From the IMG/VR virus record IMGVR_UViG_3300032093_000041, positions 32,001 through 96,000 of that record: a DNA stretch of 64,000 nucleotides. One strand, written 5' to 3'. Positions 1 through 64,000 of this stretch are shown piece by piece. Each line of letters begins with the position of its first letter. Positions within the stretch are counted from its first letter, which is position 1. The position numbers and the translations under genes were made by a program. Under the pieces are notes generated by a model. It was given only the letters and a program-made list of their open reading frames with translations, was not told where the DNA came from and searched no databases. The stretch comes from a virus.

Positions 1-1
1 T

Positions 2-925
2 GATGTTGAGCTTCTGTCCGACGGCTTTGCTGTGCCAAACATTGACTGGTATGGCGAGGGCGCATCAGATGCACTTGTCACGGCAATGGATGGGATTGCA
101 GAAAAGTTTGCTTTTGGCAGGAGTGCTAGGTCAACAGCAAAAAGAGCAAGAAAACTTGTAAAACCTTCTGTGTTTGACGGAGATGGTGACGGTTTCATGA
201 CCGGCCGAGACGGTAGGGACAATATTCCATACAAGCCAAGAATGCCAAGGACTGACGAGCCAATCGAGATACCTGAAGAAATCCCGGTCCCAGAACCAAC
301 TCGTATCCCTAAGCCAAATCCAGACAGAACGCCTTCTAGGCCAGCGCCGGCCCCAGCACCCTCTGTTCCTCAACCGCAGCGTCCTGCAGTCCCTGCTGGT
401 AGACGTGACATGATGCCACGAATGCCGCGTACCGATGAGCCAATCGAGATTCCGGAAGAGATACCAGTACCAGAGCCAACTCGTATTCCTAAACCAAATC
501 CGGACAGAACTCCATCTAGACCGACTCCAGCACCAGCCCCATCGGTTCCGCAGCCACAGCGCCCTGCGGTCCCAGCAGGACAGCGTCGCAGAGAAGAAAT
601 ACGTAAACAGATGATGGAGCTGCTCCGCCGCCAGTACATGGCTTCACGAGGCAAAGCAGACACGTATGCCGTCTATATGACTGTTTCGGAAAATCACGAC
701 ATCAATATAAAAAGTGCACAAAATGTCAATAGTCGTGACATTGACTCGTTGCTGCTTGAGATGCCAGTTGAGTACATCTACGAATTCAAGTCACTTATTG
801 ACCCCGTAGCGGACTATCATCGAATTAGTGTTGTCGCCGTGGACTCTGGTCTGAAAATATTCGAGGCTTCAAAGTTGACAGTGGCAGCACTGGACGCAAT
901 GAGCAACGTCGTTAGAGGCTGGTAG
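2..925 (+). CDS. 5'-truncated head-region protein with DxDxDG motif and duplicated 55-aa Pro-rich repeat
   Basis: Frame is open from position 2, so the real start lies upstream of the window. Contains FDGDGDG and two copies of PRMPRTDEPIEIPEE...PAVPAG. Confidence 0.75.
   Translation, partial: DVELLSDGFAVPNIDWYGEGASDALVTAMDGIAEKFAFGRSARSTAKRARKLVKPSVFDGDGDGFMTGRDGRDNIPYKPRMPRTDEPIEIPEEIPVPEPTRIPKPNPDRTPSRPAPAPAPSVPQPQRPAVPAGRRDMMPRMPRTDEPIEIPEEIPVPEPTRIPKPNPDRTPSRPTPAPAPSVPQPQRPAVPAGQRRREEIRKQMMELLRRQYMASRGKADTYAVYMTVSENHDINIKSAQNVNSRDIDSLLLEMPVEYIYEFKSLIDPVADYHRISVVAVDSGLKIFEASKLTVAALDAMSNVVRGW
236..580 (+). repeat. Two copies of a 165-nt (55-codon) repeat with 180-nt period
   Basis: Copies at 236-400 and 416-580 are 54/55 aa identical, with about 32 synonymous codon differences by hand count. 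Confidence 0.95.
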
Positions 926-927
926 AA

Positions 928-1131
928 ATGTCTTCCAGATTCTCTCGTCCGAAGAAGAACGTCAGCCAGAATAAACCGCAAATAGGTTATTCTAAACCTG
1001 TAGACAATCAAAAAAAATCGTACAAGTATCACTGCATGGTCACGGGCGATAAACGCGCTCTTCCTTGTGGAGGATGCGTCAACCCTAAAGGTTGTTTATC
1101 AAATTCGATGCAGTACAAGGAGATGAAGTAA
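928..1131 (+). CDS. Small Cys-rich hypothetical protein
   Basis: 67 aa with HCMVTG...PCGGCVNPKGC; stop overlaps the next start (TAATG). Confidence 0.7.
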   Translation: MSSRFSRPKKNVSQNKPQIGYSKPVDNQKKSYKYHCMVTGDKRALPCGGCVNPKGCLSNSMQYKEMK

Positions 1132-2582
1132 TGGCTGAGACACCAGTAGTAAAGCTTGACGCTGACGGTGAAGTGGTTCAGTGTGCCAAGGGCATGGACT
1201 CTGGCGAGTGTGGCTACACACCTGGAGCAAAGGTATGCGGTAAGTGCGGCGCTGTCGCACAGCAAATGAAGTCAGCTTCAATTGGAGGAATGATGGGCAT
1301 GGGTGGCGGACCTGCTGGCATGCCAGTCGCTACACCAATGCGCAAAAAGCCTCGCCCAATGGGTCCCCCAAGTCTTGACGACGAAGAGGACGATGACCTT
1401 GTTGGCATGGAAGGCATGGAAGAAGACGACATGATGGACGACGAAGACGACATGATGGATACCGAAGACGGCAAGATGATGGGTTACGACGACCTTGATG
1501 ATGATGAATCAGAAATGTACGTCCGCCGTGCGGCACCAAAGCGCAAGCGTAATGTTGTTGCCATGGAAGATGCTGACATGGAAGAAGACATGATGGAAGA
1601 AGAGGACGACATGGAAGACTCCATGATGGCCTCTCGCCAAAAGATGAGAAATCGTCGTCTTGGCAGCATGGGATACAAGTCATCCGAATTTGATAAAGAT
1701 GCATTCCTTTGCTCTTTCGACCGCAAGGTTTACCCAGGCGGTTCTCCTGTTTGTGATTCATGCCCTGGTGGATGTGTTCCAGAAGATGGAATGCCTTCTC
1801 TTCTTGAAGTTGAAGGAATGGCAGAAGACATGTTCAAGGGTAAAGTTCTTGACTCTGGCTACTCCGACGAAGCAGACCTATTTGTGGTTGACATTGAAAG
1901 AAAAGATGGCAAGCCAGTAGAGATTTTCTTCGATGGTTCATCTGGCGAAGTTATGGGATGGCACCTTTTGAACAGCGATTTAGTTGAAGTAAAGTCTGCG
2001 CTTGTAAATAAAGCAATGATTAGCTTTGGCGATGCTGCTGACATTGCGGTAAAGACAGTCACTGGTGACATCGTTGCTGTTGAACCAGACGTATTCGAAG
2101 GATACGACGTTTACGCAGTGGAGATTGACGGCATTAACGGCAAGTCCTACGACGTCTTCGTTTCACTCGATGGTGAAGTTCTTGGTTACGACGAGTACAC
2201 AATGGAAGAAGCAACAGAGATTGAAGCAGAAGCTGCCGAGATTGCTCTGAAGCGTGCTTACAGCGAGGACACTCGTAAGGCAATGTCAGACAAGGGTCAA
2301 GCCCTTCCTGATGGCTCTTACCCAATCGCCGACGAAGCTGACCTTCGCAACGCAATTCAGGCTTACGGCCGAGCAAAAGATAAAACAGCAGCCAAAGCGC
2401 ACATCATGAAGCGTGCAGTTGCTCTTGGTAAAGAAGACTTGATTCCAGTTTCATGGGTTTCAAAGGAAGACATTGAAAAAGCAAAGGCTGGAGAAAAGTC
2501 AGCAGATGACAATTTCTTATCAACGCTGATGGAATTTGAAATGCTCACCGTCGCCGAAGATACAGAAACAGAATCGGAGTAG
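1131..2582 (+). CDS. Head-associated/scaffold-like protein: Cys motifs, acidic tract, two PepSY-like domains, C-terminal DUF6582-like domain
   Basis: AAGGAG precedes ATG 1131. PepSY-like repeats ...KGKVLDSG...VEIFFDGSSGEVMG and ISFGDAADIA...YDVFVSLDGEVLG. ALPDGSYPIADEADLRNAIQAYGR resembles a phage head-protein domain. Confidence 0.7.
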   Translation: MAETPVVKLDADGEVVQCAKGMDSGECGYTPGAKVCGKCGAVAQQMKSASIGGMMGMGGGPAGMPVATPMRKKPRPMGPPSLDDEEDDDLVGMEGMEEDDMMDDEDDMMDTEDGKMMGYDDLDDDESEMYVRRAAPKRKRNVVAMEDADMEEDMMEEEDDMEDSMMASRQKMRNRRLGSMGYKSSEFDKDAFLCSFDRKVYPGGSPVCDSCPGGCVPEDGMPSLLEVEGMAEDMFKGKVLDSGYSDEADLFVVDIERKDGKPVEIFFDGSSGEVMGWHLLNSDLVEVKSALVNKAMISFGDAADIAVKTVTGDIVAVEPDVFEGYDVYAVEIDGINGKSYDVFVSLDGEVLGYDEYTMEEATEIEAEAAEIALKRAYSEDTRKAMSDKGQALPDGSYPIADEADLRNAIQAYGRAKDKTAAKAHIMKRAVALGKEDLIPVSWVSKEDIEKAKAGEKSADDNFLSTLMEFEMLTVAEDTETESE

Positions 2583-2584
2583 TA

Positions 2585-2836
2585 ATGAGAAAGCTTACGC
2601 CAGAGGAGCGCGAACAGCGCCGCGCAGGAAAAACAGAGACAGCACCTGTTGTTGAGGCACAAAAAATTGCCCCTATCGCAGAAGTTGAGCCTGATGCGGA
2701 AAAGGAAGAGGAAGCTCCCAAAAAGGAAAGCAAGCCTAAGAAAACGAAAGACGCAGCCGACGATGTTGACACACCAGCAAAACAAACAAAACCTGTCTTG
2801 TCTTTGTCACCGGAGCTTCCTAGGTCAGCTGAGTAA
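2585..2836 (+). CDS. Hypothetical charged protein
   Basis: 83-aa ORF directly after the previous stop, same strand. Confidence 0.6.
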   Translation: MRKLTPEEREQRRAGKTETAPVVEAQKIAPIAEVEPDAEKEEEAPKKESKPKKTKDAADDVDTPAKQTKPVLSLSPELPRSAE

Positions 2837-2856
2837 CAAGCACTGGTGGTACTCCA

Positions 2857-5800
2857 GTGCAGGATGATGTACTAAAAAACAAACTGCTAGGAATGGCATC
2901 TTCTAAAGATGCAAAACTAAGCACGGCTCCTTCTTCATCTTCTAAAAAAAATACAGACGATGAAGTCAAAAAAGAAGATAAACCAGAGAAGCCGTCTAAG
3001 GCTCAGTCTGAATACGAGCAGTTTTTAATTGACTGGGAGCCGTCAGACCCATTGCCGTTTTTCCCACCTGGAAAAATTATCAAGCTATGCCACCTAAGCA
3101 ATAACCCAATGGTTACTGGGTCGGACTATTACATAGACAACCCTGAAACAACTAAAAAAGCTTATAAACCTAATAAAAAAAGTATTGAAGAAGAGTTTTT
3201 AGAGGTTAAAAACCTTGGGCCAAAACTGAGTCGTGGTCTTTCTTCTCTTCTGGCAATGGTTGCTAGGTCTAGAGGGTTGTGGGTAGATGACAAAAATAAA
3301 TTGCGTTGTCCAGAAGGAACACCAGCTGCCAACCAATTTACAGACATAACCGGAAGTAACTGCTTTATACCTTCGCCGTCTGCCGCAGCGCAAAGTGGTG
3401 CTCGGGCAGCAAGAAGAGCATTTGGTACAGCAGAACAAATGGCAGCGGGCATGGGGCAACGTGTTGACCGCAGTCCATCTGGTCGCTCTAATGCTGCAGC
3501 AAGATATTCTCCTTCAGACTTGGCGATGCTTCAGGCAGGAATGGACATTGGCGGAAGAATGGCGATGCTAGGCGGAGCATCTCCAAGCTTGAGACAAACA
3601 CGAGGAACGGGAGGGGCATCCAAAACCGGTATGCCCATTTACTACATCGGCAAAAGAGAAGCGATAGCAAGAGGTAAGGACCTAACGCGCGCTGCGGCTG
3701 AATTAAAAAGACGATACTCGACAAGTGCGCAAGCTTCAGAGGCAATCGTTTACCCCCCTGGCTCACGGTTTGCAGGTCAACCAATTGGAGATGTTCTAAA
3801 TAAGGCTGACTTCATGAGGGCAATGGAAGAATTCATGCCCAATGTTGACCCCAATGAATTTTCTGAATACTTCGACAATGCAATTCCTGGTGTTTTGAGT
3901 CTTAACGACCGCAGAGCGTACGTGAGAATGTTCGAAGCTTTTTGGCAAGCAACAATTCAGCAGATGACCGAACAGCCAGACGCTTACAAAATCATCACAA
4001 CATTTGAGATGATGGATGACATTAACACTGCTGTAGAAATCCAGGTTGACCCGTTTTCCCCTAGTCCTCAAAGCGGAGGAAGACTGGCTGGTGTTGGTGC
4101 CATACAAATGGCTAGACAAGCTGGCCTTATGGCAGAAGGTGGCGCTCACGTAAGGTTCAAAATAAGCCCATTTGGCATGTGGCAGCAAGCCAATAATGTT
4201 GGGCGCAATATGGACAGCGACGGCTCTGGGTGGTGGGATAGCCGCGAGGGCAGGATGCATTACATCGCTGTTCATGAAACAGGCCACGTTGTCGACTTCT
4301 ATCAAAAACTGAAGGCTTTTGGATTAGACCCTAATGCTATGCAAAGATATACGGCTCCACAAAGAGTCGTTAACGTACCAGGTGCTGGTCCCTCTGTTCA
4401 GCAAGACAAATATAACGGCGCGTGGATAATTGACTGGTCACAAGTGTCGAATCCTATGAACAACCCGTTCATAGATGACATGATTCAAGCTGCTGCACGA
4501 CTAAAGGGCACCCAGTATACCGGTTCACGTTTTAGTGGCCGAAAAATAGACCTACAAGATGACATGAATGCTTTTTATGCAAACCTTGTTTGGGGCTTTC
4601 AAAACAACATAAACCACGACCCAAGCGACTTGCCACTTATGGCTGCGCTCGTTGGTGGCGCATATGCGACAGACTCCGGTGTAGAGACAAGAGCTGAGTA
4701 TTTTGTCTATAGGCGTTTATTTGGAGAACTAAGAGGAGCGCAATCAGCAACACCTGGTTTCAACCCTTTCAAAGACCAATTGCAGAGCGGTCCATTTGAC
4801 GCGACTCCAAGCGATATTGACTTGCGAACAACTTCCGCTAGAAAGAATCAGAGCAACAACCTGCTCACTCATTTCTTGGATGCATGGGCAACACAGGAAA
4901 GACAGAGAGCGTTAGAGCCTGGTGGAGCTTTGTATCAAATCATTCAGCAATTACCACCAGGGCAAGCCATACCGCAAAGCATTATTGAAGACTTTGAAAG
5001 AAACGTTGCCGCGGATACGTTGGCAAGACTGAACAAACTGGGGCAGGATGTTTTTGGTGTAGCCCCAAATCAATGGAACATCAGTGGTCGAATGGGGAAC
5101 ATCCAAGGCCCTTCGAGCAGACCACCATCACTTCATGCTCAAAGAGTAAGAACTGCTGTTCGCTCCAACAACATACGCACTACACGTGGCAAAAAGCAAC
5201 CCAGCGTCAGCTATGGAATAAGTGGTCGGATGGGAAACCCAGACCCAGTAAAACCACAGCGTCCTCGCGAACCAGACAACGGACCATTTACTGGAAAATT
5301 CCTGGATGTACTCCGTGGTTCATCTACGTGGAAACAATTTGCAAAAAAATACCGCGACCAAGAAGTTGTTTTCTTTGATTATGAGACCACCGGGTTTGGT
5401 GATGACGGCAACATGCCAGTGCAAATTGGCGCAGTAAAAATGAAGAATGGGAAAGTTGTTGAGCGTTTCAATGTCTTTGTAAACCCTGGAATACCGCTGG
5501 GTGATTGGGCCAAGAAGAATCTTAAAGACGACAAGGGGCAACCATTGACTGATGAATGGCTTGCTTCAAAAGCATCACTAAAAGAATCTCACGAAAAGCT
5601 ATTAGAGTTTTTTGGTGAAGATGCTTTACTGGGAGGTCAATACACTCCATTCGACCTAGAAGTTTTAGAACGAATACTTGGGCAGGTTGGCCTGGAGTAC
5701 AAACCGGCTGGGGTTATCGACTCAAAGGCAATGGCCGACGAAATACTGCCACGATGGACACCGGAAAACCCAGATGGTCCAACAATGATTGACCCAAAAA

Positions 5801-8028
5801 CTGGTGCTAAAAAAGGTTCTAATAGCCTTGGTCCTTTAGCAGAATACTTGGAAGTTGACCTGGGAGATGGTTGGCACACAGCCGATGCTGACTCTGAAGC
5901 GTCAGCAATGATTATTGAAAGAATGCTAGATAGAGCCGCATCAAGGCCAGACACACCAAGACGCATACTCGACGTTGACCAAGTGCCGCTAATTGTTCAG
6001 GAGCGCCGTGCCCAGTACGACAGAGACATGGCGGATTACTCAAAGAAAAAAGCCGAATACGACCAGTTAATCTCAGGACGCATGGGTGCTTCCCAGTTCG
6101 AGACAGCAAACGGTTCTGTATATACGCGCCAGCAAGATGGAACATTCCGCAGAAAAAAGAGCGCAATGCTCGGAACCACAATCGAAGACACCGACATAGA
6201 GTCAACATATGACAACACAGTATTTGTCGACGCTGATGATGCTTATTTGATTATGGCGCAGGGTCAAAGAGGCGCAATCATCGATAAAGATGGGGACCTA
6301 GTTGGTAGGCGATACGACGACACAGATTTGGACAGTGCAAAGTTCATGTCATTCCGCCGCGAGGGAGACGACTTCGATACTGCATATAAAAAAGCAGGTG
6401 GCACGGTTCAGGAAGAAAAAATACCAGCAGTTCGTATCAGCAGAGAACCGCAGAGCGGTTTAAAGCCAATTGAGTGGAACAACAAAGACAACAAATTTCA
6501 TGTCGGTAGCCCTGTTTCTTCGATAACCATGGAGACAAGCCAGCAAATATCTGGCAGGATGGGAAATCCTCAACGAGCATCTTTGGCAAAAACAGTGCAG
6601 GTTAAAGAGATGCTTGCCTCGACGAAAAGCTCTGTTGGTGCAGCAATGTCGGATGAGTACATTGATTCCTGGCCTGAAATTGAATCAAAGCTAAATCAAA
6701 GCGAAATCCTTGCTCGTAAGCCATTGACTAAATCAGAAGCCCGTCAAAGGACTAGAAGTGGAATTCAATGGTTTGCTAAAGCATTGCAAGATGCAATAGG
6801 TGGAGAAGGTAGAGACCCACAGCAAACAGTTATGTCGCCGTACTTAAGAGGCGTTGAGCTTGACTTCATGGCACACATAGCAGAAATGTCTGAAGATGAA
6901 CTTGAGCAAGAAGTAATTGATGCCATATCAGAGTTTCACGCCGGAATAGACCCTCGCCCGCATATTCAGGTATGGCAAGGGGACTTGACGCGCATTATTC
7001 AGAATGGCTACAAGACAACCCATCAGGTCGATAGTGACCACAGCAATAGTCCAATGAGAAAAGTCTATGAAGCAGAAATAGGCATACACCCCGACGTCCC
7101 TGACACAATGAGGCCAGCTTCTGGTTATATAGTTCATACAGATTGGCTCAACGCAGAAGACAAAGCTGCAGCAGATTTGGTACAGCTAGTCCCCGGCGCT
7201 GACCCTGAAGTCAATTTACCTGAATTCACTTCCCGAGGAAATGCGGAAACAATGCGCGGTCCTGTTCATGTATACGGCGGAGCTGAAGTTATATTACGCC
7301 CAGAAACTAGCGGAAGAACTTTTTATGGATATGGTGATTCACTGAGAACTAGGTTTACCCCTGCCAGCGTCGAGTCGGTCGACCCAGACGAAGTTGCTCG
7401 GTCGATTATTTTTGGTGGAACAACACCGGTAGAAAATATGCTCGATTTGCTTCATGGGAAATGGAAGGGTGACTATTCTTCTAGGCGCTATGAAGCAAAC
7501 AGCCCATCAAAAGAGTATTATGAAGCCCTCGTTGTTGGGGGATTTGATGCTGCCGACATAGAGGAAGTAATAATCCCTTCTCCAGAGGTAATCCCTGTTG
7601 AGGTGCTTTTTGAGTCAGAATCGTTGCCTGGGCAAAGAAACGAAGACAGAATTGCAAGGGGATACGACACGGACGCAACCATACCTTCTTTTTCAAAAAT
7701 GAAAGAATCTCAGTATTGGGTTGACAACGCCGGTGTAAGCGCCGAAGATGCCGAAATTATAGCTAGAGAAATAGCCAATAAAAAATTATTGTCCGTTGGT
7801 TCTAATGTTAATTTAGCCCGACTCCTTGCGGCAGAAAAAATCCGCAAACAACTTGAGGCTGCTGGAGCAAAAATGACAGTCCGCAACGATACGGGCGTGG
7901 ACTTCTTTAACCCAGACAGCTGGATTCAGGACATGAAAGACAAGTCAATGGAAGACGTTGCGGAGGCGCGTATGCGGCAAAGAATCATGTGGTCAATCAA
8001 AGACCAGCTAGCTAAGGCGACAGCATGA
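2857..8028 (+). CDS. Giant modular protein A (1723 aa): zincin-like region, DEDDh exonuclease, unknown module, DUF3626-like module
   Basis: HETGH at 4273-4287. ExoI FFDYETTG, ExoII PFDLEVL, ExoIII HTADADS. C-terminal GYKTTHQ...RPASGYI...YGGAEVIL...GDSL...YYEALVVG. Four ISGRM linkers. Confidence 0.85.
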   Translation: MQDDVLKNKLLGMASSKDAKLSTAPSSSSKKNTDDEVKKEDKPEKPSKAQSEYEQFLIDWEPSDPLPFFPPGKIIKLCHLSNNPMVTGSDYYIDNPETTKKAYKPNKKSIEEEFLEVKNLGPKLSRGLSSLLAMVARSRGLWVDDKNKLRCPEGTPAANQFTDITGSNCFIPSPSAAAQSGARAARRAFGTAEQMAAGMGQRVDRSPSGRSNAAARYSPSDLAMLQAGMDIGGRMAMLGGASPSLRQTRGTGGASKTGMPIYYIGKREAIARGKDLTRAAAELKRRYSTSAQASEAIVYPPGSRFAGQPIGDVLNKADFMRAMEEFMPNVDPNEFSEYFDNAIPGVLSLNDRRAYVRMFEAFWQATIQQMTEQPDAYKIITTFEMMDDINTAVEIQVDPFSPSPQSGGRLAGVGAIQMARQAGLMAEGGAHVRFKISPFGMWQQANNVGRNMDSDGSGWWDSREGRMHYIAVHETGHVVDFYQKLKAFGLDPNAMQRYTAPQRVVNVPGAGPSVQQDKYNGAWIIDWSQVSNPMNNPFIDDMIQAAARLKGTQYTGSRFSGRKIDLQDDMNAFYANLVWGFQNNINHDPSDLPLMAALVGGAYATDSGVETRAEYFVYRRLFGELRGAQSATPGFNPFKDQLQSGPFDATPSDIDLRTTSARKNQSNNLLTHFLDAWATQERQRALEPGGALYQIIQQLPPGQAIPQSIIEDFERNVAADTLARLNKLGQDVFGVAPNQWNISGRMGNIQGPSSRPPSLHAQRVRTAVRSNNIRTTRGKKQPSVSYGISGRMGNPDPVKPQRPREPDNGPFTGKFLDVLRGSSTWKQFAKKYRDQEVVFFDYETTGFGDDGNMPVQIGAVKMKNGKVVERFNVFVNPGIPLGDWAKKNLKDDKGQPLTDEWLASKASLKESHEKLLEFFGEDALLGGQYTPFDLEVLERILGQVGLEYKPAGVIDSKAMADEILPRWTPENPDGPTMIDPKTGAKKGSNSLGPLAEYLEVDLGDGWHTADADSEASAMIIERMLDRAASRPDTPRRILDVDQVPLIVQERRAQYDRDMADYSKKKAEYDQLISGRMGASQFETANGSVYTRQQDGTFRRKKSAMLGTTIEDTDIESTYDNTVFVDADDAYLIMAQGQRGAIIDKDGDLVGRRYDDTDLDSAKFMSFRREGDDFDTAYKKAGGTVQEEKIPAVRISREPQSGLKPIEWNNKDNKFHVGSPVSSITMETSQQISGRMGNPQRASLAKTVQVKEMLASTKSSVGAAMSDEYIDSWPEIESKLNQSEILARKPLTKSEARQRTRSGIQWFAKALQDAIGGEGRDPQQTVMSPYLRGVELDFMAHIAEMSEDELEQEVIDAISEFHAGIDPRPHIQVWQGDLTRIIQNGYKTTHQVDSDHSNSPMRKVYEAEIGIHPDVPDTMRPASGYIVHTDWLNAEDKAAADLVQLVPGADPEVNLPEFTSRGNAETMRGPVHVYGGAEVILRPETSGRTFYGYGDSLRTRFTPASVESVDPDEVARSIIFGGTTPVENMLDLLHGKWKGDYSSRRYEANSPSKEYYEALVVGGFDAADIEEVIIPSPEVIPVEVLFESESLPGQRNEDRIARGYDTDATIPSFSKMKESQYWVDNAGVSAEDAEIIAREIANKKLLSVGSNVNLARLLAAEKIRKQLEAAGAKMTVRNDTGVDFFNPDSWIQDMKDKSMEDVAEARMRQRIMWSIKDQLAKATA

Positions 8029-8348
8029 AAAAGGTATTGGTTGGGAAAACTGGAGACGGAGGCAAGCTCTACTTTGTCATAGGCGGCAAGACAGACGGCA
8101 TTTATCAAACCAGAAACAGAATGACTGAAATCAGTTTTTGGGATTTTGTTGACAAAAGACCAGATTTAGAAGAACTAACAATAACCAAAACACAGAAAAT
8201 GCTCTGGTCAAGAAATGTCTCAAATGCGGAGTGGGTTTCCCGCTTTATGCCACCGCAATGGAGGGTTAGCGAGGATGAAAACCCATACAACCTCAAAGTG
8301 AGTCGCGCATTAGATACAATAAGAACTACGACAGATTATCTGTTCTAG
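8025..8348 (+). CDS. Small protein coupled to giant protein A
   Basis: ATGA overlap with the stop of 2857..8028; 107 aa. Confidence 0.7.
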   Translation: MKKVLVGKTGDGGKLYFVIGGKTDGIYQTRNRMTEISFWDFVDKRPDLEELTITKTQKMLWSRNVSNAEWVSRFMPPQWRVSEDENPYNLKVSRALDTIRTTTDYLF

Positions 8349-8374
8349 AATTAGCCCTGCCGCAAGGATACCTA

Positions 8375-9019
8375 GTGGATACTTTTGAGAAATTTCTCTC
8401 CAATAAAATTATAATTGTAGACGAAGAAAAGGCGGGCGGACCTGCCGGTGCTGTCATCCCCCAGGAAAGACTTACTGGCGACGTACTAAAAGGTCGGGGG
8501 CCCAGAAGGGGAAATCTCGAAAGACTCCTTAGATACTGGCGTCCAATAATGAAAAAACCGGGCGGCTTCAGGCGTTGTCGCGTAATCCTGGCAGACCATC
8601 CTGAGCTTTACCCACTGGAGAATATCTGCGCTTGGTTGCATCATGAAACAACGGGTCTATGGCCTAACGAGGGATGCCACCACCCCGGCATGAAGAACTG
8701 CAAAAAGAAGCTTAAAAAGGGCACCCAGGGCAGCCTTTGGACAGACAAAGACTTTGATGACAGGATGAGAAAACTTACATCTAGGGCGACCAGAAAGAGT
8801 CTACAATTTTCTGGTGTAGTAACCCCCGATGAGCCGTTTGCGCCAGTAATCACTAATGAAGATTACGACCATGCTTTTAAGGTTTTACAAGATTTCTTTG
8901 AAATGGAACCAGACTTTTGCAAAATGCTCATAGACGAATCCAGCTGGGAGCATACGCATGGTTTTGAAACTCCTAAAATTAAGATGGTCCCGGTAGATGA
9001 AGACAGTATCTCTTTCTGA
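8375..9019 (+). CDS. Hypothetical head-region protein with Cys/His motif
   Basis: LLRYWR...GGFRRC...NICAWLHHETTGLWP, a motif type I recall from actinophage head-region proteins. Confidence 0.7.
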   Translation: MDTFEKFLSNKIIIVDEEKAGGPAGAVIPQERLTGDVLKGRGPRRGNLERLLRYWRPIMKKPGGFRRCRVILADHPELYPLENICAWLHHETTGLWPNEGCHHPGMKNCKKKLKKGTQGSLWTDKDFDDRMRKLTSRATRKSLQFSGVVTPDEPFAPVITNEDYDHAFKVLQDFFEMEPDFCKMLIDESSWEHTHGFETPKIKMVPVDEDSISF

Positions 9020-11057
9020 TTGCTGCAGCGAAAAAGGGCTGCAACCAATAATCCAGACTCGGCACGTGATGCCAGAGTTAGCGCTGACGCACGTCAACGC
9101 ATTTGAAGAGCCACTACCCAAAGACTCCAGTTATCGTGCTGCAGTTCTGTACAAGTGTGCAATGCAGCGCCGAGGCGGACGTCAGGGGCTAGAAGTAAAA
9201 GTTGGTTCAATCACGTCGACAAGCCCATTCTTACAAGGGGTTCAATCCGTTGGTTCAATGCTTGTCCCTGGAGACACTGCCCCACTGCGAAGCCCAGTAC
9301 GGTCAGGACTAGCCAGGCTTGTTACCCCCGGTGGTGTTCGTGGTGCCAACCCTTTTGCTTATGGCAAGCCAAACCGTGGCTACAGATGCCCAGAGGGTTA
9401 CCAGTTCGGCGGAAGATTCACTGACTCACGTTTTTCTACATGCGGCAAGCAGTTATTTGACCTTCCAGGCACGATTGGTGCCGTAATAGGAACAGCGCTT
9501 AGGCGGTCTGCAGATTCTTTAATTGACGGTTTTAAACCCACGACAAGTCGCGTGGGTGCGCTTTCTGTGTCCGGAGACATAATTCAAAGCAGGGCACCAC
9601 AGATACCTAGAGTATCTTCCCTCAATAAAAGAGTAAGAAACTCCAATACAGAATCAATCGTCTCTGCAATGTCGAGCGTTACGGAACCGTACAGAAGAAT
9701 GGTGCGTCGTGATGGATTTGTTCTTGAGCCAGTTGTTAGCAATGCTGTGCTACGAACGATTCCTGACAACAGAGACATGGAAGGTGCAACGTTCATACAG
9801 ACAGCTCTTGAGCCGAAGACGATTGGACAAGACGAACTAGGTCTACTTTCCAACACAGGAATTCAGAAGCTTGTCTATGTCCTTAATGGTGGCTCAACCC
9901 TTAATATTGAAAAAGCCAGGCCCCTGACTGTTGGTGAAAGACGCAAACTCGGTAAAACCGTGAATGTCGCAATGAGGGCCGACAACAGTTCCGACCCAGC
10001 AGCAAGATTGAGACTTGTAGCAGAAGAAATGGGCGACGCTGTTAGATATGAAGAGTCTTTCGAGCAAATATCAAACCCCAACGAAATAGTTGTGGCAAAG
10101 ATTCCTGGCTCGAACGTTAAAACACGTGTGAAAAGATGGGTTTATGAAGCGTTTTACGCCAAAAAACCAACTAAAAAAACGCCAGCAGAAGTAGATACAG
10201 AGGACGGCGACACGCTGTCCCCCGGCAAAAAAATTGACAATCTTTCTGGAGCCGTACGTCACTTAAACGCAGGCGGTTCTTTAGAAAATATATCTAGCGC
10301 AATTCGCGTAGAGGCTCTAAGACGTAGTCGACTTTACAAGACTGGGAAACTCAAAGAAGGAGTAATTCTTCACGAGCGTGCAGATGGACAAACTGTCTTT
10401 GAAATGAAACCGAAAAAAGACTTTGAGCATCTAGGTGCAGCATTTGCATCAGAAGTGCAAAGGTCTCTAGGTCTAATCGCGCCAAAAGTGAGGGTTGCTG
10501 GAAGCGGAAATAGGCGTCCGTATCTTATTGGGGAAGCACAGGATGCTGCCACCAAGGGCTCGCAATCACGTTCAGACGGTCTTAAAAACGTCGCTGCAGA
10601 GGATTTGGTTGGACTGGCTATTGCTGACTGGCTTACCGATACATACGGTAGGTCTCCGGCGAATATTGCTCCGGTGAACATTAGCGGCTCAATGCGTGCT
10701 GTCTCATCAATAAATCCGATGGCTGGTTTGCCGACATCAAATGCTCGAAATGTAAGAGTCAGAATGGATTCTTCGATTGATGATTTTTTTGGCCAGCAGT
10801 TGCGCGAAATGTATCGCAAAAATTTCGAGCGCTTGCAGGCTGAGCAACGCAAAAAAGCTTTACAAATCATTGCTGCATATATAGAGCGTGCGCAAGATAT
10901 AGACTTTGCGGACATGAGAAGGCGTCTAACTTTAGACGGTTCTTTATCTCAGGCAGAAAAACGACACCTTGGAATTATCGAAAACCTTTTTAATAGGCGG
11001 CTTGAAACGCTTCGCACGTCGCGGGCAGCATTTATAAAAGTTCTCGGTCTAAAGTAA
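8997..11057 (+). CDS. 686-aa protein with RCP..FT..C motif and degenerate HipA/PI3-4-kinase-like C-terminus
   Basis: LEVK at 9189; RCPEGYQFGGRFTDSRFSTC at 9384-9443; SEVQRSLGLIAPKV...IADWLTDTYGRSPANI. Confidence 0.75.
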   Translation: MKTVSLSDCCSEKGLQPIIQTRHVMPELALTHVNAFEEPLPKDSSYRAAVLYKCAMQRRGGRQGLEVKVGSITSTSPFLQGVQSVGSMLVPGDTAPLRSPVRSGLARLVTPGGVRGANPFAYGKPNRGYRCPEGYQFGGRFTDSRFSTCGKQLFDLPGTIGAVIGTALRRSADSLIDGFKPTTSRVGALSVSGDIIQSRAPQIPRVSSLNKRVRNSNTESIVSAMSSVTEPYRRMVRRDGFVLEPVVSNAVLRTIPDNRDMEGATFIQTALEPKTIGQDELGLLSNTGIQKLVYVLNGGSTLNIEKARPLTVGERRKLGKTVNVAMRADNSSDPAARLRLVAEEMGDAVRYEESFEQISNPNEIVVAKIPGSNVKTRVKRWVYEAFYAKKPTKKTPAEVDTEDGDTLSPGKKIDNLSGAVRHLNAGGSLENISSAIRVEALRRSRLYKTGKLKEGVILHERADGQTVFEMKPKKDFEHLGAAFASEVQRSLGLIAPKVRVAGSGNRRPYLIGEAQDAATKGSQSRSDGLKNVAAEDLVGLAIADWLTDTYGRSPANIAPVNISGSMRAVSSINPMAGLPTSNARNVRVRMDSSIDDFFGQQLREMYRKNFERLQAEQRKKALQIIAAYIERAQDIDFADMRRRLTLDGSLSQAEKRHLGIIENLFNRRLETLRTSRAAFIKVLGLK

Positions 11058-11058
11058 A

Positions 11059-14000
11059 ATGAAACAAATTTCTCTTGTTAAAGACAAAATAGACGGGTCC
11101 CCTTTTGCTGTCCTCCTGATAGACAAAGGTTCTGTCACGGCATATGGCTCTCCTGGACAAGGAGAAGACTGGGCAGAATGGGTCAATAGTCAAGAAACAT
11201 CCGTAGAAGAAATACAAGATGTTCTAGATGTTCGCCTGGTTGCTGAACCATCAATTCCAGCAAAAAAATTTAACGAGAGCTCAATCAGTAGCTACTTAGG
11301 TCAAGAAGCAATGGACTTGCTAATGGCAGAGTTAAATAAAAAAGCTCTGCTAGAAATAGTTCAAGTTAAGTCAGAAAGTCAGCCGCAGGAGTATGACGAG
11401 GAAGACCTTCCGGACTACACGCCCATATCGGTGTGGCCGTTGTCTGAAATATCGCTGGCTTCCATAGATGTTGCATACAAATCTCAGCTTGCTGATTACA
11501 AGGCTAAAGCTTTCAACGCCGACAGAAACAGGCGGGCGCTTGCTCTTGAGGTGAAGTGGGCTAGAGCTATTTGGGATAACGACCGTCAAGGATGGCGTTG
11601 CCCACCAGAGACCACCAATGGCGGCCAGTTCACTAACAGAATGGGTCTTGGTTGCACCACTGGTCTTGTTCGACGTCTTGGTCAATCTCTGATGAGCATT
11701 GAAGACAGAAATAAACTTCAGATGCAGCTCCCAGGACTAGAAGACCCGAGAGGTTTCCTGTATCGCTCTGGTTCATTAATTGACCAGCGAGCAGAAACTA
11801 GACAGCGTGAATTTGCTGACCGACAAGAACGTCGCGCAGCACGCCGCGTTCGCAGTCTTATCGAAAAAGAAGGAAAAAAAGAACAAGAGCGTTTAGCTAA
11901 AGAAAACAAACGCAAACATCGTTCTGGGGAATCTCTAAGAGATATTTATTCAAGTTTTACGCCAGACGCAAGCAGAGTGTCTCGCGCACGTGCTGCTGGA
12001 GCAGTAAAGCTTCGTCGGTTTGCATCCAACGTAGAGCAAGAATCACTCAGGAATATTGGGGCGAGTCAACAGCGCAGAGACCGCAGGGTTAGGGACGTAT
12101 CAGAGGAAAAGCTAGACAGTAAGAAGATACGCAAGCTCCGCGATTTTGGTGGAAAAATACCTGGTTCAAAACTTGGAGGCTATGTCCAGTACGACAAGAT
12201 GATGGCAGACGACAAAGGGCAGGCTGTCGACATCAATGGCGAACTCATGGTCCCTCGTGTTCTTGTGGACATGGATGAAATGCACTCTAATCCATACTAC
12301 GGAAGAGAATTTTTAACAGATGATTCCGGTAATCAAGTAGAAAATTTCCATGCCAATCATAAGTGGGTCACCGTAGAAGAAGTACTCGCTATGGCGTCTA
12401 TCAATCGCGCGACCAAACCAGCACATGACTGGATTGAAATGCGTAAGGGGCGAGGTTTCCCTGGTGATGAAACCATTGAGTTTGTTGAAGCAAAAGAACT
12501 TCGTAAAATTCAAAAAGACAATGGATTTATTGGAGTTCGGTCAAGCTTAAAAGACAAAGGCAAAGGCCGTTTTGACGGAGACACTCGCGGCAAAGGCAAG
12601 AAGAAGACAAAACCAGCGCAAGGCGGCTCCATCGGCGACATGGAATTTGAGCCAGATGAATTGCCGCCAACCGTCGCAAAAAGGTTTGGAGATGCATGGC
12701 GCGATAGCAGAAAACGTCTTGGTTCGTGGATTGCAAACCTTGACCCCTTGCTAGATGAAGACCAGAAAACACGTCGCGAAAAGCGTCGCCGCCAAAAAGC
12801 TTCAAAATCTAAAGACTCGAGCGCCATAAACGGTGCAAACATTCTTCAGTCTCTATTCTCTGATATTGATGACCCGATAGAGGCAACCGTGCGATACGCA
12901 CAACTGTCCAACTTTAAAGAACCAGAGTTCAGAGACTGGTACGACTACACCACAAACAACAAACCAGTACCTGAGCGTCGCGAAGATTGGAACTTTGGAT
13001 TCAATAGTGTAATTGGCGAACCGACACCTCATTTTGCTCGGCTCAAAAACCTTATAGACGGAATAGTGTCAGAACACGCCGCTGGCGTACTGATTACAGC
13101 GGACGACTCAGAAGACCCCGATATAACCAAATTTATTTTTCAAGATTACGACTTCAGTACAAAGTTTAGGTCTGGTCAAATTGGGAATGTATACAACGTG
13201 CGTGTTGTAACAAGGACTGATGGCGTTGAAGAAGTACGACAAATAGCTGTAGATTCAATAAGTCTAAATCGCTGGACGGATAATCCATTAGACGAGAACA
13301 GACAACCAATTACGGCAACTGATGCAGGTCTATATATGCTGTGGTCAAACACAACGTTTTTAGATGTTCCGGAAGATGTCGTAGAGAGAGCAGCTAGTGG
13401 GCAAATGCCTACGTTTGAGCTCGTAGAGCTTGCTGCGAAACAATGGGTGGACCCAGGGTATCACGGTGCTCAGCCGCCTGCTTTCTATTATGACCAGGCC
13501 ACTAAATGGCACGAACATTACAGGGTTATCGGCTTCAACCAAAAGGGTGCTCCGCTATATATCAAGGGTGCAGGCGGGAGGGGTCGGACCGGGTCAACGT
13601 CGGTACATATCCCTGGCACATCAAATTCTGTCGTAGACACGAGAACCGGTGGTCTTATTTCTGGCCGCATGAGCCAAGAAACAATAATCACCCCAGAAGG
13701 TCAGCGAGCCCTAGACGACCCTAATGTGAATATTTGGACTGGTGAACAAAACTTTCTGGTGCTTGACGGAGGCCCTGCACCCGGGCGCGGACGCCGGCGT
13801 CGTCGCACATCTGGTCCTACGCCCCAGTCTCCTGGTGTTGTATCGCGCTTCCTTGATGGAGAAGGTCGCCAACTAAGTAGAGAACGCCGCAGCGCAAGAA
13901 GGATGCTAAAGGGGCGTACACCAAAAGACACACGCCCGATACGTCAACGCATAGAAGCTGCGCTGTATGAGAGGTCACGTCGTCGGTCAGGCGAGCCAAG

Positions 14001-17000
14001 ACCCATTTCAATGCAGGCACCGGATATCGACATAAACGTTTACTCCGACGAGCTTCGCAGAATGGAAGAAAGCGGAGAGTCGATAGAGGCACGCAATGCA
14101 CTTCCACCGATAGATGGCGTATATGACTGGTTGCTCCCAGATAACTTTTCCGCTGGCAATGATTGGTGGGGCTCTGGCGTAAACCAGCAACGAATAGACA
14201 CCCTTAATGCTTCATTACACGAGCTTGGAGGTTCATTCTTCCCGCTCGTATCGCAACGCGATATTGACCGTTTGCCGCAGCTTGCTGAAGAAGGCAGAAA
14301 GTGGCTAGAAGACATAAATGACCCTGACAAGGATTCTGCTCCTGGAGAAGTATCCAACTGGGGTTTTGCCGAATGGAAAGAGTATGGAGGATATACATAC
14401 GTTTACGATTCGAGGAACGAAACAAAACCGCCCATTGCAATCGTAAACAACGAATCCGGCACAACGCACATGATTGGCAAAGATGGCCAACACCTTATGA
14501 CTCTGGTCACGAGAGTGGCTCCATCTGGAGAAACTGTATTTTTGCCCGTTGGCTCAAACTCGACGCATAAACGGCTCGACAACATCACTGAGCAGCCGGG
14601 ATTCTTGCAGACAGTTTTAGGTAAATTCCGTAGACGCCAACAGCAAGACATAAACCCAGAGCAGATTATCCCTGGTCTTCGTTCCAGAGAACGAGCATTC
14701 ACTCGTGGCGACAATACAATTGAGGACGTTCGTTCCCAGTTTGAGAATGGGACACCTTCAGATACGTTCCCATACTCATTTGCAACAAAGCAACGTACTG
14801 GCGCATTAGCTCCAACTTCTCTTACAACTCTTCAGGAGGAGTCACTGCTAGAAGAAGCAGATAAACTGCAGGTACAAATCGCCGATGACTTTAGACGTCA
14901 ATTGGGTCTAAACAAAAAAGACCAACTGACCGAAGAGGCAATCAAAGACCTCATTGATGACCTCCAACGTCGTGGCAAAAAACGCGAAGCTGGAATTGCA
15001 ACAAACAACCTTCACGACCTTGCCGTACTTGATGACATGTTGCAGTCACGAGACGTTATGCATGTCAACAACCTAAAGCCGGGCCGCAGGCATCTACTTT
15101 TAGGCACAAGCGTAAACCCAGTACCAGACTCCGAGCAAAAGCGCCGCCGCGCAATGACGCCAGACATGATTCACGTTTCCAGTGATTCAAGAGCAATGGA
15201 TTCAAGGCTTTCAGACAGAGGGGACACAGACCCAGCAACGTCTAAGAGAACATATCCGAGTGGAGCAATAAATCTCTACGAACCGTCTGAAGAGTCGTTT
15301 ACGCCTTCATCGCCAAGGCCGCAAACTGGACCAGCCCTCATTCCGGGGGAGGGCGATGCTACTGGAACAATTGTTTATCAAAACGGAATGTATTTTGATA
15401 CGTCAACAAACCGTTACGTAGAAGACTTAAGTGGTCTCGATTTTGAATCAGCAGACTTTGTCCATGTTCCTGTTCCTTTAGAGGAATCTTCTACAAACGG
15501 AATCGACGATTTAGGCGGGGAGTTTCCTAAAATTCTTCTTACTTCCGGACCTGGTGCTCCTAGTCGACAATCGGCAGTCATAGCTCCTGGAGTTTCAAGC
15601 ACGAATCCAGAAGCCGCTCTTACTTCTAGGCCAGATGCTGTTAATGCCGTCGTAGCAAAACCGAATTCATTTACCGAAGCATTTTACTTAGTAAGAAATA
15701 GATGGCGTCAGATTGCCGCAACAAAACCTGCCGACCAGACTGAGCCATACCGAAAGCTGACAGACAAGATTGGCGCAGACCCAGCTCCGACTGCATTTAT
15801 GCTGTCGTCGCTGTTGAGCCCGCTTCTTTCTAAGGCAGACGGTCTGGAATCAGAAGAAGGCGTGTCTCTATATTCAGCACCAATTCATTCCCCTACGCTT
15901 TCCGGTAGCGACAATGCCGCAGGAATATTGAGGGCAATAAGAAACGCATCAAGAAAATCACCAACAGAAAACGGTCTTTTCTCTGATTACTTACCTGGTT
16001 CATCAGGCGACATTGTCTCGTATTCTGGTATGGCAGTTGGGCCCCACGCACCCCGTGGGCAGACGGTACTTGACGCAATAGGCGTATTTGCTGACTTGCC
16101 GTTTGAGACTGTTTATATACCGAGCACCCAACCAATAGCTCCAAATGTGGCGCAGCACAATAGTTTAGCGAATGCAAACCGAACATTACTTGATACAAAA
16201 ATATTCCGGTCGCTGAACGCTGCACTCCAGTTGGATTACGCGTCGCAAAAAATGCGTCAGCTGCTGGATAGCGGCACACCACAAGAAATAACTGGCTGGA
16301 ACGACACATGGGGTAAAAGATTCGGCGGAAGATTTGACATAACACAAGCAGATATTGAGTCTGTCGAGCAGCTACGTGATGCAGCGTGGCAGCGTGCGGC
16401 GGAAGACCTTTCGTCCGTTGCTAAAAATGCTGGTGACCGCAGAAACGACTTCCTTAACCAGTGGCGTAATCGCTCCCAATTCCGCCCAGAGAATCGCGAG
16501 ATAGACGCTGAGCTCAGCATTGCCACCGAATACATCACTAATGGTGTTATTGCTGAGCAAGCGGAGTACCTACTCACTAAGCACATACTCACCAATCCAC
16601 GAATAATGCAAAGCCTTGCTCAGTCCGAGCTTGTATCTTTAGAGTCGCGTTCAAGAGAAGCGAACAAGAGAATGGAGAGGCTCGAAGCTATACGTAGTGC
16701 GCAAACCGCACTAGGTAGGCGCTCTATGCCTGGGTATTCACCAGAAGACATTGACCCCATTGAATTATTGCCAGTACTTGATAGACACGGTGATGGTGTT
16801 GTTACAAACGCATCACTGCGCGACCCAGCAGAAATAGTCGAAATATTGTCTGACCACAAATCTCTTGGATTTGGAGCTCCTTTAGACATAGACCCAGCAA
16901 CTGGAGAATATGTTCCATCCATTTTAACCGACGACCAAATGGAAGCATTGGCGCTAATAGATTACTCAATCCGTAGAAATCTAAGCCAAGGAAGTCCAGC

Positions 17001-18411
17001 AGATGAATACGGATATACCGGCATGCCGGAAGCAAACACCGTATTTGGACACCTAGAGCTAGACAATTTACCTCCAGAGAACCTAACTGGCTGGCAACGC
17101 CAATCCCCAGGAGCCGCTGCAGTATGGTCTCTTATGGAGGCTTCTGGATTCAACGGAAACCCACTATTGCTTGATGTAGAAGAATTTAAAGAAATAGCTA
17201 AAATTGAAGATTCATCAGGAAAACGACAAACTCTAGTTGTAACCAGAGGTATCGATTCTCATGGAAGAAACTCAGGAAGTTTTCTCACCAACTTGCTCCT
17301 AAGAGCTAAACGCTCGCTTCTTGGTTCAGGCGGAGCACAGCATGGAACGGGAGAATATTGGAGCGCTCAGCCTTTTGAATGGCGCTCAAACAGTGAGTCT
17401 TCGGCAATCGGAATGATTGTGCGCGGAAATCACAGGGTAGGTTCGCATGAATTGCTCGTAGGTACCGACAGCTCAGCAAGAACTAACGGCTCGAATGGTA
17501 TCTTGTCGGATTTATTTTACGAAGCCACGTGGGCTGTTGCAAACGCACTTGGTGCAAGAGGTTTCGGCAGCGGTACAAATCCTAGTCACGGACAAGAATA
17601 CGCAGCAGATATCCCAGTTAATTCAGTGAAAATAGACCCTGTTACCGGACTGTATGACCAGGCCGACCTGGATAACCTACAACTAAAAATCCTGGAACTG
17701 ACCAGGGCGTTTGACCCATCACAAGGCCTCGGTAGCGCTGGCCTGATGACCCTTGAGAAGTGGGCGGACAGAAGAAATTTTGTTACAGATTCCATAATCC
17801 CAGACCTTGCTGGTGGAGCTGCAGCTTCAAACTTCGACCGCAATGAGTCAGCAATCAGGGAAAGGCAATTTTTAAATGCCTGGCTTGGCCAACACTTGAG
17901 CTGGATGGTTCAACTGGCACAAATGCGACGAGATGAGTCTGACCGGGTCAACGGAAAGGAAAACGCTCAGTGGAATAGGCGTCTAGATGCTGCTCAGCAC
18001 TCCATCGTGATGATGGACCCAAATGCCAGAGCAGCAATGATGGGGTATGACGTTCTGATTAGACATGACCAGAACAGTCATAACTGGAGCAGCAGGAGTC
18101 AATACGACACAGACGCCAGTTATAGGTTTGGCGATTATGATTTCTGGGAGCAAGACAGCAGCAGAATAACACTCCATAATCCGAAAGTGTTGCTGATGTT
18201 AAACAGAACAGCCACTCCGATGCTGAGGCGTGTCCATTCTTCTCAGACATGGGCCGTTAGAAGCAACCGGAGCGGAGGGCATTTCCTTGATGGGTCAGGA
18301 CTGACAATCGCAGACATATTGCAGGAGATACCAGCAAATCCAACAACACCTGAAGAACAATATATCGCCGATACTCTTACTAGGTATATAGAATTATGGG
18401 GCGGACTATGA
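11059..18411 (+). CDS. Giant modular protein B (2450 aa) with probable C-terminal ADP-ribosyltransferase-like domain
   Basis: LEVK and RCPPETTNGGQFTNRMGLGC; ISGRM at 13657; C-terminal GFNGNP...VVTRG...GSGGAQHGTGEYW...MGYDVLI...LMLNR. Confidence 0.8.
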   Translation: MKQISLVKDKIDGSPFAVLLIDKGSVTAYGSPGQGEDWAEWVNSQETSVEEIQDVLDVRLVAEPSIPAKKFNESSISSYLGQEAMDLLMAELNKKALLEIVQVKSESQPQEYDEEDLPDYTPISVWPLSEISLASIDVAYKSQLADYKAKAFNADRNRRALALEVKWARAIWDNDRQGWRCPPETTNGGQFTNRMGLGCTTGLVRRLGQSLMSIEDRNKLQMQLPGLEDPRGFLYRSGSLIDQRAETRQREFADRQERRAARRVRSLIEKEGKKEQERLAKENKRKHRSGESLRDIYSSFTPDASRVSRARAAGAVKLRRFASNVEQESLRNIGASQQRRDRRVRDVSEEKLDSKKIRKLRDFGGKIPGSKLGGYVQYDKMMADDKGQAVDINGELMVPRVLVDMDEMHSNPYYGREFLTDDSGNQVENFHANHKWVTVEEVLAMASINRATKPAHDWIEMRKGRGFPGDETIEFVEAKELRKIQKDNGFIGVRSSLKDKGKGRFDGDTRGKGKKKTKPAQGGSIGDMEFEPDELPPTVAKRFGDAWRDSRKRLGSWIANLDPLLDEDQKTRREKRRRQKASKSKDSSAINGANILQSLFSDIDDPIEATVRYAQLSNFKEPEFRDWYDYTTNNKPVPERREDWNFGFNSVIGEPTPHFARLKNLIDGIVSEHAAGVLITADDSEDPDITKFIFQDYDFSTKFRSGQIGNVYNVRVVTRTDGVEEVRQIAVDSISLNRWTDNPLDENRQPITATDAGLYMLWSNTTFLDVPEDVVERAASGQMPTFELVELAAKQWVDPGYHGAQPPAFYYDQATKWHEHYRVIGFNQKGAPLYIKGAGGRGRTGSTSVHIPGTSNSVVDTRTGGLISGRMSQETIITPEGQRALDDPNVNIWTGEQNFLVLDGGPAPGRGRRRRRTSGPTPQSPGVVSRFLDGEGRQLSRERRSARRMLKGRTPKDTRPIRQRIEAALYERSRRRSGEPRPISMQAPDIDINVYSDELRRMEESGESIEARNALPPIDGVYDWLLPDNFSAGNDWWGSGVNQQRIDTLNASLHELGGSFFPLVSQRDIDRLPQLAEEGRKWLEDINDPDKDSAPGEVSNWGFAEWKEYGGYTYVYDSRNETKPPIAIVNNESGTTHMIGKDGQHLMTLVTRVAPSGETVFLPVGSNSTHKRLDNITEQPGFLQTVLGKFRRRQQQDINPEQIIPGLRSRERAFTRGDNTIEDVRSQFENGTPSDTFPYSFATKQRTGALAPTSLTTLQEESLLEEADKLQVQIADDFRRQLGLNKKDQLTEEAIKDLIDDLQRRGKKREAGIATNNLHDLAVLDDMLQSRDVMHVNNLKPGRRHLLLGTSVNPVPDSEQKRRRAMTPDMIHVSSDSRAMDSRLSDRGDTDPATSKRTYPSGAINLYEPSEESFTPSSPRPQTGPALIPGEGDATGTIVYQNGMYFDTSTNRYVEDLSGLDFESADFVHVPVPLEESSTNGIDDLGGEFPKILLTSGPGAPSRQSAVIAPGVSSTNPEAALTSRPDAVNAVVAKPNSFTEAFYLVRNRWRQIAATKPADQTEPYRKLTDKIGADPAPTAFMLSSLLSPLLSKADGLESEEGVSLYSAPIHSPTLSGSDNAAGILRAIRNASRKSPTENGLFSDYLPGSSGDIVSYSGMAVGPHAPRGQTVLDAIGVFADLPFETVYIPSTQPIAPNVAQHNSLANANRTLLDTKIFRSLNAALQLDYASQKMRQLLDSGTPQEITGWNDTWGKRFGGRFDITQADIESVEQLRDAAWQRAAEDLSSVAKNAGDRRNDFLNQWRNRSQFRPENREIDAELSIATEYITNGVIAEQAEYLLTKHILTNPRIMQSLAQSELVSLESRSREANKRMERLEAIRSAQTALGRRSMPGYSPEDIDPIELLPVLDRHGDGVVTNASLRDPAEIVEILSDHKSLGFGAPLDIDPATGEYVPSILTDDQMEALALIDYSIRRNLSQGSPADEYGYTGMPEANTVFGHLELDNLPPENLTGWQRQSPGAAAVWSLMEASGFNGNPLLLDVEEFKEIAKIEDSSGKRQTLVVTRGIDSHGRNSGSFLTNLLLRAKRSLLGSGGAQHGTGEYWSAQPFEWRSNSESSAIGMIVRGNHRVGSHELLVGTDSSARTNGSNGILSDLFYEATWAVANALGARGFGSGTNPSHGQEYAADIPVNSVKIDPVTGLYDQADLDNLQLKILELTRAFDPSQGLGSAGLMTLEKWADRRNFVTDSIIPDLAGGAAASNFDRNESAIRERQFLNAWLGQHLSWMVQLAQMRRDESDRVNGKENAQWNRRLDAAQHSIVMMDPNARAAMMGYDVLIRHDQNSHNWSSRSQYDTDASYRFGDYDFWEQDSSRITLHNPKVLLMLNRTATPMLRRVHSSQTWAVRSNRSGGHFLDGSGLTIADILQEIPANPTTPEEQYIADTLTRYIELWGGL

Positions 18412-18797
18412 AATCTATAGATAAATCATCTTTAACGTCAGACGAATTTGCAATGTATTCACAGAGCAAGTTAAAACTAAAACGAGCCGTGGAGGACATG
18501 TATCAACTTGCTGAGTTGCCTCCATTTGCTTTTGACAAGACAGGAAAAACTCCAGAACTTGCTGGGGAATTCATACAAGACATAAATGAACACCTTCGAG
18601 ACATTGATGAAGAAGATTTCATCACAGATAGATATAGGCCACTTGTAGACATAAAAACCAAATATGAAAACGAACTCAATGAAGCTCGCAAAATACGCGA
18701 CAGTGCGCCCAAGCTTGGCCTAGCGTTAAAAAAATGGTTTGAAGACAACAATCTACGAATGGACGAAGCGATAGCGTATTTCTACGGCGTGGATTAA
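18408..18797 (+). CDS. Small helical protein coupled to giant protein B
   Basis: ATG 18408 overlaps TGA 18409-18411 (ATGA). Confidence 0.7.
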   Translation: MKSIDKSSLTSDEFAMYSQSKLKLKRAVEDMYQLAELPPFAFDKTGKTPELAGEFIQDINEHLRDIDEEDFITDRYRPLVDIKTKYENELNEARKIRDSAPKLGLALKKWFEDNNLRMDEAIAYFYGVD

Positions 18798-18799
18798 AT

Positions 18800-21700
18800 A
18801 TGCTTATTGAAAACGAAGACGAGAAGCCTAGGAACAGAAAGCTTCGACGCAACAAAAAAAACTGGGAAAAGCTTAGAGAAAAACCAATTGTCGCTATCGA
18901 TACCCTGTCTGGTGGCGGTCTTGTTTCAGGTCAAATATCGGGCAAAGCTCTGGGAGGACGCATAGGTCGTCGTATTGGTGGAGCCTCTAAGCCAATGGAT
19001 ATGAATCCGACTACAGCAAGAGACGCCGACATGGACGGAATGGTCTTAGAGGGCATACCAACAATTCGCCAAGGAAGAGGAATGCCAGACCCCACACCGG
19101 GAGGCGAAGTCGCCGGCCGAATGGGCAGGGAGCAAAATAAAGAAGAGTTTGTAGGTGTAGACAAGCTTTTGCGCCAACATTTTTCACAGTTTGCAAAGTT
19201 TCAAGAATGGACGAAAAACAAAGATTGGAACGCATTCCATAGAAACCATTTTGACTGGTGGATGTTTCCAATCCCTCTCGGTTCTAATTCATATAGGGAT
19301 GAGTACAACATTGCCGGGGAACCGCTAGAAGAACTACGGCAAAACAAACGCTACATGGCAACGCTGGCGAGCGCAATGAGGATGTACACACGTTCAATCG
19401 GCTGGGACATGGACAGTCAAGAGTGGATAAATAACGCCGAAATAGAACGTGGGCAAGAGCCAGTTAGAAGCCTTAATCGTGCTCGCTTACTCAAAATTGC
19501 CCAGTCAGCTGAAGCTCATGGTCTAGATAATGAACTTAGCTCGATGAGCCACATGGTCAACGACATGCGTTCGAACGGCATCCCAACCGGAAATGATGAA
19601 TACTGGAATTCTATTTCTGGAAGGATGAGCAATCCTGATAGACCAAATTTTCCACTTAACCCAAAACAAGGCGACACTTTCTCTTCAGATGACCCAGAAG
19701 ATACAAGAATATGGAAATTTGATGGAAAGTTATGGGTTAGGCAAGACGGAGGCGGAAGACGCTCCGCGACAGTTGGGTTCCGTAAAGCCGGTGGCAGCGG
19801 GGGTAAAAGTATATCTCCATCAGCTTCTTCTATTAGGGCTGGTTCAGAAAGAACTGTAAAATATGGTTCGCCAGCTTTCGATGAGCTGTGGGAACGCCGC
19901 GACAAAGAAAACGAACAGGCGGACGGCACCAACCTAACATTTGACTGGAAAAATGAAGAGTCAAGGCTTTACTACTTATCAGTATTTGGCAAATTTCCCA
20001 ATACTCATCCTAAAAATAGAAAAAAAGTGGGATGGGCAAAATTTGGTGGGGGTAACGAGCCTGGGAATTATTCTGGGGGAACTCACTCCTGGATTGCTGC
20101 AGTAAAGAATCAATTGCGTGAACTTGGAATTTCACTCGTCCCACAAGAACACCCTAAAATGGGGGACCAATATGGAAGCTGGATTTCTTTCTCCGGCAGC
20201 CCTGGTGCGTCTGCTGCAGAAGGAGCATCAGCAAAACAGCTGTTATCTCATCTTGCAGAAACAATTAGCCCTGATACATTCTATGAACACTTTGAAGCTT
20301 GGATTAGAAATCCATTTGTAACAGCACAAAAAAACGGCAAAGACGTTGGCGTAAGACTTGCTTTCAACAATGATAAAGAAAAGCTTTTAAATGAATACCG
20401 GCGTAGAGTTATAGCGCTACGAGATGCATTGTACTCTCATTTTGGTAACGAGGTTGACGAAGTTGCCGAAACAATGGTTAAGCCCCTAACAGACTCATCA
20501 GGAAAATCCAGCACCAATACTGGGAACGATTGGGTAGACCTAACAGAAAATGCTAGATGGGCTTCCAACTTAATCAAACAACAAGTATCAAATATTCTTG
20601 AACAAGAAAAACCTCGCAGCGAAGAACGCCTTGCATATCTTTTAGATTCGCGACTGCAATCAAAGCTACCTGATGAAATAAGGCAACAAATACGAACATC
20701 TCCTAGTTTTATTAGAGGCTTGCTTCAAGAAGAATTCAAAAACAGGGACTGGGGGAGAGGAGATAATTTCTCCCAAATAGATTTAATGCCCTCCGTTGAT
20801 GACGAAACGGTGTCCCTGATTGAAGAATTAGCTGACGAATTTATAGAAAAACTAATAAGCGAAAATGCCGATGTGAGCGTAGTAAGTGACGCAGATTCTA
20901 AAAATTTCATTGATTCATTTGTTCAGGATTCCTCAATGCGGACATCCGCAGCAAAGCCGATGTTGCAGAGCAAACTCAGCAACAGAATAGCTAGAGGACA
21001 AATTTCTGGGAAAATGGGAAATACCCCAGAAAATGACATAGAAGCGAAAGACCTTGAATACGACCCCGACACGCCAGAGCATTTAGGGAACCATTTCACA
21101 TCGAAACATGAAGGGTACGACGTTAGGCCTAACCCTGTAGACAACGTCTTGGATGCGCGCAATACCGGCGCACCACTGGAGTGGCTCGTACCAGGTTCGT
21201 ATCACCCAGAAATAAAAGAATTAGTCAATGGGCTGACGGACAAGGTATTGGAGCTTGGGTTTGCTAGTTACCTACAAACAAATCCAGACTTCTACATGGG
21301 CTCTAAAGATACCGCTGGTCGCGATGCAGCATCGGAATTCAGAGGTTGGCTCGGAGGATGGATTGGAGCAACTGTTTCCAAGATAATGGCCTTGGGTGAT
21401 TTTGGTGAAGATTTTGAACTAGACGACGGTCATAGGGACTTCATAAGAAATTTCGTAGGAGACATGGCCGACACAATGACCCGCTTCTCTGACATACCGC
21501 GTGAAGACCCTGACGGTCGTGGCGGCAACACAATGCAAGTGCTTCGTGGCCTTATTTCTCGTGTTCCTGGATTTGGTTCAGGGGGAAGTATGACAAGCGA
21601 CCTAAGTCAAGAAGTAAATGACATAGCCAGCGGACTAGCAATGCGGGCCATACACGCAGGGTTAAAAATCAACAACATGCAACGTATGGGTATTAGCGAT

Positions 21701-22603
21701 AGACGTAGGGCGAACCAAGACACACTTGACTGGTGGAACTCTGCCATAGGCGCTGGCCTGCTTTCTACATCTCCTAGCGATTATGAGTCGATAGACGATA
21801 TTGGATACGAAAACCTAATGAAAGAGTCGCAAGTATCTGTGGCCATGCCTATTAATGCTGTTTTAAATATGTTTGCTGATAACGAGTTTAAAACGCTATT
21901 TGAAACAAACACCAGCCAAGGCAATGTCAACACTTCAGCTCGGGCCGCAGCAGAATTTGCGATGTTCGGAATCCTCCCCTCATATAAGGGGAAGAGGCCT
22001 GCTTACGGAATTTTGCACGTCGGCGGAATGACAGAAGATGCAATAAAAAACACGAACCAGTACGGACCCATAAGAATTGTCCTAAACCCCGACATGAATG
22101 AAAAGGTTACTTGGACAGAAATTGACTCACTGTCCTTGATGTCAACAGCTTCAACGTTAAAGAACCCGTCACAGCATGGGCTTTTTGGACAAAGGCTTAC
22201 TTCTGACACCCCCTTTACAAGGGTTTCGGCAGCCGACATTATCTCTCTTATCGAGCGTGGCCGAGATGTATCAAATAGCGCAGACGACAAGAGTGCCATA
22301 GGTAGGTCCAAATATGCAGAAGCTCAAATTCATTCAAAGATAACTCTGGAAGACATTCAATACATTGTCGTTGACGACACCGACTTTAGATGGGGGGATA
22401 TTGATTTTCCTCCATTTGGTCCTGATGGGATGATTCTGATGCAGGACGACGATGGTTATGAGGAAGCAGCAGATGAATTTCCCGATGACATTATGGATTA
22501 TGAAGGATTTATTCAGATATCCAAAATTGCAGAATCTCTTAACATTCCCGTTGTTCTGCTCAGTGATATAACAAATGCTGGCGAAGAGGTGGTGAGGCCG
22601 TGA
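18800..22603 (+). CDS. Giant modular protein C (1267 aa): DxDxDG module, OGFr/DUF1810-like domain, unknown module, DUF3626-like domain
   Basis: HFDWWMFPI...RLLKIAQS; FKTLFETNTSQG...RPAYGIL...YGPIRIVL...DSL...YAEAQIH; linkers VAGRM, ISGRM, ISGKM. Confidence 0.85.
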   Translation: MLIENEDEKPRNRKLRRNKKNWEKLREKPIVAIDTLSGGGLVSGQISGKALGGRIGRRIGGASKPMDMNPTTARDADMDGMVLEGIPTIRQGRGMPDPTPGGEVAGRMGREQNKEEFVGVDKLLRQHFSQFAKFQEWTKNKDWNAFHRNHFDWWMFPIPLGSNSYRDEYNIAGEPLEELRQNKRYMATLASAMRMYTRSIGWDMDSQEWINNAEIERGQEPVRSLNRARLLKIAQSAEAHGLDNELSSMSHMVNDMRSNGIPTGNDEYWNSISGRMSNPDRPNFPLNPKQGDTFSSDDPEDTRIWKFDGKLWVRQDGGGRRSATVGFRKAGGSGGKSISPSASSIRAGSERTVKYGSPAFDELWERRDKENEQADGTNLTFDWKNEESRLYYLSVFGKFPNTHPKNRKKVGWAKFGGGNEPGNYSGGTHSWIAAVKNQLRELGISLVPQEHPKMGDQYGSWISFSGSPGASAAEGASAKQLLSHLAETISPDTFYEHFEAWIRNPFVTAQKNGKDVGVRLAFNNDKEKLLNEYRRRVIALRDALYSHFGNEVDEVAETMVKPLTDSSGKSSTNTGNDWVDLTENARWASNLIKQQVSNILEQEKPRSEERLAYLLDSRLQSKLPDEIRQQIRTSPSFIRGLLQEEFKNRDWGRGDNFSQIDLMPSVDDETVSLIEELADEFIEKLISENADVSVVSDADSKNFIDSFVQDSSMRTSAAKPMLQSKLSNRIARGQISGKMGNTPENDIEAKDLEYDPDTPEHLGNHFTSKHEGYDVRPNPVDNVLDARNTGAPLEWLVPGSYHPEIKELVNGLTDKVLELGFASYLQTNPDFYMGSKDTAGRDAASEFRGWLGGWIGATVSKIMALGDFGEDFELDDGHRDFIRNFVGDMADTMTRFSDIPREDPDGRGGNTMQVLRGLISRVPGFGSGGSMTSDLSQEVNDIASGLAMRAIHAGLKINNMQRMGISDRRRANQDTLDWWNSAIGAGLLSTSPSDYESIDDIGYENLMKESQVSVAMPINAVLNMFADNEFKTLFETNTSQGNVNTSARAAAEFAMFGILPSYKGKRPAYGILHVGGMTEDAIKNTNQYGPIRIVLNPDMNEKVTWTEIDSLSLMSTASTLKNPSQHGLFGQRLTSDTPFTRVSAADIISLIERGRDVSNSADDKSAIGRSKYAEAQIHSKITLEDIQYIVVDDTDFRWGDIDFPPFGPDGMILMQDDDGYEEAADEFPDDIMDYEGFIQISKIAESLNIPVVLLSDITNAGEEVVRP

Positions 22604-22806
22604 TTGAGCTATTTGCCACCGGGCCAGGTGGGAGACAAAAAATGTTTAAAACCCATTCCGTCATGGTTGGAAATTCTCCTGTCTACTTTGGATACATACT
22701 CAGGAACGGCGAAAAAGGTGGAATAATTAACTTATCGTCCGTTGTTGCCTCTAATCCAGTTTGGACAGTCGTTGACGAATTTATCGCAGATACTAAACCA
22801 GAGTAG
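22600..22806 (+). CDS. Small protein coupled to giant protein C
   Basis: GTGA overlap preceded by GAGGTGG; 68 aa. Confidence 0.65.
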   Translation: MIELFATGPGGRQKMFKTHSVMVGNSPVYFGYILRNGEKGGIINLSSVVASNPVWTVVDEFIADTKPE

Positions 22807-22826
22807 AAGAAATCTTTACAAAACAC

Positions 22827-25800
22827 ATGACTGATACGCAGAACATAGACATTGAGCAAAAAGACGTTCTTGGGGCTCCGCGCAGAGTGCGCACTACCGA
22901 CCCGGACGTTTTCTCTGACCCAGAATCGGCCAGAGTTGCTGCGCGACGTCTTGGATGTATTGGGATTAGAAGATATCTAAACCGCTCAGGCGGAGAGTCA
23001 TGGATGCCATGCACCAATGAGTCCGACTACAGAAAATATAGCGGGATAGGTGTTTCTGGTCGTAGGTTCCGACGCCAGCAGCTGGAAAGAGATATCAGGC
23101 AAATCACCGGCCGAGGCAAGCTTGCAAAGAAGACTTTAGAAGAAGCTGTCGAAACGAAAGCAAGCAAAAAAAATAACTACACAAAGCCGGAATTGCGCGA
23201 GAGAATCAAGCAGCGAATTATGGCTGGCTCTGAGGGTGGAGCCCCCGGACAGTGGTCTGCAAGAAAAGCGCAAATGCTCGCTCAGGCGTATAAAAAAGCA
23301 GGTGGCGGATACAAGACTGGCGGAAAAAGCAAAACGCAACGTTCGCTTTCTTCGTGGACTAAAGAAAAATGGACCACGAGCGACGGTAAAAAAGCTCGCA
23401 GAGGTAGCTACACCAGAAGATACTTGCCAGCTAAAGCGTGGTCAAAGCTGACACCGGCGCAAAGAGCGGCTACCAACAGGAAGAAAATACAGGGTTCTCG
23501 CAGCGGAGAACAGTTTGTCCCTAATACGGATGCGGCAAGAACGGCACGCAAACGTTCAGTTAGGGGCGTAAAACACGTTGAGTTTTATGACGGCATCGAA
23601 ACAAAATCAATCGATGGTCTGATAGAGGAAAAGGCATTATCTCGTCGTTCTTCCAGAAGAACTCTTAGAACTCCTGGTGCGTTGCGTCCTAGATTGGGAG
23701 CAACCGGACAGGATATGAATCCCGCAACAGCGAGAGACGAAGACCTAGACGGCTTAGTTCTTGAAGGAATTCCCACAATTAACCGTGGTCGCGGTGTAAT
23801 TGACCCAACCCCGGGCGGAAGACCGAGTCGGTGGGTGCCAAGAATGCGGCCTCAAAGGACGCAAGCGCCAACACCGGAAGAAAAACCTCAGCCTCGTAGG
23901 CAGTTGCTCCAGCGACCAGAAAGATTGCCAAAACCAAAGGCTGAAAAAGTACGCGAATCTAAACTTAATTGGCTCCCAGAAGATGCTGATAAATGGACAG
24001 AAGACGATGCCCAGAGGTTGCTCGATACGCAAAAAGCTTCCGGTCTTTCTTACGGTGAATTTGCAAAACAGAACGGACTTTTTGCTAACGACGTTCGTGA
24101 ATCAGTAGAAAGACAAAAGTCTCGACGCAAAAAGCGCATCAGTGCTTTTCGCAAAAATAACCCCAAACTTTTTGCTGCTGTTAACAGTTTTGGAGCTGTT
24201 AAAGACGAGGCAATGGAAGCGGTTTCTAGAGGAAAAGTTAACAACTGGGGCTCACTTGTTTCATGGGCGTTTAAAGACAATGACTTAAAGCGCCAAAGAC
24301 TAAACGACAGGGCGGTAAACGACCTATTTAACAATGTGTCAAATGGTCTTGACCCAGACGGAAAGTCAGATGTAGTTCTTGGTTTTGTGCCGTCGCGCAC
24401 GAAACAAGGAGAAATGACTAAGACTTTTGCCCGAGCAAACAATCTTCCCGATGGTTTCGTTAGTAGATACAAGACTCCGAGAACAGCCATACAGCCAGCT
24501 AGAAGAATTACTTCCACGGCCGAACGAGCAGAACGTCGTGGAGAGCGACGCGTTGGAAGAATAAGCAGAGACATAGAGGCAACAGCTAGGGCGTTTGAAA
24601 GGTTTGACGCTATTTCCGGCCGCATGGGTGGGATATCAGGACGCATGGCAACACCGTCTGGCCCAGACTCACAGTGGACAAACCAAGAAAAAGCACAGTG
24701 GAAAGCCGGTCAGTGGCGTAAGAGGTTCCTCTTCGATGAAGCCCTAAGTACTGCAAGGGTTAATTTATCACCTGAAATGCAGGCACATATTGCCAAGTAT
24801 CCTGATGCCGCAACTGCAGCAAGAGCAATCCTTGACCTATCTGACCAAGATTTAGACAAGCTGTTCAAGGGTCATAATGACGCGCTCAAAGCAGCGAACG
24901 TAGCCATTAAACCTCCAAGAAAAGATGAACTTCCGCTTCTTCCGTCTGAAGTTGCTGCAGCAGCACAAATCAAACGTCCTCTCGTTAGAAGCTTCCTTGA
25001 TGAGTACAAAAAAATGGCACCGAATGGGACTTTGTCGCGTCTTGATGTTGACGTACTCTCTAATGAAGACATTGAAGAACTGTTTAATCGCTACATACTG
25101 CCAGAGATGGTCGACCCAACAAAGCTCGATGCTGCTGGTGTAATTGATGTTGCCCAGAGAATTTCTCAACCGGGCCAAGAAAATTCACCGCTGCGCCTGC
25201 TGGACAATCTTGCATATATGGCCGGCGACGATGCGATGAGCCTGGAAGCAAGAAGAAGAGTTCTTCAAGAAAAACTTGCCGCTGGTGTTGCTCAGGGAAC
25301 CATGACCCCGGCTCAACAGCAGGCAACACAAAATGCGCTTGATGCCCTAGATGAAGAACTAGCAAAACTAATAGCTGACTACGAAGCTGGAAAGCCTTTA
25401 GATTCGTCTATACCGTTGCAGCCTTTAGACGACCCGAGGCAAATGCCAAGATGGGCTGGCGGACGTAGGGCGCTTAGTTTTGAAGACCCAGTAACAGCAG
25501 ATGATTACATCATGTTTTTGTTGGAAAACAATGACATTGGCTTCCACCCAGAATGGGGTCCAATCACCAAGCCTGAATGGGAGAACTGGTCAGAAGACAT
25601 ACAGGAGAGGGCCGCAGAAGCAGAACGCGTCTATAGAGAAGGCGGAGAACTAGAAGCTAAAGACGCCATAGACGCTTTGAATGCAGAGTATCAGCAATGG
25701 ACACAGGTTGGTCTTGAGGCAGGATGGATTCAAGAGCCAGAAGAAGACGAAGAGTTTGAAGAACCGCAGCCTGAGCGCCCAATACGTGATGAGTTTGGTG

Positions 25801-28800
25801 TTCTCGATGAAGATTGGGTATGGAACACAGAACACGGTTCCCCCGAAGAGCTTGGCGTAACCGACGACCCAGCAACGTGGGCTCAACACCCGGACAACGT
25901 CGAAGACGACGGCGTAACCCTAATCCCACTTGACGAACTAGAAGAATTGATTCTCAAGTATGCGCCGAAACAGTTTCAAGCTGACCTTCTCGAAATACTA
26001 AAGCCAAGTGAGTGGACAGACCCACACAACGGTCATATCGACCAAAGATACATTGACCTCCCGCCCGAATTAATTGATTATTTTGTCGGACAAGCAATGG
26101 GAACAATGCCGCCGACCCCATCAAGCTCAGGACAGATGCCAACACCAAACCTTGGTGGAATACAAGGTGATGGAGTTGGACTTTCCGACCCGGGCGGACC
26201 AAGACTTCGCAAGGGCATACCTTTTATACCAAGGAACATCAACTGGGACTCTGCATTGCGCATGTTCCAGCGAATTCTAAATAAACAAGGAAAACAAGCA
26301 TCGTCAAAAGGCTCTTATGCAACTGCAAGTCGCCAGTATGACCCAGCACTTGGTGTTTATGACGACTGGGGTGCACTACAGCTACAGAACCAGTTTGTAG
26401 AGGCTGCAAAGGAAGCCCGCGAGCTTTACGTTACGGGAACTGGACAAGATTCTCGCAAAGCTCGAGAGCAGGTTTGGAACCTTCTTCAATCAGGAAGAAC
26501 TCCGCAAGAAATAAGCCATGAACTGATTATTTTTGGTGCAGACCAGCCGGACACAAATAGGCCTCCTCAGCCAATTGATTTGCGTGACTTGGTTAAAGCT
26601 GCAGCAACACAGTACGCAATAGATAACAACATCAAAACTTCAGATGTAACAAAACTTCTCAATGCAGCAGACCAGGCTTTCAATTCTGATACAGCGCGTC
26701 AAGAGGCGTTTAGGAGAAGCCAGCTTGAGCGCTTGCGTGACGACCTAACCCGTCTATTTAGCGGCCAAAGCCCACAACAAATCATTAGCTCTATTGATGG
26801 TCTGATTGAAGAAACAGAAAGAAAGAAATGGTTTGCTGACCAGGCATACAGAATTGAACGCGGACATGATGCTCGGTTAAGAAAAGCCGCTCTTGACCTT
26901 GCTGAGTCATATCCTGTTCCAACCGCTCGTCGCGCAATATTTATGGAACCAGATGGGACCATAACTGACAGCCCAAGCCGTAGAGCAAAAGCCCTCTATC
27001 AGGAGCCATACACTGGCGAAGTAACTGACGACGACACGAGGGGATGGCCTCAGGCGTTTGATGAAGGTTATGACCCAACACAAATAAGTCGGGCACGCCA
27101 TGCTAACCGCATATATCGCTGGTGGAGACAAAACTGGGGTTACATCGAGCGAAACGAAAATGGTGAAATTACTCGCGAATATGTAGGTCCGCTGCAGGGA
27201 ACACTAAAGGCTCATCAGCTTCACGCACGTAAATACGGAAACGAAGGTCTTGCTGGAACAACTGCGTATGCAACAAGAACAGCAGATTCTCGAGTCCAGC
27301 AGCTTCGTGAAGTAAAAAGAACCATAGAGGGGGCGCGGCAAGAGGGTCGAGGCATGGGAATATCTGGCTTCATGCGAAGCGGTGGGCCGAACCTTTACGA
27401 TGAATATTCACGGAAAGCAGCTCGCGTACTTGTTTCGGGACGCCGCAAAAACAAACCTTCATCAATGCTGCTTGGCTACGATTCTGACGAAATGCCAATT
27501 ACAAGAGCAATGAGGACGGCATTTTCTGGAGGAAGTGGGAAGTTCCTTGGAGCATCTAATGAGCATTCATTTGCTGCATTAATGAACCCCGAGAACGTTG
27601 ACTACTTTAAACATCTATCACCGGTGGAGAAAGACTACTTTAGAGCCCTCTACTCAAATCCAGACTTTGTCGTTGCCGTATCAAAAGATGTGACTGCACC
27701 GCTGCCGAACAGAACACGCGGTGCTTCCACCGTCTCCCCAGACGAAGCAATAATAAATGCATTCCGTTCGTCTATGGATGCAACGCGACCAACGATTTCT
27801 GGTCAGATGGGATTGAGGAGAACGCTAAGCAACGCTAGCAGAGTTGCAAGATACAACCCTGAGAGATGGCAGCGAGAATATTTAACAGCTAGAAATAGTT
27901 TCCGGATGACCTCGCCTTTCAGGGGCAAGAAAAAGCAGAACTACAAGCTTGAACAAATAACTCTGAAAGACAGCGTTTTTAAGCCAGTAGAAGGTCTTTA
28001 TCTTGTAGATGCAGATACAAAAAATGTTATCGACGGACCTTTCAAATCAGATGAATTAGGTTTATTGGCCAGTGAAAAAGCCAAGGGCGCAGAAACAAGC
28101 GTTATATCTAAAAATTATCCTCGTCCATGGGAGCAAATGCCTGAGATTCAGGAGCTAATTGCTAACGGCGTGAGTAATGAATTGCGTGATTTTATGACGC
28201 TGGACTCACACAAGATAAGCGACATACGCAGCACTGTTTACGACACTATTGAAGGCAAAATTAACCAATATGCACTAGACCTTGATAAGGGCGTCCCACA
28301 GAAAGCGTCAGATACGGCAATATTTAGTCGCGACCCTGATACGGGGGCGCTAATGGTTCTTCTTATACAAAGAGCGTTCGGTCCACACAAAGACGATACC
28401 GGTGCATGGGTTCTCCCTGGAGGGTTTGCTGACCCTGGCGAAACCGCACTAGAGACAGCATTGCGTGAACTAGAAGAGGAAGTAGGACTAAAAGTAAGTC
28501 CGACAGATGCGCGCGTTAAGCAGATAGGAACAATAACAGCACCAGACTGGGATGTGCGCTTTACAAAAGGCGTAGAGGTCAGTGGTACTGCGTTGTTTGT
28601 ATCTCCAGACGCTGCCTTTAAGGCTGGAGATGACGCGCTGAGAGCGCAATGGTTCCCTGTTCAGGATATAGCGGACGGAAAACTTCCAATCGGGTTCGGA
28701 CATGTCGCGTGGATTAAGAACGCTATGGCTCTGGAAGTTGATGACCCGGCAAACTATGGTCCTGACTACGAAAGTTTAAGAACAGGTTTAGACCGTGTTG

Positions 28801-31800
28801 AAAGAGCAACGCGTGCTAGGAATAAAGAACTAATTGAAATTTCAAACAGCTGGCGCAAAGAACTGAATAAAGGCAGAGCAAAAGCCGACAAGATAAAACT
28901 TTTTGACGAAAAAAACCTTGGTTCATATTCCGCTTGGGAACTAGCTCCATCAGACGACATGATGAGGCTCGGCTCAATATCCCGCATGAGGCTAATGGGC
29001 AGAGAGGTAACTCCAGAATCTATTGCCGCGGACGTAGAAAGAACCCGTGAAAACCGTCTATCCAGAGTTGGTTCAAATTTTGGTCCGTCAATATCTGGAC
29101 GCATGGGTGAAGGGTTTGAAAACAACATGAACGACATGCACTTAAGAGGCATGTCGTCTGACGAAATAAAAAATAAGCTGCGCCAAGAAAATGGCGTCAG
29201 TGAAGAGGATATAAATCGTTACGTTCTCTATAGCGGAATACAGTTGTCTAAAACTTCAGACAATGTTTCAGCTTCAGAGCGAAAAATGTTTGACGAGATG
29301 ATATCCAGCGGAGGCTCAATTAGAGACTTGGCAAAAAAGAACAAAATATCTTTTACGGAAGCAATGGATGTTGTTGTAAAAGTAGAGTCTTCAATCGGCA
29401 ATAGAGAGCCGGCCATAAATGCAGCATTGCGCAAAGCAATTATGAATGATTCTTTTATTTCTGGAGCAGAAAAAGCGGCGATGGTGCAGCGACTACATGG
29501 AGCATCGCGTGCCTCTGTAGCAAAATTTATGGGTATGTCGGTGGAGCGATACGGGGAAGTAGAAGCATCGATAATAGACAACCTAAAAGCTCGCAACCCG
29601 AAAATGTTTAAGTCTGCCGGTGCATGGTCTTCAAATCCAGAATCCTTATTTGCAGAACAAGATATTTTTATGCGTTATGTTCATGGCAAGCAGCCACTAA
29701 ACCGCATAGCAGAAGACCTTGGCATGACCGAAAAAATGGTCGATGGCATAGTAAAGCGATACGCCAGATGGAAAAATTCAAATGCTCCTCTAGAGAGAGC
29801 AGCAATCAAACAATCAATTTCGCAGTTTGGTTCAGCATTGAACGCTGGTGAAATTCAAATGATGCGTCGCTTGTCGGACGGAGAAAATATATTCCAATTC
29901 TCCGAAAGAACAAACATGCCGAAGAAAGCTGCAATACGCATGTATAACTCGGCAATGCGTAAAATGCATATGGAATCCGGAGTTTCTCCTCTTTCAAGAA
30001 ACTTTGACGCCAACATATATAAGGCGATACCTAAAGAGTGGATTTCTCCGTCATTCTTGTTCGAAAAAAATCCACCGAAGGCAACTAGGGCAATATCTGG
30101 CAAAATGTCAGACGTAGCAAAGAGCGCTAACAAATTTAACGCAGAAAAACGTTCTTACATGACATCCCCTATGTCTGCTTTGCGCGAAAAAGTAAAAGAT
30201 ATTCGCCAGGAAATGAGAGACCAAATACAGAATCTTTCATCTACGTCGGCTTATATGCATCCAGTATTTGGAGGGCAAGAAGGCATAGACAAAATGGCGG
30301 CGCTCGGTGCTTACATAAAAAGGACAATAGATGAATCTGTCCTAGAGGCTGTCGTGGATGCCGCACGAAAGTCAGGCTCACGGTTTTCAGGAGATAGAGA
30401 AGAAATTGCTAAGCGAGCAATGAATAAAGCTCGCAAATCTTTGATGGAAGATTTGTGGATGAAGAGAGAAATGATTGATTTTTCTCTCGACATGCATGAA
30501 ATGATTGAATCCGCATCTTGGCCATGGAGAATGTGGCAGCCAGACAGTCCTGAATGGCAGCGCCATAGGAACATCCCAGAGCTGATGGAAACATACAAAA
30601 CGAACACGCCAAAGGGTCGCCAGGCATATATAAATGCCGGCTTCTACATGCCGCTTGGCGATAATGAGATGTTTGAATTCCTAAATGCTGTCGAGGAAAA
30701 CAATTCCATTAGCGGGAGAATGTCAAACCCGAGACAGTGGGCTCAATCTAGAGACCTATACGACATAATTGGAGTTTCGGAAACAGCAACAGACGAAGAG
30801 CTAAAAAAAGCCTTTAGAGCTAAATCTCGCGTGCTTCACCCAGACGTTAACAATTCTCCAGATGCTACTGAGCAATTCAAAGAACTTGGATTCGCATGGG
30901 AAACACTAAGCAATAGCAGGTTAAGAAACCAATACGATTCATGGCGAGCAGGACGAACTTCACGCCAATCTTCTTCGGCGAGACCAAATAACACAGACAT
31001 TGCTGACGATGACATTGACGTAAGTCAATACACAGACCAAGACCTATATTTATATGACGATAAGGGTCGCCTATGGCCGCGGCATAACGCAAATAGAGAC
31101 GACTGGCCTACCGCTCCGTTTACTCAGTCAACCGTGTTCCCGCAACGCCAATGGGTCGAAAAAGAATTTGACGAATGGTCAGACTGGACTCGCCACGGCA
31201 TACAGCCATCACGCCCAGCAGGAAGTGCTCTATGGGGTGAGGGTAGAGGTACGCGAGACCTTGGTGGTGACGGTGAGATTGATGACGATGGACAAGGAGG
31301 ACCTGGCCCATCTTCTGGACCTCGTGGGCCATTTAATCCAACTTCAGGTAGCCCTGCTAATGCCTACTTCGTAGAACAACAAGTTAGGCGTGACCTTGGT
31401 CCGGATGCAACTGACGAAGAAGTGCTAGCTGAGCTAATCAGGAGAATGACCGGTGGTGGGCGTGGCCCATCAATGAGCTCTTCTCCTGGTTCAATATCGG
31501 GTCGCATGTCATCGTCGTTCCCTCCTCTTGATGACAGCGTTCAAAAACGTCTTGGATTGCAAAATCTTCCTAGTTCATATGACCAATCTGAACTTACGAA
31601 ACAGCATCCAAAACTTACGTTTGATGTTTACAAAGCCAACATTGGCGAACCATCTGTTGAAGTAACCACAACATTTGGCGGAAAGTCAAATGTCAGCAAG
31701 TATCGCTACGACAACGTTTATCGCCCCATTATTGATGCATTGGTAGCAGGAGTACAACGCCCTACTGGAGGAAAGCGTAAATTTGTTTCAGTTGGTGGGC

Positions 31801-38381: not shown

Positions 38382-39623
38382 TTACTCCGGATACCGGCCA
38401 GAAGTGGCCTTCCAATGATGCATTCCACCATTATTGTACAAGTGCAGAGCGACAGCAATGTTGCATTCAGGCTTGAGGAGAACTGTCATATCTCCTCGTT
38501 TTGACTTGCAGACCTGCGCCGTTACCGTTACCCATGAGCTATTAATTTGCAATAGACCACTGTCGTACGACTTCACGGCCTTGCATTTTTTGTATTGAAC
38601 TGCAGGGGCAAGATTGCAGTCCTTATGGCTCATCCCTTTTCTGTAGTTCCAGCCAATGGCTTTGGAAATACAGCGCGACTCTCGCCACATGATGTAAGAA
38701 AAATCCTTAACAGGCAATTTGTATTGCTTGAGCATTTTCTCCCACTTCGGGCAACGTTTTTCTGGAGCAGTTTTATTGCTGCTAACACTTTGTGCTGTAA
38801 CCCCACCGGACAAGTAAGGAATTGTGTCGTACGTCTGGATATTGTGTTTTTTAATGTATTTACGATGCGCTTGACGAGTCTTTGGCCCGTACCAGCTGTC
38901 CACCTTTAGTCCCAAAAAGACCTGCAAGTCGTGAACCGCTTTACTCTTTTCGTTCATCGTAAACTTAAAGTGCACAACATCTTTGTAGTTTTCGTAGTAG
39001 TACATCTTTGGCTTGTCCATGCGGTATTTACCGCTTGACTTGGACTTATAGCAACCCCAGCCGCCGAGACCAACTGGGTTTTGGTCCCACAGGTACTGAG
39101 CTGGGACACCTTGGCGTCGCGCCCAATCTGGGTCACGCTGAACCAACTGCTGGTAGCCCTCAACGGCAATACGGTTAGCGACAATTATCTGCTCTTCTCG
39201 CGTTGCCTTGTCTGGGGTGGGGGCAAATTGCTCTCCACCAAAACGCTCCCATGTCCCCATTTCTCGCTTGGGGAATTTGCTGTTGTTCATGATTCCGAGA
39301 CCACCAGCCCATCGACCGCCATTTTGCCAATTCTGCGCTGTTTCGCACTGGGCTAGCTTGTCCCAAAATTCATCTGTTGGGTATGCGTGCTTGCGTTCTG
39401 TGGACGATTTTCGAAGGTCAAAATTTGAAGAACTAGTGGGGGTCTCCCATGCACGCGAATCAAGTGCTGACCGGCTAACCACCCCCTCTCCTAAAGAAGG
39501 GCTGGCGGACAGCTTTGCCGGTGCTGTCCCAATAACAACAATACTTAACAGGAGGATAGCGAATACACGCTTTGCTTTATCCAATGTTCGTTCCTTTGTT
39601 CGGCGAATATGACTCCGGCGCAC
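38382..39623 (-). CDS. Secreted or membrane-anchored muralytic enzyme: Rpf-like transglycosylase, PG-binding-like segment, SLT-like domain
   Basis: N-terminal hydrophobic helix; WDKLAQCET...TWERFGG...ATREEQI...GWGC; LQVFLGLKVDSWYGPKT; MWRESRC...DSGLLQIN...CNIAVA. Confidence 0.85.
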   Translation of the reverse strand: MRRSHIRRTKERTLDKAKRVFAILLLSIVVIGTAPAKLSASPSLGEGVVSRSALDSRAWETPTSSSNFDLRKSSTERKHAYPTDEFWDKLAQCETAQNWQNGGRWAGGLGIMNNSKFPKREMGTWERFGGEQFAPTPDKATREEQIIVANRIAVEGYQQLVQRDPDWARRQGVPAQYLWDQNPVGLGGWGCYKSKSSGKYRMDKPKMYYYENYKDVVHFKFTMNEKSKAVHDLQVFLGLKVDSWYGPKTRQAHRKYIKKHNIQTYDTIPYLSGGVTAQSVSSNKTAPEKRCPKWEKMLKQYKLPVKDFSYIMWRESRCISKAIGWNYRKGMSHKDCNLAPAVQYKKCKAVKSYDSGLLQINSSWVTVTAQVCKSKRGDMTVLLKPECNIAVALHLYNNGGMHHWKATSGRYPE

Positions 39624-39732
39624 CGGGCTAGTTAATACTTATCTATCTATTATACCCCAAGGGCAGAATTTGTTGCACCTTATTTAGGTAACAGTTAACA
39701 ATATTCCGCCCTGAAGTCCTTGTTATATATGG

Positions 39733-39764
39733 AAAAACCGGCTGTGACCAAAGTCACAGCCGGT
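39733..39764 (-). terminator. Intrinsic terminator after ssb
   Basis: CCGGCTGTGAC-4 nt loop-GTCACAGCCGG with a T5 tail on the minus strand. Confidence 0.9.
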
Positions 39765-39773
39765 ATCCGAGGC

Positions 39774-40256
39774 TCAGAACGGTTCTTCGTCGGCCAAATC
39801 TTCGCGGCGCGCAGCTGGACGAGCTGGCTTTTTAGCCGCTGTTTGTGGTGCCTTGCGTGATGCTGTCGCAACAGAGTCGTCTGCAATTCCAGCAGAGTTT
39901 CCACCACGACGGCGCTCAACGCTTTCGATTGCCATGGAGTGGATTCCGATGTTGTCAGCAGTGATAATCACCTTGGAGCGCTTTTCTCCGCTGTCCTTGT
40001 CTTCCCAGGACTGCTGCTCGAGCTTGCCAACGACAACAATGCGAATTCCTTTTTCGACAACGCGTGCAATGTCTTCCGCTGTGTAGCGCCAGCCTTCTAC
40101 TGTGAAGTACGAGACTTGCTCCTTCTTCTCTCCACTCTCATCATTCCAGTAACGGTTGACGGCAAGACCAAATGTGGCTTTTGCTGTTCCGTTCTGGAAA
40201 TACTTAAGTTCTGGGTCGCCAGTGGCGTTCCCAATCAATGTGACCTGAGTAGTCAT
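39774..40256 (-). CDS. ssb: Single-stranded DNA-binding protein
   Basis: VTLIGNATGDPELKY, VVGKLEQQSWE, acidic C-terminus DEEPF; AGGAG SD. Confidence 0.95.
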   Translation of the reverse strand: MTTQVTLIGNATGDPELKYFQNGTAKATFGLAVNRYWNDESGEKKEQVSYFTVEGWRYTAEDIARVVEKGIRIVVVGKLEQQSWEDKDSGEKRSKVIITADNIGIHSMAIESVERRRGGNSAGIADDSVATASRKAPQTAAKKPARPAARREDLADEEPF

Positions 40257-40326
40257 TTTTTTTCTCCTCATGTTGTGGCCGTAGCCGATGTGGAACTAAC
40301 TATAGCGCCAGTGATAGAGTGTTGCA

Positions 40327-40572
40327 ATGTCAAACGACCAGAAATTTTCCCAGGCCATTTCGGCCATCCAAAACCATATAAAAGAAGAGTTTCTAGACAT
40401 GACGGACCCTGGAGACTTGTCCGACAAGGACCTTATTGAACTAGACAACTCTATGGGCGAGCTGGCCAGAGCGGTTATCCATATCCTCGGCTTAGAGTTG
40501 ATAGAAATTAAATCCGAGTCTAAGTTCGTCGTAGCTTTGTCTTTGCAGACAACTGAAAATATGGAATTATGA
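40327..40572 (+). CDS. Hypothetical acidic protein
   Basis: TAGAGT-N6-ATG leaderless-type start; ATGA overlap with the next gene. Confidence 0.6.
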   Translation: MSNDQKFSQAISAIQNHIKEEFLDMTDPGDLSDKDLIELDNSMGELARAVIHILGLELIEIKSESKFVVALSLQTTENMEL

Positions 40573-41321
40573 TTCACGAAAGTCTTTCTAGCCTTGCTCT
40601 CCCAATAGAGTCGTTGCTACCTCTCGAAGGAAACCCCAGACGAGGCAACGTTGATGCGATAGCTGCCTCATACAATGAGTTTGGCCAGGTAAAGCCAATT
40701 GTCGTGAAAGATAACGATGATGGTACTTATACCGTTCTTGCTGGGAACCATCAACTACAGGCGGCCAAGTCTCTTGGGTGGACTGAAATGGCGGCAATAG
40801 TTCTTGATGCCGACGACAAAGCGGCAATAGCGTTTGCCATTGCAGACAACCGAACTGTTGAATTAGGACACACGGATGAAACGGCGTTATTCGAAATGCT
40901 GTCTAGCGTGTCAGATGACTATTCATATCTTTTTGAACAGTTGCAGTGGGATGATTTTGAAATAGCCGCCCTGTCAGAGCATGCAGAAAAATATGACGAA
41001 GACTACGTTCAGGGGTATGTTGCTCCAGAGATAGTTAGACCGATAGAAGCCGTCGCAGCACTTGACCCAAGTACTGGAGAGAAGAGGCTTGAGGCAAGGC
41101 CGGACATTGACACTGGCGTTGCTGTGTCGCAAGGAAGTACGGCTATTACATCCGGCGGAACAGAAAAAGCAGTAGTTCAATACACTTTGGTGTTTGATTC
41201 TGCTGCACAGCAACGTAGATGGTATGACTTTATTCGTTATCTAAAGTCTTCTGCCGTATATGGCGGCGACACAACAGCAGAACGTTTATTCGAATTTATA
41301 GAAGCTCACTCCGACTTCTAA
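40569..41321 (+). CDS. ParB/Srx-like N-terminal domain protein
   Basis: GNPRRGNVDAIAASYNEFGQVKPIVV...VLAGNHQLQAAK...AIADNR. Confidence 0.85.
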   Translation: MIHESLSSLALPIESLLPLEGNPRRGNVDAIAASYNEFGQVKPIVVKDNDDGTYTVLAGNHQLQAAKSLGWTEMAAIVLDADDKAAIAFAIADNRTVELGHTDETALFEMLSSVSDDYSYLFEQLQWDDFEIAALSEHAEKYDEDYVQGYVAPEIVRPIEAVAALDPSTGEKRLEARPDIDTGVAVSQGSTAITSGGTEKAVVQYTLVFDSAAQQRRWYDFIRYLKSSAVYGGDTTAERLFEFIEAHSDF

Positions 41322-41418
41322 TTATTCCCACATATCATTGTGGTCACGCTCTAAGCGCGCGATGCCGTACTTAGCAGCAACAAACAATGCAATGCAAGCT
41401 GCAAACAACTGAAAAGTT

Positions 41419-41634
41419 TTAGTCTTTATAAGATTCACGGTCCCTGCAGTTTAGCTCTTCGAGCTTGTCTCTCATGACTTTCACGAGGTATTTTTCGCGC
41501 CATCTATCTCGCGACTCCGTCATTATGCGCAGCTCATTGTTCAATTTTTCGGTCTTTTTGTCTGACTTAAAGTTGGTCAGACGTCCGAGAACAAACGCGC
41601 AAAATATGCACATCGCCAATAAAACAATTTCCAT
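41419..41634 (-). CDS. Small protein with N-terminal TM helix and coiled coil
   Basis: MEIVLLAMCIFCAFVLG. Confidence 0.55.
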   Translation of the reverse strand: MEIVLLAMCIFCAFVLGRLTNFKSDKKTEKLNNELRIMTESRDRWREKYLVKVMRDKLEELNCRDRESYKD

Positions 41635-41642
41635 AACACCCC

Positions 41643-41882
41643 CTAGGTGTGACGCTGCTCCCGGAACCACTTGACCGTGTTTCGAAGATGCATAGATATC
41701 CATAAAAAGCTCATGGCTATAAATCCAGGCTTATTGAAAATTATAGAGTATGCAAGCCATGGTAGGGAGTGCACCAACACCAGAGCCCATCCCCACCATT
41801 TTCTGTTGCCGACATTCCACATGCCAAAAACACCAAGGAACTCCATCCCAAGAAGGACCCATGTCCATGTTGTTTCGCTCAT
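41643..41882 (-). CDS. Small multi-TM protein, PnuC-like half transporter (tentative)
   Basis: Three hydrophobic helices with WWGW...PWLAYS pattern. Confidence 0.55.
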   Translation of the reverse strand: MSETTWTWVLLGMEFLGVFGMWNVGNRKWWGWALVLVHSLPWLAYSIIFNKPGFIAMSFLWISMHLRNTVKWFREQRHT

Positions 41883-42066
41883 GTCATCTCTTTCGCTTTT
41901 TGTTTCCCGCTGCAAATCCAATGAAATAACCGACGACACAGCCTATAAATAGACCACTGAAATACATGTAGAAATTCATGTCACCAGCCCAGCAGGAGTA
42001 CAACGTACCCTAGAATAATCGCCACAATAGCTACTGCGGCGGCAAATTTTTGTTCATTTTCCATAG

Positions 42067-42139
<73 letters not shown>

Positions 42140-42144
42140 GTCTG

Positions 42145-42447
42145 TCAGTTTATAACTGATTTTTCTTTTTCTTGCTGGCGCTTTATACGGCGCTGGACAT
42201 CTATTGATACAGGAAGTCCACGCTCCCCGCGTTGCTCTTCAGTTTCTCCGCCCCATATTCCTAGTGACTGCGTCATTACGCCGTATTCACGACACGGTTC
42301 AGAAACAGGACACTTAGCGCAAATCTCCAATGCTTGCTTTTGTAGCGCAGCACGTTTTTTCCCCACAATATTTGGAGAAGGGAAAAATAGGTGAGACTGG
42401 CCGCGACATAGCGAAAAGTCCATCCAGGTATTAGGTAGGTAGGTCAT
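42145..42447 (-). CDS. whiB: WhiB-family transcription factor
   Basis: WMDFSLC...FFP...ICAKCPVSEPCREYG...GIWGGETEEQR. Confidence 0.92.
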   Translation of the reverse strand: MTYLPNTWMDFSLCRGQSHLFFPSPNIVGKKRAALQKQALEICAKCPVSEPCREYGVMTQSLGIWGGETEEQRGERGLPVSIDVQRRIKRQQEKEKSVIN

Positions 42448-42454
42448 AAATGTA

Positions 42455-42483
42455 AGGCTATACCCTTTTTTGTTTTTTGTCAA
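42455..42483 (-). promoter_or_regulatory. Sigma70/SigA-type promoter for leaderless whiB
   Basis: TTGACA-N17-TAGCCT-N7-ATG on the minus strand. Confidence 0.8.
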
Positions 42484-42493
42484 CTATTTTTTG

Positions 42494-42565
42494 AGCCCTT
42501 GGTCAGGATTGAACTGACGACCTACCGCTTACAAGGCGGTTGCTCTGCCACTGAGCTACAAGGGC
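42494..42565 (-). tRNA. tRNA-Thr(TGT)
   Basis: Cloverleaf with anticodon loop CTTGTAA. Confidence 0.93.
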
Positions 42566-42758
42566 AAATTAGAGGGTTTAGCTTCTTTCGTAACGGTTCC
42601 AGCCAGCTTCAAAGTAACGCTCAAACAAGGTGTTAGGTAAACCCTAACTTTCAGCACATAACCTTAATATGCCTCTAACGTTAATCTCTGCTTTAAGTAC
42701 TATCGCTCTTACTTGCCTCATTTAACCAACAGCTGTACATGCTGCAAGCCCTCTAACG

Positions 42759-42832
42759 TCCGGACAGCAGGATTTGAACCTACGACCCCCTGCTCCCAAA
42801 GCAGGTGCGCTACCAAGCTGCGCTATGTCCGG
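42759..42832 (-). tRNA. tRNA-Pro(TGG)
   Basis: Cloverleaf with CCTGC-TTTGGGA-GCAGG. Confidence 0.93.
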
Positions 42833-42883
42833 TTGTATGGATGTTAAAATTGTATTGTACTCATATATCGAACGAGGTCAAAC

Positions 42884-43579
42884 ATGTCCGGAATTATTGC
42901 GCCATCAATCGTCAACTATGAATGGACCGTCAGAGACAGCGACCCTTCTTTCTTGAATGTGTCTTTTCCGTTCCGAGTCAAGATTGAGAAAATCTGGTTC
43001 ACTACGCAACAGAATTACGGCCCAACAGCAGGTCTATGGCAGGGCGATGGGGAAACTGTAGATGTTGAGACAACAGAAAGAAAGTTGTCTTTGGCTGTAA
43101 TCAAATCAAAGAACTCCAAGACACAGCACAATGCAATTGACAACCCAACAGACCTAGTATGGGGGTTTGAGGATGTTTTCACATATTCTGGCAGCATTGA
43201 CGAAGACCTGAAGCCAACAATGTGGCTTGGAAACCCAGACGACGCAGCAGGACGAATCGGTGCATTTGCCTCTTCTTCGTGGGTCGGCGGCAATGTGTCA
43301 AGCCTTCGCAGTACTGCCGTGGCACTTGTTGATAAAGGAACTGCGTTCAACAACAGTTGGGATAACGAAACTGAGTACAACGCACGGAAATACGCCACAG
43401 ATGTCGCAGTTATGAATACTGACGAGTTCCTCCAGATGTTCGTCTACGCCAATGGTGGCGACTGGACAGGATACGAAGATGATGCAAAGGTCACAATCTC
43501 GGTTGCATACACAGGCATTCACGATACAGAAGCGGTTTCTGCTCCAGCAAAACCATGGACAGCGTGGTGGAACGACTAG
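42884..43579 (+). CDS. Hypothetical protein, possibly structural
   Basis: 231 aa, GAGG SD, beta-rich composition. Confidence 0.7.
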   Translation: MSGIIAPSIVNYEWTVRDSDPSFLNVSFPFRVKIEKIWFTTQQNYGPTAGLWQGDGETVDVETTERKLSLAVIKSKNSKTQHNAIDNPTDLVWGFEDVFTYSGSIDEDLKPTMWLGNPDDAAGRIGAFASSSWVGGNVSSLRSTAVALVDKGTAFNNSWDNETEYNARKYATDVAVMNTDEFLQMFVYANGGDWTGYEDDAKVTISVAYTGIHDTEAVSAPAKPWTAWWND

Positions 43580-43588
43580 TCTTGCCGT

Positions 43589-44242
43589 ATGGCAAAATTC
43601 CCATCAACATACGCATTAGATACTGGTGAAAAACTTAGCGACCGCTTCTTTGACATCCGCTGGTTGTCGTCTGGAATGGATGCACAGCCTAAACGTTGGT
43701 ATACATCTGACGAAGAACTGCCAAGTAATGACCCAACAGAATGGGGTCGCGGAGAAGTCGACGCTGAAGGTCGTCTGGTAGTTAAGTACTACCGTGAAGA
43801 AGTTTTTGGACCAGAAGACGAAGTAGTAAAAATGTGGTTTGTGCTTCTTGATGGGAGACACATTCAGCCTGCCCACTTGATTCTTCTTGGATTCGCAGAC
43901 GACAGATACCCCTGGGGGACCGTATTAGACGGCCCAGAGGCGTCTCAAGTTCTTGAAAAAGAGTACATGTCCTCATGGGCAGGCATGATTAACTGGCGTG
44001 CCGGTGACCCGATGATTCAACAGATTACTACCGCACCAAAATGGCGACGCAAGAGGATTTCTGTCATGATGTTTGGCGTGTGCGATGTTGTGAACGCCTG
44101 CTACGGATTTAGCCCTGGCAAAGTAATACACGGTGGAGCAATAACCACTGCAGACGGCGAAAGGTTACGCAACATATACCCTGGCGGCAGCTCCAGAATA
44201 GATACACGAATCGGTTCTGTAGAAAACAACCCTTACGAATAG
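43589..44242 (+). CDS. Hypothetical protein with GNAT-like C-terminus
   Basis: IQQITTAPKWRRKRIS...TTADGE resembles GNAT motif A. Confidence 0.6.
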   Translation: MAKFPSTYALDTGEKLSDRFFDIRWLSSGMDAQPKRWYTSDEELPSNDPTEWGRGEVDAEGRLVVKYYREEVFGPEDEVVKMWFVLLDGRHIQPAHLILLGFADDRYPWGTVLDGPEASQVLEKEYMSSWAGMINWRAGDPMIQQITTAPKWRRKRISVMMFGVCDVVNACYGFSPGKVIHGGAITTADGERLRNIYPGGSSRIDTRIGSVENNPYE

Positions 44243-44478
44243 CTGCGCGTAAGCTCCCACCAATCGCATAGAGAATCAAAGTTCAAACACTCTGGTTCCG
44301 AACATTGCAAAGCGTGATGCAGTGCTGTATGTAATTCATCACCGAGTTTCACCTGTTCTTCTATGGCGTCGGCGGCCTCCAACAAAAGACCAGATATATG
44401 ACCAATTGGCGAATCAACGTCTTTGGATAAATTTAACCCTTCATTACGAAGGCATTGAATAAGCGTTTCTAATTGCAT
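44233..44478 (-). CDS. Hypothetical protein
   Basis: AAGGAA SD; LLLEAADAIE. Confidence 0.6.
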   Translation of the reverse strand: MQLETLIQCLRNEGLNLSKDVDSPIGHISGLLLEAADAIEEQVKLGDELHTALHHALQCSEPECLNFDSLCDWWELTRSYS

Positions 44479-44496
44479 ACTTTCCTTTTGCTGTAT

Positions 44497-44571
44497 TGGT
44501 TGGGGAGCGAGGACTCGAACCCCGAACTTCAGGACCAAAACCTGGCGTGTTGCCAATTACACCATTCCCCA
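44497..44571 (-). tRNA. tRNA-Gln(TTG), CCA encoded
   Basis: TGGGGAATGGTGTAATTGG...CCAGG-TTTTGGT-CCTGA. Confidence 0.93.
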
Positions 44572-44572
44572 T

Positions 44573-44648
44573 TGGCGCTTCCGGCAGGACTCGAACCTGC
44601 GGCCGACGGTTTAGGAAACCGGCGCTCTATCCGCTGAGCTACGGAAGC
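44573..44648 (-). tRNA. tRNA-Arg(CCT), CCA encoded
   Basis: Cloverleaf with anticodon loop TTCCTAA. Confidence 0.92.
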
Positions 44649-44649
44649 T

Positions 44650-44725
44650 TGGTGGGCGTGGTGGGATTCGAACCCACGCTTGAGGGATTTTAAGTCCCCT
44701 GCCTCTGCCGCTGGGCTACACGCCC
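44650..44725 (-). tRNA. tRNA-Leu(TAA), short variable loop, CCA encoded
   Basis: GGGGA-CTTAAAA-TCCCT. Confidence 0.9.
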
Positions 44726-44811
44726 AATGACTATTTAAAAGACTTGCCCATAAAAATGCCGCAGCACAAAACTGCAACATGCCCAATAATCATCGATATA
44801 AATTCACTCAT

Positions 44812-45417
44812 TTATTTCGTTTCCTTTTTATTCTGGGATTTACGAATCTTTGCACAATACGGCCCGATACCTGCAGCGACACTTTGAGGATTGTCGAGAA
44901 CCTTGCCGCAGTCGCAGCATATTCCTGTTCTTCTTCCAATTGCTATCAGTTCGTCGTTGTCTAGCATTCGAAATGTACCTGTCTTGATGCACTCAAACAG
45001 TGTGGCTTTATTTGATGCAAGTTTTACATCCGACCATCCAGACATCTCTATCAAACGCTTTCTCACTGACCGTATTTGCTTGTCGTTGCTGTTGGTTACG
45101 AGAGAAATTTTGAAGATGTATTTATATTCGTCATCTATGTAAACGCCATCCTCAATTCCCTTTCCATAAGGGTCATAATTCTGGTCAACTTTGATTCGCA
45201 ATTTTTCTGCCGACATCATTTGCTTCTCAGTGAAGCCGCCATTGGTTGAGTAGTACTGGTGCAGGCTTTGAGCAAAGTCAGACCATGTCTGAAGCCCTAG
45301 CCAGAGACTCATTGAGTCATCTTTGATTAATTTGCTTGTTCCTGGACGTACATGATTAGTCATTGGACGTCGGGCCAATTTGGGCTTAACCCATCTGTTG
45401 TTTTGGTCGTAGGGCAT
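44812..45417 (-). CDS. DUF6011-like zinc-finger protein
   Basis: C-terminal CCDCGKVLDNPQSVAAGIGPYC. Confidence 0.75.
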   Translation of the reverse strand: MPYDQNNRWVKPKLARRPMTNHVRPGTSKLIKDDSMSLWLGLQTWSDFAQSLHQYYSTNGGFTEKQMMSAEKLRIKVDQNYDPYGKGIEDGVYIDDEYKYIFKISLVTNSNDKQIRSVRKRLIEMSGWSDVKLASNKATLFECIKTGTFRMLDNDELIAIGRRTGICCDCGKVLDNPQSVAAGIGPYCAKIRKSQNKKETK

Positions 45418-45425
45418 GTTTTCCT

Positions 45426-45740
45426 TCAGTTTGCGGATGCTTTCTCATCACCCTGCGCAATGAGAAATTTTTTTGGTGGTATTGGAAGTCCGCCGGCGTT
45501 CATTCTCAACCAAGTCTTTTCATCGACAATGTTGTACGTCCACGCATCTTGCGTATATCCGAGATTTGCAGGGTGAGGTCGTCTATCTACTAGCGACTTT
45601 AATATTGCTCGCTGTCCGGTTCCTTCTACCGTAACGAACCATCTGTTTGATGGGTCTGATGTGTGCCAGATGACGTAAACGACATCGAAGTCATCCCCGC
45701 CAACATGTATTTCTCCCAGCGTCCCTTTGTTGTTTGGCAT
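45426..45740 (-). CDS. Hypothetical protein
   Basis: GAAGGG SD; 104 aa. Confidence 0.6.
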   Translation of the reverse strand: MPNNKGTLGEIHVGGDDFDVVYVIWHTSDPSNRWFVTVEGTGQRAILKSLVDRRPHPANLGYTQDAWTYNIVDEKTWLRMNAGGLPIPPKKFLIAQGDEKASAN

Positions 45741-45756
45741 AAGTTTCCCTTCTGTG

Positions 45757-45829
45757 TGCCCCTGATGGGAATTGAACCCACGGCCAACATCTTATAAGGA
45801 TGCTGCTCTAACCACTGAGCTACAAGGGC
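45757..45829 (-). tRNA. tRNA-Ile(TAT)
   Basis: GCCCTTGTAGCTCAGTGGTTAGAGCA-GCATC-CTTATAA-GATGT...GTTCAATTCC. Confidence 0.88.
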
Positions 45830-45879
45830 CTGCATTTAGGCCTGTATTCGTATGGTCAGAGACAGCATCGCTACAAGTC

Positions 45880-46125
45880 TTAGTTGTCTTCGGACTGAAT
45901 GTTGGCGAGCTCGCGCTGGTAAAGCTCAGAGAACTCATCGCGGTAGTTGTGCTGCAGTACCATCGCTGCACGGCGACGTGCTTCCTGACGTTGGCGGTTT
46001 GCGAGATTCTCGCGCTCCTTGCGGTCGGCAATTTCCTTAGCGGAAAGCTGGGTCTTTTTGCGGCCGCGCTTTACCTCACCTGATTGCTTGAGCTCCGAGT
46101 ATGAACGTGGTTTCTTTTTTGTCAT
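45880..46125 (-). CDS. Small basic protein with AT-hook-like KRGRKK
   Basis: AAGGAGG SD; upstream TTGCGA-N17-TAATAT. Confidence 0.7.
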   Translation of the reverse strand: MTKKKPRSYSELKQSGEVKRGRKKTQLSAKEIADRKERENLANRQRQEARRRAAMVLQHNYRDEFSELYQRELANIQSEDN

Positions 46126-46238
46126 TGGAATTCCTCCTTCGTAGATTCAAATATTAGCCTCTTGAAATACCTGTCGCAACCTATCCCACCATTTTTTTAT
46201 TAGTTGTGTTTTCTGGGATTTCCTGGTAGTAAGTAGGC

Positions 46239-46688
46239 ATGACTGGATACTTCCCTAAATACGACATACCCGCTCCGGATTTTTTAAAAGACCTCGAGTT
46301 TGGTGAGCAGGGCGAAGAGATTATCAATAAATTTATCCAGGACATTGCGTCCGGTCATATAGAAGTTAAGACCGACCGATACCGCAACGGGAAAATGGTT
46401 ATCGAGACTCAACAGTGGCCTGGACGCCGCTGCGATGCTGAAGGAAATGAACTCTGGGTACTGAGCGGCATCAACGTCACAACAGCAAAATGGTGGGTGT
46501 ACCAATATCATTTTGACGGCGCATTCGTAGTTGTTGCAACTGACAGAATAAAGCGCTATCTTCGCAAGAACTTATCGACCATGGAGAAAACGGTCTTCGC
46601 CGCCAGCTCTGACAATCCCGCTAAAGGGTATTTGTTATCTCCGGCGCAGGTGTCGGAACTCATGCTTTCAGATAAGTACGACCTCTAG
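46239..46688 (+). CDS. PD-(D/E)XK-like nuclease (tentative)
   Basis: DLEFGEQGE...IEVKTD...IET. Confidence 0.65.
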   Translation: MTGYFPKYDIPAPDFLKDLEFGEQGEEIINKFIQDIASGHIEVKTDRYRNGKMVIETQQWPGRRCDAEGNELWVLSGINVTTAKWWVYQYHFDGAFVVVATDRIKRYLRKNLSTMEKTVFAASSDNPAKGYLLSPAQVSELMLSDKYDL

Positions 46689-46775
46689 CAATAGAGCCTA
46701 GTTTCGGCTAGGGCGCACATACTGGAGGGCGCGGCAACTCCTTTATCTGCGAGTTTCAGCACCGCGTATGGAACG

Positions 46776-46811
46776 GCCTAGGGGGTAATATCCTCCTAGG
46801 CTTTTCTGTTT
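46776..46811 (+). terminator. Terminator-like hairpin directly before the SD of 46822
   Basis: GCCTAGGGGG-TAATAT-CCTCCTAGGC-TTTTCTGTTT. Confidence 0.75.
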
Positions 46812-46821
46812 AAGGAGAACA

Positions 46822-47082
46822 ATGTCAATTGACGACCAACTAGCAAAACACCTTGGAATAAGAAAAACGGACATAGACACAAAGCGTCTTGCTGACCTAA
46901 TTATCAGTGAATTTATATTCCACGAAGAAATGGCCGAGTTGACAATGAACAAAATGGCCACAGGGAAAGACCAGACATCAGAATTCGCAGCAGCATTCGA
47001 TGTTTATAACAATATGGCATACATGCTTCGTGATATCTTAATGAAATCAGCAGATACGCAGGAGGACAATGCCAATACGTGA
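46822..47082 (+). CDS. Hypothetical protein
   Basis: TAAGGAG SD; 86 aa. Confidence 0.7.
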   Translation: MSIDDQLAKHLGIRKTDIDTKRLADLIISEFIFHEEMAELTMNKMATGKDQTSEFAAAFDVYNNMAYMLRDILMKSADTQEDNANT

Positions 47083-47248
47083 CCCGGACAAGCGCAGAGA
47101 ATACGAGCGCGAAAGAAAGCAAAAGCGCCGGCTCGAAAAGATAATGAGCCTCCCGGAAACAGAGCAAATTCTCGCGTTAGGCAGAAACGAACAGCGTCGC
47201 AGCTACTCGATGCGGTGGAGCCGTCAGTCGTCTAACGAGCCGTCCTGA
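47069..47248 (+). CDS. Small basic protein (59 aa, not in the ORF track)
   Basis: GGAGG SD; MPIRDPDKRREYERERKQKRR. Confidence 0.55.
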   Translation: MPIRDPDKRREYERERKQKRRLEKIMSLPETEQILALGRNEQRRSYSMRWSRQSSNEPS

Positions 47249-47421
47249 TACGAGTCATATATAGCCTGAGCGCGTTCTTCTTCAGTCATGTTTAAGGCTG
47301 ATTGAGTAGGTCCCCATAGCCATTGGCCGTCTTCACGAACGCCAACAACTTCTATAAGGCCTAATTTACGCAAAGCTTCCATGTCTTTGTGTAGGTCTTC
47401 CTTGGTGTAATCATCACTCAT
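47224..47421 (-). CDS. Hypothetical protein
   Basis: 65 aa with AAGGA SD. Confidence 0.6.
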   Translation of the reverse strand: MSDDYTKEDLHKDMEALRKLGLIEVVGVREDGQWLWGPTQSALNMTEEERAQAIYDSYQDGSLDD

Positions 47422-47487
47422 CTGTATTTCCTTCTTCTTCCAGCAGTGTATAGATAAATTTATCCAGCACCACAGCGACGCTTTAAT

Positions 47488-47793
47488 TTATTCATGAACA
47501 AACTCCCCGTCTGCCAGACGTTGCTGTATCTCTACCGCTGATTTGTAGCTGTGGCAATCTGCGCAGTCGTCGTCATGACCATCCGGAGGTGGACCAATAG
47601 ACAAATAAGACTCCATCTCGCGCTTCATGTACGGCAGCAACTCTTCCACCTGCGCACGAAGGGTCTGTATGCATTCAGCAGCCTCGAGCATGGTTGTTCC
47701 CGGGAAATAGTCGTTCCCGTCGTTATCGGTAAACCAGTCGTCGAACAGCTCGCCTTCTATTGCCAACTTATTTATGATGTCGGTTACATTCAT
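47488..47793 (-). CDS. Hypothetical protein
   Basis: MLEAAECIQTLR and HDDDCADC. Confidence 0.6.
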   Translation of the reverse strand: MNVTDIINKLAIEGELFDDWFTDNDGNDYFPGTTMLEAAECIQTLRAQVEELLPYMKREMESYLSIGPPPDGHDDDCADCHSYKSAVEIQQRLADGEFVHE

Positions 47794-47868
47794 CCCAATT
47801 CCCTTCTTGTGTTTCGATAAATTTAGCAGGAACATGCCGGTCGCACACATTTTTTATGTACCCACAAT

Positions 47869-47910
47869 GTATCCACAAAATGAGTAATGGTATCCACAAA
47901 ATGAGTAATG
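47869..47910. repeat. Perfect 21-bp tandem duplication GTATCCACAAAATGAGTAATG x2
   Basis: Seen directly; a third partial unit GTACCCACAA lies at 47858. Confidence 0.95.
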
Positions 47911-47967
47911 ACTTATCGTCCATCGGACTTCTTTTCAGCAACGGTCCAATGCTTAATGACAGAAGCT

Positions 47968-48189
47968 CTATATGCTTATCTGTCTTGTCTCCTGGGCCTC
48001 AATCCATACGCGCGCACCACACGAGTCAGGGGTATCTGACTGAACGACTGTTGCCGCCACAGCGTCGCAACCACAGGGGCAAATAATCTCAAGCCGGCGA
48101 TGGTGAGTAGAGCCCTTGTACGTACGGTCGATGATTGCGTCAAGAGACTTACGAATCTTCTGCTGATGAACATGGATAATGTGTTTCAT
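47968..48189 (-). CDS. Phage hypothetical protein
   Basis: HIIHVHQQKIR...SCGARVWIE. Confidence 0.7.
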   Translation of the reverse strand: MKHIIHVHQQKIRKSLDAIIDRTYKGSTHHRRLEIICPCGCDAVAATVVQSDTPDSCGARVWIEAQETRQISI

Positions 48190-48190
48190 G

Positions 48191-48270
48191 TGGGCCCGGA
48201 GGGACTCGAACCCTCACTCCGTAGAACTGGTACCTAAAACCAGCGCGTCTGCCAATTCCGCCACGGACCC
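48191..48270 (-). tRNA. tRNA-Leu(TAG)
   Basis: GGCGGAATTGGCAGACGCG-CTGGT-TTTAGGT-ACCAG with long variable arm. Confidence 0.93.
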
Positions 48271-48274
48271 TAAG

Positions 48275-48347
48275 CGCCCTGAGTAGGGGTCGAACCTACA
48301 ACCTACAGATTAGAAGTCTGTTGCTCTATCCATTGAGCTATCAGGGC
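48275..48347 (-). tRNA. tRNA-Arg(TCT)
   Basis: ACAGA-CTTCTAA-TCTGT. Confidence 0.93.
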
Positions 48348-48606
48348 TGGCTGCTACTTACGCCTTGCTGTCTGGATGAACATAGCACTACTCTAGCAGC
48401 GGAGTTTGGATAAATCCAGCGGAAACATGGGAGTTGTAAACAATATCGTACGCTCCCACACACACACCGACGGCGACGAGAAAGTTTACAAGAGCCCCGT
48501 AGTGGCGAAGTGATAATAGGGGGTCGCGCTATTATCAGTTAAGCCATAAGTGATAACAACAGTTGAGGCCGGCGCGCCTACCGTGTGACTATACTTTTGT
48601 TTGCTA

Positions 48607-48635
48607 TTGACAGTTGAGGCCGCCACCCTTAGGCT
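48607..48635 (+). promoter_or_regulatory. Sigma70/SigA-type promoter
   Basis: TTGACA-N17-TAGGCT upstream of 48657. Confidence 0.8.
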
Positions 48636-48656
48636 GTATTCAGCACAATATATACG

Positions 48657-49127
48657 ATGCGATATAAAGAAAGGCTGTGTATCTTGGACAACACGACACT
48701 CCCAGAGACGCTGTACCACGCTACGTTCCCCGACGCAGTAGACGCCATACTCGTCTCAGGACTGCAACACAATACTGATGGCGTGGTCAATTTGACGAAC
48801 GAACCGCAGTTCGCAGCAGGATTCGTCGCGATACGAGATTTCTCCCGCATAGGCGAAATAACGATAATCGACGTAAACGGTGTAAAGACGCCGAACATAG
48901 ACAAGAAGAGCTTCACCACAGCACAGGTGTTAGCAATAAACGTACGTCGATTAGATATAGATAAGCTGTCTATCAACGAGAGCGAGACGCAGGCTGCTAA
49001 GGCCGGCGCACTCCCAGAAGGACTCGTGTCCTATACCTACTCAGGCACGATACCTCGTGAAGCGATACACATCGCAGATATATTCATCAAGAACGATAGC
49101 CGCATCCCTCCGCAGTTCGAACCGTAG
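48657..49127 (+). CDS. Stand-alone ART-fold protein (KptA/Tpt1 C-terminal or DUF952-like)
   Basis: LYHAT...DAILVSGL...VNLT...A...VLAINV...TIPREAI. Confidence 0.65.
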   Translation: MRYKERLCILDNTTLPETLYHATFPDAVDAILVSGLQHNTDGVVNLTNEPQFAAGFVAIRDFSRIGEITIIDVNGVKTPNIDKKSFTTAQVLAINVRRLDIDKLSINESETQAAKAGALPEGLVSYTYSGTIPREAIHIADIFIKNDSRIPPQFEP

Positions 49128-49147
49128 AAGCCCACGGGCGATACGGG

Positions 49148-49777
49148 TTACATCCATTCGCAAGCGAAGCCTTTATCAGACAGCCCGTTACTCAGTGAGG
49201 AGTAGTACGTCTCCTCGTCCTCAGGTGGTTCCTCGTAGGCCACCTCGTCCAGCACTCTGGCGAATAGGTTTGGATACATAGCGTCCTGTCCTCTGACCAG
49301 CGTCTTGCCAGGAAAGTACAGCTCCTCTTCCCATTCAACCTTCCTTCCCCATAGCTGCTTATAAGGCTTAGCCAGGAAGGTGACTTCGTCGTTTTCTACG
49401 TGAGTTATAGCCAAACATTCGCTTACGGGTGAGTCTTTCTCAACGTAGACTTCGCTCAGCTCCCTACCTGACGTTGCCTCAGGATTGGTACTTACCCAGC
49501 CCTCTGACACCATCGTAAAGGCGTCTACGCCCCATCCCTTCTTGACGATACATATAGCCTCGCTCACACGCTTGAACCGCTCTGTGTGGTCTCTCGTCTC
49601 AGGAGTTTGAGCCAACGACAGCACAAGCTCTAGCCCGTTTTCCTTCCAGCAGAAGATTGACATAGGCAGGTCTTCGCCAATGCCGTATTGCTTGACACAC
49701 TGCTCCTTGGCGTTCACAGCACTCAGTAGCGATACAGCCAACTTGTCTAGGCGATGAGGATATTTGGCCTGTCCCAT
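49148..49777 (-). CDS. Hypothetical protein
   Basis: 209 aa; TAGTAT-N6-ATG leaderless start. Confidence 0.7.
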   Translation of the reverse strand: MGQAKYPHRLDKLAVSLLSAVNAKEQCVKQYGIGEDLPMSIFCWKENGLELVLSLAQTPETRDHTERFKRVSEAICIVKKGWGVDAFTMVSEGWVSTNPEATSGRELSEVYVEKDSPVSECLAITHVENDEVTFLAKPYKQLWGRKVEWEEELYFPGKTLVRGQDAMYPNLFARVLDEVAYEEPPEDEETYYSSLSNGLSDKGFACEWM

Positions 49778-49834
49778 TTAGCCATACTAGCCTAGTTACG
49801 CCACGGGTGTGATTTGGCGACTAATGTATCCGTT

Positions 49835-50185
49835 ATGGCAACACCAAAGAAGAAGACAGACAAAAAGGCCCCTGCGAAGAAGGCCGCTGCAAAGAAAGCA
49901 CCTGCCAAGAAGGTGCCAGCTAAAAGAGCTGCAGCAAAAGACAGTGCTCCCAAGAAGAGCGCACCTAAGAAGCCTGCGCCCAAGAAGAAGGCAGCGCCGA
50001 AGAAGGTCGCCAAGGTTTCTCAGACAAGCACCACAACAAGCACTGTTGATGCCGATGTCATTTGGAATGTATTCCAGAGCGATACAGCAGACGTCAGTGC
50101 AACAGTTAATGGTAAAGTCATCTACGCAAATGATGTCAAGCCAGCAAGCGTCAAGAAGAAATTCCTAGCCTGGTTCAAACGCTAA
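49835..50185 (+). CDS. Histone H1/HupB-tail-like PAKK-repeat protein
   Basis: KKAPAKKAAAKKAPAKK repeats; TAATGT-N7-ATG. Confidence 0.8.
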   Translation: MATPKKKTDKKAPAKKAAAKKAPAKKVPAKRAAAKDSAPKKSAPKKPAPKKKAAPKKVAKVSQTSTTTSTVDADVIWNVFQSDTADVSATVNGKVIYANDVKPASVKKKFLAWFKR

Positions 50186-50218
50186 AGGCTCACGGGTAAC
50201 CCCGTGTAACATTATTTA

Positions 50219-50536
50219 ATGAGCGACGCATTCCGCAATCAGGACACTGTCTTTGGCATCCCCATCCTCAGAGCAGGACGTGACGCATGCCCTGTGTGCC
50301 AGCATCCAACAGGAGACTGCGCACAACACGAAGACAACGAAGCAGTTGGTATCAATCACATCGCATTTACTGACAGCACTCTTGAAACAATGAAAGACAC
50401 ACAAACAGTCTTAGTTGAAGAGAATATATACGAAGACAGACAAATAACTCCGTTCACTAAAGCTCGCGTAATCGTGCATCACAAAGGAAGTTATGTCACA
50501 GTTGACAAAGCAAAAGAGTTGGGAATTCTAGACTGA
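50219..50536 (+). CDS. Hypothetical Zn-motif protein
   Basis: CPVCQHPTGDC; TAACAT-N6-ATG. Confidence 0.7.
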   Translation: MSDAFRNQDTVFGIPILRAGRDACPVCQHPTGDCAQHEDNEAVGINHIAFTDSTLETMKDTQTVLVEENIYEDRQITPFTKARVIVHHKGSYVTVDKAKELGILD

Positions 50537-50603
50537 CTTGCTTACGGGTGCTGTTGTAGAATAGAGTCTCTCAAACAAGGGACCTCCAACAGAAAGCAAG
50601 GCT

Positions 50604-52529
50604 ATGTCAGCATTTACACCAGAATTCCTATCTTCATATTCACAGAAACAAACTCCTTGGGGGTTTGGCGGTTTAGGTGAAGTGGTGTACTTGAGAACGT
50701 ACAGCCGTCCTGTCGAAGGTCTTGGTCGCAACGAAACTTGGACAGAAAGTATCGTACGGGCTATTGATGGTGCTATTGAAATTGGTGCACCACTTAGCCA
50801 AGAACAAGCAGAGAAGCTGTTCGACCACATGTTCTATCTACGTTGCTCTCTGTCAGGTCGCGCGCTGTGGCAGCTTGGCACACCATTGGTTAAGCAGTTC
50901 AGTGGCACATCGCTAAACAACTGCTACTTCACAAACATCGAGAAGGTAGAAGACTTCGAACTTCTATTCGATTACCTCATGCTTGGTGGCGGCGTTGGCT
51001 TCTCTGTAGAGCGTTCCAAGATTCACGAACTTCCAAAGGTCAAAACAGGAGTATCAATTACTCACGAACGCACCAACGATGCAGACATCATCGTTCCAGA
51101 TAGCCGTACTGGCTGGCGTCGTCTTTTGCATAGTGTGTTGAAGTCATATTTCGACACGGGTAAGTCTTTCTCATACTCCACAATTCTGGTTCGCGAATTT
51201 GGAGCACCACTCAAGACATTTGGTGGAACAGCAAGCGGACCTGGCGCGCTCATTGATGGCATCGAAGATATTTGCAAGGTAATGAAGAACCGCGAAGGCA
51301 AGAAGCTACGCAGCATCGATGTTCTTGACATCTGCAACATCATTGGAAAGATTGTTGTTTCTGGCTCATCACGTCGCTCTGCACAGATTGCTATTGGCGA
51401 CCCAGACGATGTTCTGTTCCTTCGTGCAAAGAATTGGTCTACGGGTAATGTTCCGGCATATCGTGCCAACTCCAACAACAGTATCTATGCAGACCACTTC
51501 GATGAGATTCTTCCAGAACTATGGAAGGGATACGACGGTTCAGGCGAGCCATATGGTCTCGTCAATCGTCGTCTTGCACGCTCATACGGGCGTCTTGGTG
51601 AGCGCAAAGTGGACAACACCATCGAAGGCTTTAACCCATGTGCAGAGATTGGTCTTGGAGACGGAGAGTCCTGCAACCTGTCAACATTGTTCCTTCCAAA
51701 CATCGATTCATTCGAACAACTGTGTGAAATATCTGAACTTCTTTATGTCGTTCAAAAAAGCATTACACGCATGAACTACCCATACGAAAAGACGACAGAG
51801 ATTGTTCGCAAGAACGCTCGTCTTGGTCAAAGCATCACGGGCGTCTTGCAGTGCTCAGAAGAAAAGATTTCATGGCTGTCTCCTGCATACGAAAAGCTTG
51901 AAGCACTCGACAAGGAATACTCCAAGAAGAATGGACTACCTACGTCTGTTCGTTTAACGACGGTTCAGCCTTCGGGTACTCTCTCTCTTCTCCCAGGTGT
52001 TACGCCAGGTATTCACCCTGCATACGCCAAGTACTACATCCGTCGCGTTCGCTTTGGTGCTGCCGACCCGCTTGTTGCGGCATGTCGTGCTCGCGGGCAC
52101 AAGGTGCAGTGGGACATCGGCCTTGACGGTCGCGAAGACCATACACGCTATGTTGTTGAATTCCCTTGCGAATCACCAGAGGGTTCAGTACTTGCTGCAG
52201 AAATGACAGCAATCGAGCAACTGCAATGGGTCAAGCGCATGCAAACAGTGTGGGCTGACAACGCGGTGTCAGTGACTGTGTACTACCGCAAGGAAGAGCT
52301 CGCCGGCATCAAAGAGTGGTTGGAGAAAAACTATGACACGGGTGTTAAGTCAGTGTCATTCTTGTTGCACGCAGACCACAACTTCCCTCTTCCCCCATAC
52401 GAAGAGATTGACCAACAGACATATGAGAAGCTTGTCTCCAAGTTGGACATGAGTGTTCCGATGCAGGTTGCCACGGGTGGTCTTCTAGACCTAGACGACT
52501 GCTCTACAGGAGCGTGTCCAGTTCGCTAA
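50604..52529 (+). CDS. nrdJ: Class II (AdoCbl-dependent) ribonucleotide reductase, monomeric type
   Basis: LNNC, GFNPCAEI, TTVQPSGTLSLL, C-terminal DCSTGACPVR; no beta subunit nearby. Confidence 0.93.
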   Translation: MSAFTPEFLSSYSQKQTPWGFGGLGEVVYLRTYSRPVEGLGRNETWTESIVRAIDGAIEIGAPLSQEQAEKLFDHMFYLRCSLSGRALWQLGTPLVKQFSGTSLNNCYFTNIEKVEDFELLFDYLMLGGGVGFSVERSKIHELPKVKTGVSITHERTNDADIIVPDSRTGWRRLLHSVLKSYFDTGKSFSYSTILVREFGAPLKTFGGTASGPGALIDGIEDICKVMKNREGKKLRSIDVLDICNIIGKIVVSGSSRRSAQIAIGDPDDVLFLRAKNWSTGNVPAYRANSNNSIYADHFDEILPELWKGYDGSGEPYGLVNRRLARSYGRLGERKVDNTIEGFNPCAEIGLGDGESCNLSTLFLPNIDSFEQLCEISELLYVVQKSITRMNYPYEKTTEIVRKNARLGQSITGVLQCSEEKISWLSPAYEKLEALDKEYSKKNGLPTSVRLTTVQPSGTLSLLPGVTPGIHPAYAKYYIRRVRFGAADPLVAACRARGHKVQWDIGLDGREDHTRYVVEFPCESPEGSVLAAEMTAIEQLQWVKRMQTVWADNAVSVTVYYRKEELAGIKEWLEKNYDTGVKSVSFLLHADHNFPLPPYEEIDQQTYEKLVSKLDMSVPMQVATGGLLDLDDCSTGACPVR

Positions 52530-52690
52530 CACGGTTACGGGCGTATAGTTCCTGAGGGTAGTTTTCCCAGACTACCCCAGGAATACGACGACATATTCCG
52601 CAACGCCCACTCATGTATGCAGCTTCGCCCACATGACACGGCCAGTCTCGACAGCAGCGCAATATTATGATGCTGTTGTCTTTGATGTCA

Positions 52691-52837
52691 TCAATTGGCA
52701 TTGTGCTTGTGCTTACGTTTCTTAATCTTGTAACCGTTTAGGCGCAACGCTGTCTCAATATGTTCAGGGATTCCATTGGTAATCGGGATTCCCTTGTTGT
52801 TGAGAGCCTTGCGTATGATGTCAGTCTTCTTGCTCAT
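52691..52837 (-). CDS. Small hypothetical protein
   Basis: AGGAG SD just after tRNA-Lys. Confidence 0.5.
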   Translation of the reverse strand: MSKKTDIIRKALNNKGIPITNGIPEHIETALRLNGYKIKKRKHKHNAN

Positions 52838-52848
52838 AAATACTCCTG

Positions 52849-52921
52849 TCGGTCTGGTGGGACTCGAACCCACAACTCTCGGGTTAAAAGCCCGTTACTC
52901 TGCCAATTGAGTTACAGACCG
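52849..52921 (-). tRNA. tRNA-Lys(TTT)
   Basis: ACGGG-CTTTTAA-CCCGA; GTTCGAGTCC. Confidence 0.9.
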
Positions 52922-52928
52922 GAGCCTG

Positions 52929-53246
52929 TTAACCGAGGTATTGGCTGATTTGTTCTACGAATTTGTCTTTAGGGTACGCGCCAACAACCTGTTTGTCAAC
53001 CCGACCATTAACAAATACTAAGACCGTAGGGATACTCATAACGCTGTAACGCTGCGCAATCTCCGGGTAGTCATCAACGTTTAGTGTCCCAACAGAAATA
53101 TGTTGCGCATGTTCACGGGCAACTTCCTCAATGATTGGAGTAAAGAACGAACACGGGCCACACCATGAAGCCCATACGTCTACGATTGCTGGCTTGTCTG
53201 ACGAGCGAATAAATGCATCGAAGTTCTTGTCTGTCAGTTCATTCAT
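52929..53246 (-). CDS. trxA: Thioredoxin
   Basis: VDVWASWCGPC, VMSIPT. Confidence 0.95.
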   Translation of the reverse strand: MNELTDKNFDAFIRSSDKPAIVDVWASWCGPCSFFTPIIEEVAREHAQHISVGTLNVDDYPEIAQRYSVMSIPTVLVFVNGRVDKQVVGAYPKDKFVEQISQYLG

Positions 53247-53476
53247 TGTATGCCAGCCTCATTTATTAACTCAGCGACCTTGTCTTGCGTCGCATCACTC
53301 ACTGAATCAAGGTGAAATGGGTCGTATTCAGAACCACGTATAGAATCAGCTACTTCTGGGTAATTGACATGCAGGATATTAAAGAACGCCTGCCCCACGC
53401 GCTCAGACAGCTTTTCTGCACGAAGAGATGAACCATCGAGGATAATTTTTACCTTGTCTGCGCCTTGATTACTCAT
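53243..53476 (-). CDS. Hypothetical protein
   Basis: RVGQAFFNIL...YDPF. Confidence 0.65.
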   Translation of the reverse strand: MSNQGADKVKIILDGSSLRAEKLSERVGQAFFNILHVNYPEVADSIRGSEYDPFHLDSVSDATQDKVAELINEAGIQ

Positions 53477-53484
53477 GTATCTAT

Positions 53485-53796
53485 TTAACCACTAAGACGG
53501 GTGTTACACAAGAGACAAAATGATGCCCACGGGTATGATTTGCGACTTTCTAGGGGGTGTTGACACTCTCCGGTCTTGGCGCAGGCGTCATTAACTGCTA
53601 GGCGTATGAACTCCGCCATGGACATGCCAGTCTTTTCGGCCGACTCCTGCCAGCGCTTATGGTCAGACTCTGTGACACGGACCAATACCTGCTTCTGTGT
53701 TGGCTCACCAGGAGAAGTTCCTGTGTTCTTCTTTCGGGTGGGAGTAATAGAGTCTGCCACCTTATCCATTGCTGCTTCGATATTGTCTTCACTCAT
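53485..53796 (-). CDS. Ribbon-helix-helix-like DNA-binding protein with C-terminal Cys motif
   Basis: QVLVRVTESDHKRWQESAEKTGMSMAEFIR. Confidence 0.7.
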   Translation of the reverse strand: MSEDNIEAAMDKVADSITPTRKKNTGTSPGEPTQKQVLVRVTESDHKRWQESAEKTGMSMAEFIRLAVNDACAKTGECQHPLESRKSYPWASFCLLCNTRLSG

Positions 53797-54427
53797 CGGG
53801 AAGCCTTTCCTCCACCACCTCGGCATCAACGATGTCATCGTCTACCTGGATGTTCTCTAGTTGTTTAGTTTTGTTAAGTATTGAATCAACGTAATCCGCG
53901 GGCATAACACCCGATTTGCCCATCAACTCCAGCATCTTGCGCGCTTCTGACTCAGGGCTGAACTCTTCTGCTGCCGACCTAGGGAGAGCGCCGGCCAACA
54001 CAGCACGGGCTGGAATTCTCTGCCCAATGTCTACGTTCACATTAACGTTCTGCTGGTCCATACCTAGAAGCTTTGCGCGCCTATCCATGATTGACAAGAC
54101 GGACGTGATGGCCTTTAGGTCTGGTTCTATCTGGACTTCTGTTCCATCGTCTTGTGTTACCTTGCGATGCTGCGTCATTGGCCAAATTGCTTGCTGAAGA
54201 GCATCCAGGCGCTCAAGCTCCATGCGAAGAACTTCCGGGTAGGCCAACAGGGCTTCCTGGTTCAGTTTCTCCAACTGTCTAGATATAGCGCTCGTAACAG
54301 CCTTAGTAGTAATACTGAACCTACGGGCTATTTCCCCATGGGGCACGCCAGCTTGGCGCATCTTGAAGATTCTCAAGTCGCGCTCGGCTAAGAACTCGCG
54401 TGTCAAGCTGTTGGATTTTTCGGTCAT
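53789..54427 (-). CDS. HTH protein, possibly terminase small subunit-like
   Basis: IFKMRQAGVPHGEIARRF...LERLDAL...IMDRRAKLLGMD. Confidence 0.7.
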   Translation of the reverse strand: MTEKSNSLTREFLAERDLRIFKMRQAGVPHGEIARRFSITTKAVTSAISRQLEKLNQEALLAYPEVLRMELERLDALQQAIWPMTQHRKVTQDDGTEVQIEPDLKAITSVLSIMDRRAKLLGMDQQNVNVNVDIGQRIPARAVLAGALPRSAAEEFSPESEARKMLELMGKSGVMPADYVDSILNKTKQLENIQVDDDIVDAEVVEERLPDE

Positions 54428-54435
54428 TGGATACC

Positions 54436-56223
54436 CTAAGAGTGTTTACTAAATTCTAGTACCACAAAGGGCCAATCTGTGCCACGAGCCATCTGCTTTG
54501 GCCAATCACGCTGGTCACGGGCTCCACGGAAGTGCCCAACGTTGTAGACGTATCCCCCAGGATTGGTTGGGTCTGGTGTTAGAGCAAGACCAAACTCAGG
54601 CCAACGTGACCAGACAGACGAACCGAACGGGCGCAAGTCACGTGAACCCATGGACCCCAAGGGAGCGTGATGTTCAAGCCACAAGGTAACGCCATAGACG
54701 TCACGAATCATGTCCAAATACTTTGCCACCTCAATCGCTAGTGCTTCGCTAGTGCGGGTGCCGCTGTCAACAAAGGACTTGTACATCGGCCCCATACAGA
54801 TGAGCTGAGGCTTAATGGTTTCAATGTAGGACTCCAGCAGAACGCGGTCTTTTGTGCTTGTTAGGTCTAAGCCGTCTGGCTTCATCAGCATATGTGCGTC
54901 TACGTGCTTTGCCCCTGAATGTTTCATGGCCTGCAACATGATGCTACGCGAGGTTCGGCGGATAATGCGCTCAGGGTTTTCTAGGTCAACAGTTAGCGTT
55001 CGGACGGGTGGGATTTTCTGGAAGGTGAATGGGTGTATCCCAGCCGCTGCACAGATTGCGACTTGGCGGGCCAACATTGTCTTGCCGACGCCTTCGGCCG
55101 CGACGACCATAACGCGTTCGCTGCGTTCGAGAATGCCTGGAATAACCCAATCATATGAATCATCTTCTGCCTCCTGAAGAAACTCTTGCCAGTTAACTAG
55201 TCGTCCTGGCTGACCTGTTACGTGCTGTGTGTCTGCGCTATTTAACAACACGACAGAGCGATTAATTTTTTGCTGGAGAGTCAGCTTATTCTTGTTAAAT
55301 ACATCAATGATTTGCTCAAGAAGACTGTCTTCTGTCGTGTCTTCTGTTGGCTCTTCTAGCTGCGGCATTGTCTCTGCGCGCTCATAAAAACCAAGTTCAA
55401 TCAGGTCGTCAATATCTTTCCCAGACACAATATGGTCAGTAATGTCTTTTGCTGTTGGCGACATCCATATGTTGCAACCTCGAGCACCAGCAGCCTGAAG
55501 CTTTGCCGCTACAGCCAAAGCATGTTGTTTACCCACTTCGTCATTGTCGGCAATGATTTCTACATGCGCTGCAGAGAGAACATCGGTGTATGACTGCTCC
55601 CACTTTCCTGCGCCGCTATCCATGGTTGTCCCACAGATACCCATATCGGCCAATGTGTCAGCGTCTTTCTCGCCCTCCACAAGCCACACGGGTTCACCTG
55701 CTGCAATTGCCTTAACTACTTCAGGAAGACGATAAAGAACACGACGCACAAGCGGCTCTTTCAGGTTCCAGATGTATTCCCCTGGATTTGCTGGGTCCGG
55801 CTGACGATTAGCAAATGATTTTCCGCCATCATCCAAGCGAAAGCGCACCTTCTCATATAGAAGCGTGCCCTCTTCGTTGTAATACGGGTATACCTTTTCA
55901 ATCTTCTTACCTACGTTGCGCTTAGTAGATGCACTACGGGTGTCTGGTTGAAACTTAGGGGCAGGAACCCAGTCGTCGTCACTCTCTGAGAAAAGCTCGC
56001 GTGCCTCTAGGCCGATTGACTTACATATCTCATCAAGCGAACAAGAATTACCACGGTGACAATGCATTAGTGCTGTCCCCTCGTCGTTCTGCGAAATAGC
56101 AAGCGAAGGGTTCTGGTCATCATTGCGACAAGGGCAACGCGCCATCCATTGGTTGCGGCCTGTTTGGCGCACTCCCTCAAGAAGACTAAGGACTGTGTCT
56201 ACGGGTTTAGAGATATTGCTCAT
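54436..56223 (-). CDS. Primase-helicase (Zn-binding, TOPRIM, RecA-like AAA_25)
   Basis: ARCPC...HCHRGNSC; LVEGEKDAD, IADND; AAEGVGKT; RPFGSSVW. Confidence 0.9.
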   Translation of the reverse strand: MSNISKPVDTVLSLLEGVRQTGRNQWMARCPCRNDDQNPSLAISQNDEGTALMHCHRGNSCSLDEICKSIGLEARELFSESDDDWVPAPKFQPDTRSASTKRNVGKKIEKVYPYYNEEGTLLYEKVRFRLDDGGKSFANRQPDPANPGEYIWNLKEPLVRRVLYRLPEVVKAIAAGEPVWLVEGEKDADTLADMGICGTTMDSGAGKWEQSYTDVLSAAHVEIIADNDEVGKQHALAVAAKLQAAGARGCNIWMSPTAKDITDHIVSGKDIDDLIELGFYERAETMPQLEEPTEDTTEDSLLEQIIDVFNKNKLTLQQKINRSVVLLNSADTQHVTGQPGRLVNWQEFLQEAEDDSYDWVIPGILERSERVMVVAAEGVGKTMLARQVAICAAAGIHPFTFQKIPPVRTLTVDLENPERIIRRTSRSIMLQAMKHSGAKHVDAHMLMKPDGLDLTSTKDRVLLESYIETIKPQLICMGPMYKSFVDSGTRTSEALAIEVAKYLDMIRDVYGVTLWLEHHAPLGSMGSRDLRPFGSSVWSRWPEFGLALTPDPTNPGGYVYNVGHFRGARDQRDWPKQMARGTDWPFVVLEFSKHS

Positions 56224-56527
56224 GAATCGCAATCTTTGTAAATAGTTTGAGTGTGCCGTCAGCTTTTCTTCGTCTGGCTATTTGTTCTCGTGCATCAATA
56301 TTTAATCCACCCCAGATGCCATGTTGCTCCTGGGCTGAGATTGCATACTCTAGACACTCTTTGCGCACATGACAACCCGAACAGATTTCTTTTGCAACAA
56401 CAGTGTCGCGCGCGCGTGCACCTCTGGCGTGACGCTCGGGAAACCACCAGTCAACCGGATAACCGATACATGCACCGTCTTGTGGCGGTTGCTCCTCAAA
56501 TGGAATAACCCAACGAATACCCGACAT
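56207..56527 (-). CDS. whiB: Second WhiB-family transcription factor
   Basis: AGGAGG SD; GAC...WWFP...AKEICSGCHVRKECLEYA...HGIWGG. Confidence 0.92.
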   Translation of the reverse strand: MSGIRWVIPFEEQPPQDGACIGYPVDWWFPERHARGARARDTVVAKEICSGCHVRKECLEYAISAQEQHGIWGGLNIDAREQIARRRKADGTLKLFTKIAIHEQYL

Positions 56528-56582
56528 AACCCTCCTCGGTTGAACTACGAAGGATAGTTGAGCTTTATGCGAAATGCAATAA

Positions 56583-57059
56583 CTAGTCGAATATTTCTGC
56601 GATACGACGGAACGCGTACGCAACTTTTTCACGGGCTGATGTTTTGATTCCCAGATAGCGCTCAACAAATTCCTGCGCGCGTCTATTTGACACAGCCGTG
56701 ATTTCGTAAACCATGTCTCTGTAGCTATCTGAGTTGATGAACTGCTCCCACAGCAGCGGGTCAAATCCGTCATACTTGTGGAATGTCATTGACTCCAGAC
56801 CGTCTTTGTCTGCGATTATCTCTAGACGCCAGTTGGTTTGTTTCTCGATAGACAAAAGCAGGTCTGTCATCGCAGCAGCACCATCGTTTTCGAAGGCTGC
56901 CTTGACAAAGGCATTTATTTGACGCTGCCGGTGCAGAATCCAAGCATCTTCCATCTCTTCCATCTCTTCTTCAGAGAGAGAGTCTGTGCTTATTTCAATA
57001 TCGTCGTCGTCGTCTTCCCAGTCGAACATATCGTCATTGAAAAAATCACGGAAAGACAT
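56583..57059 (-). CDS. Acidic hypothetical protein
   Basis: 158 aa with D/E-rich N-terminus. Confidence 0.65.
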   Translation of the reverse strand: MSFRDFFNDDMFDWEDDDDDIEISTDSLSEEEMEEMEDAWILHRQRQINAFVKAAFENDGAAAMTDLLLSIEKQTNWRLEIIADKDGLESMTFHKYDGFDPLLWEQFINSDSYRDMVYEITAVSNRRAQEFVERYLGIKTSAREKVAYAFRRIAEIFD

Positions 57060-57063
57060 TCCC

Positions 57064-58092
57064 TTAGTTTAGCACCAAGGAGTGTGTAAGCAACTTTTTC
57101 TGAGTAACACTTGATGTGTCGTCCATTGACGCGATGGCATTGCTTACTTTGTCATCAGTTCTGTTGTGGTCTAGGTACTCCGCCACCGCGTTATACAGCG
57201 ACCAGCCGTTGAATCCGTAGCTTCCGGCGTTGCGTTCATTCACATAGATTCCCAGAACCTGGTCGAGCAGTTCTTCCCTGTTCTTCTTTTGTCTAGATGA
57301 TTCATCACGCTGCGCAGGGAATACGCCATTCAATACATCGCTAAGCTTTTTACTGCGTAATGGCGCACTTATAGCAAGCATTCTTTCCGCTTCAGCGCGG
57401 AACTTATCGGACCATGTTGTCGAGAGGTGCAGAACAGTGCGGGCGTCTTCTATAACGGTGTCAACGTTTCTTGTGTGACGTGCTGTGAATACACGCTGTG
57501 CATTCTTGAGACCAAGCACGACTGTGTTGTTGCATACGGCCCTGATATCTGTGTTGGCATACCGGATAGGCCACACGCCATCATGGCCAGTCGACACAAC
57601 TAGATAGCGAGCCACTTTGTCGTTGACACCTGCAGGGTCAATGAAGGTAGCGCTCAGTTCAATGGTTGCAAAGAATCTTGCTCCGCCCCTTAGGCAACCA
57701 ACAGTATCCATTACCGCATCGTCTGGAGACGCCCCAACTACAGCGATGGCTCGCTCTAGAACTTCCCTGTTCTGACGCACCACATACCTGGTTCCAACCG
57801 TTGCGAGTGGCTCAATAGACCCATCAGAATTCTGACGTACTGTTGCCCGGCTGTCATCGATGAGAACTACGGAACCATCGGAATTGCGTATCAGTTCGCC
57901 ATTGTCGTCCACTGCTGCTACACGTGTCAGCAGCACGTCATAGTCGGCCTCTGCAGCCTGAAGCATGGCGTCAACCGTCTGCAAACCCTCCATGGGAGCC
58001 CCAAGTCGATGCCAGGGAATAACCCTGTCTCCACCGAGGGCATAAGCCATTCTAGCCTTGCCGTTTTTTGTGAAATCCAGTTCATGACTCAT
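57064..58092 (-). CDS. DUF932/DUF945 family protein
   Basis: PWHRLG, YVVRQN, STGHDG, IRAVCNNT, RHT, WSLYNAVAEYLDH. Confidence 0.88.
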   Translation of the reverse strand: MSHELDFTKNGKARMAYALGGDRVIPWHRLGAPMEGLQTVDAMLQAAEADYDVLLTRVAAVDDNGELIRNSDGSVVLIDDSRATVRQNSDGSIEPLATVGTRYVVRQNREVLERAIAVVGASPDDAVMDTVGCLRGGARFFATIELSATFIDPAGVNDKVARYLVVSTGHDGVWPIRYANTDIRAVCNNTVVLGLKNAQRVFTARHTRNVDTVIEDARTVLHLSTTWSDKFRAEAERMLAISAPLRSKKLSDVLNGVFPAQRDESSRQKKNREELLDQVLGIYVNERNAGSYGFNGWSLYNAVAEYLDHNRTDDKVSNAIASMDDTSSVTQKKLLTHSLVLN

Positions 58093-58239
58093 ATAAATTC
58101 ACCTGGAGTCACAATAGCAGCAAGGGTTTGCGGGGGGCGGAAGAATTTTTGTGATATGGGGGTTGCAAATCTCTCAAACTCGTGTTTATCCTATATCCAG
58201 CTTCGGCAAAGTGCTGAAGCCTTACTTGAAGGAAAACCT

Positions 58240-59271
58240 ATGAGTACCAATGGTTCCGATGCGGCGAAGACATCCGCAACTGGCACGGCAGACACCGTGA
58301 AAATTGCGAGCACAGGTGTCCAAACCCTCGGCTCATATCGTCAAGACAGCCGTGGGCTGACAATGAATGACATCGTCGTCATGTCTCTCACCCAGCCAGG
58401 CTCTGTCATGAAGGCAACTGTTAACCCAGAGCTTGCCCAAGCAATGCTGGAGACCATCAACGGGGAAAACCGTCCATTGTCCCATGCACGTGTCAAGCAG
58501 TATGCAGACGTGCTTACTCGCGGGCAGTATGTGTTCAACGGCGAGTCAATCCAAGTAGGAGTCAAGGCAGACAACACCTTGGTTCTTTTGAATGGCCAGC
58601 ACCGTCTGAGTGCATGCGTGGCTGCAGGCATTTCGTTCGAGACAGTCCTTGTTCTGGGTCTTCCGCACAACGTCTTCTCCACGATTGACCGTGGCAAGAC
58701 TCGTAGCTACGCCGACGTTCTGTCCGTTGCTGGATACAAGAACACCCACAACATTCAGCCCGCTGCACGTATCCTCGTAGCAATGGAAGCTGGATTCAGC
58801 CCAACCGTTCGCTCCACGCTGAACCTTGTCACAGCAGAAGACATCCTGCGTTTCGTTGACGATAACCATGACTTGCTTCAGGAAGCGCATTCAGTTTCCA
58901 GCCGCATTACTTCTGTTGTTGGTGGCGTCAATAGCGCATGGGTTATCGCCTACTGCGTGATGCTCCAGGAACGTCAGAAAGCTGGTCACAGCGGTATCGA
59001 GGTTGCTCAGTTCTGTCACGCAATCGAGACAGGTGCTGGCCTGTCGTTTGGTAACCCAGCCTTGGCTCTCCGCCAGTGGTTTGGTCGTGGCGGCTCGAAG
59101 CGTAAAGGCCAGTCAGGCAAGAACGTCTTGGAAGCAGCAACCATCATCACAGCATTCAACAAGTGGGTTAATGGCGACCAACTCCAGATTGTGCGCCCAT
59201 GGTCACAGGACTCAACTGAGTTCCCATCAGTAAACACCTCGCCTCTCAGCCCAACAGCGAGCTGGCACTAA
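58240..59271 (+). CDS. ParB-like / DGQHR-type domain protein
   Basis: NRPLS...LLNGQHRLSA...IDRGKTRS. Confidence 0.75.
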   Translation: MSTNGSDAAKTSATGTADTVKIASTGVQTLGSYRQDSRGLTMNDIVVMSLTQPGSVMKATVNPELAQAMLETINGENRPLSHARVKQYADVLTRGQYVFNGESIQVGVKADNTLVLLNGQHRLSACVAAGISFETVLVLGLPHNVFSTIDRGKTRSYADVLSVAGYKNTHNIQPAARILVAMEAGFSPTVRSTLNLVTAEDILRFVDDNHDLLQEAHSVSSRITSVVGGVNSAWVIAYCVMLQERQKAGHSGIEVAQFCHAIETGAGLSFGNPALALRQWFGRGGSKRKGQSGKNVLEAATIITAFNKWVNGDQLQIVRPWSQDSTEFPSVNTSPLSPTASWH

Positions 59272-59378
59272 ATACCCATAGCGATAATCGCGTCCAGTGA
59301 GGCGCGCTCGCTATAATCGGTTGTACCACCGTCGGGAAAAGTTCGAACTCCCGGCGGTGGACTTCCAGGAAGGAAAAT

Positions 59379-59630
59379 ATGCCTGTCGAATACGGCCACG
59401 GCCACAAAGAGTATGTTTCTAGCGACAGCTCTACCGTTACTCAATACACAAAGTGGTTTGTTCTCAACAACTATGAGTACGTCATCCATTTTTCTAATAA
59501 CAAGTTCACAATCCATGCTCATAGTCTCACGACAGGAACAACTACAAAGTGTGAGCCCGGAGACAGCCTTGAACAGGCTTACCAACACGCATACTCAAAA
59601 CTGCGCGCTATTAACACCCAGGAGGGGTAA
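59379..59630 (+). CDS. Hypothetical protein
   Basis: AGGAAGG SD; TAATG overlap with the next gene. Confidence 0.6.
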   Translation: MPVEYGHGHKEYVSSDSSTVTQYTKWFVLNNYEYVIHFSNNKFTIHAHSLTTGTTTKCEPGDSLEQAYQHAYSKLRAINTQEG

Positions 59631-60052
59631 TGCAAACATTTGTTCCTTACGCAGACTTTCAGAAGTCAGCAAAGGTTCTTGACTACCGCCGTCTTGGCAA
59701 GCAACGTGTTGAGACTCTTCAGCTCGTCCGTTGCAACCTTGAAGTGTCACTCGGGTGGAAAAACCATCCTGCTGCGAAGATGTGGGCAGACAATGTCAAC
59801 GGGTTGATTGCCTATGGAGTCGCTATGTGTGATGCATGGCTTGACCTTGGCTACAAAGACACGTGTCGTGACAAGCTTCTTTCTTATGGAGAAGCAGACG
59901 CTACTGACCTGCCATTCTGGTGGGGAGATGAATCTGTACACAGTTCACACCGCTCTAATCTTCTCCGCAAAGACCCGTCTTTTTATTCCCAATGGGGGTG
60001 GACGGATGACCCAGAAGCACCATACGTCTGGCCAGAAATAGTGTCGGCATGA
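59630..60052 (+). CDS. MSMEG_6728 / pyrimidine-dimer DNA glycosylase-like protein
   Basis: MQTFVPY...LDYRRLGKQRVE...HPAAKMW...HSSHRSNLLRKD. Confidence 0.85.
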   Translation: MQTFVPYADFQKSAKVLDYRRLGKQRVETLQLVRCNLEVSLGWKNHPAAKMWADNVNGLIAYGVAMCDAWLDLGYKDTCRDKLLSYGEADATDLPFWWGDESVHSSHRSNLLRKDPSFYSQWGWTDDPEAPYVWPEIVSA

Positions 60053-61200
60053 CACGCCAACGATTATTCCTTGATATCAACTGTGTAGATGCAGCGCGAG
60101 AGCGTATGCGCCATGTGTACGACACGTTTGACACTGTATGCGTCCAGTTCTCCGGCGGGAAAGACAGCACGGCTGTGCTGTACCTCGCCAAGGAGATACA
60201 CGAAGAGCGTGGTCTTGGGCCCGTGAAAGTTATCTTTCGCGACGAAGAGATGGTCTCTCCTGCTGTAGTGAAGTTTATTGAAGAAGTACGCAACTACGAC
60301 TGGGTTGACATGGAGTGGTATTGCTTGCCATCAGGTCAAGAGGTGTGGGTTCTTGGACGCCGAGAGTACTGCTTGCTTTGGTCTCCATACCGCGAATCGC
60401 AAGGGCGATTGGTCCGCGAGATGCCACCTTGGGCAATCACAGCAGAACATTTTGGCCTAGACCGCAAAGAAGTGCTGCCACAGTCAATCGACTACTACAC
60501 AATGCAGGGCAAGAAGGGTCGAGTCGCGTTCATCACGGGTGTTCGTGCAAATGAATCAATGATTCGCTATCGCTCGTGCGTGCAAAAGCTCCACGAGAAC
60601 TACATCGTGACGCCCTACAAGATGAAGAAAAACATACCTCTTCGGTTTGCTAAAGTTATATATGACTGGACAACCGATGATGTGCTTAAATTCATTACTG
60701 AGGAGCACGGTGCGTCGTACTGTGAGTACTATGACCTCGCTGCACTTACAGGGTCTAATACCCGGGTTGGTATACCTCTCCATGCTGTGGCAATTCGAAG
60801 ACTCAATGATGTCTGCCGTACGGAGCCAGATTTCTATGACCGACTCTATGAATGCTTCCCCCACATCGACGCCCAACGGCGACTCTGGGCAGACTACGAC
60901 CTAGATGCCAGAATCATGCAGTACGCATCTGGTGGTTGGGAAGGTGTTCGTCGTTGCATTGAGGAGAACGTAGTTACTCCTGGCCTCCGCAACAGAGCCA
61001 TGGCTTACTGTTCAGAGTTCCGCAAGAAACACAACAAGGACCCGCGCTCTTACCCGTTGCATTGGTTAGTACGCAACCTTCTCATCCATGAGTTCAACAT
61101 CAGTTCTGTGACCCCTATTGGGCCGGGCACTCGTGCGTACACAATTCAGGCACAAATAGACGAGTCACTTGACCGATTTGATGAGATTGTTGATAGCTGA
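60049..61200 (+). CDS. PAPS-reductase-family PP-loop protein (YbdN/IbrA-like)
   Basis: QFSGGKDS, FRDEE, GVRANES..R, IYDWTTDDV. Confidence 0.85.
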   Translation: MTRQRLFLDINCVDAARERMRHVYDTFDTVCVQFSGGKDSTAVLYLAKEIHEERGLGPVKVIFRDEEMVSPAVVKFIEEVRNYDWVDMEWYCLPSGQEVWVLGRREYCLLWSPYRESQGRLVREMPPWAITAEHFGLDRKEVLPQSIDYYTMQGKKGRVAFITGVRANESMIRYRSCVQKLHENYIVTPYKMKKNIPLRFAKVIYDWTTDDVLKFITEEHGASYCEYYDLAALTGSNTRVGIPLHAVAIRRLNDVCRTEPDFYDRLYECFPHIDAQRRLWADYDLDARIMQYASGGWEGVRRCIEENVVTPGLRNRAMAYCSEFRKKHNKDPRSYPLHWLVRNLLIHEFNISSVTPIGPGTRAYTIQAQIDESLDRFDEIVDS

Positions 61201-61605
61201 AGGTCCGAGAAAAACCATCGCCTGAGAGACGCTTAGTGACCCGTTATCGCTTTCGGTAACAATCAACTCAACATCCGCCACAGTAACCCCAAGTGCTGCC
61301 GCCAAAGAAGCCCTGGTTCGTCCAATGTCTTGCTCGTATGATGCGATTTCTGTAGCAAGTTCATCGTGTATGTCAGCAACGTCCACAAAGACGGTTGGCT
61401 TTACAGCGAGCTGAGTTAGGGTTTCTTGAGCTATTTGCGCCTTGACGCACCCGGTGCATGAGATAGCGCTCGTGGACGCATGTCGCTTACGTATCTCCGT
61501 GTGTCCACATTCGAGTCTATGGAGATACTCAACGTTTCCCCAGCTTCCGGTCTTTATGATGTCAACGACATTACGCTGTGGCGCGCTCTTCTTATTAATC
61601 TTCAT
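61165..61605 (-). CDS. Hypothetical Zn-ribbon protein
   Basis: LECGH...CTGC. Confidence 0.6.
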   Translation of the reverse strand: MKINKKSAPQRNVVDIIKTGSWGNVEYLHRLECGHTEIRKRHASTSAISCTGCVKAQIAQETLTQLAVKPTVFVDVADIHDELATEIASYEQDIGRTRASLAAALGVTVADVELIVTESDNGSLSVSQAMVFLGPSAINNLIKSVK

Positions 61606-61757
61606 CGTCGTCAAACATATCAACGATTATGCGTGAGAATTCAAGAAACGCTGGGGTAATCCTAAAGAGAGGCTCACCGTCATCATTGTCTCCCAAATAT
61701 TCAACAAGCCCGTTTTCAAGCATGAAAAAGATTTGCCACTCGGTTTCCCACTCGGCG

Positions 61758-63713
61758 TCATCCATCCACTCCATTCATCTTGCTCCGGCGCAGGCCTTCG
61801 GCAAGGAAATCGAGCACAAGCTGTTGGTTTCCATCACTAAATTCTACATCGCTACCTTCGGTTGCTTGATTCACAACGTCGCGCTTTGATTCGATAAGAC
61901 CATAAATCTTTTCGTCGATAGTTCCCTCGGCAAGAATGTATGTGGACATCACTGAGCCTTTCTGCCCAAGGCGATGGCACCGACTGTAGGTCTGGTCAAC
62001 ATCAGCAGGTGTCCATGGCATTTCTACAAAGACAACATCCTGTGCTGCCGTGAGTGTGTGACCTGTCTTGGCAGCCTGAATCGAGAGCACCATCACGGGT
62101 GCTTCGTCAATGGATTCAGCTTGGAAGATGCGCTTGTTCTCTTCGACTTCTTCTACCTTCATGCCACCCTGAATTTTCAAGCCCCCATACTTCTTTGCAA
62201 TGAGGTCGACAATTTCGCGGTGATGTGCAGCGACAACAACCTTGTCGCCACCGGCCAGCTTGCCATCAATCCACTCAAAGACTGTATCCATCTTCGCTTT
62301 TGCGGCTAGTCGGCGCAGAACAGAAATGCGAACTAGGTGTTCGTTTGACTCTGCTTTGATGCGGGCTACGACAGCAGCGGAATATGGAGACTTGCCGAGT
62401 TCTTTAGCCAACTCTTTAGCGCGATTGGCCATGTATTCAATAATGTCATCTTCGGCTTTGGTGTACTCGGCCATGGCTGTCGGGTTGGGCGCAACGACAA
62501 TCTTTGAGTGGCGAACTGGCGGCAGCTCTTCGAGAACATCGGCTTTAATACGACGGATGTAGCACTGACTACGCAGCATGTCGTTGAGTTCATCAAGGTG
62601 AGACGAGCCGTCGATGTGCCACTGCCCGAATCTGTCACGGAAAGCCGCACAGTATCGTCGGTAGAAACCCCATAGGCCACCGAATTTGTTTAGGTTACCT
62701 AAGATGTCAAGCTGAGCCGCGTATTCGGCTGGTCGGTTTGTGATTGGCGTGCCGGTTAGACACAGAACTATTCCTTCTTTGGGAGCGGAACGCGCCATCT
62801 TTATGGCCGCCTTGGTACGTTTTGCTGTTGGCGTCTTTGCGTAGTGGCTCTCGTCATACACATATGACCGATGGCCCTTAAGATGGTTTTGCCAGTGGTC
62901 AATATTGCTATACCCCACAACGACAACATCATAAGTGCCCGGCTCCGGCAGGTCCTTGCGGTTTGTTACCGTTGCAACCCGTCTGTGTGGGAGCCACTTC
63001 TCGTACTCCTTAGCCCAGTTGAGCACCAGTGTCGGAGGACATACAACTACGGCTGGGTAGGAATCGTGAACGTATTCAAGAGTAGCGATGGCCTGCATGG
63101 TTTTTCCAAGCCCCATGTCGTCTGCGATAAAACAACGACGCGCATTGGCGGCATACTTAACTCCGGCTCGCTGGTACGGCAGAAGGTTGCCCTGCAGTCC
63201 TGGTATTTCGATTTCCGCATCTTTTGCTCGTGACGCCGCAATGGTTTCGTTTTTGCTCCGCTCCATAACCCCAGCAATAGCTCGAACACGTTCGGCTATG
63301 GGTTCATCGAACTTCTCTGCCCATGCGATGGCGTCGTGGATGGCAGCAAGCGGTACACGCCACGCTTTGGTTGGTGGGTGCCATGTTACTGATGGCAACG
63401 ATTTAACCGACCGAACCTTTACCGGGTCGTAATTGAAACTTAGGTACACCCAATCATCGTCGACATAAACACCCTGAGCCTTGTTGGTTGACTCCGGCAG
63501 GTTGAACTTGAGAACTTCGTTATCGATTTTGAACCGATGTAGTTCGGCAAACACCCTGGCTTCATGAAGACTGGTCATCGGTATGCGCCATACTTTGGCG
63601 ACCTTGTCCCACTTTGCCCCCGGCACAGCTTTCACCTGCGCTACTTGCTCAGCGTTATAAGGGAAGGACGCCGCTAGGTGGTCGTCCCATAAAAAGAGAG
63701 TGCTATCATCCAT
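61758..63713 (-). CDS. SNF2-family helicase with two N-terminal HARP-like repeats (SMARCAL1-like)
   Basis: FPYNAE..VKAVPGAKWD and FNYDPV..VKSLPSVTWH; ADDMGLGKT, DESH, LTGTP, RCHRLGQ. Confidence 0.9.
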   Translation of the reverse strand: MDDSTLFLWDDHLAASFPYNAEQVAQVKAVPGAKWDKVAKVWRIPMTSLHEARVFAELHRFKIDNEVLKFNLPESTNKAQGVYVDDDWVYLSFNYDPVKVRSVKSLPSVTWHPPTKAWRVPLAAIHDAIAWAEKFDEPIAERVRAIAGVMERSKNETIAASRAKDAEIEIPGLQGNLLPYQRAGVKYAANARRCFIADDMGLGKTMQAIATLEYVHDSYPAVVVCPPTLVLNWAKEYEKWLPHRRVATVTNRKDLPEPGTYDVVVVGYSNIDHWQNHLKGHRSYVYDESHYAKTPTAKRTKAAIKMARSAPKEGIVLCLTGTPITNRPAEYAAQLDILGNLNKFGGLWGFYRRYCAAFRDRFGQWHIDGSSHLDELNDMLRSQCYIRRIKADVLEELPPVRHSKIVVAPNPTAMAEYTKAEDDIIEYMANRAKELAKELGKSPYSAAVVARIKAESNEHLVRISVLRRLAAKAKMDTVFEWIDGKLAGGDKVVVAAHHREIVDLIAKKYGGLKIQGGMKVEEVEENKRIFQAESIDEAPVMVLSIQAAKTGHTLTAAQDVVFVEMPWTPADVDQTYSRCHRLGQKGSVMSTYILAEGTIDEKIYGLIESKRDVVNQATEGSDVEFSDGNQQLVLDFLAEGLRRSKMNGVDG

Positions 63714-63751
63714 TGCGATATCAATTCTAATCCGCTAAGGAATAAAAAACA

Positions 63752-64000
63752 ATGAGCGAAGAGCGTTTTTATGACCCTGAAGACGTAGCACGGTCTTGGA
63801 CCGAACTGCACGTGGCTCTTAATGCTGGCTACAAAAATGACCCGCATACAATTGAGTACCTCGAACTACTCCAGGCGGTCAGATGGATGATGCCACGCCT
63901 CATGGCTTACATGTCAGAAGACATATGGTGTGCCGGGTGGCTGGAAAACTTGCACGAGGCTCTCTCCAAGCAGTTCCCCGCCATCGACGTTGCCGCAAAG
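63752..64000 (+). CDS. Hypothetical protein, 3'-truncated
   Basis: AAGGA SD; open to the end of the window. Confidence 0.55.
   Translation, partial: MSEERFYDPEDVARSWTELHVALNAGYKNDPHTIEYLELLQAVRWMMPRLMAYMSEDIWCAGWLENLHEALSKQFPAIDVAAK

Follow-up and report, generated by a model that had tools for sequence, protein, structure and literature searches.

A recurrent inter-domain peptide in giant head-region proteins of an uncultured tailed phage, a candidate processing signal of a virion-linked polyprotein system

The head block of an uncultured tailed phage (106 kb) encodes about 25 enzyme-sized modules in five proteins, located between the capsid-protease and capsid genes and joined by the pentapeptide ISGRM. 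This peptide is a real, selected inter-domain linker. In its general form, h-[STA]-G-x-M followed by G, S or A, it probably marks where the chains of a virion-linked polyprotein system are processed by an endoprotease, and the data fit cleavage sites whose reader is a phage protease in rapid evolution (probability roughly two-thirds). In the mechanism we infer, the five proteins would be chains of independent modules, with a conserved N-terminal leader followed by a zincin, an exonuclease, a Nudix domain, an HTH array, a J domain, a zeta-type kinase and a GNAT, and a phage-encoded site-specific protease would cut the junction peptides to give some 25 products, the putative tape measure bearing the same signal. 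Signal and reader would evolve jointly, giving each lineage its own dialect at all of the joints seen in head block and tape measure. As reader, the HExxH zincin, first of the cargo modules in giant 1, is slightly favoured, with the S78 prohead protease as the alternative; the zincin would cut before the invariant hydrophobic residue (between R and M here), acting either during particle assembly or once ejected into the next host.

The linker peptide and its place between domains

The window analysed here, a stretch of 64,000 nucleotides, contains most of this block (Table 1). The genes run in the order terminase, portal-MuF, S78 protease, giants and capsid protein, where the portal neighbouring the giants is fused to MuF, and sheath and baseplate genes are also encoded. 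Domains recognised over the four giants are RNase_T, NUDIX, HTH, DnaJ, Zeta_toxin, GNAT and DUF3626, together with the HExxH module. Among the proteins of the block, the PepSY-domain protein is syntenic in every related head block, with 57-86% identity in G001-G007.

Table 1. Genes and linker sites of the head block, in window coordinates
Feature	Coordinates	Strand	Remarks
Prohead protease protein, 785 aa, C-terminal part	2..925	+	gene start 1432 nt left of window; layout: S78 domain, DUF6321, Cys-rich and Pro-rich segments, C-terminal domain
496-aa PepSY-domain protein	1092..2582	+	Pfam PepSY; without linker motif
Giant 1, 1723 aa	2857..8028	+	leader 1-235, zincin 236-746, 46-aa spacer, RNase_T exonuclease 793-1076, two more modules
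IGGRM, degenerate site, leader/zincin border of giant 1	3547..3561	+	within pLDDT<50 segment 224-257
Zincin module of giant 1	3562..5094	+	HETGH at 4273-4287; candidate processing protease
ISGRM, giant 1 aa 742	5080..5094	+	C-terminal end of zincin module; model low-confidence at 744-746
ISGRM, giant 1 aa 788	5218..5232	+	
ISGRM, giant 1 aa 1072	6070..6084	+	behind exonuclease module
ISGRM, giant 1 aa 1231	6547..6561	+	
686-aa head-block protein	8997..11057	+	single site ISGSM at 10680-10694
Giant 2, 2450 aa	11059..18411	+	one site only
ISGRM, giant 2 aa 867	13657..13671	+	kept in G001
Giant 3, 1267 aa	18800..22603	+	DUF3626 in final module
VAGRM, giant 3 aa 104	19109..19123	+	G001 has ISGRM
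ISGRM, giant 3 aa 272	19613..19627	+	
ISGKM, giant 3 aa 735	21002..21016	+	G001 has ISGRM
Giant 4, 3927 aa	22827..34610	+	~11 modules including NUDIX, HTH array, J domain, zeta-toxin-type kinase, GNAT-like
Tandem doublet ISGRM-GG-ISGRM, giant 4 aa 596 and 603	24612..24647	+	doublet kept in relatives
ISGFM, giant 4 aa 1512	27360..27374	+	other clades: [IVL]SGFMR
ISGQM, giant 4 aa 1657	27795..27809	+	
ISGRM, giant 4 aa 2089	29091..29105	+	behind NUDIX module
ISGKM, giant 4 aa 2423	30093..30107	+	behind HTH module
ISGRM, giant 4 aa 2628	30708..30722	+	J domain begins 10 residues on; AF2 pLDDT<50 exactly at local residues 68-74
ISGRM, giant 4 aa 2890	31494..31508	+	precedes zeta-kinase module; in pLDDT<50 segment 317-339; G and M invariant
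ISGRM, giant 4 aa 3326	32802..32816	+	N-terminal border of shuffled ~290-aa module
VSGRM (aa 3613) and degenerate tandem copy ISGRI (aa 3621, 33687), giant 4	33663..33701	+	C-terminal border of shuffled module
ISGSM, giant 4 aa 3785	34179..34193	+	behind GNAT-like module
Major capsid protein, HK97 type	34936..36279	+	phrog_10 E=4e-58; without linker motif

Exact ISGRM occurs 12 times in the six frames of the window, every copy in frame within one of the four giant ORFs and none elsewhere, and all 12 positions given in an earlier note on this DNA are correct. From composition, 0.005 copies would be expected for the giants and 0.018 for all 33.7 kaa of the proteome, while 2000 residue shuffles of the giants gave a mean of 0.008. 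The looser pattern [IV][SAG]G.M is likewise in strong excess, with 20 occurrences in the giants against a mean of 0.48 and a maximum of 5 in 2000 residue shuffles. A scan of the whole proteome places the one-mismatch variants of ISGRM exclusively in the head block, and [ILV][STA]G.M[GSAT] occurs 18 times in that block (12.0 kaa) versus once in the remaining proteome (21.7 kaa). The ten variants listed in the earlier note were each found in their places, although ISGRE and ISGRI are questionable sites; orthologues do not conserve ISGRE (32856), which falls within a module. Two sites were absent from that list, the ISGSM of the 686-aa protein and an SSGRMG at residue 322 of the protease protein. 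The claim that the motif is missing right of 34.6 kb stands for the window, but the putative tape measure, encoded to the left of the window, has motif-like sites.

Selection acts on the peptide, since the codons are free to vary between ISGRM copies. Codon differences between copies had been reported before, and the comparison with G001, an 82%-related genome, agrees: over 85 site codons there are 41 synonymous and 8 amino acid differences. A reading of the motif as a DNA repeat is ruled out by the same differences between copies. The residue following Met is a small one in all 12 exact copies (G in 6, S in 5, A in 1), as the earlier note had observed.

Its further observation, that the motif falls between recognisable domains, also stands up to the mapping of domain boundaries. 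The sites divide the giants into domain-sized modules, each Pfam domain is contained in one such module and none is split by a site, and in AF2 models built with MSAs all five of the modelled sites lie not in folded domains but in low-confidence segments (pLDDT<50) that separate confident ones. Individual joints are conserved in position while their residues drift by lineage. The equivalent of IGGRM in relatives is a lineage-type site 10-35 residues downstream of a conserved GGR, the positional homologues of the giant 1 aa 742 site change in register to ITGKM, LTGAM, VSGFM or ISGHM, and the site of the 686-aa protein is kept as ISGSM, ISGAM or VGGRM. At the giant 4 aa 2628 site, G is invariant and M at least 90% conserved in 17 orthologues.

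Lineage-specific versions of the linker and exchange of modules

The earlier note had raised the possibility that related phages carry the same linker or a clade-specific one, and the latter was found at homologous joints. None of 80 related loci has a capsid gene within 10 kb of the protease, and whole head blocks were therefore compared instead. Their versions are ITGAM, GPVGxM, VSG[RK]M, LSG[RK]M, DSGAM, R[LF]SSG and GFASxS, and among public protein sets, 23 homologues of the giants carry ISG.M, I[AS]G.M, VSG[RK]M, LSG[RK]M, DSG[AR]M, R[LF]SSG and GFASxS. A blind search for motifs sharing three of five residues returned the linker as the top motif in five of six related head blocks, with a near-diagonal cross-matrix. 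Here, ISG[RK]M occurs 14 and 13 times in G000 and G001, ITG[AS]M 10 times in G004, P[VAST]G.M 16 times in G003, and R[LF]SSG 22 and 19 times in G006 and G007, while every dialect is found at most four times, and mostly zero or one time, in related head blocks outside its own lineage. The sole feature common to all dialects is one invariant hydrophobic residue followed by small residues. The G005 lineage is without linkers; it was considered as a split-gene control and dropped, since its smaller proteins share only N-terminal leaders with the giants of the window and their gene borders are therefore not mappable onto the sites.

The dialect extends to the putative tape measure, which carries the motif of its own lineage at a homologous N-terminal position (RLAGRMG, NLTGAMT and RLTGAMG versus [RK]-LSSG), although site counts are small and the protein is rich in Gly, Ala and Met. 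Because the peptide at equivalent joints is particular to each lineage, the linker is most likely a cutting signal for a protease, with the cut itself a prediction, and protease sites fit these clade-specific versions much better than does the docking or translocation tag that the earlier note had offered as an alternative. Such a tag would remain uncut, as a multivalent short linear motif by which the giants and tape measure are docked or threaded (at the capsid interior, portal or tail lumen) or pauses in ejection are marked. The motif is indeed present only in virion-linked proteins, tape measure included, and occupies the disordered-linker position typical of short linear motifs. However, the motif changes completely between lineages over which the partner examined, the capsid protein, stays 70-91% identical and retains a similar delta domain, and one tag per protein would be enough, yet sites occur at nearly every domain boundary. 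The sites also stand exactly where, in other lineages, a stop codon ends the gene and a new one begins, and sites conserved as tandem pairs are typical of redundant cleavage. Taken with these observations, docking is improbable.

The conserved Met might alternatively be an internal translation start, so that the giant genes would yield nested products. Other phages are known to have such starts in their protease and scaffold genes, and Met is the most conserved residue of the hSGxM dialects. A Shine-Dalgarno-like 4-mer at -16 to -5, however, precedes none of 19 motif ATGs, compared with 21 of 86 real gene starts, the four residues before Met are conserved as peptide and not as RNA, and the RLSSG and GFASxS dialects have no Met. 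This explanation, rejected on the Shine-Dalgarno comparison, is hardly credible.

Module shuffling between giants and between lineages breaks exactly at the linkers. A module of ~290 aa that is 54-57% identical between lineages has, in four of them, the flanks ISGRM/VSGRM, ITGKM/ISGNM, FASRS/FASRS and RFSSG/LSSG, such that a module moved to another lineage is flanked by the linker of the recipient. In G003 and G006/G007, the protease protein and the next giant form one in-frame fusion, and in G006/G007 a linker follows upon the conserved C-terminal domain that terminates the separate 785-aa gene in this genome. Exchange at the linkers is also what would be seen if the peptide were a by-product of module joining, either a recombination scar or a copied flexible linker, without any reader. 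Against this, the peptide is kept while its codons are scrambled, so that DNA homology is not conserved, the transferred module adopts the linker of its new lineage, and G and M are invariant in 17 orthologues though their flanks drift, which leaves a scar very improbable.

Two candidate proteases

If the linkers are cleavage sites, two proteases encoded in the block come into question as their reader. The zincin module of giant 1 is flanked by linker sites on both sides. Its H473, E474 and H477 are invariant and E610 and E614 at least 90% conserved in 16 orthologues, and the HExxH is kept in G001, G002, G004 and G005. We aligned the structural model of the module with VIA-align, where all matches fall below the tool's caution line of Z 8. 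The best matches are weak ones of lethal factor/PPEP type with Z of 5-6.9; 1yqy (Z 6.9, 178 aligned, rmsd 3.9), 6fpc (Z 5.0), 2l0r (Z 5.0) and 9g0j (Z 4.8) are of this kind, and 3dl1 (Z 5.7) and 4l7a (Z 5.6) were matched as well. The best structural neighbours are M34-type zincins (the anthrax lethal factor catalytic domain, PPEP-2/3), with which the module shares HExxH and a downstream Glu. Lethal factor and PPEP zincins read extended, specific sequences. In contrast to these enzymes, the giant 1 module shows weak similarity, has a long helical insertion and lacks a sequence-family match, and is a putative peptidase. Foldseek of the model against the PDB returned no match at E<=0.001, and Pfam gave no peptidase match even for the module alone at E<=0.1, nor a PF18818-type match. 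An ArdC/MPTase-like HELVHWTGH is found in the related RLSSG lineage and is absent from this genome.

The zincin diverges in step with the motif, with 68% identity for a shared motif, 33-35% for a related one, and divergence beyond BLASTP in G003 and G006/G007, which have another motif class, and in the linker-free G005. This parallel divergence slightly favours the zincin over S78 as reader, and the HETGH zincin named in the earlier note is a candidate at least as good as the S78 protease. An invariant hydrophobic residue followed by small ones suits the S1' pocket of a zincin. For polyvalent proteins, processing by embedded zincins has also been proposed (Iyer et al., 2017; PMC5512222). Divergence alongside the motif may, however, simply mean fast evolution, and since G005 has an HExxH module without linkers, the zincin may do another job. 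A zincin active in the cytoplasm of the producing cell would cut cargo from leaders before packaging, and would therefore need an inactive state.

The earlier note pointed to a head protease as cutter; in such a model, S78 (HK97-type) would cleave the junctions inside the prohead, cutting after Met (between ISGRM and G, S or A) and freeing the cargo before DNA entry. The protease protein matches Peptidase_S78 above the curated Pfam cut-off (E=3.5e-11, residues 30-175) and DUF6321 (E=1.2e-29), and is assigned to phrog_80, head maturation protease. Its gene heads the block, its catalytic His and Ser motifs (WGHNW and EWSIGY) are intact and conserved in all lineages, it is fused to the polyprotein N-terminus in G003 and G006/G007, and its own SSGRMG stands behind the S78 and DUF6321 domains. 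The small residue after Met would also fit an S78/assemblin-type protease, as it resembles the small P1' of assemblin-fold enzymes. Cuts of prohead and assemblin proteases fall between K and S in HK97, between A and S in herpesvirus, and between E and A, G or S in T4. The prohead proteases of SPN3US and phiKZ, moreover, are described as cutting many internal and ejection proteins at a short motif (PMC5694885, PMC10052503).

Set against the S78 protease is the conservation of its domain, which has 67-95% identity, and hardly any differences near the catalytic motifs, across lineages whose linkers differ (ISGRM, GPVGxM or RLSSG). The likely capsid maturation site, G[RKQ]NGANM (aa ~118-126, at a predicted delta-domain boundary), is deaf to dialect, being invariant in the ISGRM, GPVGxM, RLSSG and linker-free lineages, and in capsid alignments of all lineages the putative site NGANM stands there in place of the linker motif. 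Thus, while the lineage dialects fit the cleavage proposed earlier, with the cut as their predicted consequence, the head protease is not established as the cutter, because its domain is conserved and NGANM unchanged where the linker motifs are unrelated. In addition, the site after the protease domain is missing in G003, G005 and G006. The S78 reading is further strained by the tape measure, which has the lineage motif, yet is not a prohead component, as tails assemble outside proheads. The literature searched held no usable data on S78 site specificity. Cutting by S78 is a sub-case of the cleavage reading, and its confidence overlaps with that of the main explanation; as the specific cutter, S78 is rather doubtful.

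A fuller account, which we put forward tentatively as one possible form of the cleavage reading, is that this freshwater tailed-phage group has a true polyprotein strategy, where the zincin, as first cargo module, would cut the tape measure and some 25 co-delivered effector modules, the junction code would be rewritten genome-wide in concert with the enzyme, and processing might occur only after ejection into the next host. If so, the peptide of the lineage on either side would be all that a new effector cassette needs for insertion.

Comparison with known systems

The giants resemble the polyvalent proteins of Iyer, Burroughs, Anand, de Souza and Aravind (2017; PMC5512222), giant multidomain proteins encoded beside virion genes, in which unrelated effector-type domains (zeta kinase, GNAT, nuclease, Nudix-like, HTH) are mixed and for which delivery together with the DNA and cleavage into units by an embedded zincin were predicted. 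Polypeptides with several catalytic or effector domains of unrelated kinds, and a location beside virion and packaging genes, are likewise found here. That paper differs in describing no recurrent junction peptide (the word 'linker' occurs 0 times in its text), dialects or tape-measure sites, and, where an S78 protease heads the block here, it gives only C-terminal assemblin-like peptidases in few proteins (PMC5512222). No description of a junction-peptide code was found in the full-text literature searched.

Like phages with prohead-protease systems, this phage encodes a prohead protease in its head module. The motif of the T4 prohead protease gp21 is L/I-x-E, and the S78 protease here belongs to a different family from gp21. 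In gp21-type systems the protease motif also marks capsid and scaffold cuts, whereas the capsid protein here is without the linker. A further likeness to gp21 and to gp245 of SPN3US/phiKZ (A-x-E) is the short motif found in many head-internal, later ejected proteins, with several products possible per precursor (PMC5694885, PMC10052503). Unlike T4, phiKZ and SPN3US, the present phage has up to ~11 sites per protein at every domain border, a motif that differs between close lineages, and sites in the tape measure too. Large head-packaged antirestriction enzymes, some of them proteolytically processed before packaging, are known from P1 as Dar/Ddr (DarB, DdrB; PMC5512222), a likeness that would extend to packaging here, but those are single proteins with single processing events and without a repeated junction code.

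In essence, the proposed arrangement mimics the polyproteins of RNA viruses (picornavirus 3C, potyvirus NIa, alphavirus nsP2), with unrelated enzymes in a chain, short consensus sites and an embedded virus-specific protease, here a proposed one. In eukaryotic RNA viruses, sites and protease co-evolve in each lineage; the systems would work alike and are not related. This is a DNA phage with bacterial translation, and its modules are virion-linked cargo, not replication machinery. If the junctions are cut, dozens of separate enzymes would be made or delivered from few giant genes, a bacterial-virus counterpart of the eukaryotic RNA virus strategy; that strategy had already been proposed for polyvalent proteins, and is not known to have been linked to a readable site code. 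The code parses thousands of uncharacterised residues into discrete candidate effectors and would explain cassette exchange between phages. The natural, matched protease-site pairs (ISGRM, ITGAM, GPVGxM, RLSSG, GFASxS and DSGAM) might become orthogonal cleavage tools, and the tape-measure sites, which co-vary, would open a way into the processing of tape measure proteins, long without explanation. Giant 4 had no match by Megablast among records of cultured phages; by their capsid protein (45-48%), the closest cultured relatives are Gordonia phages of the GMA6/ChisanaKitsune type and Brevibacterium phage Cantare, where the protease adjoins the capsid gene.

Layout of the head block

The source of the window (bases 32001-96000) is a single virus record of 105,678 bp belonging to a contractile-tail phage, whose gene products include a large terminase as well as tail sheath, baseplate wedge and collagen-like fibre proteins. 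Its portal is fused to a Mu F-like (MuF) domain, a domain that published work has tied to head-packaged effectors. The prohead protease combines an S78 (HK97-type) domain with DUF6321 and a long C-terminal extension, and the major capsid protein is HK97-type. The nearest cultured relatives are actinobacterial myoviruses (capsid protein identity 45-48%), where the protease gene adjoins the capsid gene. Here, in contrast, ~34 kb lies between the two, with every gene on the + strand, in the order 496-aa PepSY protein, giant 1 (1723 aa), small ORFs, 686-aa protein, and giants 2 (2450 aa), 3 (1267 aa) and 4 (3927 aa). Within aa 400-700, ahead of its conserved C-terminal domain, the protease protein contains a Cys-rich CGCGGSCGG...CGGSCGGSC stretch and two copies of a ~50-aa Pro-rich segment (PRMPRTDEPIEIPEEIP...).

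Giants 1, 2 and 4 each have a conserved leader segment in their N-terminal part, with K118, L120, G121, R150, C151, P156, N159, Q160, T162, D163 and C169 invariant. These leaders are the only parts of the giants common to the smaller head-block proteins of G005, a related genome free of linkers, and are possibly capsid-targeting or anchoring domains.

Coordinates of head-block and tail features (L-numbers are loci of this or related records)
Feature	Coordinates	Strand	Basis
Portal-MuF fusion (PF04233)	L002:8189-10471 (genome 28189-30474)		
Putative tape measure, 1715 aa	L001:11666-16810 (genome coordinates, left of window)	-	position and size alone
Protease protein	window 2-925 and 1432 nt upstream		
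Giant 1 leader (aa ~100-175)	window 3150-3400		
Tandem site, ISGRM-GG-ISGRM	window 24612-24647		
Capsid G[RKQ]NGANM (aa ~118-126)	window 35290-35315		
DUF6321-like separate ORF, RLSSG lineage, directly downstream of capsid gene	L101:27368-27694; L104:28448-28882		
Protease-fused giant with HELVHWTGH motif (at the aa given), RLSSG lineage	L101:3-8216 (aa ~2560); L104:2-8338 (aa ~2605)		
Head block of G005	L098, 26500-46499 of its record		

A recurrent peptide between modules

The earlier note had described a pentapeptide, ISGRM, recurring in the giants. All 12 exact copies were recovered where it had placed them, with no others in six frames, against 0.005 expected in the giants from composition and a mean of 0.008 in 2000 shuffles of the giants. 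The looser [IV][SAG]G.M occurs 20 times, against a shuffled mean of 0.48 and maximum of 5. In a scan of the 33.7-kaa proteome, all one-mismatch variants fell within the head block, and [ILV][STA]G.M[GSAT] was found 18 times there versus once elsewhere. A variant, SSGRMG, lies at aa 322 of the protease protein, and one in the 686-aa protein had been overlooked in the earlier note. As claimed, codons at the I, S, G and R positions vary freely from copy to copy. When site codons were compared with those of orthologous sites in a genome with an 82% identical protease, 41 synonymous and 8 amino-acid differences were counted (n=85); free codon choice and this synonymous excess indicate that the constraint acts on the peptide.

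Two other origins were rejected. A recombination scar is ruled out by the scrambled codons, while internal translation starts are contradicted both by ribosome-binding sites, present at 0/19 motifs versus 21/86 real starts, and by dialects (lineage-specific versions of the linker) that lack Met.

The proposal that the motif falls between domains also held. When the giants were split after each site Met and the pieces scanned against Pfam, RNase_T, NUDIX, the HTH array, DnaJ, Zeta_toxin, GNAT and DUF3626 were each contained within one piece, with the DnaJ domain beginning 10 residues past a site. When residues 2560-3400 of giant 4 were modelled with AlphaFold2 from a 17-sequence alignment, pLDDT fell below 50 at local positions 68-74, 317-339 and 766-841, between confident domains, and the three ISGRM copies (local 69-73, 331-335 and 767-771) lie inside these segments. 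In the same alignment, the first two of these sites have an invariant Gly and a Met that is conserved at 90% or more in one and invariant in the other, amid drifting flanks. Modelling the first 746 residues of giant 1 gave a similar picture: IGGRM at aa 231 lies within the low-confidence segment 224-257, and confidence falls at 744-746, within ISGRM at aa 742. The tandem site of giant 4 is a doublet in other dialects too (ISGRMTSISGRM, ISGNMG..ISGNMA, ITGKMSGSM); if both of its sites are cut, a conserved 7-residue spacer peptide would result.

Rewriting of the linker by lineage

Among IMG/VR contigs, 281 relatives of the protease protein were found, and the downstream giants carry a recurring h-[STAV]-G-x-M-[GSA] whose exact residues depend on the lineage. 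We compared the complete head blocks of seven further genomes with that of the genome under study, G000. When over-represented 3-of-5-residue patterns were sought blind, the linker ranked top in five of the six blocks compared first, and the motif-by-genome cross-matrix is near-diagonal: ISG[RK]M in G000 and G001 (14 and 13 copies), ITG[AS]M in G004 (10), P[VAST]G.M in G003 (16) and R[LF]SSG in G006 and G007 (22 and 19), with each motif found at most 4 times, mostly 0-1, outside its own genomes. The list is extended by 23 homologues of the giants in public protein collections, which carry VSG[RK]M and LSG[RK]M, along with DSG[AR]M (10 copies), R[LF]SSG (~10) and GFASxS (10). Related phages, for which the earlier note had envisaged a shared or clade-specific linker, thus have clade-specific versions.

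The same joint can be followed across dialects. In the giant-1 orthologue alignment, the site past a conserved 'WN' reads ISGRM, ITGKM, LTGAM, VSGFM or ISGHM according to each genome's dialect, and the remaining giant-1 sites change likewise. A ~290-aa module (giant 4 aa 3331-3612) has 54-57% identity in three other giants, where its borders change from ISGRM and VSGRM here to ITGKM and ISGNM in L099, FASRS on both sides in P0022, and RFSSG and LSSG/RFSSG in P0021, which indicates that modules travel as cassettes and adopt the local linker. In G003 and G006/G007, the protease protein and the next giant are one in-frame fusion. Here the protease protein is a separate 785-aa product ending in a conserved C-terminal domain; in G006/G007 that domain is followed by a linker, which thus occupies what is a gene boundary in other lineages. 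The S78 protein of the RLSSG lineage lacks DUF6321.

The three loose motif matches outside the head block are all in the putative tape measure, which has no family match. In this genome it carries a doubled, degenerate RLNARMG near aa 44-58 and LAGAMG at 554, while orthologues have RLAGRMG (G001), NLTGAMT (G004), RLTGAMG (G002) or [RK]-LSSG (G006, G007) at the homologous N-terminal position. Counts of hSGxM/LSSG are 3/0 in G001, G002 and G004, 1/0 in this genome and 0/2 in G007. Tape-measure sites co-vary with dialect in register, in small counts and in a Gly/Ala/Met-rich protein.

No recurrent linker was detected in the G005 head block by blind pattern search or motif scan. Its capsid protein is 70% identical, its largest head-block protein is at most 1619 aa, and an S78 protease and an HExxH protein are retained, making it a natural comparison for what the linkers contribute.

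Candidate readers of the junction peptide

A cleavage site, with a reader that co-evolves, is the explanation that best fits a junction peptide maintained at dozens of disordered joints, changed from lineage to lineage and standing in place of gene boundaries; we place cleavage of some kind at a probability of roughly 0.7. The reader would co-evolve with its sites, all joints seen being rewritten lineage by lineage. If the peptide were an uncut tag for docking or threading, neither its turnover against a conserved capsid protein nor its presence at nearly every domain border would be accounted for.

For cleavage, the S78 protease has the canonical role, a position at the head of the block and, in several lineages, fusion to the polyprotein, and the small residue that follows Met would fit an enzyme of assemblin fold. 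However, its domain keeps 67-95% identity between lineages whose linkers are unrelated and is near-invariant around the catalytic His and Ser, and the enzyme would not normally encounter a tape measure. Moreover, the capsid protein has the same G[RKQ]NGANM at its predicted delta-domain border in all lineages, whatever the linker. This peptide, followed by [IVPA][STA][PA] and invariant in nine lineages, is itself a candidate for maturation cleavage by S78, in which Met would lie at or beside the scissile bond. As a reader of the linkers S78 is rather unlikely, though only slightly less likely than the zincin module of giant 1.

This HExxH module (aa 236-746), a putative zincin, is a tentative candidate, at somewhat less than even odds, and a host or other enzyme takes a small remainder. 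H473, E474 and H477 of this module are invariant, E610 and E614 nearly so, and sites lie on both sides. Its identity is 68% in lineages sharing the motif and 33-35% in those with a related one, and it passes beyond BLASTP detection in G003 and G006/G007, which have another motif class and other HExxH modules. The only feature common to all dialects is an invariant hydrophobic position (M; L/F; F) with small residues after it. A zincin S1' pocket would select this pattern, and the cut would then fall before Met, a tentative placement because the registers of our two dialect alignments disagree. Against this, G005, where the zincin is likewise beyond BLASTP, retains a different HExxH module without linkers, and rapid divergence by itself could mimic the co-variation of zincin and motif. 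The fold match is also weak: the best structural neighbours are sequence-specific zincins, led by anthrax lethal factor at Z 6.9 and including Pro-Pro endopeptidases at Z ~5, but all are below the Z 8 caution line, and Foldseek of the model against the PDB gave no match at E<=0.001.

Polyvalent proteins are alike in architecture and context, and an embedded zincin has been proposed to release their domains, but no junction peptide is described in that work (PMC5512222). The prohead-protease motifs on ejection proteins of T4, phiKZ and SPN3US work alike; however, that protease is of another family, and the capsid sites bear the same motif, which is not so here. A lineage-specific junction code was not found described in the literature searched. 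G000 has no second, ArdC/MPTase-like zincin of the HELVHWTGH type, a motif carried by the protease-fused giant of the RLSSG lineage besides the HEIAH module of its giant-1 counterpart.

Follow-up and report, generated by a model that had tools for sequence, protein, structure and literature searches.

The HK97 shell protein gp5 is cleaved behind a 103-residue scaffolding domain (PMC10275583), and the prohead proteases of T4 and SPN3US remove N-terminal propeptides of packaged or ejected proteins (PMC10052503). The T4 capsid targeting sequence, carried by internal proteins and Alt, and the propeptides of phiKZ and SPN3US are N-terminal signals of packaged and ejected proteins (PMC10052503; PMC5512222), with a gp21-type protease that cuts after Glu (L/I-x-E, A-x-E); the T4-type signal is itself the part that is removed. 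Encapsulin cargo-loading peptides are short, conserved sequences at disordered termini of unrelated cargo enzymes enclosed by an HK97-fold shell; they are mostly C-terminal and contain no Cys, and encapsulins lack a portal, tail and protease. The polyvalent proteins are very long, multi-enzyme products of head-module genes that are predicted to be packaged and injected, with the MuF domain as their anchor in phages (Iyer et al. 2017, PMC5512222). The known loading signals come from T4-like and phiKZ-like phages with a different protease, and the selection and loading of very large ejected effectors in HK97-type heads are poorly understood.

Here we analyze a 64,000-nucleotide stretch (the window) covering positions 32,001 to 96,000 of the IMG/VR record IMGVR_UViG_3300032093_000041. 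The source is an uncultured contractile-tailed phage with a 105.7 kb genome; its portal, terminase, tail sheath and baseplate genes rule out an encapsulin shell. The relevant features, in window coordinates, are as follows.

1..925, + strand: C-terminal part of the protease ORF (785-aa ORF starting at genome position 30568, before the window)
1092..2582, + strand: acidic scaffold-like protein; its gene comes directly before the first gene with the motif in almost every related locus
2857..8028, + strand: ORF A, 1723 aa, giant head-module protein with the module near its N-terminus
3199..3429, + strand: whole module of A (Lys site, short helix, W-x-D-D strand, Cys loop, basic RR helix)
3199..3210, + strand: Lys site LEVK of A, aa 115-118, candidate prohead-protease site
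3304..3363, + strand: Cys loop of A, RCPEGTPAANQFTDITGSNC, aa 150-169
aa 838-1018 of A, + strand: RNase T-like exonuclease domain
8997..11057, + strand: ORF B, 686 aa, the best conserved of A, B and C
9144..9200, + strand: paired Lys sites of B, VLYK53 and LEVK68 (LEVK at aa 65-68), with K53 and K68 invariant in 77 of 77 homologs
9384..9443, + strand: Cys loop of B, RCPEGYQFGGRFTDSRFSTC, aa 130-149
11059..18411, + strand: ORF C, 2450 aa, giant protein
11545..11556, + strand: Lys site LEVK of C, aa 163-166
11596..11655, + strand: Cys loop of C, RCPPETTNGGQFTNRMGLGC, aa 180-199, followed by an h-x-R-R-h-G helix
18800-22603 and 22827-34610: giant proteins D and E, respectively, of the same head module
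34936..36279, + strand: major capsid protein of the HK97 fold, with GFK103/S104IG at 35236-35253

The head genes and their HK97-type protease

The N-terminal 200 aa of the protease ORF are an HK97-family prohead protease (match to PHROG 80 over aa 11-186, E = 4e-28; BLASTP match to HK97 gp4, E = 2e-8). In the alignment, the catalytic His and Ser are kept, with WGH corresponding to FNH65 of HK97 and EWS-IGY to GMS114VGF. The part of this ORF that lies in the window contains a DGDGDG stretch, a duplicated Pro-rich segment and the sequence YEFK/SLI (779-799), and the ORF also has a Cys-rich stretch. The scaffold-like protein carries VEVK/SAL (1983-2003), the Lys of which is kept in 83% of 72 homologs, as well as a conserved four-Cys cluster. 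In the major capsid protein, K103/S104 has the same residue number as the cleavage site K103/S104 of HK97.

The domains recognized in the window are RNase T, NUDIX, DnaJ, zeta-toxin-like, GNAT and DUF3626. A has one recognized domain (RNase T) and so does B (a kinase-like fold), C has no match in Pfam or PHROG, and several domains occur in a neighboring 3927-aa protein (NUDIX, DnaJ, zeta toxin and GNAT, with a weak match to DUF3721, PF12518, E = 0.002). In B, a disordered N-terminal region of 200 aa that includes the module precedes an alpha/beta domain (aa 200-390) and an atypical protein-kinase-like domain (aa ~400-686). The resemblance to the polyvalent proteins, which are likewise very long, multi-enzyme, head-module-encoded and predicted to be packaged and injected, is clear for the 3927-aa protein and less so for A, B and C. 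However, MuF is here fused to the portal, not to A, B or C: matches to the MuF-like 'head morphogenesis' PHROGs fall at the C-terminal end of the portal protein, and none fall in the three proteins. The text of PMC5512222 makes no mention of the cysteine motif described below.

The RCP module and its spread

When the entire 105,678-bp genome is translated in all six frames, the strict pattern RCP-x7-[QR]FT-x6-C has three matches, one each in A, B and C, and none elsewhere. The sequence-only reading had located three 20-residue strings and three LEVK tetrapeptides in these genes, and all of them were recovered in frame at the same positions; the motifs start at residues 150 (A), 130 (B) and 180 (C), 15-63 residues downstream of an exact LEVK. 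With residues as frequent as they are in the head proteins, the strict motif would arise about 9e-7 times by chance; the expectation for LEVK is 0.19 occurrences over the 12,949 head-protein residues, and the chance probability of its occurrence at most 70 aa upstream of all three motifs is about 1e-9. The codons for LEVK differ between the copies (TTAGAGGTTAAA, CTAGAAGTAAAA and CTTGAGGTGAAG), and at the nucleotide level the motif copies are identical at 27-34 of 60 positions, so that the conservation is at the protein level and not that of a recent DNA repeat. Outside the module, no sequence shared by A, B and C was detected by BLASTP, in agreement with the initial description of the three proteins as otherwise unrelated: the A-C alignment spans 44 aa around the motif (E = 0.006), and the A-B alignment only the 20 aa of the motif.

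The shared element is an N-proximal module of 50-130 residues that consists, in this order, of at least one h-[ED]-h-K site, a variable spacer, an h-x-D strand, the Cys loop with the consensus R-C-P-x-G-x5-[QR]-F-T-[DN]-x5-C, and a short basic helix. The motif is retained in all three families across 80 related IMG/VR loci (50 A-type, 78 B-type and 19 C-type ORFs), and in the B family, R130, C131 and C149 are invariant, with most of the remaining loop positions invariant or nearly so. A search of 1.84 billion representatives (protein clusters) with a motif profile yielded 552 matches at E<=1e-3, of which 233 reach E<=1e-10; giant proteins predominate among the best matches (median length 1557 aa, maximum 4629 aa), with the first motif copy N-proximal (median residue 194). 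Some proteins carry 2-4 copies, in the order A, B, C without exception, and the order is the same for separate and fused units, the fusions including A+B+C in P0130, B+C in P0139 and P0154, and A+B followed by C in L113 and L117.

The motif family is known from metagenomes only; for B, there were 0 matches among 50,697 deposited phage records. The module regions of A, B and C have no Pfam match even at E<=10, and no PHROG or PDB match was found for the RCP module. DUF3721, as seen in the neighboring 3927-aa protein, also has an N-terminal two-Cys loop with the Cys 18 apart (aa 44 and 62), but its consensus, G-C...W-M-P-C, differs, and identity of the module with DUF3721 is ruled out by the Pfam result for A, B and C. 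Judging from these comparisons, the RCP motif is a genuine, conserved module that has not been described previously.

The genomic context was assessed in 61 loci found solely through a DNA pattern for the motif. The portal gene is upstream of the motif in all 38 motif-anchored loci that bear on this, the prohead protease gene is upstream in 32 of the 32 loci with at least 6 kb of upstream DNA, and a capsid gene is downstream in 10 of 10. The motif is thus confined to the stretch between the portal and protease genes and the capsid gene, so that the expected enrichment in head loci is borne out.

In an 83-sequence alignment, the two Cys of the loop never vary, and conservation of R, P, F and T is 90% or more; the Cys of each loop are 18 residues apart, and there is no conserved His. 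This excludes a zinc ribbon or zinc knuckle, which needs four ligands in two C-x-x-C/H knuckles. The motif pair provides the only cysteines of C, all 2450 aa of it. Across 146 profile hits, Cys makes up 0.25% of the residues, the motif pairs account for 63% of all Cys, and 63 proteins have no further Cys. An invariant Cys pair in such Cys-depleted sequences is compatible with a disulfide or metal loop, and the near-total lack of further cysteines is a clear compositional signal without an explanation.

The lysine site as a candidate for cleavage

Although an exact LEVK precedes each of the three motifs in this phage, as first noticed, the tetrapeptide is not conserved and is peculiar to the phage and its nearest relatives; homologs read, for example, IDIK, LDSK or FDFK. 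Conservation extends to h-[EDQS]-h-K, in which the Lys is invariant; the A family has the consensus [ILFM]-[EDS]-x-K-[SGAN]-L-G and the C family L-[EQ]-V-K-[GW]-[AV]-R-A. The leader before the Lys site is variable and 12 to 165 aa long, and the downstream sequence is conserved. In the AlphaFold models, the pLDDT for A is below 50 before the Lys site and 71-77 from just past the Lys to the second Cys, and the Lys site is predicted to be the border between a disordered leader and a moderately ordered module. For B, the pLDDT of the module region is 34-67 compared with about 90 for the adjoining domain. The module is thus predicted to sit in a largely disordered N-terminal region.

The likeness to the HK97 gp5/gp4 system includes the protease of the same family encoded upstream, the retention of its His and Ser, and sites similar to K103/S104 in the A-type proteins (K-x-L-G or K-[SGAN]-L-G) and the capsid protein, which resemble each other (GFK103/SIG in the phage's own capsid protein) and TFNK103/SLGS of HK97. 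The differences are that the candidate substrates here are giant cargo proteins, whereas the substrate in HK97 is the shell protein, and that the B- and C-type sites are unlike the capsid site on the primed side, after the Lys. Furthermore, 13 of 35 relatives lack the Lys of the capsid-protein site and have A, Q, Y, T, E, G or S (once R) in its place, whereas the cargo Lys is invariant and may, therefore, serve another purpose. The three Lys sites of one genome are more alike than sites across genomes (33 identities vs 24.9 +/- 3.2 in shuffled sets; p about 0.009, from 12 genomes that are few and related). Another recurrent peptide of this phage, ISGRM[GS], competes as a candidate cleavage site, occurring four times in A, once in C, three times in D and 11 times in E; it was not found in the second phage group.

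A capsid targeting sequence of the T4 type is ruled out by the HK97-type protease, the site ending in Lys and the location of the conserved module after the Lys: in contrast to T4, it is the leader that varies, and the Cys loop, which is conserved, lies on the side that would be retained, a difference that weighs against a loading tag. In most of the examined fusions, a Lys site is present ahead of each loop, as would be expected if processing regenerates identical mature pieces.

Possible functions of the module

We consider it about an even call that the module tags ejected cargo for head loading or assembly and that the prohead protease trims it at the Lys site. Under this scenario, A, B and C would be enzyme-bearing head cargo that is incorporated into the prohead and, later on, probably ejected into the host, and the module would be the common address label of this set. 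Located in a flexible region, it might dock the cargo to a conserved partner in head assembly, candidates for which are the inner surface of the capsid, the scaffold-like protein and the protease polyprotein. The HK97-type protease would then cut at the invariant Lys and remove the variable leader, giving the new N-termini N119 (A), V69 (B) and W167 (C), and the Cys loop would be kept on the mature protein, its shape held by a disulfide or a bound metal. As in encapsulin cargo, a conserved peptide is found in a low-pLDDT terminus (of A and B), and A, B and C are otherwise dissimilar; unlike the encapsulin case, docking to the shell would here be by inference, and the peptides show no sequence likeness. 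Of the capsid-targeting or assembly tag postulated in the sequence-only reading, a conserved tag on giant proteins encoded between the portal/protease and capsid genes stands, whereas the exact LEVK does not hold up and the N-proximal placement has exceptions. In P0167, the motif recurs at aa 1418 and 1940, deep inside the protein and without an obvious Lys site, and in P0225 it is preceded by an RNA-ligase-like region; both cases count against the tag reading.

Alternatively, the module could be an exit or entry device that guides the giant proteins out via the tail or functions at the host envelope as they are ejected, with A, B and C functioning as one set. The module would indeed be retained, not removed, if the cut falls at the Lys site, its disordered N-terminal location suits threading, and the A, B, C triad, fixed in order and repeatedly fused, is reminiscent of members of one complex; moreover, D and E carry an N-terminal tag unlike the RCP module, which is, accordingly, not needed by every cargo. 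Nevertheless, we regard this possibility as unlikely because these proteins lack membrane segments and known conduit domains and carry enzymes (the exonuclease of A, the kinase-like fold of B) rather than channel-like parts, and because the motif occurs strictly in the head module, with no link to tail genes. Contractile-tailed phages are not known to require such conduits.

Also rather unlikely is the possibility that the loops join pieces, each providing half of a metal site or one partner of an inter-chain disulfide, such that A, B and C are tied to one another or to the Cys-rich scaffold-like and protease proteins, building an internal head body, with bonds that might open in the reducing host cytoplasm. 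The two ligands per loop with no conserved His, the presence of several loops per phage or 2-4 per protein, the Cys-rich regions of the scaffold-like protein (its conserved four-Cys cluster) and of the protease ORF, and the extreme depletion of other Cys, as expected if stray thiols are harmful, are all in line with this scheme. However, the number of loops in this phage is odd (three), AlphaFold predicted no confident packing, and a loop closed by an intramolecular disulfide is a simpler account of the same data; the scheme also overlaps with the assembly tag rather than competing with it.

A role in DNA binding, whereby a basic knuckle-plus-helix would anchor the cargo on the packaged genome, or on the end of it, and let it exit with the DNA, appears quite improbable. 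The Arg/Lys-rich flanks, the conserved h-x-R-R-h-G helix after the loop and the knuckle-like C-P-x-G turn within it would fit, but two Cys make for an incomplete zinc finger, and there is no match to a nucleic-acid-binding family in Pfam at E<=10 or among PDB sequences. Besides, T4 and P22 proheads take up internal proteins ahead of DNA entry. Chance or low-complexity similarity without function, for which nothing more than the shortness of the motif speaks, is refuted by the ~1e-6 expected matches and the invariance in hundreds of divergent proteins with different codons, and we give it practically no weight.

A further and decidedly speculative reading is that the two-Cys loop is a switchable latch, oxidized or metal-bound in the virion and opened in the reducing cytoplasm of the host. 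The closed loop would tie A, B and C together or to the capsid interior, and its opening would free the effectors. If so, the Lys site and the Cys loop would constitute a portable unit turning any downstream protein into head cargo, which would explain the module ahead of each piece in the fused polyproteins and would be usable as an engineering tag. The module offers a sequence handle (552 protein clusters) for spotting head cargo in uncultured phages with unannotated giant proteins, and it singles out concrete, testable residues (a Lys and two Cys); should the module suffice for loading, foreign proteins could be tagged with it for placement in phage heads.

The head module and its cysteine-loop proteins

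The contig, on which the window spans bases 32001-96000, is 105,678 bp long and belongs to a contractile-tailed phage, with genes for the tail sheath, baseplate wedge, tail fibres and large terminase. Its head module comprises the following features (window coordinates unless marked genome).

Genome 28183-30474 (L083:8183-10474), upstream of the window: portal with a MuF-like ("head morphogenesis") C-terminal part
Genome 30568-32922, ending at window 925: 785-aa ORF, the first 200 residues of which are an HK97-family prohead protease
1092-2582: acidic scaffold-like ORF
2857-8028: ORF A, 1723 aa, with an RNase T-like exonuclease domain
8997-11057: ORF B, 686 aa
11059-18411: ORF C, 2450 aa
18800-22603: ORF D, 1267 aa, with a DUF3626 domain
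22827-34610: ORF E, 3927 aa, with NUDIX, DnaJ, zeta-toxin-like kinase and GNAT domains
34936-36279: HK97-fold major capsid gene

This layout is the same as that described by Iyer et al. (PMC5512222) for packaged and injected "polyvalent" effectors. Portal and MuF are fused into one protein in this phage. The protease ORF contains, in its C-terminal part, a direct duplication of a 165-nt segment that encodes a Pro-rich stretch (MPRTDEPIEIPEEIPVPEP...; 235-579, 79% identity, copies 180 nt apart), and a Cys/Gly-rich run, HGCGCGGSCGG...CQCGGSCGGSC, lies in the same ORF just upstream of the window. Besides a PepSY-like domain, the scaffold-like protein contains a cluster of four cysteines (C207, C221, C224 and C228) kept in 93% of 72 homologues. 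The Gordonia phage ChisanaKitsune "capsid maturation protease" ends in a sequence with 65% identity to the last 70 aa of this scaffold-like protein. Ten tRNA genes (Met, Thr, Pro, Gln, two Arg, two Leu, Ile and Lys) are clustered on the minus strand at 42066-52921.

The sequence-only reading had singled out a 20-residue, two-Cys string, RCP-x7-[QR]FT-x6-C (the RCP loop), in each of A, B and C, with LEVK ahead of each copy; all of these strings are there, in position and in frame. Six-frame translation of the whole genome yields three matches to the strict motif, against ~9e-7 expected. The expectation for LEVK is 0.19 over all head proteins together, and the chance of finding it at most 70 residues upstream of every one of the three motifs is ~1e-9; we consider chance similarity a scarcely credible explanation. 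Codon choice differs among the copies, which rules out a recent DNA duplication as their origin. BLASTP among A, B and C detected no other shared sequence, in agreement with the earlier description of the three proteins as otherwise unrelated.

The RCP loop is absent from D and E. These two proteins share an N-terminal tag of ~60 aa (56% identical, E 4e-15; 18920-19110 and 23610-23820) that contains D-x-D-x-D-G followed by G-I-P, and the protease ORF has a similar DGDGDGF...NIP in its C-terminal part (~170-230). This is possibly a second head-loading tag and, because it is distinct from the RCP loop, the phage seems to have at least two kinds of N-terminal tag. At aa 44-62 of E (22956-23012), there are also two cysteines 18 residues apart (GCIGIRRYLNRSGGESWMPC), with the spacing of the RCP loop and a weak match to Pfam DUF3721 (E 0.002).

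Conservation and genomic context of the motif

A large protein collection contains 691 homologues of B. In the aligned B family, R130, C131 and C149 are invariant, as are K53 and K68, and the other loop positions are mostly invariant or nearly so. In 80 IMG/VR loci around B homologues, the motif was detected in 50 A-type, 78 B-type and 19 C-type ORFs; in the alignment of the three types (n=83), the two cysteines never vary, and conservation of R, P, F and T is 90% or more. A profile derived from this alignment and searched against 1.84 billion cluster representatives produced 552 matches at E<=1e-3 and 233 at E<=1e-10. Among the best 146 of the 552, the median length is 1557 aa and the longest protein has 4629 aa; the first motif copy lies at median residue 194.

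Two to four copies of the motif are present in 26 proteins, invariably in the order A-type, B-type, C-type. All three are joined in one chain in the metagenomic protein P0130, whereas the arrangement is split elsewhere, with B and C together in P0139 and P0154, and A and B together followed by a separate C in loci L113 and L117. These repeated fusions and fissions argue that the A, B and C units would act jointly. In another metagenomic protein, P0225 (1509 aa), the Cys loop (aa 357-388) comes after an RNA-ligase-like region (aa 4-103), so that the "leader" can be an enzyme itself. PHROGs and Pfam searches detected no structural-protein fusions in the distant motif-bearing giants, and P0154, P0139, P0145 and P0130 lack any Pfam domain. 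No IMG/VR loci related to P0130 or P0167 were found. A tblastn search with B gave no match in 50,697 deposited phage genomes, and a B-family scan of GTDB genomes recovered only two short MAG contigs, hence no prophage and no clue to the host; neither set, as scanned with B, includes a cultured relative.

A degenerate DNA pattern for C-P-P-G-F-[EQ]-x-G-G-x-F-T, run on IMG/VR, retrieved 61 further loci, which come from a second, more distant phage group. PHROGs annotation of 3 of the 61 gave, in this order, portal, HK97-type protease, a protein of 465-633 aa of unknown function, the motif protein or proteins, and a capsid gene. The check proposed with the idea of a capsid-targeting or assembly tag was enrichment between portal and capsid genes, and in these loci the motif does lie in the head module: the protease lies upstream on the same strand in all 32 loci with at least 6 kb of upstream sequence (tblastn), the portal upstream in 38 of 38, and the capsid gene downstream in 10 of 10. 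A scaffold-like gene is located immediately 5' of the first motif gene in 53 of 56 loci. Among the loci whose context was read, a minority of the profile matches, none has the motif outside the head module.

The lysine site and other candidate cut sites

LEVK is present ahead of all three loops, as originally noticed, but this exact form is limited to the phage analyzed here and its closest relatives; the conserved form is [ILFMY]-[EDSQ]-[VIFYE]-K, with Lys invariant. In A, this Lys is followed by [SGAN]-L-G and lies 28-40 residues ahead of the first Cys; the corresponding sequence and distance are [VR]-G and 61-83 residues in B, and [GW]-[AV]-R-A and 15-19 residues in C. B contains a second invariant Lys site, VLYK53, and the second phage group has kept both B sites.

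LEVK is best read as a putative prohead-protease site, for several reasons. The protease encoded upstream belongs to the HK97 type and retains both catalytic residues, His and Ser. The capsid protein of this phage contains MGFK103|S104IGQ, with the same residue number as the HK97 capsid site, which is the best match to the candidate cut site, and K-S-I-G is kept in relatives; the scaffold-like protein contains VEVK301|SAL, with Lys in 83% of 72 homologues, usually followed by Ser, and YEFK|SLI is found near the end of the protease ORF. Ahead of the Lys, the leader varies from ~12 residues (P0129-P0132) to 165 (C), in contrast to the conserved sequence that follows. AlphaFold places the Lys of A between a segment of pLDDT <50 and a small module of pLDDT 71-77. 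Finally, the three Lys sites within genomes resemble one another more than expected (33 identities vs 24.9 +/- 3.2 in shuffled sets, p ~0.009, in only 12 related genomes). A counterpoint is that 13 of 35 relatives have another residue in place of the capsid-site Lys, whereas the cargo Lys is never replaced. Cleavage of the T4 type at L-x-E was rejected, given that the protease is of the wrong family and L-x-E is not conserved.

Another peptide, ISGRM[GS], may be the real cut site or an additional one, which would count against the reading of the Lys site as the point of cleavage. Copies of the form [IV]SG[RK]M[GS] sit at apparent domain borders between 5080 and 34200, with 4 in A, 1 in C, 3 in D (including VAGRM) and 11 in E. 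ISGRM[GS] is, however, absent from 71,779 residues of the motif-bearing giants of the second phage group, which has the same protease, and on this comparison is a lineage-specific linker or cut site; the Lys site and the Cys loop, in contrast, are general.

The cysteine loop and its proposed role

The module, with its Lys site, spacer, Cys loop and basic helix, had no match in Pfam at E<=10 or in PHROGs in any of A, B and C. The motif profile had no significant match to PDB sequences, the best one (E 1.2) being to the W-x-C-P-x-G-T repeats of the chlorella virus minor capsid protein P7 (6ncl). ESM Atlas gave no usable match to aa 60-200 of B, and the N-terminal model of A, compared to 48,161 chains with VIA-align, reached Z 2.5 at best and thus had no informative fold match. 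For B, AlphaFold (77-sequence alignment) gives pLDDT 34-67 to residues 1-200, with a short hairpin (135-137 and 149-152) as the sole modelled element, and ~90 to residues 200-686; in A, a short helix and small strands are modelled with moderate confidence in the stretch that begins right behind the Lys and ends at the second Cys. Given this low to moderate confidence and the lack of fold matches, the Cys loop is a short element within a flexible N-terminal region, and its final shape probably depends on a partner, a metal or a disulfide.

The C-terminal part of B (aa ~400-686, 10200-11057) has an atypical protein-kinase-like fold: VIA-align gave Z 13.8 to CotH kinase, 13.6 to CtkA and 13.5 to PI4K II alpha, and the Foldseek matches include uncultured-phage proteins annotated as PI3K/PI4K-like. 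As judged from the model, B is likely a packaged kinase.

The strongest clue to the chemistry of the loop comes from amino acid composition. There is no Cys in D (1267 aa) or in the capsid protein, and there are 2 in the 2450 residues of C (both in the motif), 3 in the 1723 of A and 3 in E; unlike these packaged-looking proteins, the protease and scaffold-like ORFs are Cys-rich (window 1-36279). Across the 146 profile matches, Cys accounts for 0.25% of residues, 63% of all Cys belong to motif pairs, and 63 proteins have no Cys beyond the motif. Because the pair is invariant despite this depletion, we infer that its thiols must be in use. A complete zinc finger is excluded, with two Cys only and no conserved His; the pair may instead form an intramolecular disulfide or an inter-chain bond, or contribute to a shared metal site.

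We propose that A, B and C, whether separate or fused, form one cargo set with the module as its common label. By docking to a conserved head component, the module would bring them into the prohead, where the HK97-type protease would trim the variable leader at the Lys, leaving the Cys loop at the mature N-terminus; we give this scheme about an even chance. A role of the module in exit or entry during ejection is unlikely. Also unlikely, and placed after it, is that the loop is a joining piece that connects the cargos with one another, or with the scaffold-like or protease proteins, which are Cys-rich, a reading that overlaps with the cargo label. Tethering of the cargo to DNA appears improbable.

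As a cargo label, the module would work in a way similar to the T4 capsid targeting sequence and the propeptides of phiKZ and SPN3US ejection proteins (PMC10052503). However, it is excluded from that signal family by differences in the protease family and in the cut residue, and by the location of its conserved part on the other side of the candidate cut; encapsulin cargo-loading peptides resemble the module in logic alone. A, B and C fit the "polyvalent protein" idea (PMC5512222), yet without a MuF anchor, and no cysteine motif is described in that work. We therefore regard the Lys site and Cys loop as a putative N-terminal cargo module, previously undescribed, of phages whose head protease is HK97-type.

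Follow-up and report, generated by a model that had tools for sequence, protein, structure and literature searches.

How does a phage come to carry, between its prohead protease gene and its major capsid gene, a single protein of 3927 residues in which unrelated enzymatic and DNA-binding modules are strung together, and what would such a protein be for? The gene lies in the window analysed here, a stretch of 64,000 nucleotides (positions 32,001 to 96,000 of IMG/VR record IMGVR_UViG_3300032093_000041). On balance, and with modest conviction, we take its product to be a capsid-loaded polyprotein, one of the polyvalent proteins as defined by Iyer et al. (2017), that would be cut at its linkers by the head protease.

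The open reading frame and its phage

The 3927-aa ORF (22827..34610, + strand) begins with ATG and is intact and free of stops under table 11. It had been noted as one ORF from the sequence alone, and this has been confirmed; a protein of the same length was recovered in at least four independent assemblies (JGI, Logan, ENA, and NCBI) at 99.6–99.97% identity. Its architecture is shared by 44 relatives of 2270–5070 aa. The metagenome origin of the IMG/VR record, with a CheckV completeness of ~71%, might raise the suspicion that mis-assembly or a wrong ORF call has fused several genes, but given the repeated recovery and the 44 relatives such an artefact has a negligible probability.

The phage genome (105.7 kb) encodes WhiB in addition to terminase, portal, S78 protease, HK97-fold capsid protein, and tail genes, and belongs to an uncultured actinobacterial myophage. 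A megablast search of 50,697 phage records with the 3927-aa gene gave no match, and we found no description in the literature of a polyprotein combining zeta, Nudix, and J-domain modules, or of giant proteins in freshwater actinophages.

Modules of the 3927-aa protein

The protein is composed of eleven modules, with at least six recognisable domain types in the one ORF, and a short linker peptide lies between them (all on the + strand).

22827..24611, +: S1, leader, aa 1–595; DUF3721-like CxC region, DUF5872-like basic region, shared tag
24612..24647, +: double linker ISGRMGGISGRM, aa 596–607
24648..27359, +: S2, aa 608–1511 (~900 aa); conserved all-helical module
27360..27374, +: linker ISGFM, aa 1512–1516; xSGFM (some xTGFM/xAGFM) in nearly all relatives
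27375..27794, +: S3, short module, aa 1517–1656 (140 aa), from sequence reading; kept in close relatives only
27795..27809, +: linker ISGQM, aa 1657–1661
27810..29090, +: S4, Nudix module, aa 1662–2088; NUDIX domain at 1831–1950
29091..29105, +: linker ISGRM, aa 2089–2093
29106..30092, +: S5, HTH array, aa 2094–2422; four to five units of sigma-70 region 4/LuxR type
30093..30107, +: linker ISGKM, aa 2423–2427
30108..30707, +: S6, aa 2428–2627, from sequence reading; kept in some relatives
30708..30722, +: linker ISGRM, aa 2628–2632
30723..31493, +: S7, J-domain module, aa 2633–2889; J-domain at 2643–2704, then a Gly/Pro-rich tail
31494..31508, +: linker ISGRM, aa 2890–2894
31509..32801, +: S8, zeta-toxin-like P-loop kinase, aa 2895–3325; GGPAGSGKT, VDADEIK
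32802..32816, +: linker ISGRM, aa 3326–3330
32817..33662, +: S9, first GNAT, aa 3331–3612; predicted GNAT fold, QQQGLGIG, invariant HWPRNG; mobile cassette
33663..33701, +: double linker VSGRMGGSISGRI, aa 3613–3625
33702..34178, +: S10, second GNAT (candidate), aa 3626–3784; KRKGIAS
34179..34193, +: linker ISGSM, aa 3785–3789
34194..34610, +: S11, aa 3790–3927, stop codon included in the coordinates; possible HTH, from sequence reading

Most of these assignments had been made in a sequence-only reading of the window, and profile and structure searches bear the larger part of them out. The DUF3721- and DUF5872-like regions claimed for the leader stood in part, both families being matched in Pfam (at aa 34–65 and 121–216, respectively) but below their cut-offs; the strong matches of S1 were to PHROG 17747 (E 4e-21) and PHROG 14910 (E 5e-16), neither with an assigned function. 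S2, described as a module of about 900 aa belonging to no recognisable family, is predicted to be helical (AF2; pLDDT 70, pTM 0.39) and matches no known fold. Folded undivided, it gave nothing usable in Foldseek searches of the PDB (best E 0.44) or BFVD (best E 3.5e-3, TM <0.1, to tape-measure-like helices), and among 1.84 billion representatives its relatives were found only inside giant homologs.

The Nudix assignment of S4 is secured by a Pfam NUDIX match of 59 bits, which passes the cut-off, and by an intact Nudix box (GX5EX7REUXEEXGU, here GFADPGETALETALRELEEEVGL). PDB matches were 2fml, 3i9x, NUDT18, and the NadM-Nudix protein 2qjo; ADP-ribose, which had been assumed as substrate, is uncertain. 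The four sigma-region-4-like HTHs reported for S5 became four to five units when counted by eye from the alignment, and three lines of evidence back their type. HTH_28 (2280–2314), below the cut-off in the whole protein, reaches 25.5 bits against a cut-off of 25 with the segment alone; Sigma70_r4_2 matches three of four aligned relatives (best E 6e-7) and GerE two of the four; and a profile search of the PDB retrieved the LuxR-type HTH of RcsB/EvgA (E 0.004). The J-domain of S7 was recovered by Pfam DnaJ (67 bits, profile positions 1–63, above the cut-off) with its HPD intact in VLHPDVN, and PDB J-domains were matched with E down to 3e-15.

The zeta-toxin-like kinase of S8 was likewise substantiated, by Pfam Zeta_toxin (65 bits at 2979–3134, above the cut-off) and by a profile of 12 relatives that retrieved zeta toxin 1gvn (E 1e-10), while the single sequence gave no match in the PDB. 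GGPAGSGKT and VDADEIK align with GGQPGSGKT and IDNDTFK of 1gvn (Walker A Lys and DxD), and D124, D126, and K129 are invariant in the 12 relatives. At the UNAG-binding EGTGR segment of zeta, S8 has DSTGQ, which makes a UDP-sugar substrate uncertain. No epsilon/PezA-type antitoxin was recognised for S8, the conserved 61-aa ORF downstream aside.

S9 has no match in Pfam, and its assignment as the first GNAT is borne out by the fold of its AF2 model (pLDDT 66, moderate), according to which S9 is a GNAT-fold module. The top Foldseek matches are all GNAT (E 9e-4, prob 0.99–1.0), as are the best 50 matches by VIA (Z 6.7–8.3, rmsd ~3 Å over 105–135 residues), and the Q/RxxGxG/A acetyl-CoA motif (QQQGLGIG) is invariant in four sequences. 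Stand-alone S9 homologs of 157–503 aa were not found, and the only Atlas clusters retrieved for S9 had no names, Acetyltransf_1 making up 20% of one. For the candidate second GNAT, S10, support comes through a relative: three GNAT families match weakly in the 3927-aa protein, Acetyltransf_7 and _1 (22.3 and 18.1 bits at 3723–3754) staying below their cut-offs, but the homologous module of P0005 (64% identical) scores 23.3 bits with Acetyltransf_1 against a cut-off of 20.7. At the position of S11, relatives have expanded HTH arrays.

Linker peptide

Twelve [IV]SG[RKQFS][MI] sites are present in the 3927-aa protein (aa 596, 603, 1512, 1657, 2089, 2423, 2628, 2890, 3326, 3613, 3621, and 3785), precisely at the module borders drawn in the sequence-only reading, and none lies within a Pfam domain. 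The strict pattern [ILV][STA]GxM occurs at 11 sites, whereas 5000 shuffles averaged 0.26 and never exceeded 3. In the rest of the 105.7-kb genome the peptide is found only in four more + strand ORFs between the protease and capsid genes, and as SSGRM in the protease itself. Linker codons differ synonymously at all positions, indicating that selection acts on the peptide. A DNA-level signal or an internal translation start at the linker ATG was ruled out, because the codons vary in this way and the linkers of other lineages are without Met.

Linker sites, 3–11 of them at conserved places, are found in 44 of 48 giant relatives, with variants by lineage (e.g., ISGRM, VSGKM, and ITGAM); quite different linkers (RLSSG, GFASRS, and STRS) are used in other lineages. 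The logo of 346 sites reads G-[IVL]-[STA]-G-x-M-[AGS], with flanks rich in Gly, Ser, Asn, and Pro.

Gene neighbourhood, N-proximal tag, and cysteine content

The genes are ordered portal (with MuF), S78 protease, 34 kb of linker-bearing ORFs, and capsid gene, the protease gene beginning 1432 nt before the window.

2..925, +: C-terminal part of the prohead protease (785 aa); Peptidase_S78 and DUF6321, SSGRMGG at aa 322
2857..22603, +: four more linker-bearing head-module ORFs, of 1723 aa (four linker sites), 686 aa (one), 2450 aa (one), and 1267 aa (three, including VAGRM at aa 104)
34607..34792, +: 61-aa ORF, its ATG overlapping the stop of the giant gene (ATGA)
34936..36279, +: major capsid protein, HK97 fold (Pfam Phage_capsid, E 2e-41)

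The 61-aa ORF is kept at the equivalent site in five other loci (L003, L004, L005, L007, and L008); such comparisons drew on IMG/VR loci reached through the capsid and protease proteins. IMG/VR has 317 capsid and 281 protease loci. The major capsid protein is 48% identical to those of Gordonia and Brevibacterium myophages, in which genes for RNA ligase, VIP2-like ADP-ribosyltransferase, and HNH lie between portal and protease.

The shared tag, an N-proximal segment of the leader (aa 262–331, nt 23610–23819), has 56% identity over 70 aa with aa 42–102 of the 1267-aa ORF, and pattern matching located a tag-like DxDxDxxVxEG in 29 of the 49 proteins of the homolog set. The tag is followed by a linker at once in the 1267-aa ORF and within ~20 residues in P0045–P0048; in the 3927-aa protein the nearest linker after it is 265 aa downstream. 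Judged from sequence, a tag with an adjacent linker is the layout of a cleavable targeting sequence. Cysteines amount to 13 of 10,053 residues in the giant ORFs and to 0.08% of the 3927-aa protein, compared with none in the capsid, tape-measure, and tail proteins and 1.5–2.6% in non-structural enzymes.

The position in a head operon shows only late co-expression, and the J-domain could aid head assembly by recruiting DnaK; the protein might be a multi-enzyme, whether processed or intact, that stays in the cytoplasm late in infection and prepares the infected cell, e.g., by recruiting chaperones for head assembly or by controlling nucleotide pools, without ever being delivered. We consider this improbable. 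The cysteine content matches that of virion proteins and not that of the phage's cytoplasmic enzymes, the tag is common to head-module giants, and relatives have ADP-ribosyltransferase-type cargo at the equivalent place. Moreover, if produced only as infection ends, the HTH, kinase, Nudix, and GNAT modules would be of little obvious use unless carried onward to another cell. An injected effector set for host takeover had been proposed from the sequence; its linear array and its named families stand, and its delivery part is consistent with the head-operon position, the cysteine depletion, the shared tag, and the analogy with polyvalent proteins.

Conserved core and exchanged cassettes

S1, S2, the Nudix module, and the zeta-like kinase form a core whose order is kept in nearly all of the 44 relatives. 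Judging from this order, the array is not a free assortment of modules, and the order would equally suit a protein that works uncut. Around the core, the DnaJ module, the HTH array, and S6 come and go, and S10 precedes the kinase in P0021 and P0022. S9 is missing from P0002, a relative of 84% identity, but has counterparts in L005 (65% identity) and in the unrelated polyprotein P0045, whose linkers are GFASRS (56%), which shows that modules move as cassettes. That relatives gain, lose, and move accessory modules at the linkers agrees with the earlier description of the protein as modules arrayed in a line. Among near-identical cluster members no natural split of the gene at a linker was found, the short members being fragments or frameshifted assemblies.

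Which protease would cut the linkers?

The S78 enzyme, which has its S78 domain at aa 1–190 and itself bears SSGRMGG, is the sole recognisable protease of the head module. A protease with xxG[RK]MG after DUF6321 is paired with G[RK]M linkers in six of six loci, and lineages with GRV, GRA, or GRE at that protease site have no G[RK]M linkers. This association is suggestive; it comes from related lineages, which are not independent evidence. The GRM segment of the protease lies in a longer conserved stretch, NPxxGRMGxLAKA, and could be structural rather than a cut site. In HK97, the capsid is matured at K|SLG. The likely capsid maturation region of this phage is K-S-I-G-Q-M-F, and K[ST][IL]G[QE][ML]F is constant across the ISGRM, RLSSG, GFASRS, and STRS lineages. 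The capsid region thus showed no covariation with the linker across these lineages and lends no support to cutting by the head protease.

The lack of covariation, the embedded GRM segment, and the conserved core order all suit a protein that is packaged and delivered uncut, like the N4 virion RNA polymerase, which is packaged unprocessed according to Iyer et al. (PMC5512222). ISGRM would then be a flexible joint or a docking peptide for the inner capsid surface (cf. the encapsulin cargo-loading peptide and the HK97 protease tail), and doubled linkers suit docking as well as cutting. We judge an uncut giant unlikely, if deserving of attention. A motif of five residues in which Gly and Met are invariant, with a small residue after the Met and Gly/Ser/Pro-rich flanks, and which stands at every domain border, is what a protease site usually looks like. 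Linkers at the same positions are quite different between unrelated lineages, which fits a fast-evolving enzyme–substrate pair better than it fits attachment to a capsid protein that is highly conserved, and in several proteins the tag runs directly into a linker, as in cleavable targeting sequences.

A polyprotein might also be cut otherwise, by a protease module in a neighbouring giant, by a host protease, or by itself, perhaps not before it has reached the host cell, as in MARTX. Built-in zincin peptidases are the processing enzymes proposed by Iyer et al. (PMC5512222), and HExxH motifs are present in P0045 and P0047 (with GFASRS/GFSSxx linkers) and once, as HETGH at aa 473, in the 1723-aa ORF; the capsid site, as said, does not covary with the linker and so assigns the cutting to no particular protease. 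A built-in zincin was rejected for the 3927-aa protein, in which HExxH is absent, and the giants of this phage match no Pfam peptidase family. With S78 alone recognisable in the head module, and G[RK]MG proteases co-occurring with G[RK]M linkers, we think cutting by some other enzyme distinctly unlikely.

Proposed mechanism and its meaning

In the polyprotein model that we prefer, the 3927-aa protein would be made late, alongside the head proteins, and recruited into the procapsid, probably via the N-proximal tag of its leader. The S78 prohead serine protease would cut at the eleven junctions that carry the logo motif, and the freed modules would remain in the head, enter the next host cell with the DNA, and act ahead of phage gene expression. 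There, the J-domain may engage host DnaK, and the sigma-r4/LuxR-type HTH modules may bind DNA or the transcription machinery. The Nudix module and the zeta-like kinase would change pools of nucleotides or nucleotide sugars, possibly cell-wall precursors or signals of NAD/ADP-ribose type, and the GNATs would acylate host targets.

A wider possibility, to which we give serious weight although it falls short of probable, is a plug-in cargo system of abundant freshwater actinophages. With one linker read by an HK97-type head protease and one capsid-targeting tag, a handful of giant head genes could take up any enzyme module, which would then be packaged, released by cutting, and injected. Some 34 of the 106 kb of the genome, about one third, would serve as an exchangeable store of effectors, and within each lineage the protease and the linker "dialect" (ISGRM, VSGKM, ITGAM, RLSSG, or GFASRS) would evolve together.

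Provided that the linkers are cut sites, this would be an extreme case of capsid protein delivery, with ten thousand cargo codons arranged as five uniformly punctuated polyproteins. Such punctuation would allow the injected effectors of phages to be picked out of metagenomes by a simple sequence rule, and would offer a natural model for filling capsids with foreign proteins. It would also define the substrate motif of an HK97-type prohead protease, an enzyme type whose specificity is, to our knowledge, poorly known. The conserved core (Nudix, zeta-like kinase, and 900-aa helical module) would point to an early host-takeover or anti-defence step. The likely hosts, freshwater actinobacteria, dominate freshwater bacterioplankton, and we know of no early takeover or anti-defence mechanisms described for them.

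Comparison with known systems

Polyvalent proteins are single polypeptides with many (2–15) unrelated domains, encoded by phages and conjugative elements and predicted to be packaged, to be processed, and to enter the host with the DNA (PMC5512222). The 3927-aa protein resembles them in joining many unrelated enzymatic and DNA-binding domains in one phage polypeptide, GNAT, kinase, and NUDIX-linked domains being part of their repertoire (PMC5512222), and in its location in the virion module, here between the prohead protease and major capsid genes. It differs in that none of their hub domains (zincin MPTase, ArdC-N, DdrB-ParB, and others) was detected in it, and zeta toxin and DnaJ are absent from the published account (PMC5512222). 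Their processing is ascribed mainly to built-in peptidases (PMC5512222), whereas here one short consensus peptide, common to five head-module genes and variable by lineage, marks each junction.

The SPN3US prohead protease cuts nine head proteins, itself included, at 14 motif sites (PMC10052503). If our model holds, the 3927-aa protein would be like the cargo of SPN3US, phiKZ, and T4 (IPI–III and Alt, with gp21), which is recruited to the head interior by an N-terminal sequence, cut at a short motif by a self-cutting prohead protease, and ejected into the host (PMC10052503). Proteins of the T4 IP/Alt type, however, are single units that lose a propeptide, whereas one chain would here give about eleven products; the protease is of HK97 S78 type and not of T4 gp21/S77 type, and the motif ends in Met where theirs ends in Glu.

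The N4 virion RNA polymerase (~3500 aa) is a precedent for the packaging and injection of a protein this large; it is packaged uncut, has one main activity (PMC5512222), and has no sequence relation to the 3927-aa protein. S8 is like zeta/PezT in matching the family profile and 1gvn and in keeping the Walker A Lys and DxD, but it is part of a polyprotein, has DSTGQ for EGTGR, and has no recognised epsilon-type antitoxin. MARTX toxins are multi-effector arrays that process themselves inside the eukaryotic cell by a built-in cysteine protease, with a repertoire varying by strain. Their sequence and delivery route are unrelated to those considered here, but they share with the 3927-aa protein the plan of a giant carrier in which exchangeable effector domains are strung together and separated by protease sites, as we propose the linkers to be.

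Genomic setting of the 3927-aa ORF

The ORF at 22827-34610 (+) holds 3927 open codons (table 11) in a 105,678-bp genome that constitutes a single IMG/VR virus record, of which the window covers bases 32001-96000. Four or more further assemblies of separate origin also contain its protein at 99.6-99.97% identity, and the shorter members of its cluster are contig-end or frameshift fragments. Because a protein of the same length recurs in these assemblies, the ORF is no assembly accident, and we give practically no weight to an artefact. Among cultured phages, the Chidiebere group of Gordonia phages and Brevibacterium phage Cantare stand nearest, with a capsid protein 48% identical; they are myophages and possess sheath and baseplate genes. 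Their proteins served as tblastn queries to locate the genes from terminase to capsid; the 413-aa and WhiB genes are listed with them:

upstream, minus strand: terminase, found with the relatives' proteins
genome 28189-30477 (before the window; L083:2190-4475): portal, with a C-terminal MuF-like domain (PF04233, E 4e-7)
genome 30568-32925 (window -1432..925, starting 1432 nt before the window): prohead protease, 785 aa, with Peptidase_S78 (aa 30-175) and DUF6321 (aa 194-265)
window 1092-2582 (+): 496-aa acidic protein, after the protease gene
window 2857-8028, 8997-11057 and 11059-18411: ORFs of 1723, 686 and 2450 aa, which with those of 1267 and 3927 aa are the five large ORFs after the 496-aa ORF and before the capsid gene
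34936-36279: major capsid gene, HK97-fold
window 38382-39623 (-): 413-aa protein with an Rpf-type transglycosylase domain (PF06737) and an SLT domain
window 42226-42426 (-) and 56282-56479 (-): two WhiB-family genes (58.8 and 49.5 bits)

In the cultured relatives the protease gene lies directly 5' of the capsid gene, and the portal-protease interval contains RNA ligase, VIP2-like ADP-ribosyltransferase and HNH genes; in the phage studied here, 34 kb of giant ORFs separate protease from capsid gene. The 413-aa protein is probably the lysin, and its Rpf-type domain indicates an actinobacterial host, which is supported by the two WhiB genes, a hallmark of actinobacterial phages.

The stop codon of the 3927-aa gene and the start codon of a 61-aa ORF (window 34607-34792, +) overlap in ATGA. 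Five related loci keep this small ORF in the corresponding position (26-61% identity), and its product could be a small head protein, a chaperone or a partner resembling an antitoxin. The 785-aa protease protein contains a Cys/Gly-rich stretch (CGCGGSCGG...CQCGGSCGGSC) and, twice in tandem, a Pro-rich repeat (MPRTDEPIEIPEEIPVPEP...) of about 59 aa. The 496-aa ORF has a PepSY domain and a very acidic, Met-rich, scaffold-like middle, and its C-terminus matches the last 69 aa of the Gordonia phage ChisanaKitsune protease at 65% identity; judging from this match, part of an ancestral protease-scaffold protein seems to have been split off into this separate ORF.

Linkers and modules

The sequence-only reading had described the 3927-aa protein as a linear array of modules between linkers, and this was borne out: the module borders it gave are twelve copies of an [IV]SG[RKQFS][MI] peptide (typically ISGRM), and the module families are supported. 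Eleven of the twelve fit [ILV][STA]GxM, where 5000 shuffles gave 0.26 on average and never more than 3. The linker codons vary synonymously between sites, so it is the peptide that is conserved. In the rest of the genome the motif occurs at nine sites in four other large head-module ORFs; one further match, in an unused frame, is due to chance, and the protease protein has a near-copy, SSGRMGG. The 1723-aa ORF carries an RNase_T exonuclease flanked by two linkers, and the 1267-aa ORF a DUF3626 domain.

Three families passed the Pfam cut-offs in the whole protein, namely NUDIX (1831-1950), DnaJ (2643-2704) and Zeta_toxin (2979-3134), all as previously proposed; the Nudix box and the HPD tripeptide are intact, and PDB sequence searches concur for both modules. 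A profile of twelve relatives of the kinase module matched zeta toxin 1gvn (E 1e-10) with Walker A and DxD aligned, which upholds the family, but the same alignment places DSTGQ opposite zeta's EGTGR, so that the UDP-sugar (UDP-GlcNAc) substrate is uncertain. An NAD-type substrate is possible by analogy with AvrRxo1, a zeta-like kinase with such a substrate. At one related locus (L034:8810-9697) the zeta-kinase module has one in-frame stop codon, which may mean that the copy is broken or that the read sequence is in error.

The HTH module alone reaches the HTH_28 cut-off, its profile retrieves the LuxR-type HTH of RcsB and EvgA, and four to five units are readable in alignment; its relatives match Sigma70_r4_2 and GerE, in agreement with the sigma-region-4-like HTHs first noticed. 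Both proposed GNATs are supported. The second is under the Pfam cut-off in the 3927-aa protein and over it in a 64%-identical relative. The first (3331-3612) had no Pfam match and was recognized by fold: GNAT folds were the sole Foldseek matches (prob 0.99-1.0) of its AlphaFold model (pLDDT 66, pTM 0.67, four-sequence alignment) and all of the top 50 rows in a Foldseek-independent scan of 48,161 chains (Z 6.7-8.3), and a QxxGxG motif is present. The 900-aa module, left unassigned earlier, is helical in its predicted model (pLDDT 70); a fold search with this model found no structural match, and no relative outside its own giant-protein family was seen among 1.84 billion representatives. The DUF3721 and DUF5872 likenesses suggested for the leader are weak, the strong matches being to two PHROGs of unknown function. 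From family membership we infer that the modules may recruit DnaK, bind DNA or RNA polymerase, modify nucleotides or nucleotide sugars, and act as acylating enzymes.

Relatives and module exchange

Among 5.8 billion proteins, a word-indexed search yielded 48 giant relatives (2170-5070 aa), all metagenomic. The same linker pattern was found in 44 of them at 3-11 sites each, in dialects such as ISGNM, VSGKM, ITGAM and LTGAM, and linker positions are conserved. The logo of 346 sites reads G-[IVL]-[STA]-G-[RKFA]-M-[AGS] with flanks rich in Gly/Ser/Asn/Pro, and the linker 3' of the 900-aa module is almost always x[STA]GFM. The core, which keeps a constant order, consists of leader, 900-aa module, Nudix and kinase; the HTH array, the sixth module (S6), the J-domain, the GNATs and the C-terminal HTHs are variable. 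The first GNAT is absent from giant P0002 (84% identical); it shares 56% identity with a module of P0045, a polyprotein with GFASRS junctions that is otherwise unrelated, and 65% with a differently placed module of locus L005. The second precedes the kinase in P0021 and P0022.

Related capsid and protease proteins were found at 317 and 281 IMG/VR loci, respectively, with capsid identities of 72-91% across the 80 capsid loci retrieved. Many upstream giant ORFs bear other recurrent joints ([RG]LSSG, STRS, GLASR), including those at L006, L014, L017, L020, L049 and L063, where the capsid is 72-78% identical, indicating that the linker dialect differs from one lineage to another despite a conserved capsid protein.

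Proposed packaging and cleavage

The proposal of an injected effector set was supported in part. We are modestly inclined to the reading in which the 3927-aa polyprotein would be loaded into the capsid and cut at its linkers by the S78 prohead protease, the freed modules being ejected together with the DNA. The head-operon position of the gene counts for this, as does a tag of 70 aa that is 56% identical between the 1267-aa and 3927-aa ORFs. The tag core, DxDxDxxVxEG, was matched as a pattern in 29 of the 49 proteins of the homolog set, and in the 1267-aa ORF and giants P0045-P0048 their own linker comes directly after the tag or at most about 20 residues on, a layout resembling a cleavable targeting sequence. 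An N-proximal RCPxxTxxxxQFTxxxGxxC is common to the 1723-aa and 2450-aa ORFs (34% identity, 44 aa) and would be a second leader type distinct from this tag. Virion-like Cys scarcity also argues for packaging and cutting: Cys makes up 13 of 10,053 residues in the giants, none in capsid, tape-measure and tail proteins, and 1.5-2.6% in non-structural enzymes of the same genome. Set against these features, a protein that acts late in the cytoplasm and stays unpackaged is improbable.

The protease carries xxG[RK]MG after DUF6321, which accompanies G[RK]M linkers in all six loci where both are readable, and lineages with GRV, GRA or GRE at this position are without such linkers; this co-occurrence is only suggestive because the lineages are related. 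Some findings are against or neutral to cutting. The putative capsid maturation region K-S-I-G-Q-M-F, which we take to be comparable to HK97 K|SLG, is invariant whatever the linker, and the protease GRM is embedded in a longer conserved stretch. Natural fission at a linker was not seen among the cluster members of the 3927-aa protein. We regard an uncut giant cargo protein with linkers as docking or spacer peptides as unlikely, and a polyprotein cut by another protease, or after entry, as quite unlikely.

Comparison with known systems

A literature search found no paper on this family. In concept, the 3927-aa protein stands nearest to the polyvalent proteins of Iyer et al. (2017; PMC5512222), sharing with them phage origin, many disparate domains and virion-module context. 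Unlike polyvalent proteins it is without a hub peptidase, and zeta and J-domains are absent from the text of that study, which describes no uniform junction peptide. By mechanism, the nearest studied cases would be the T4 internal proteins and those head proteins of SPN3US and phiKZ that undergo processing; nine SPN3US proteins, the prohead protease among them, are cleaved by that protease at a short motif (PMC10052503). The T4, SPN3US and phiKZ proteins shed propeptides, whereas the 3927-aa polyprotein is proposed to be divided into many enzymes.
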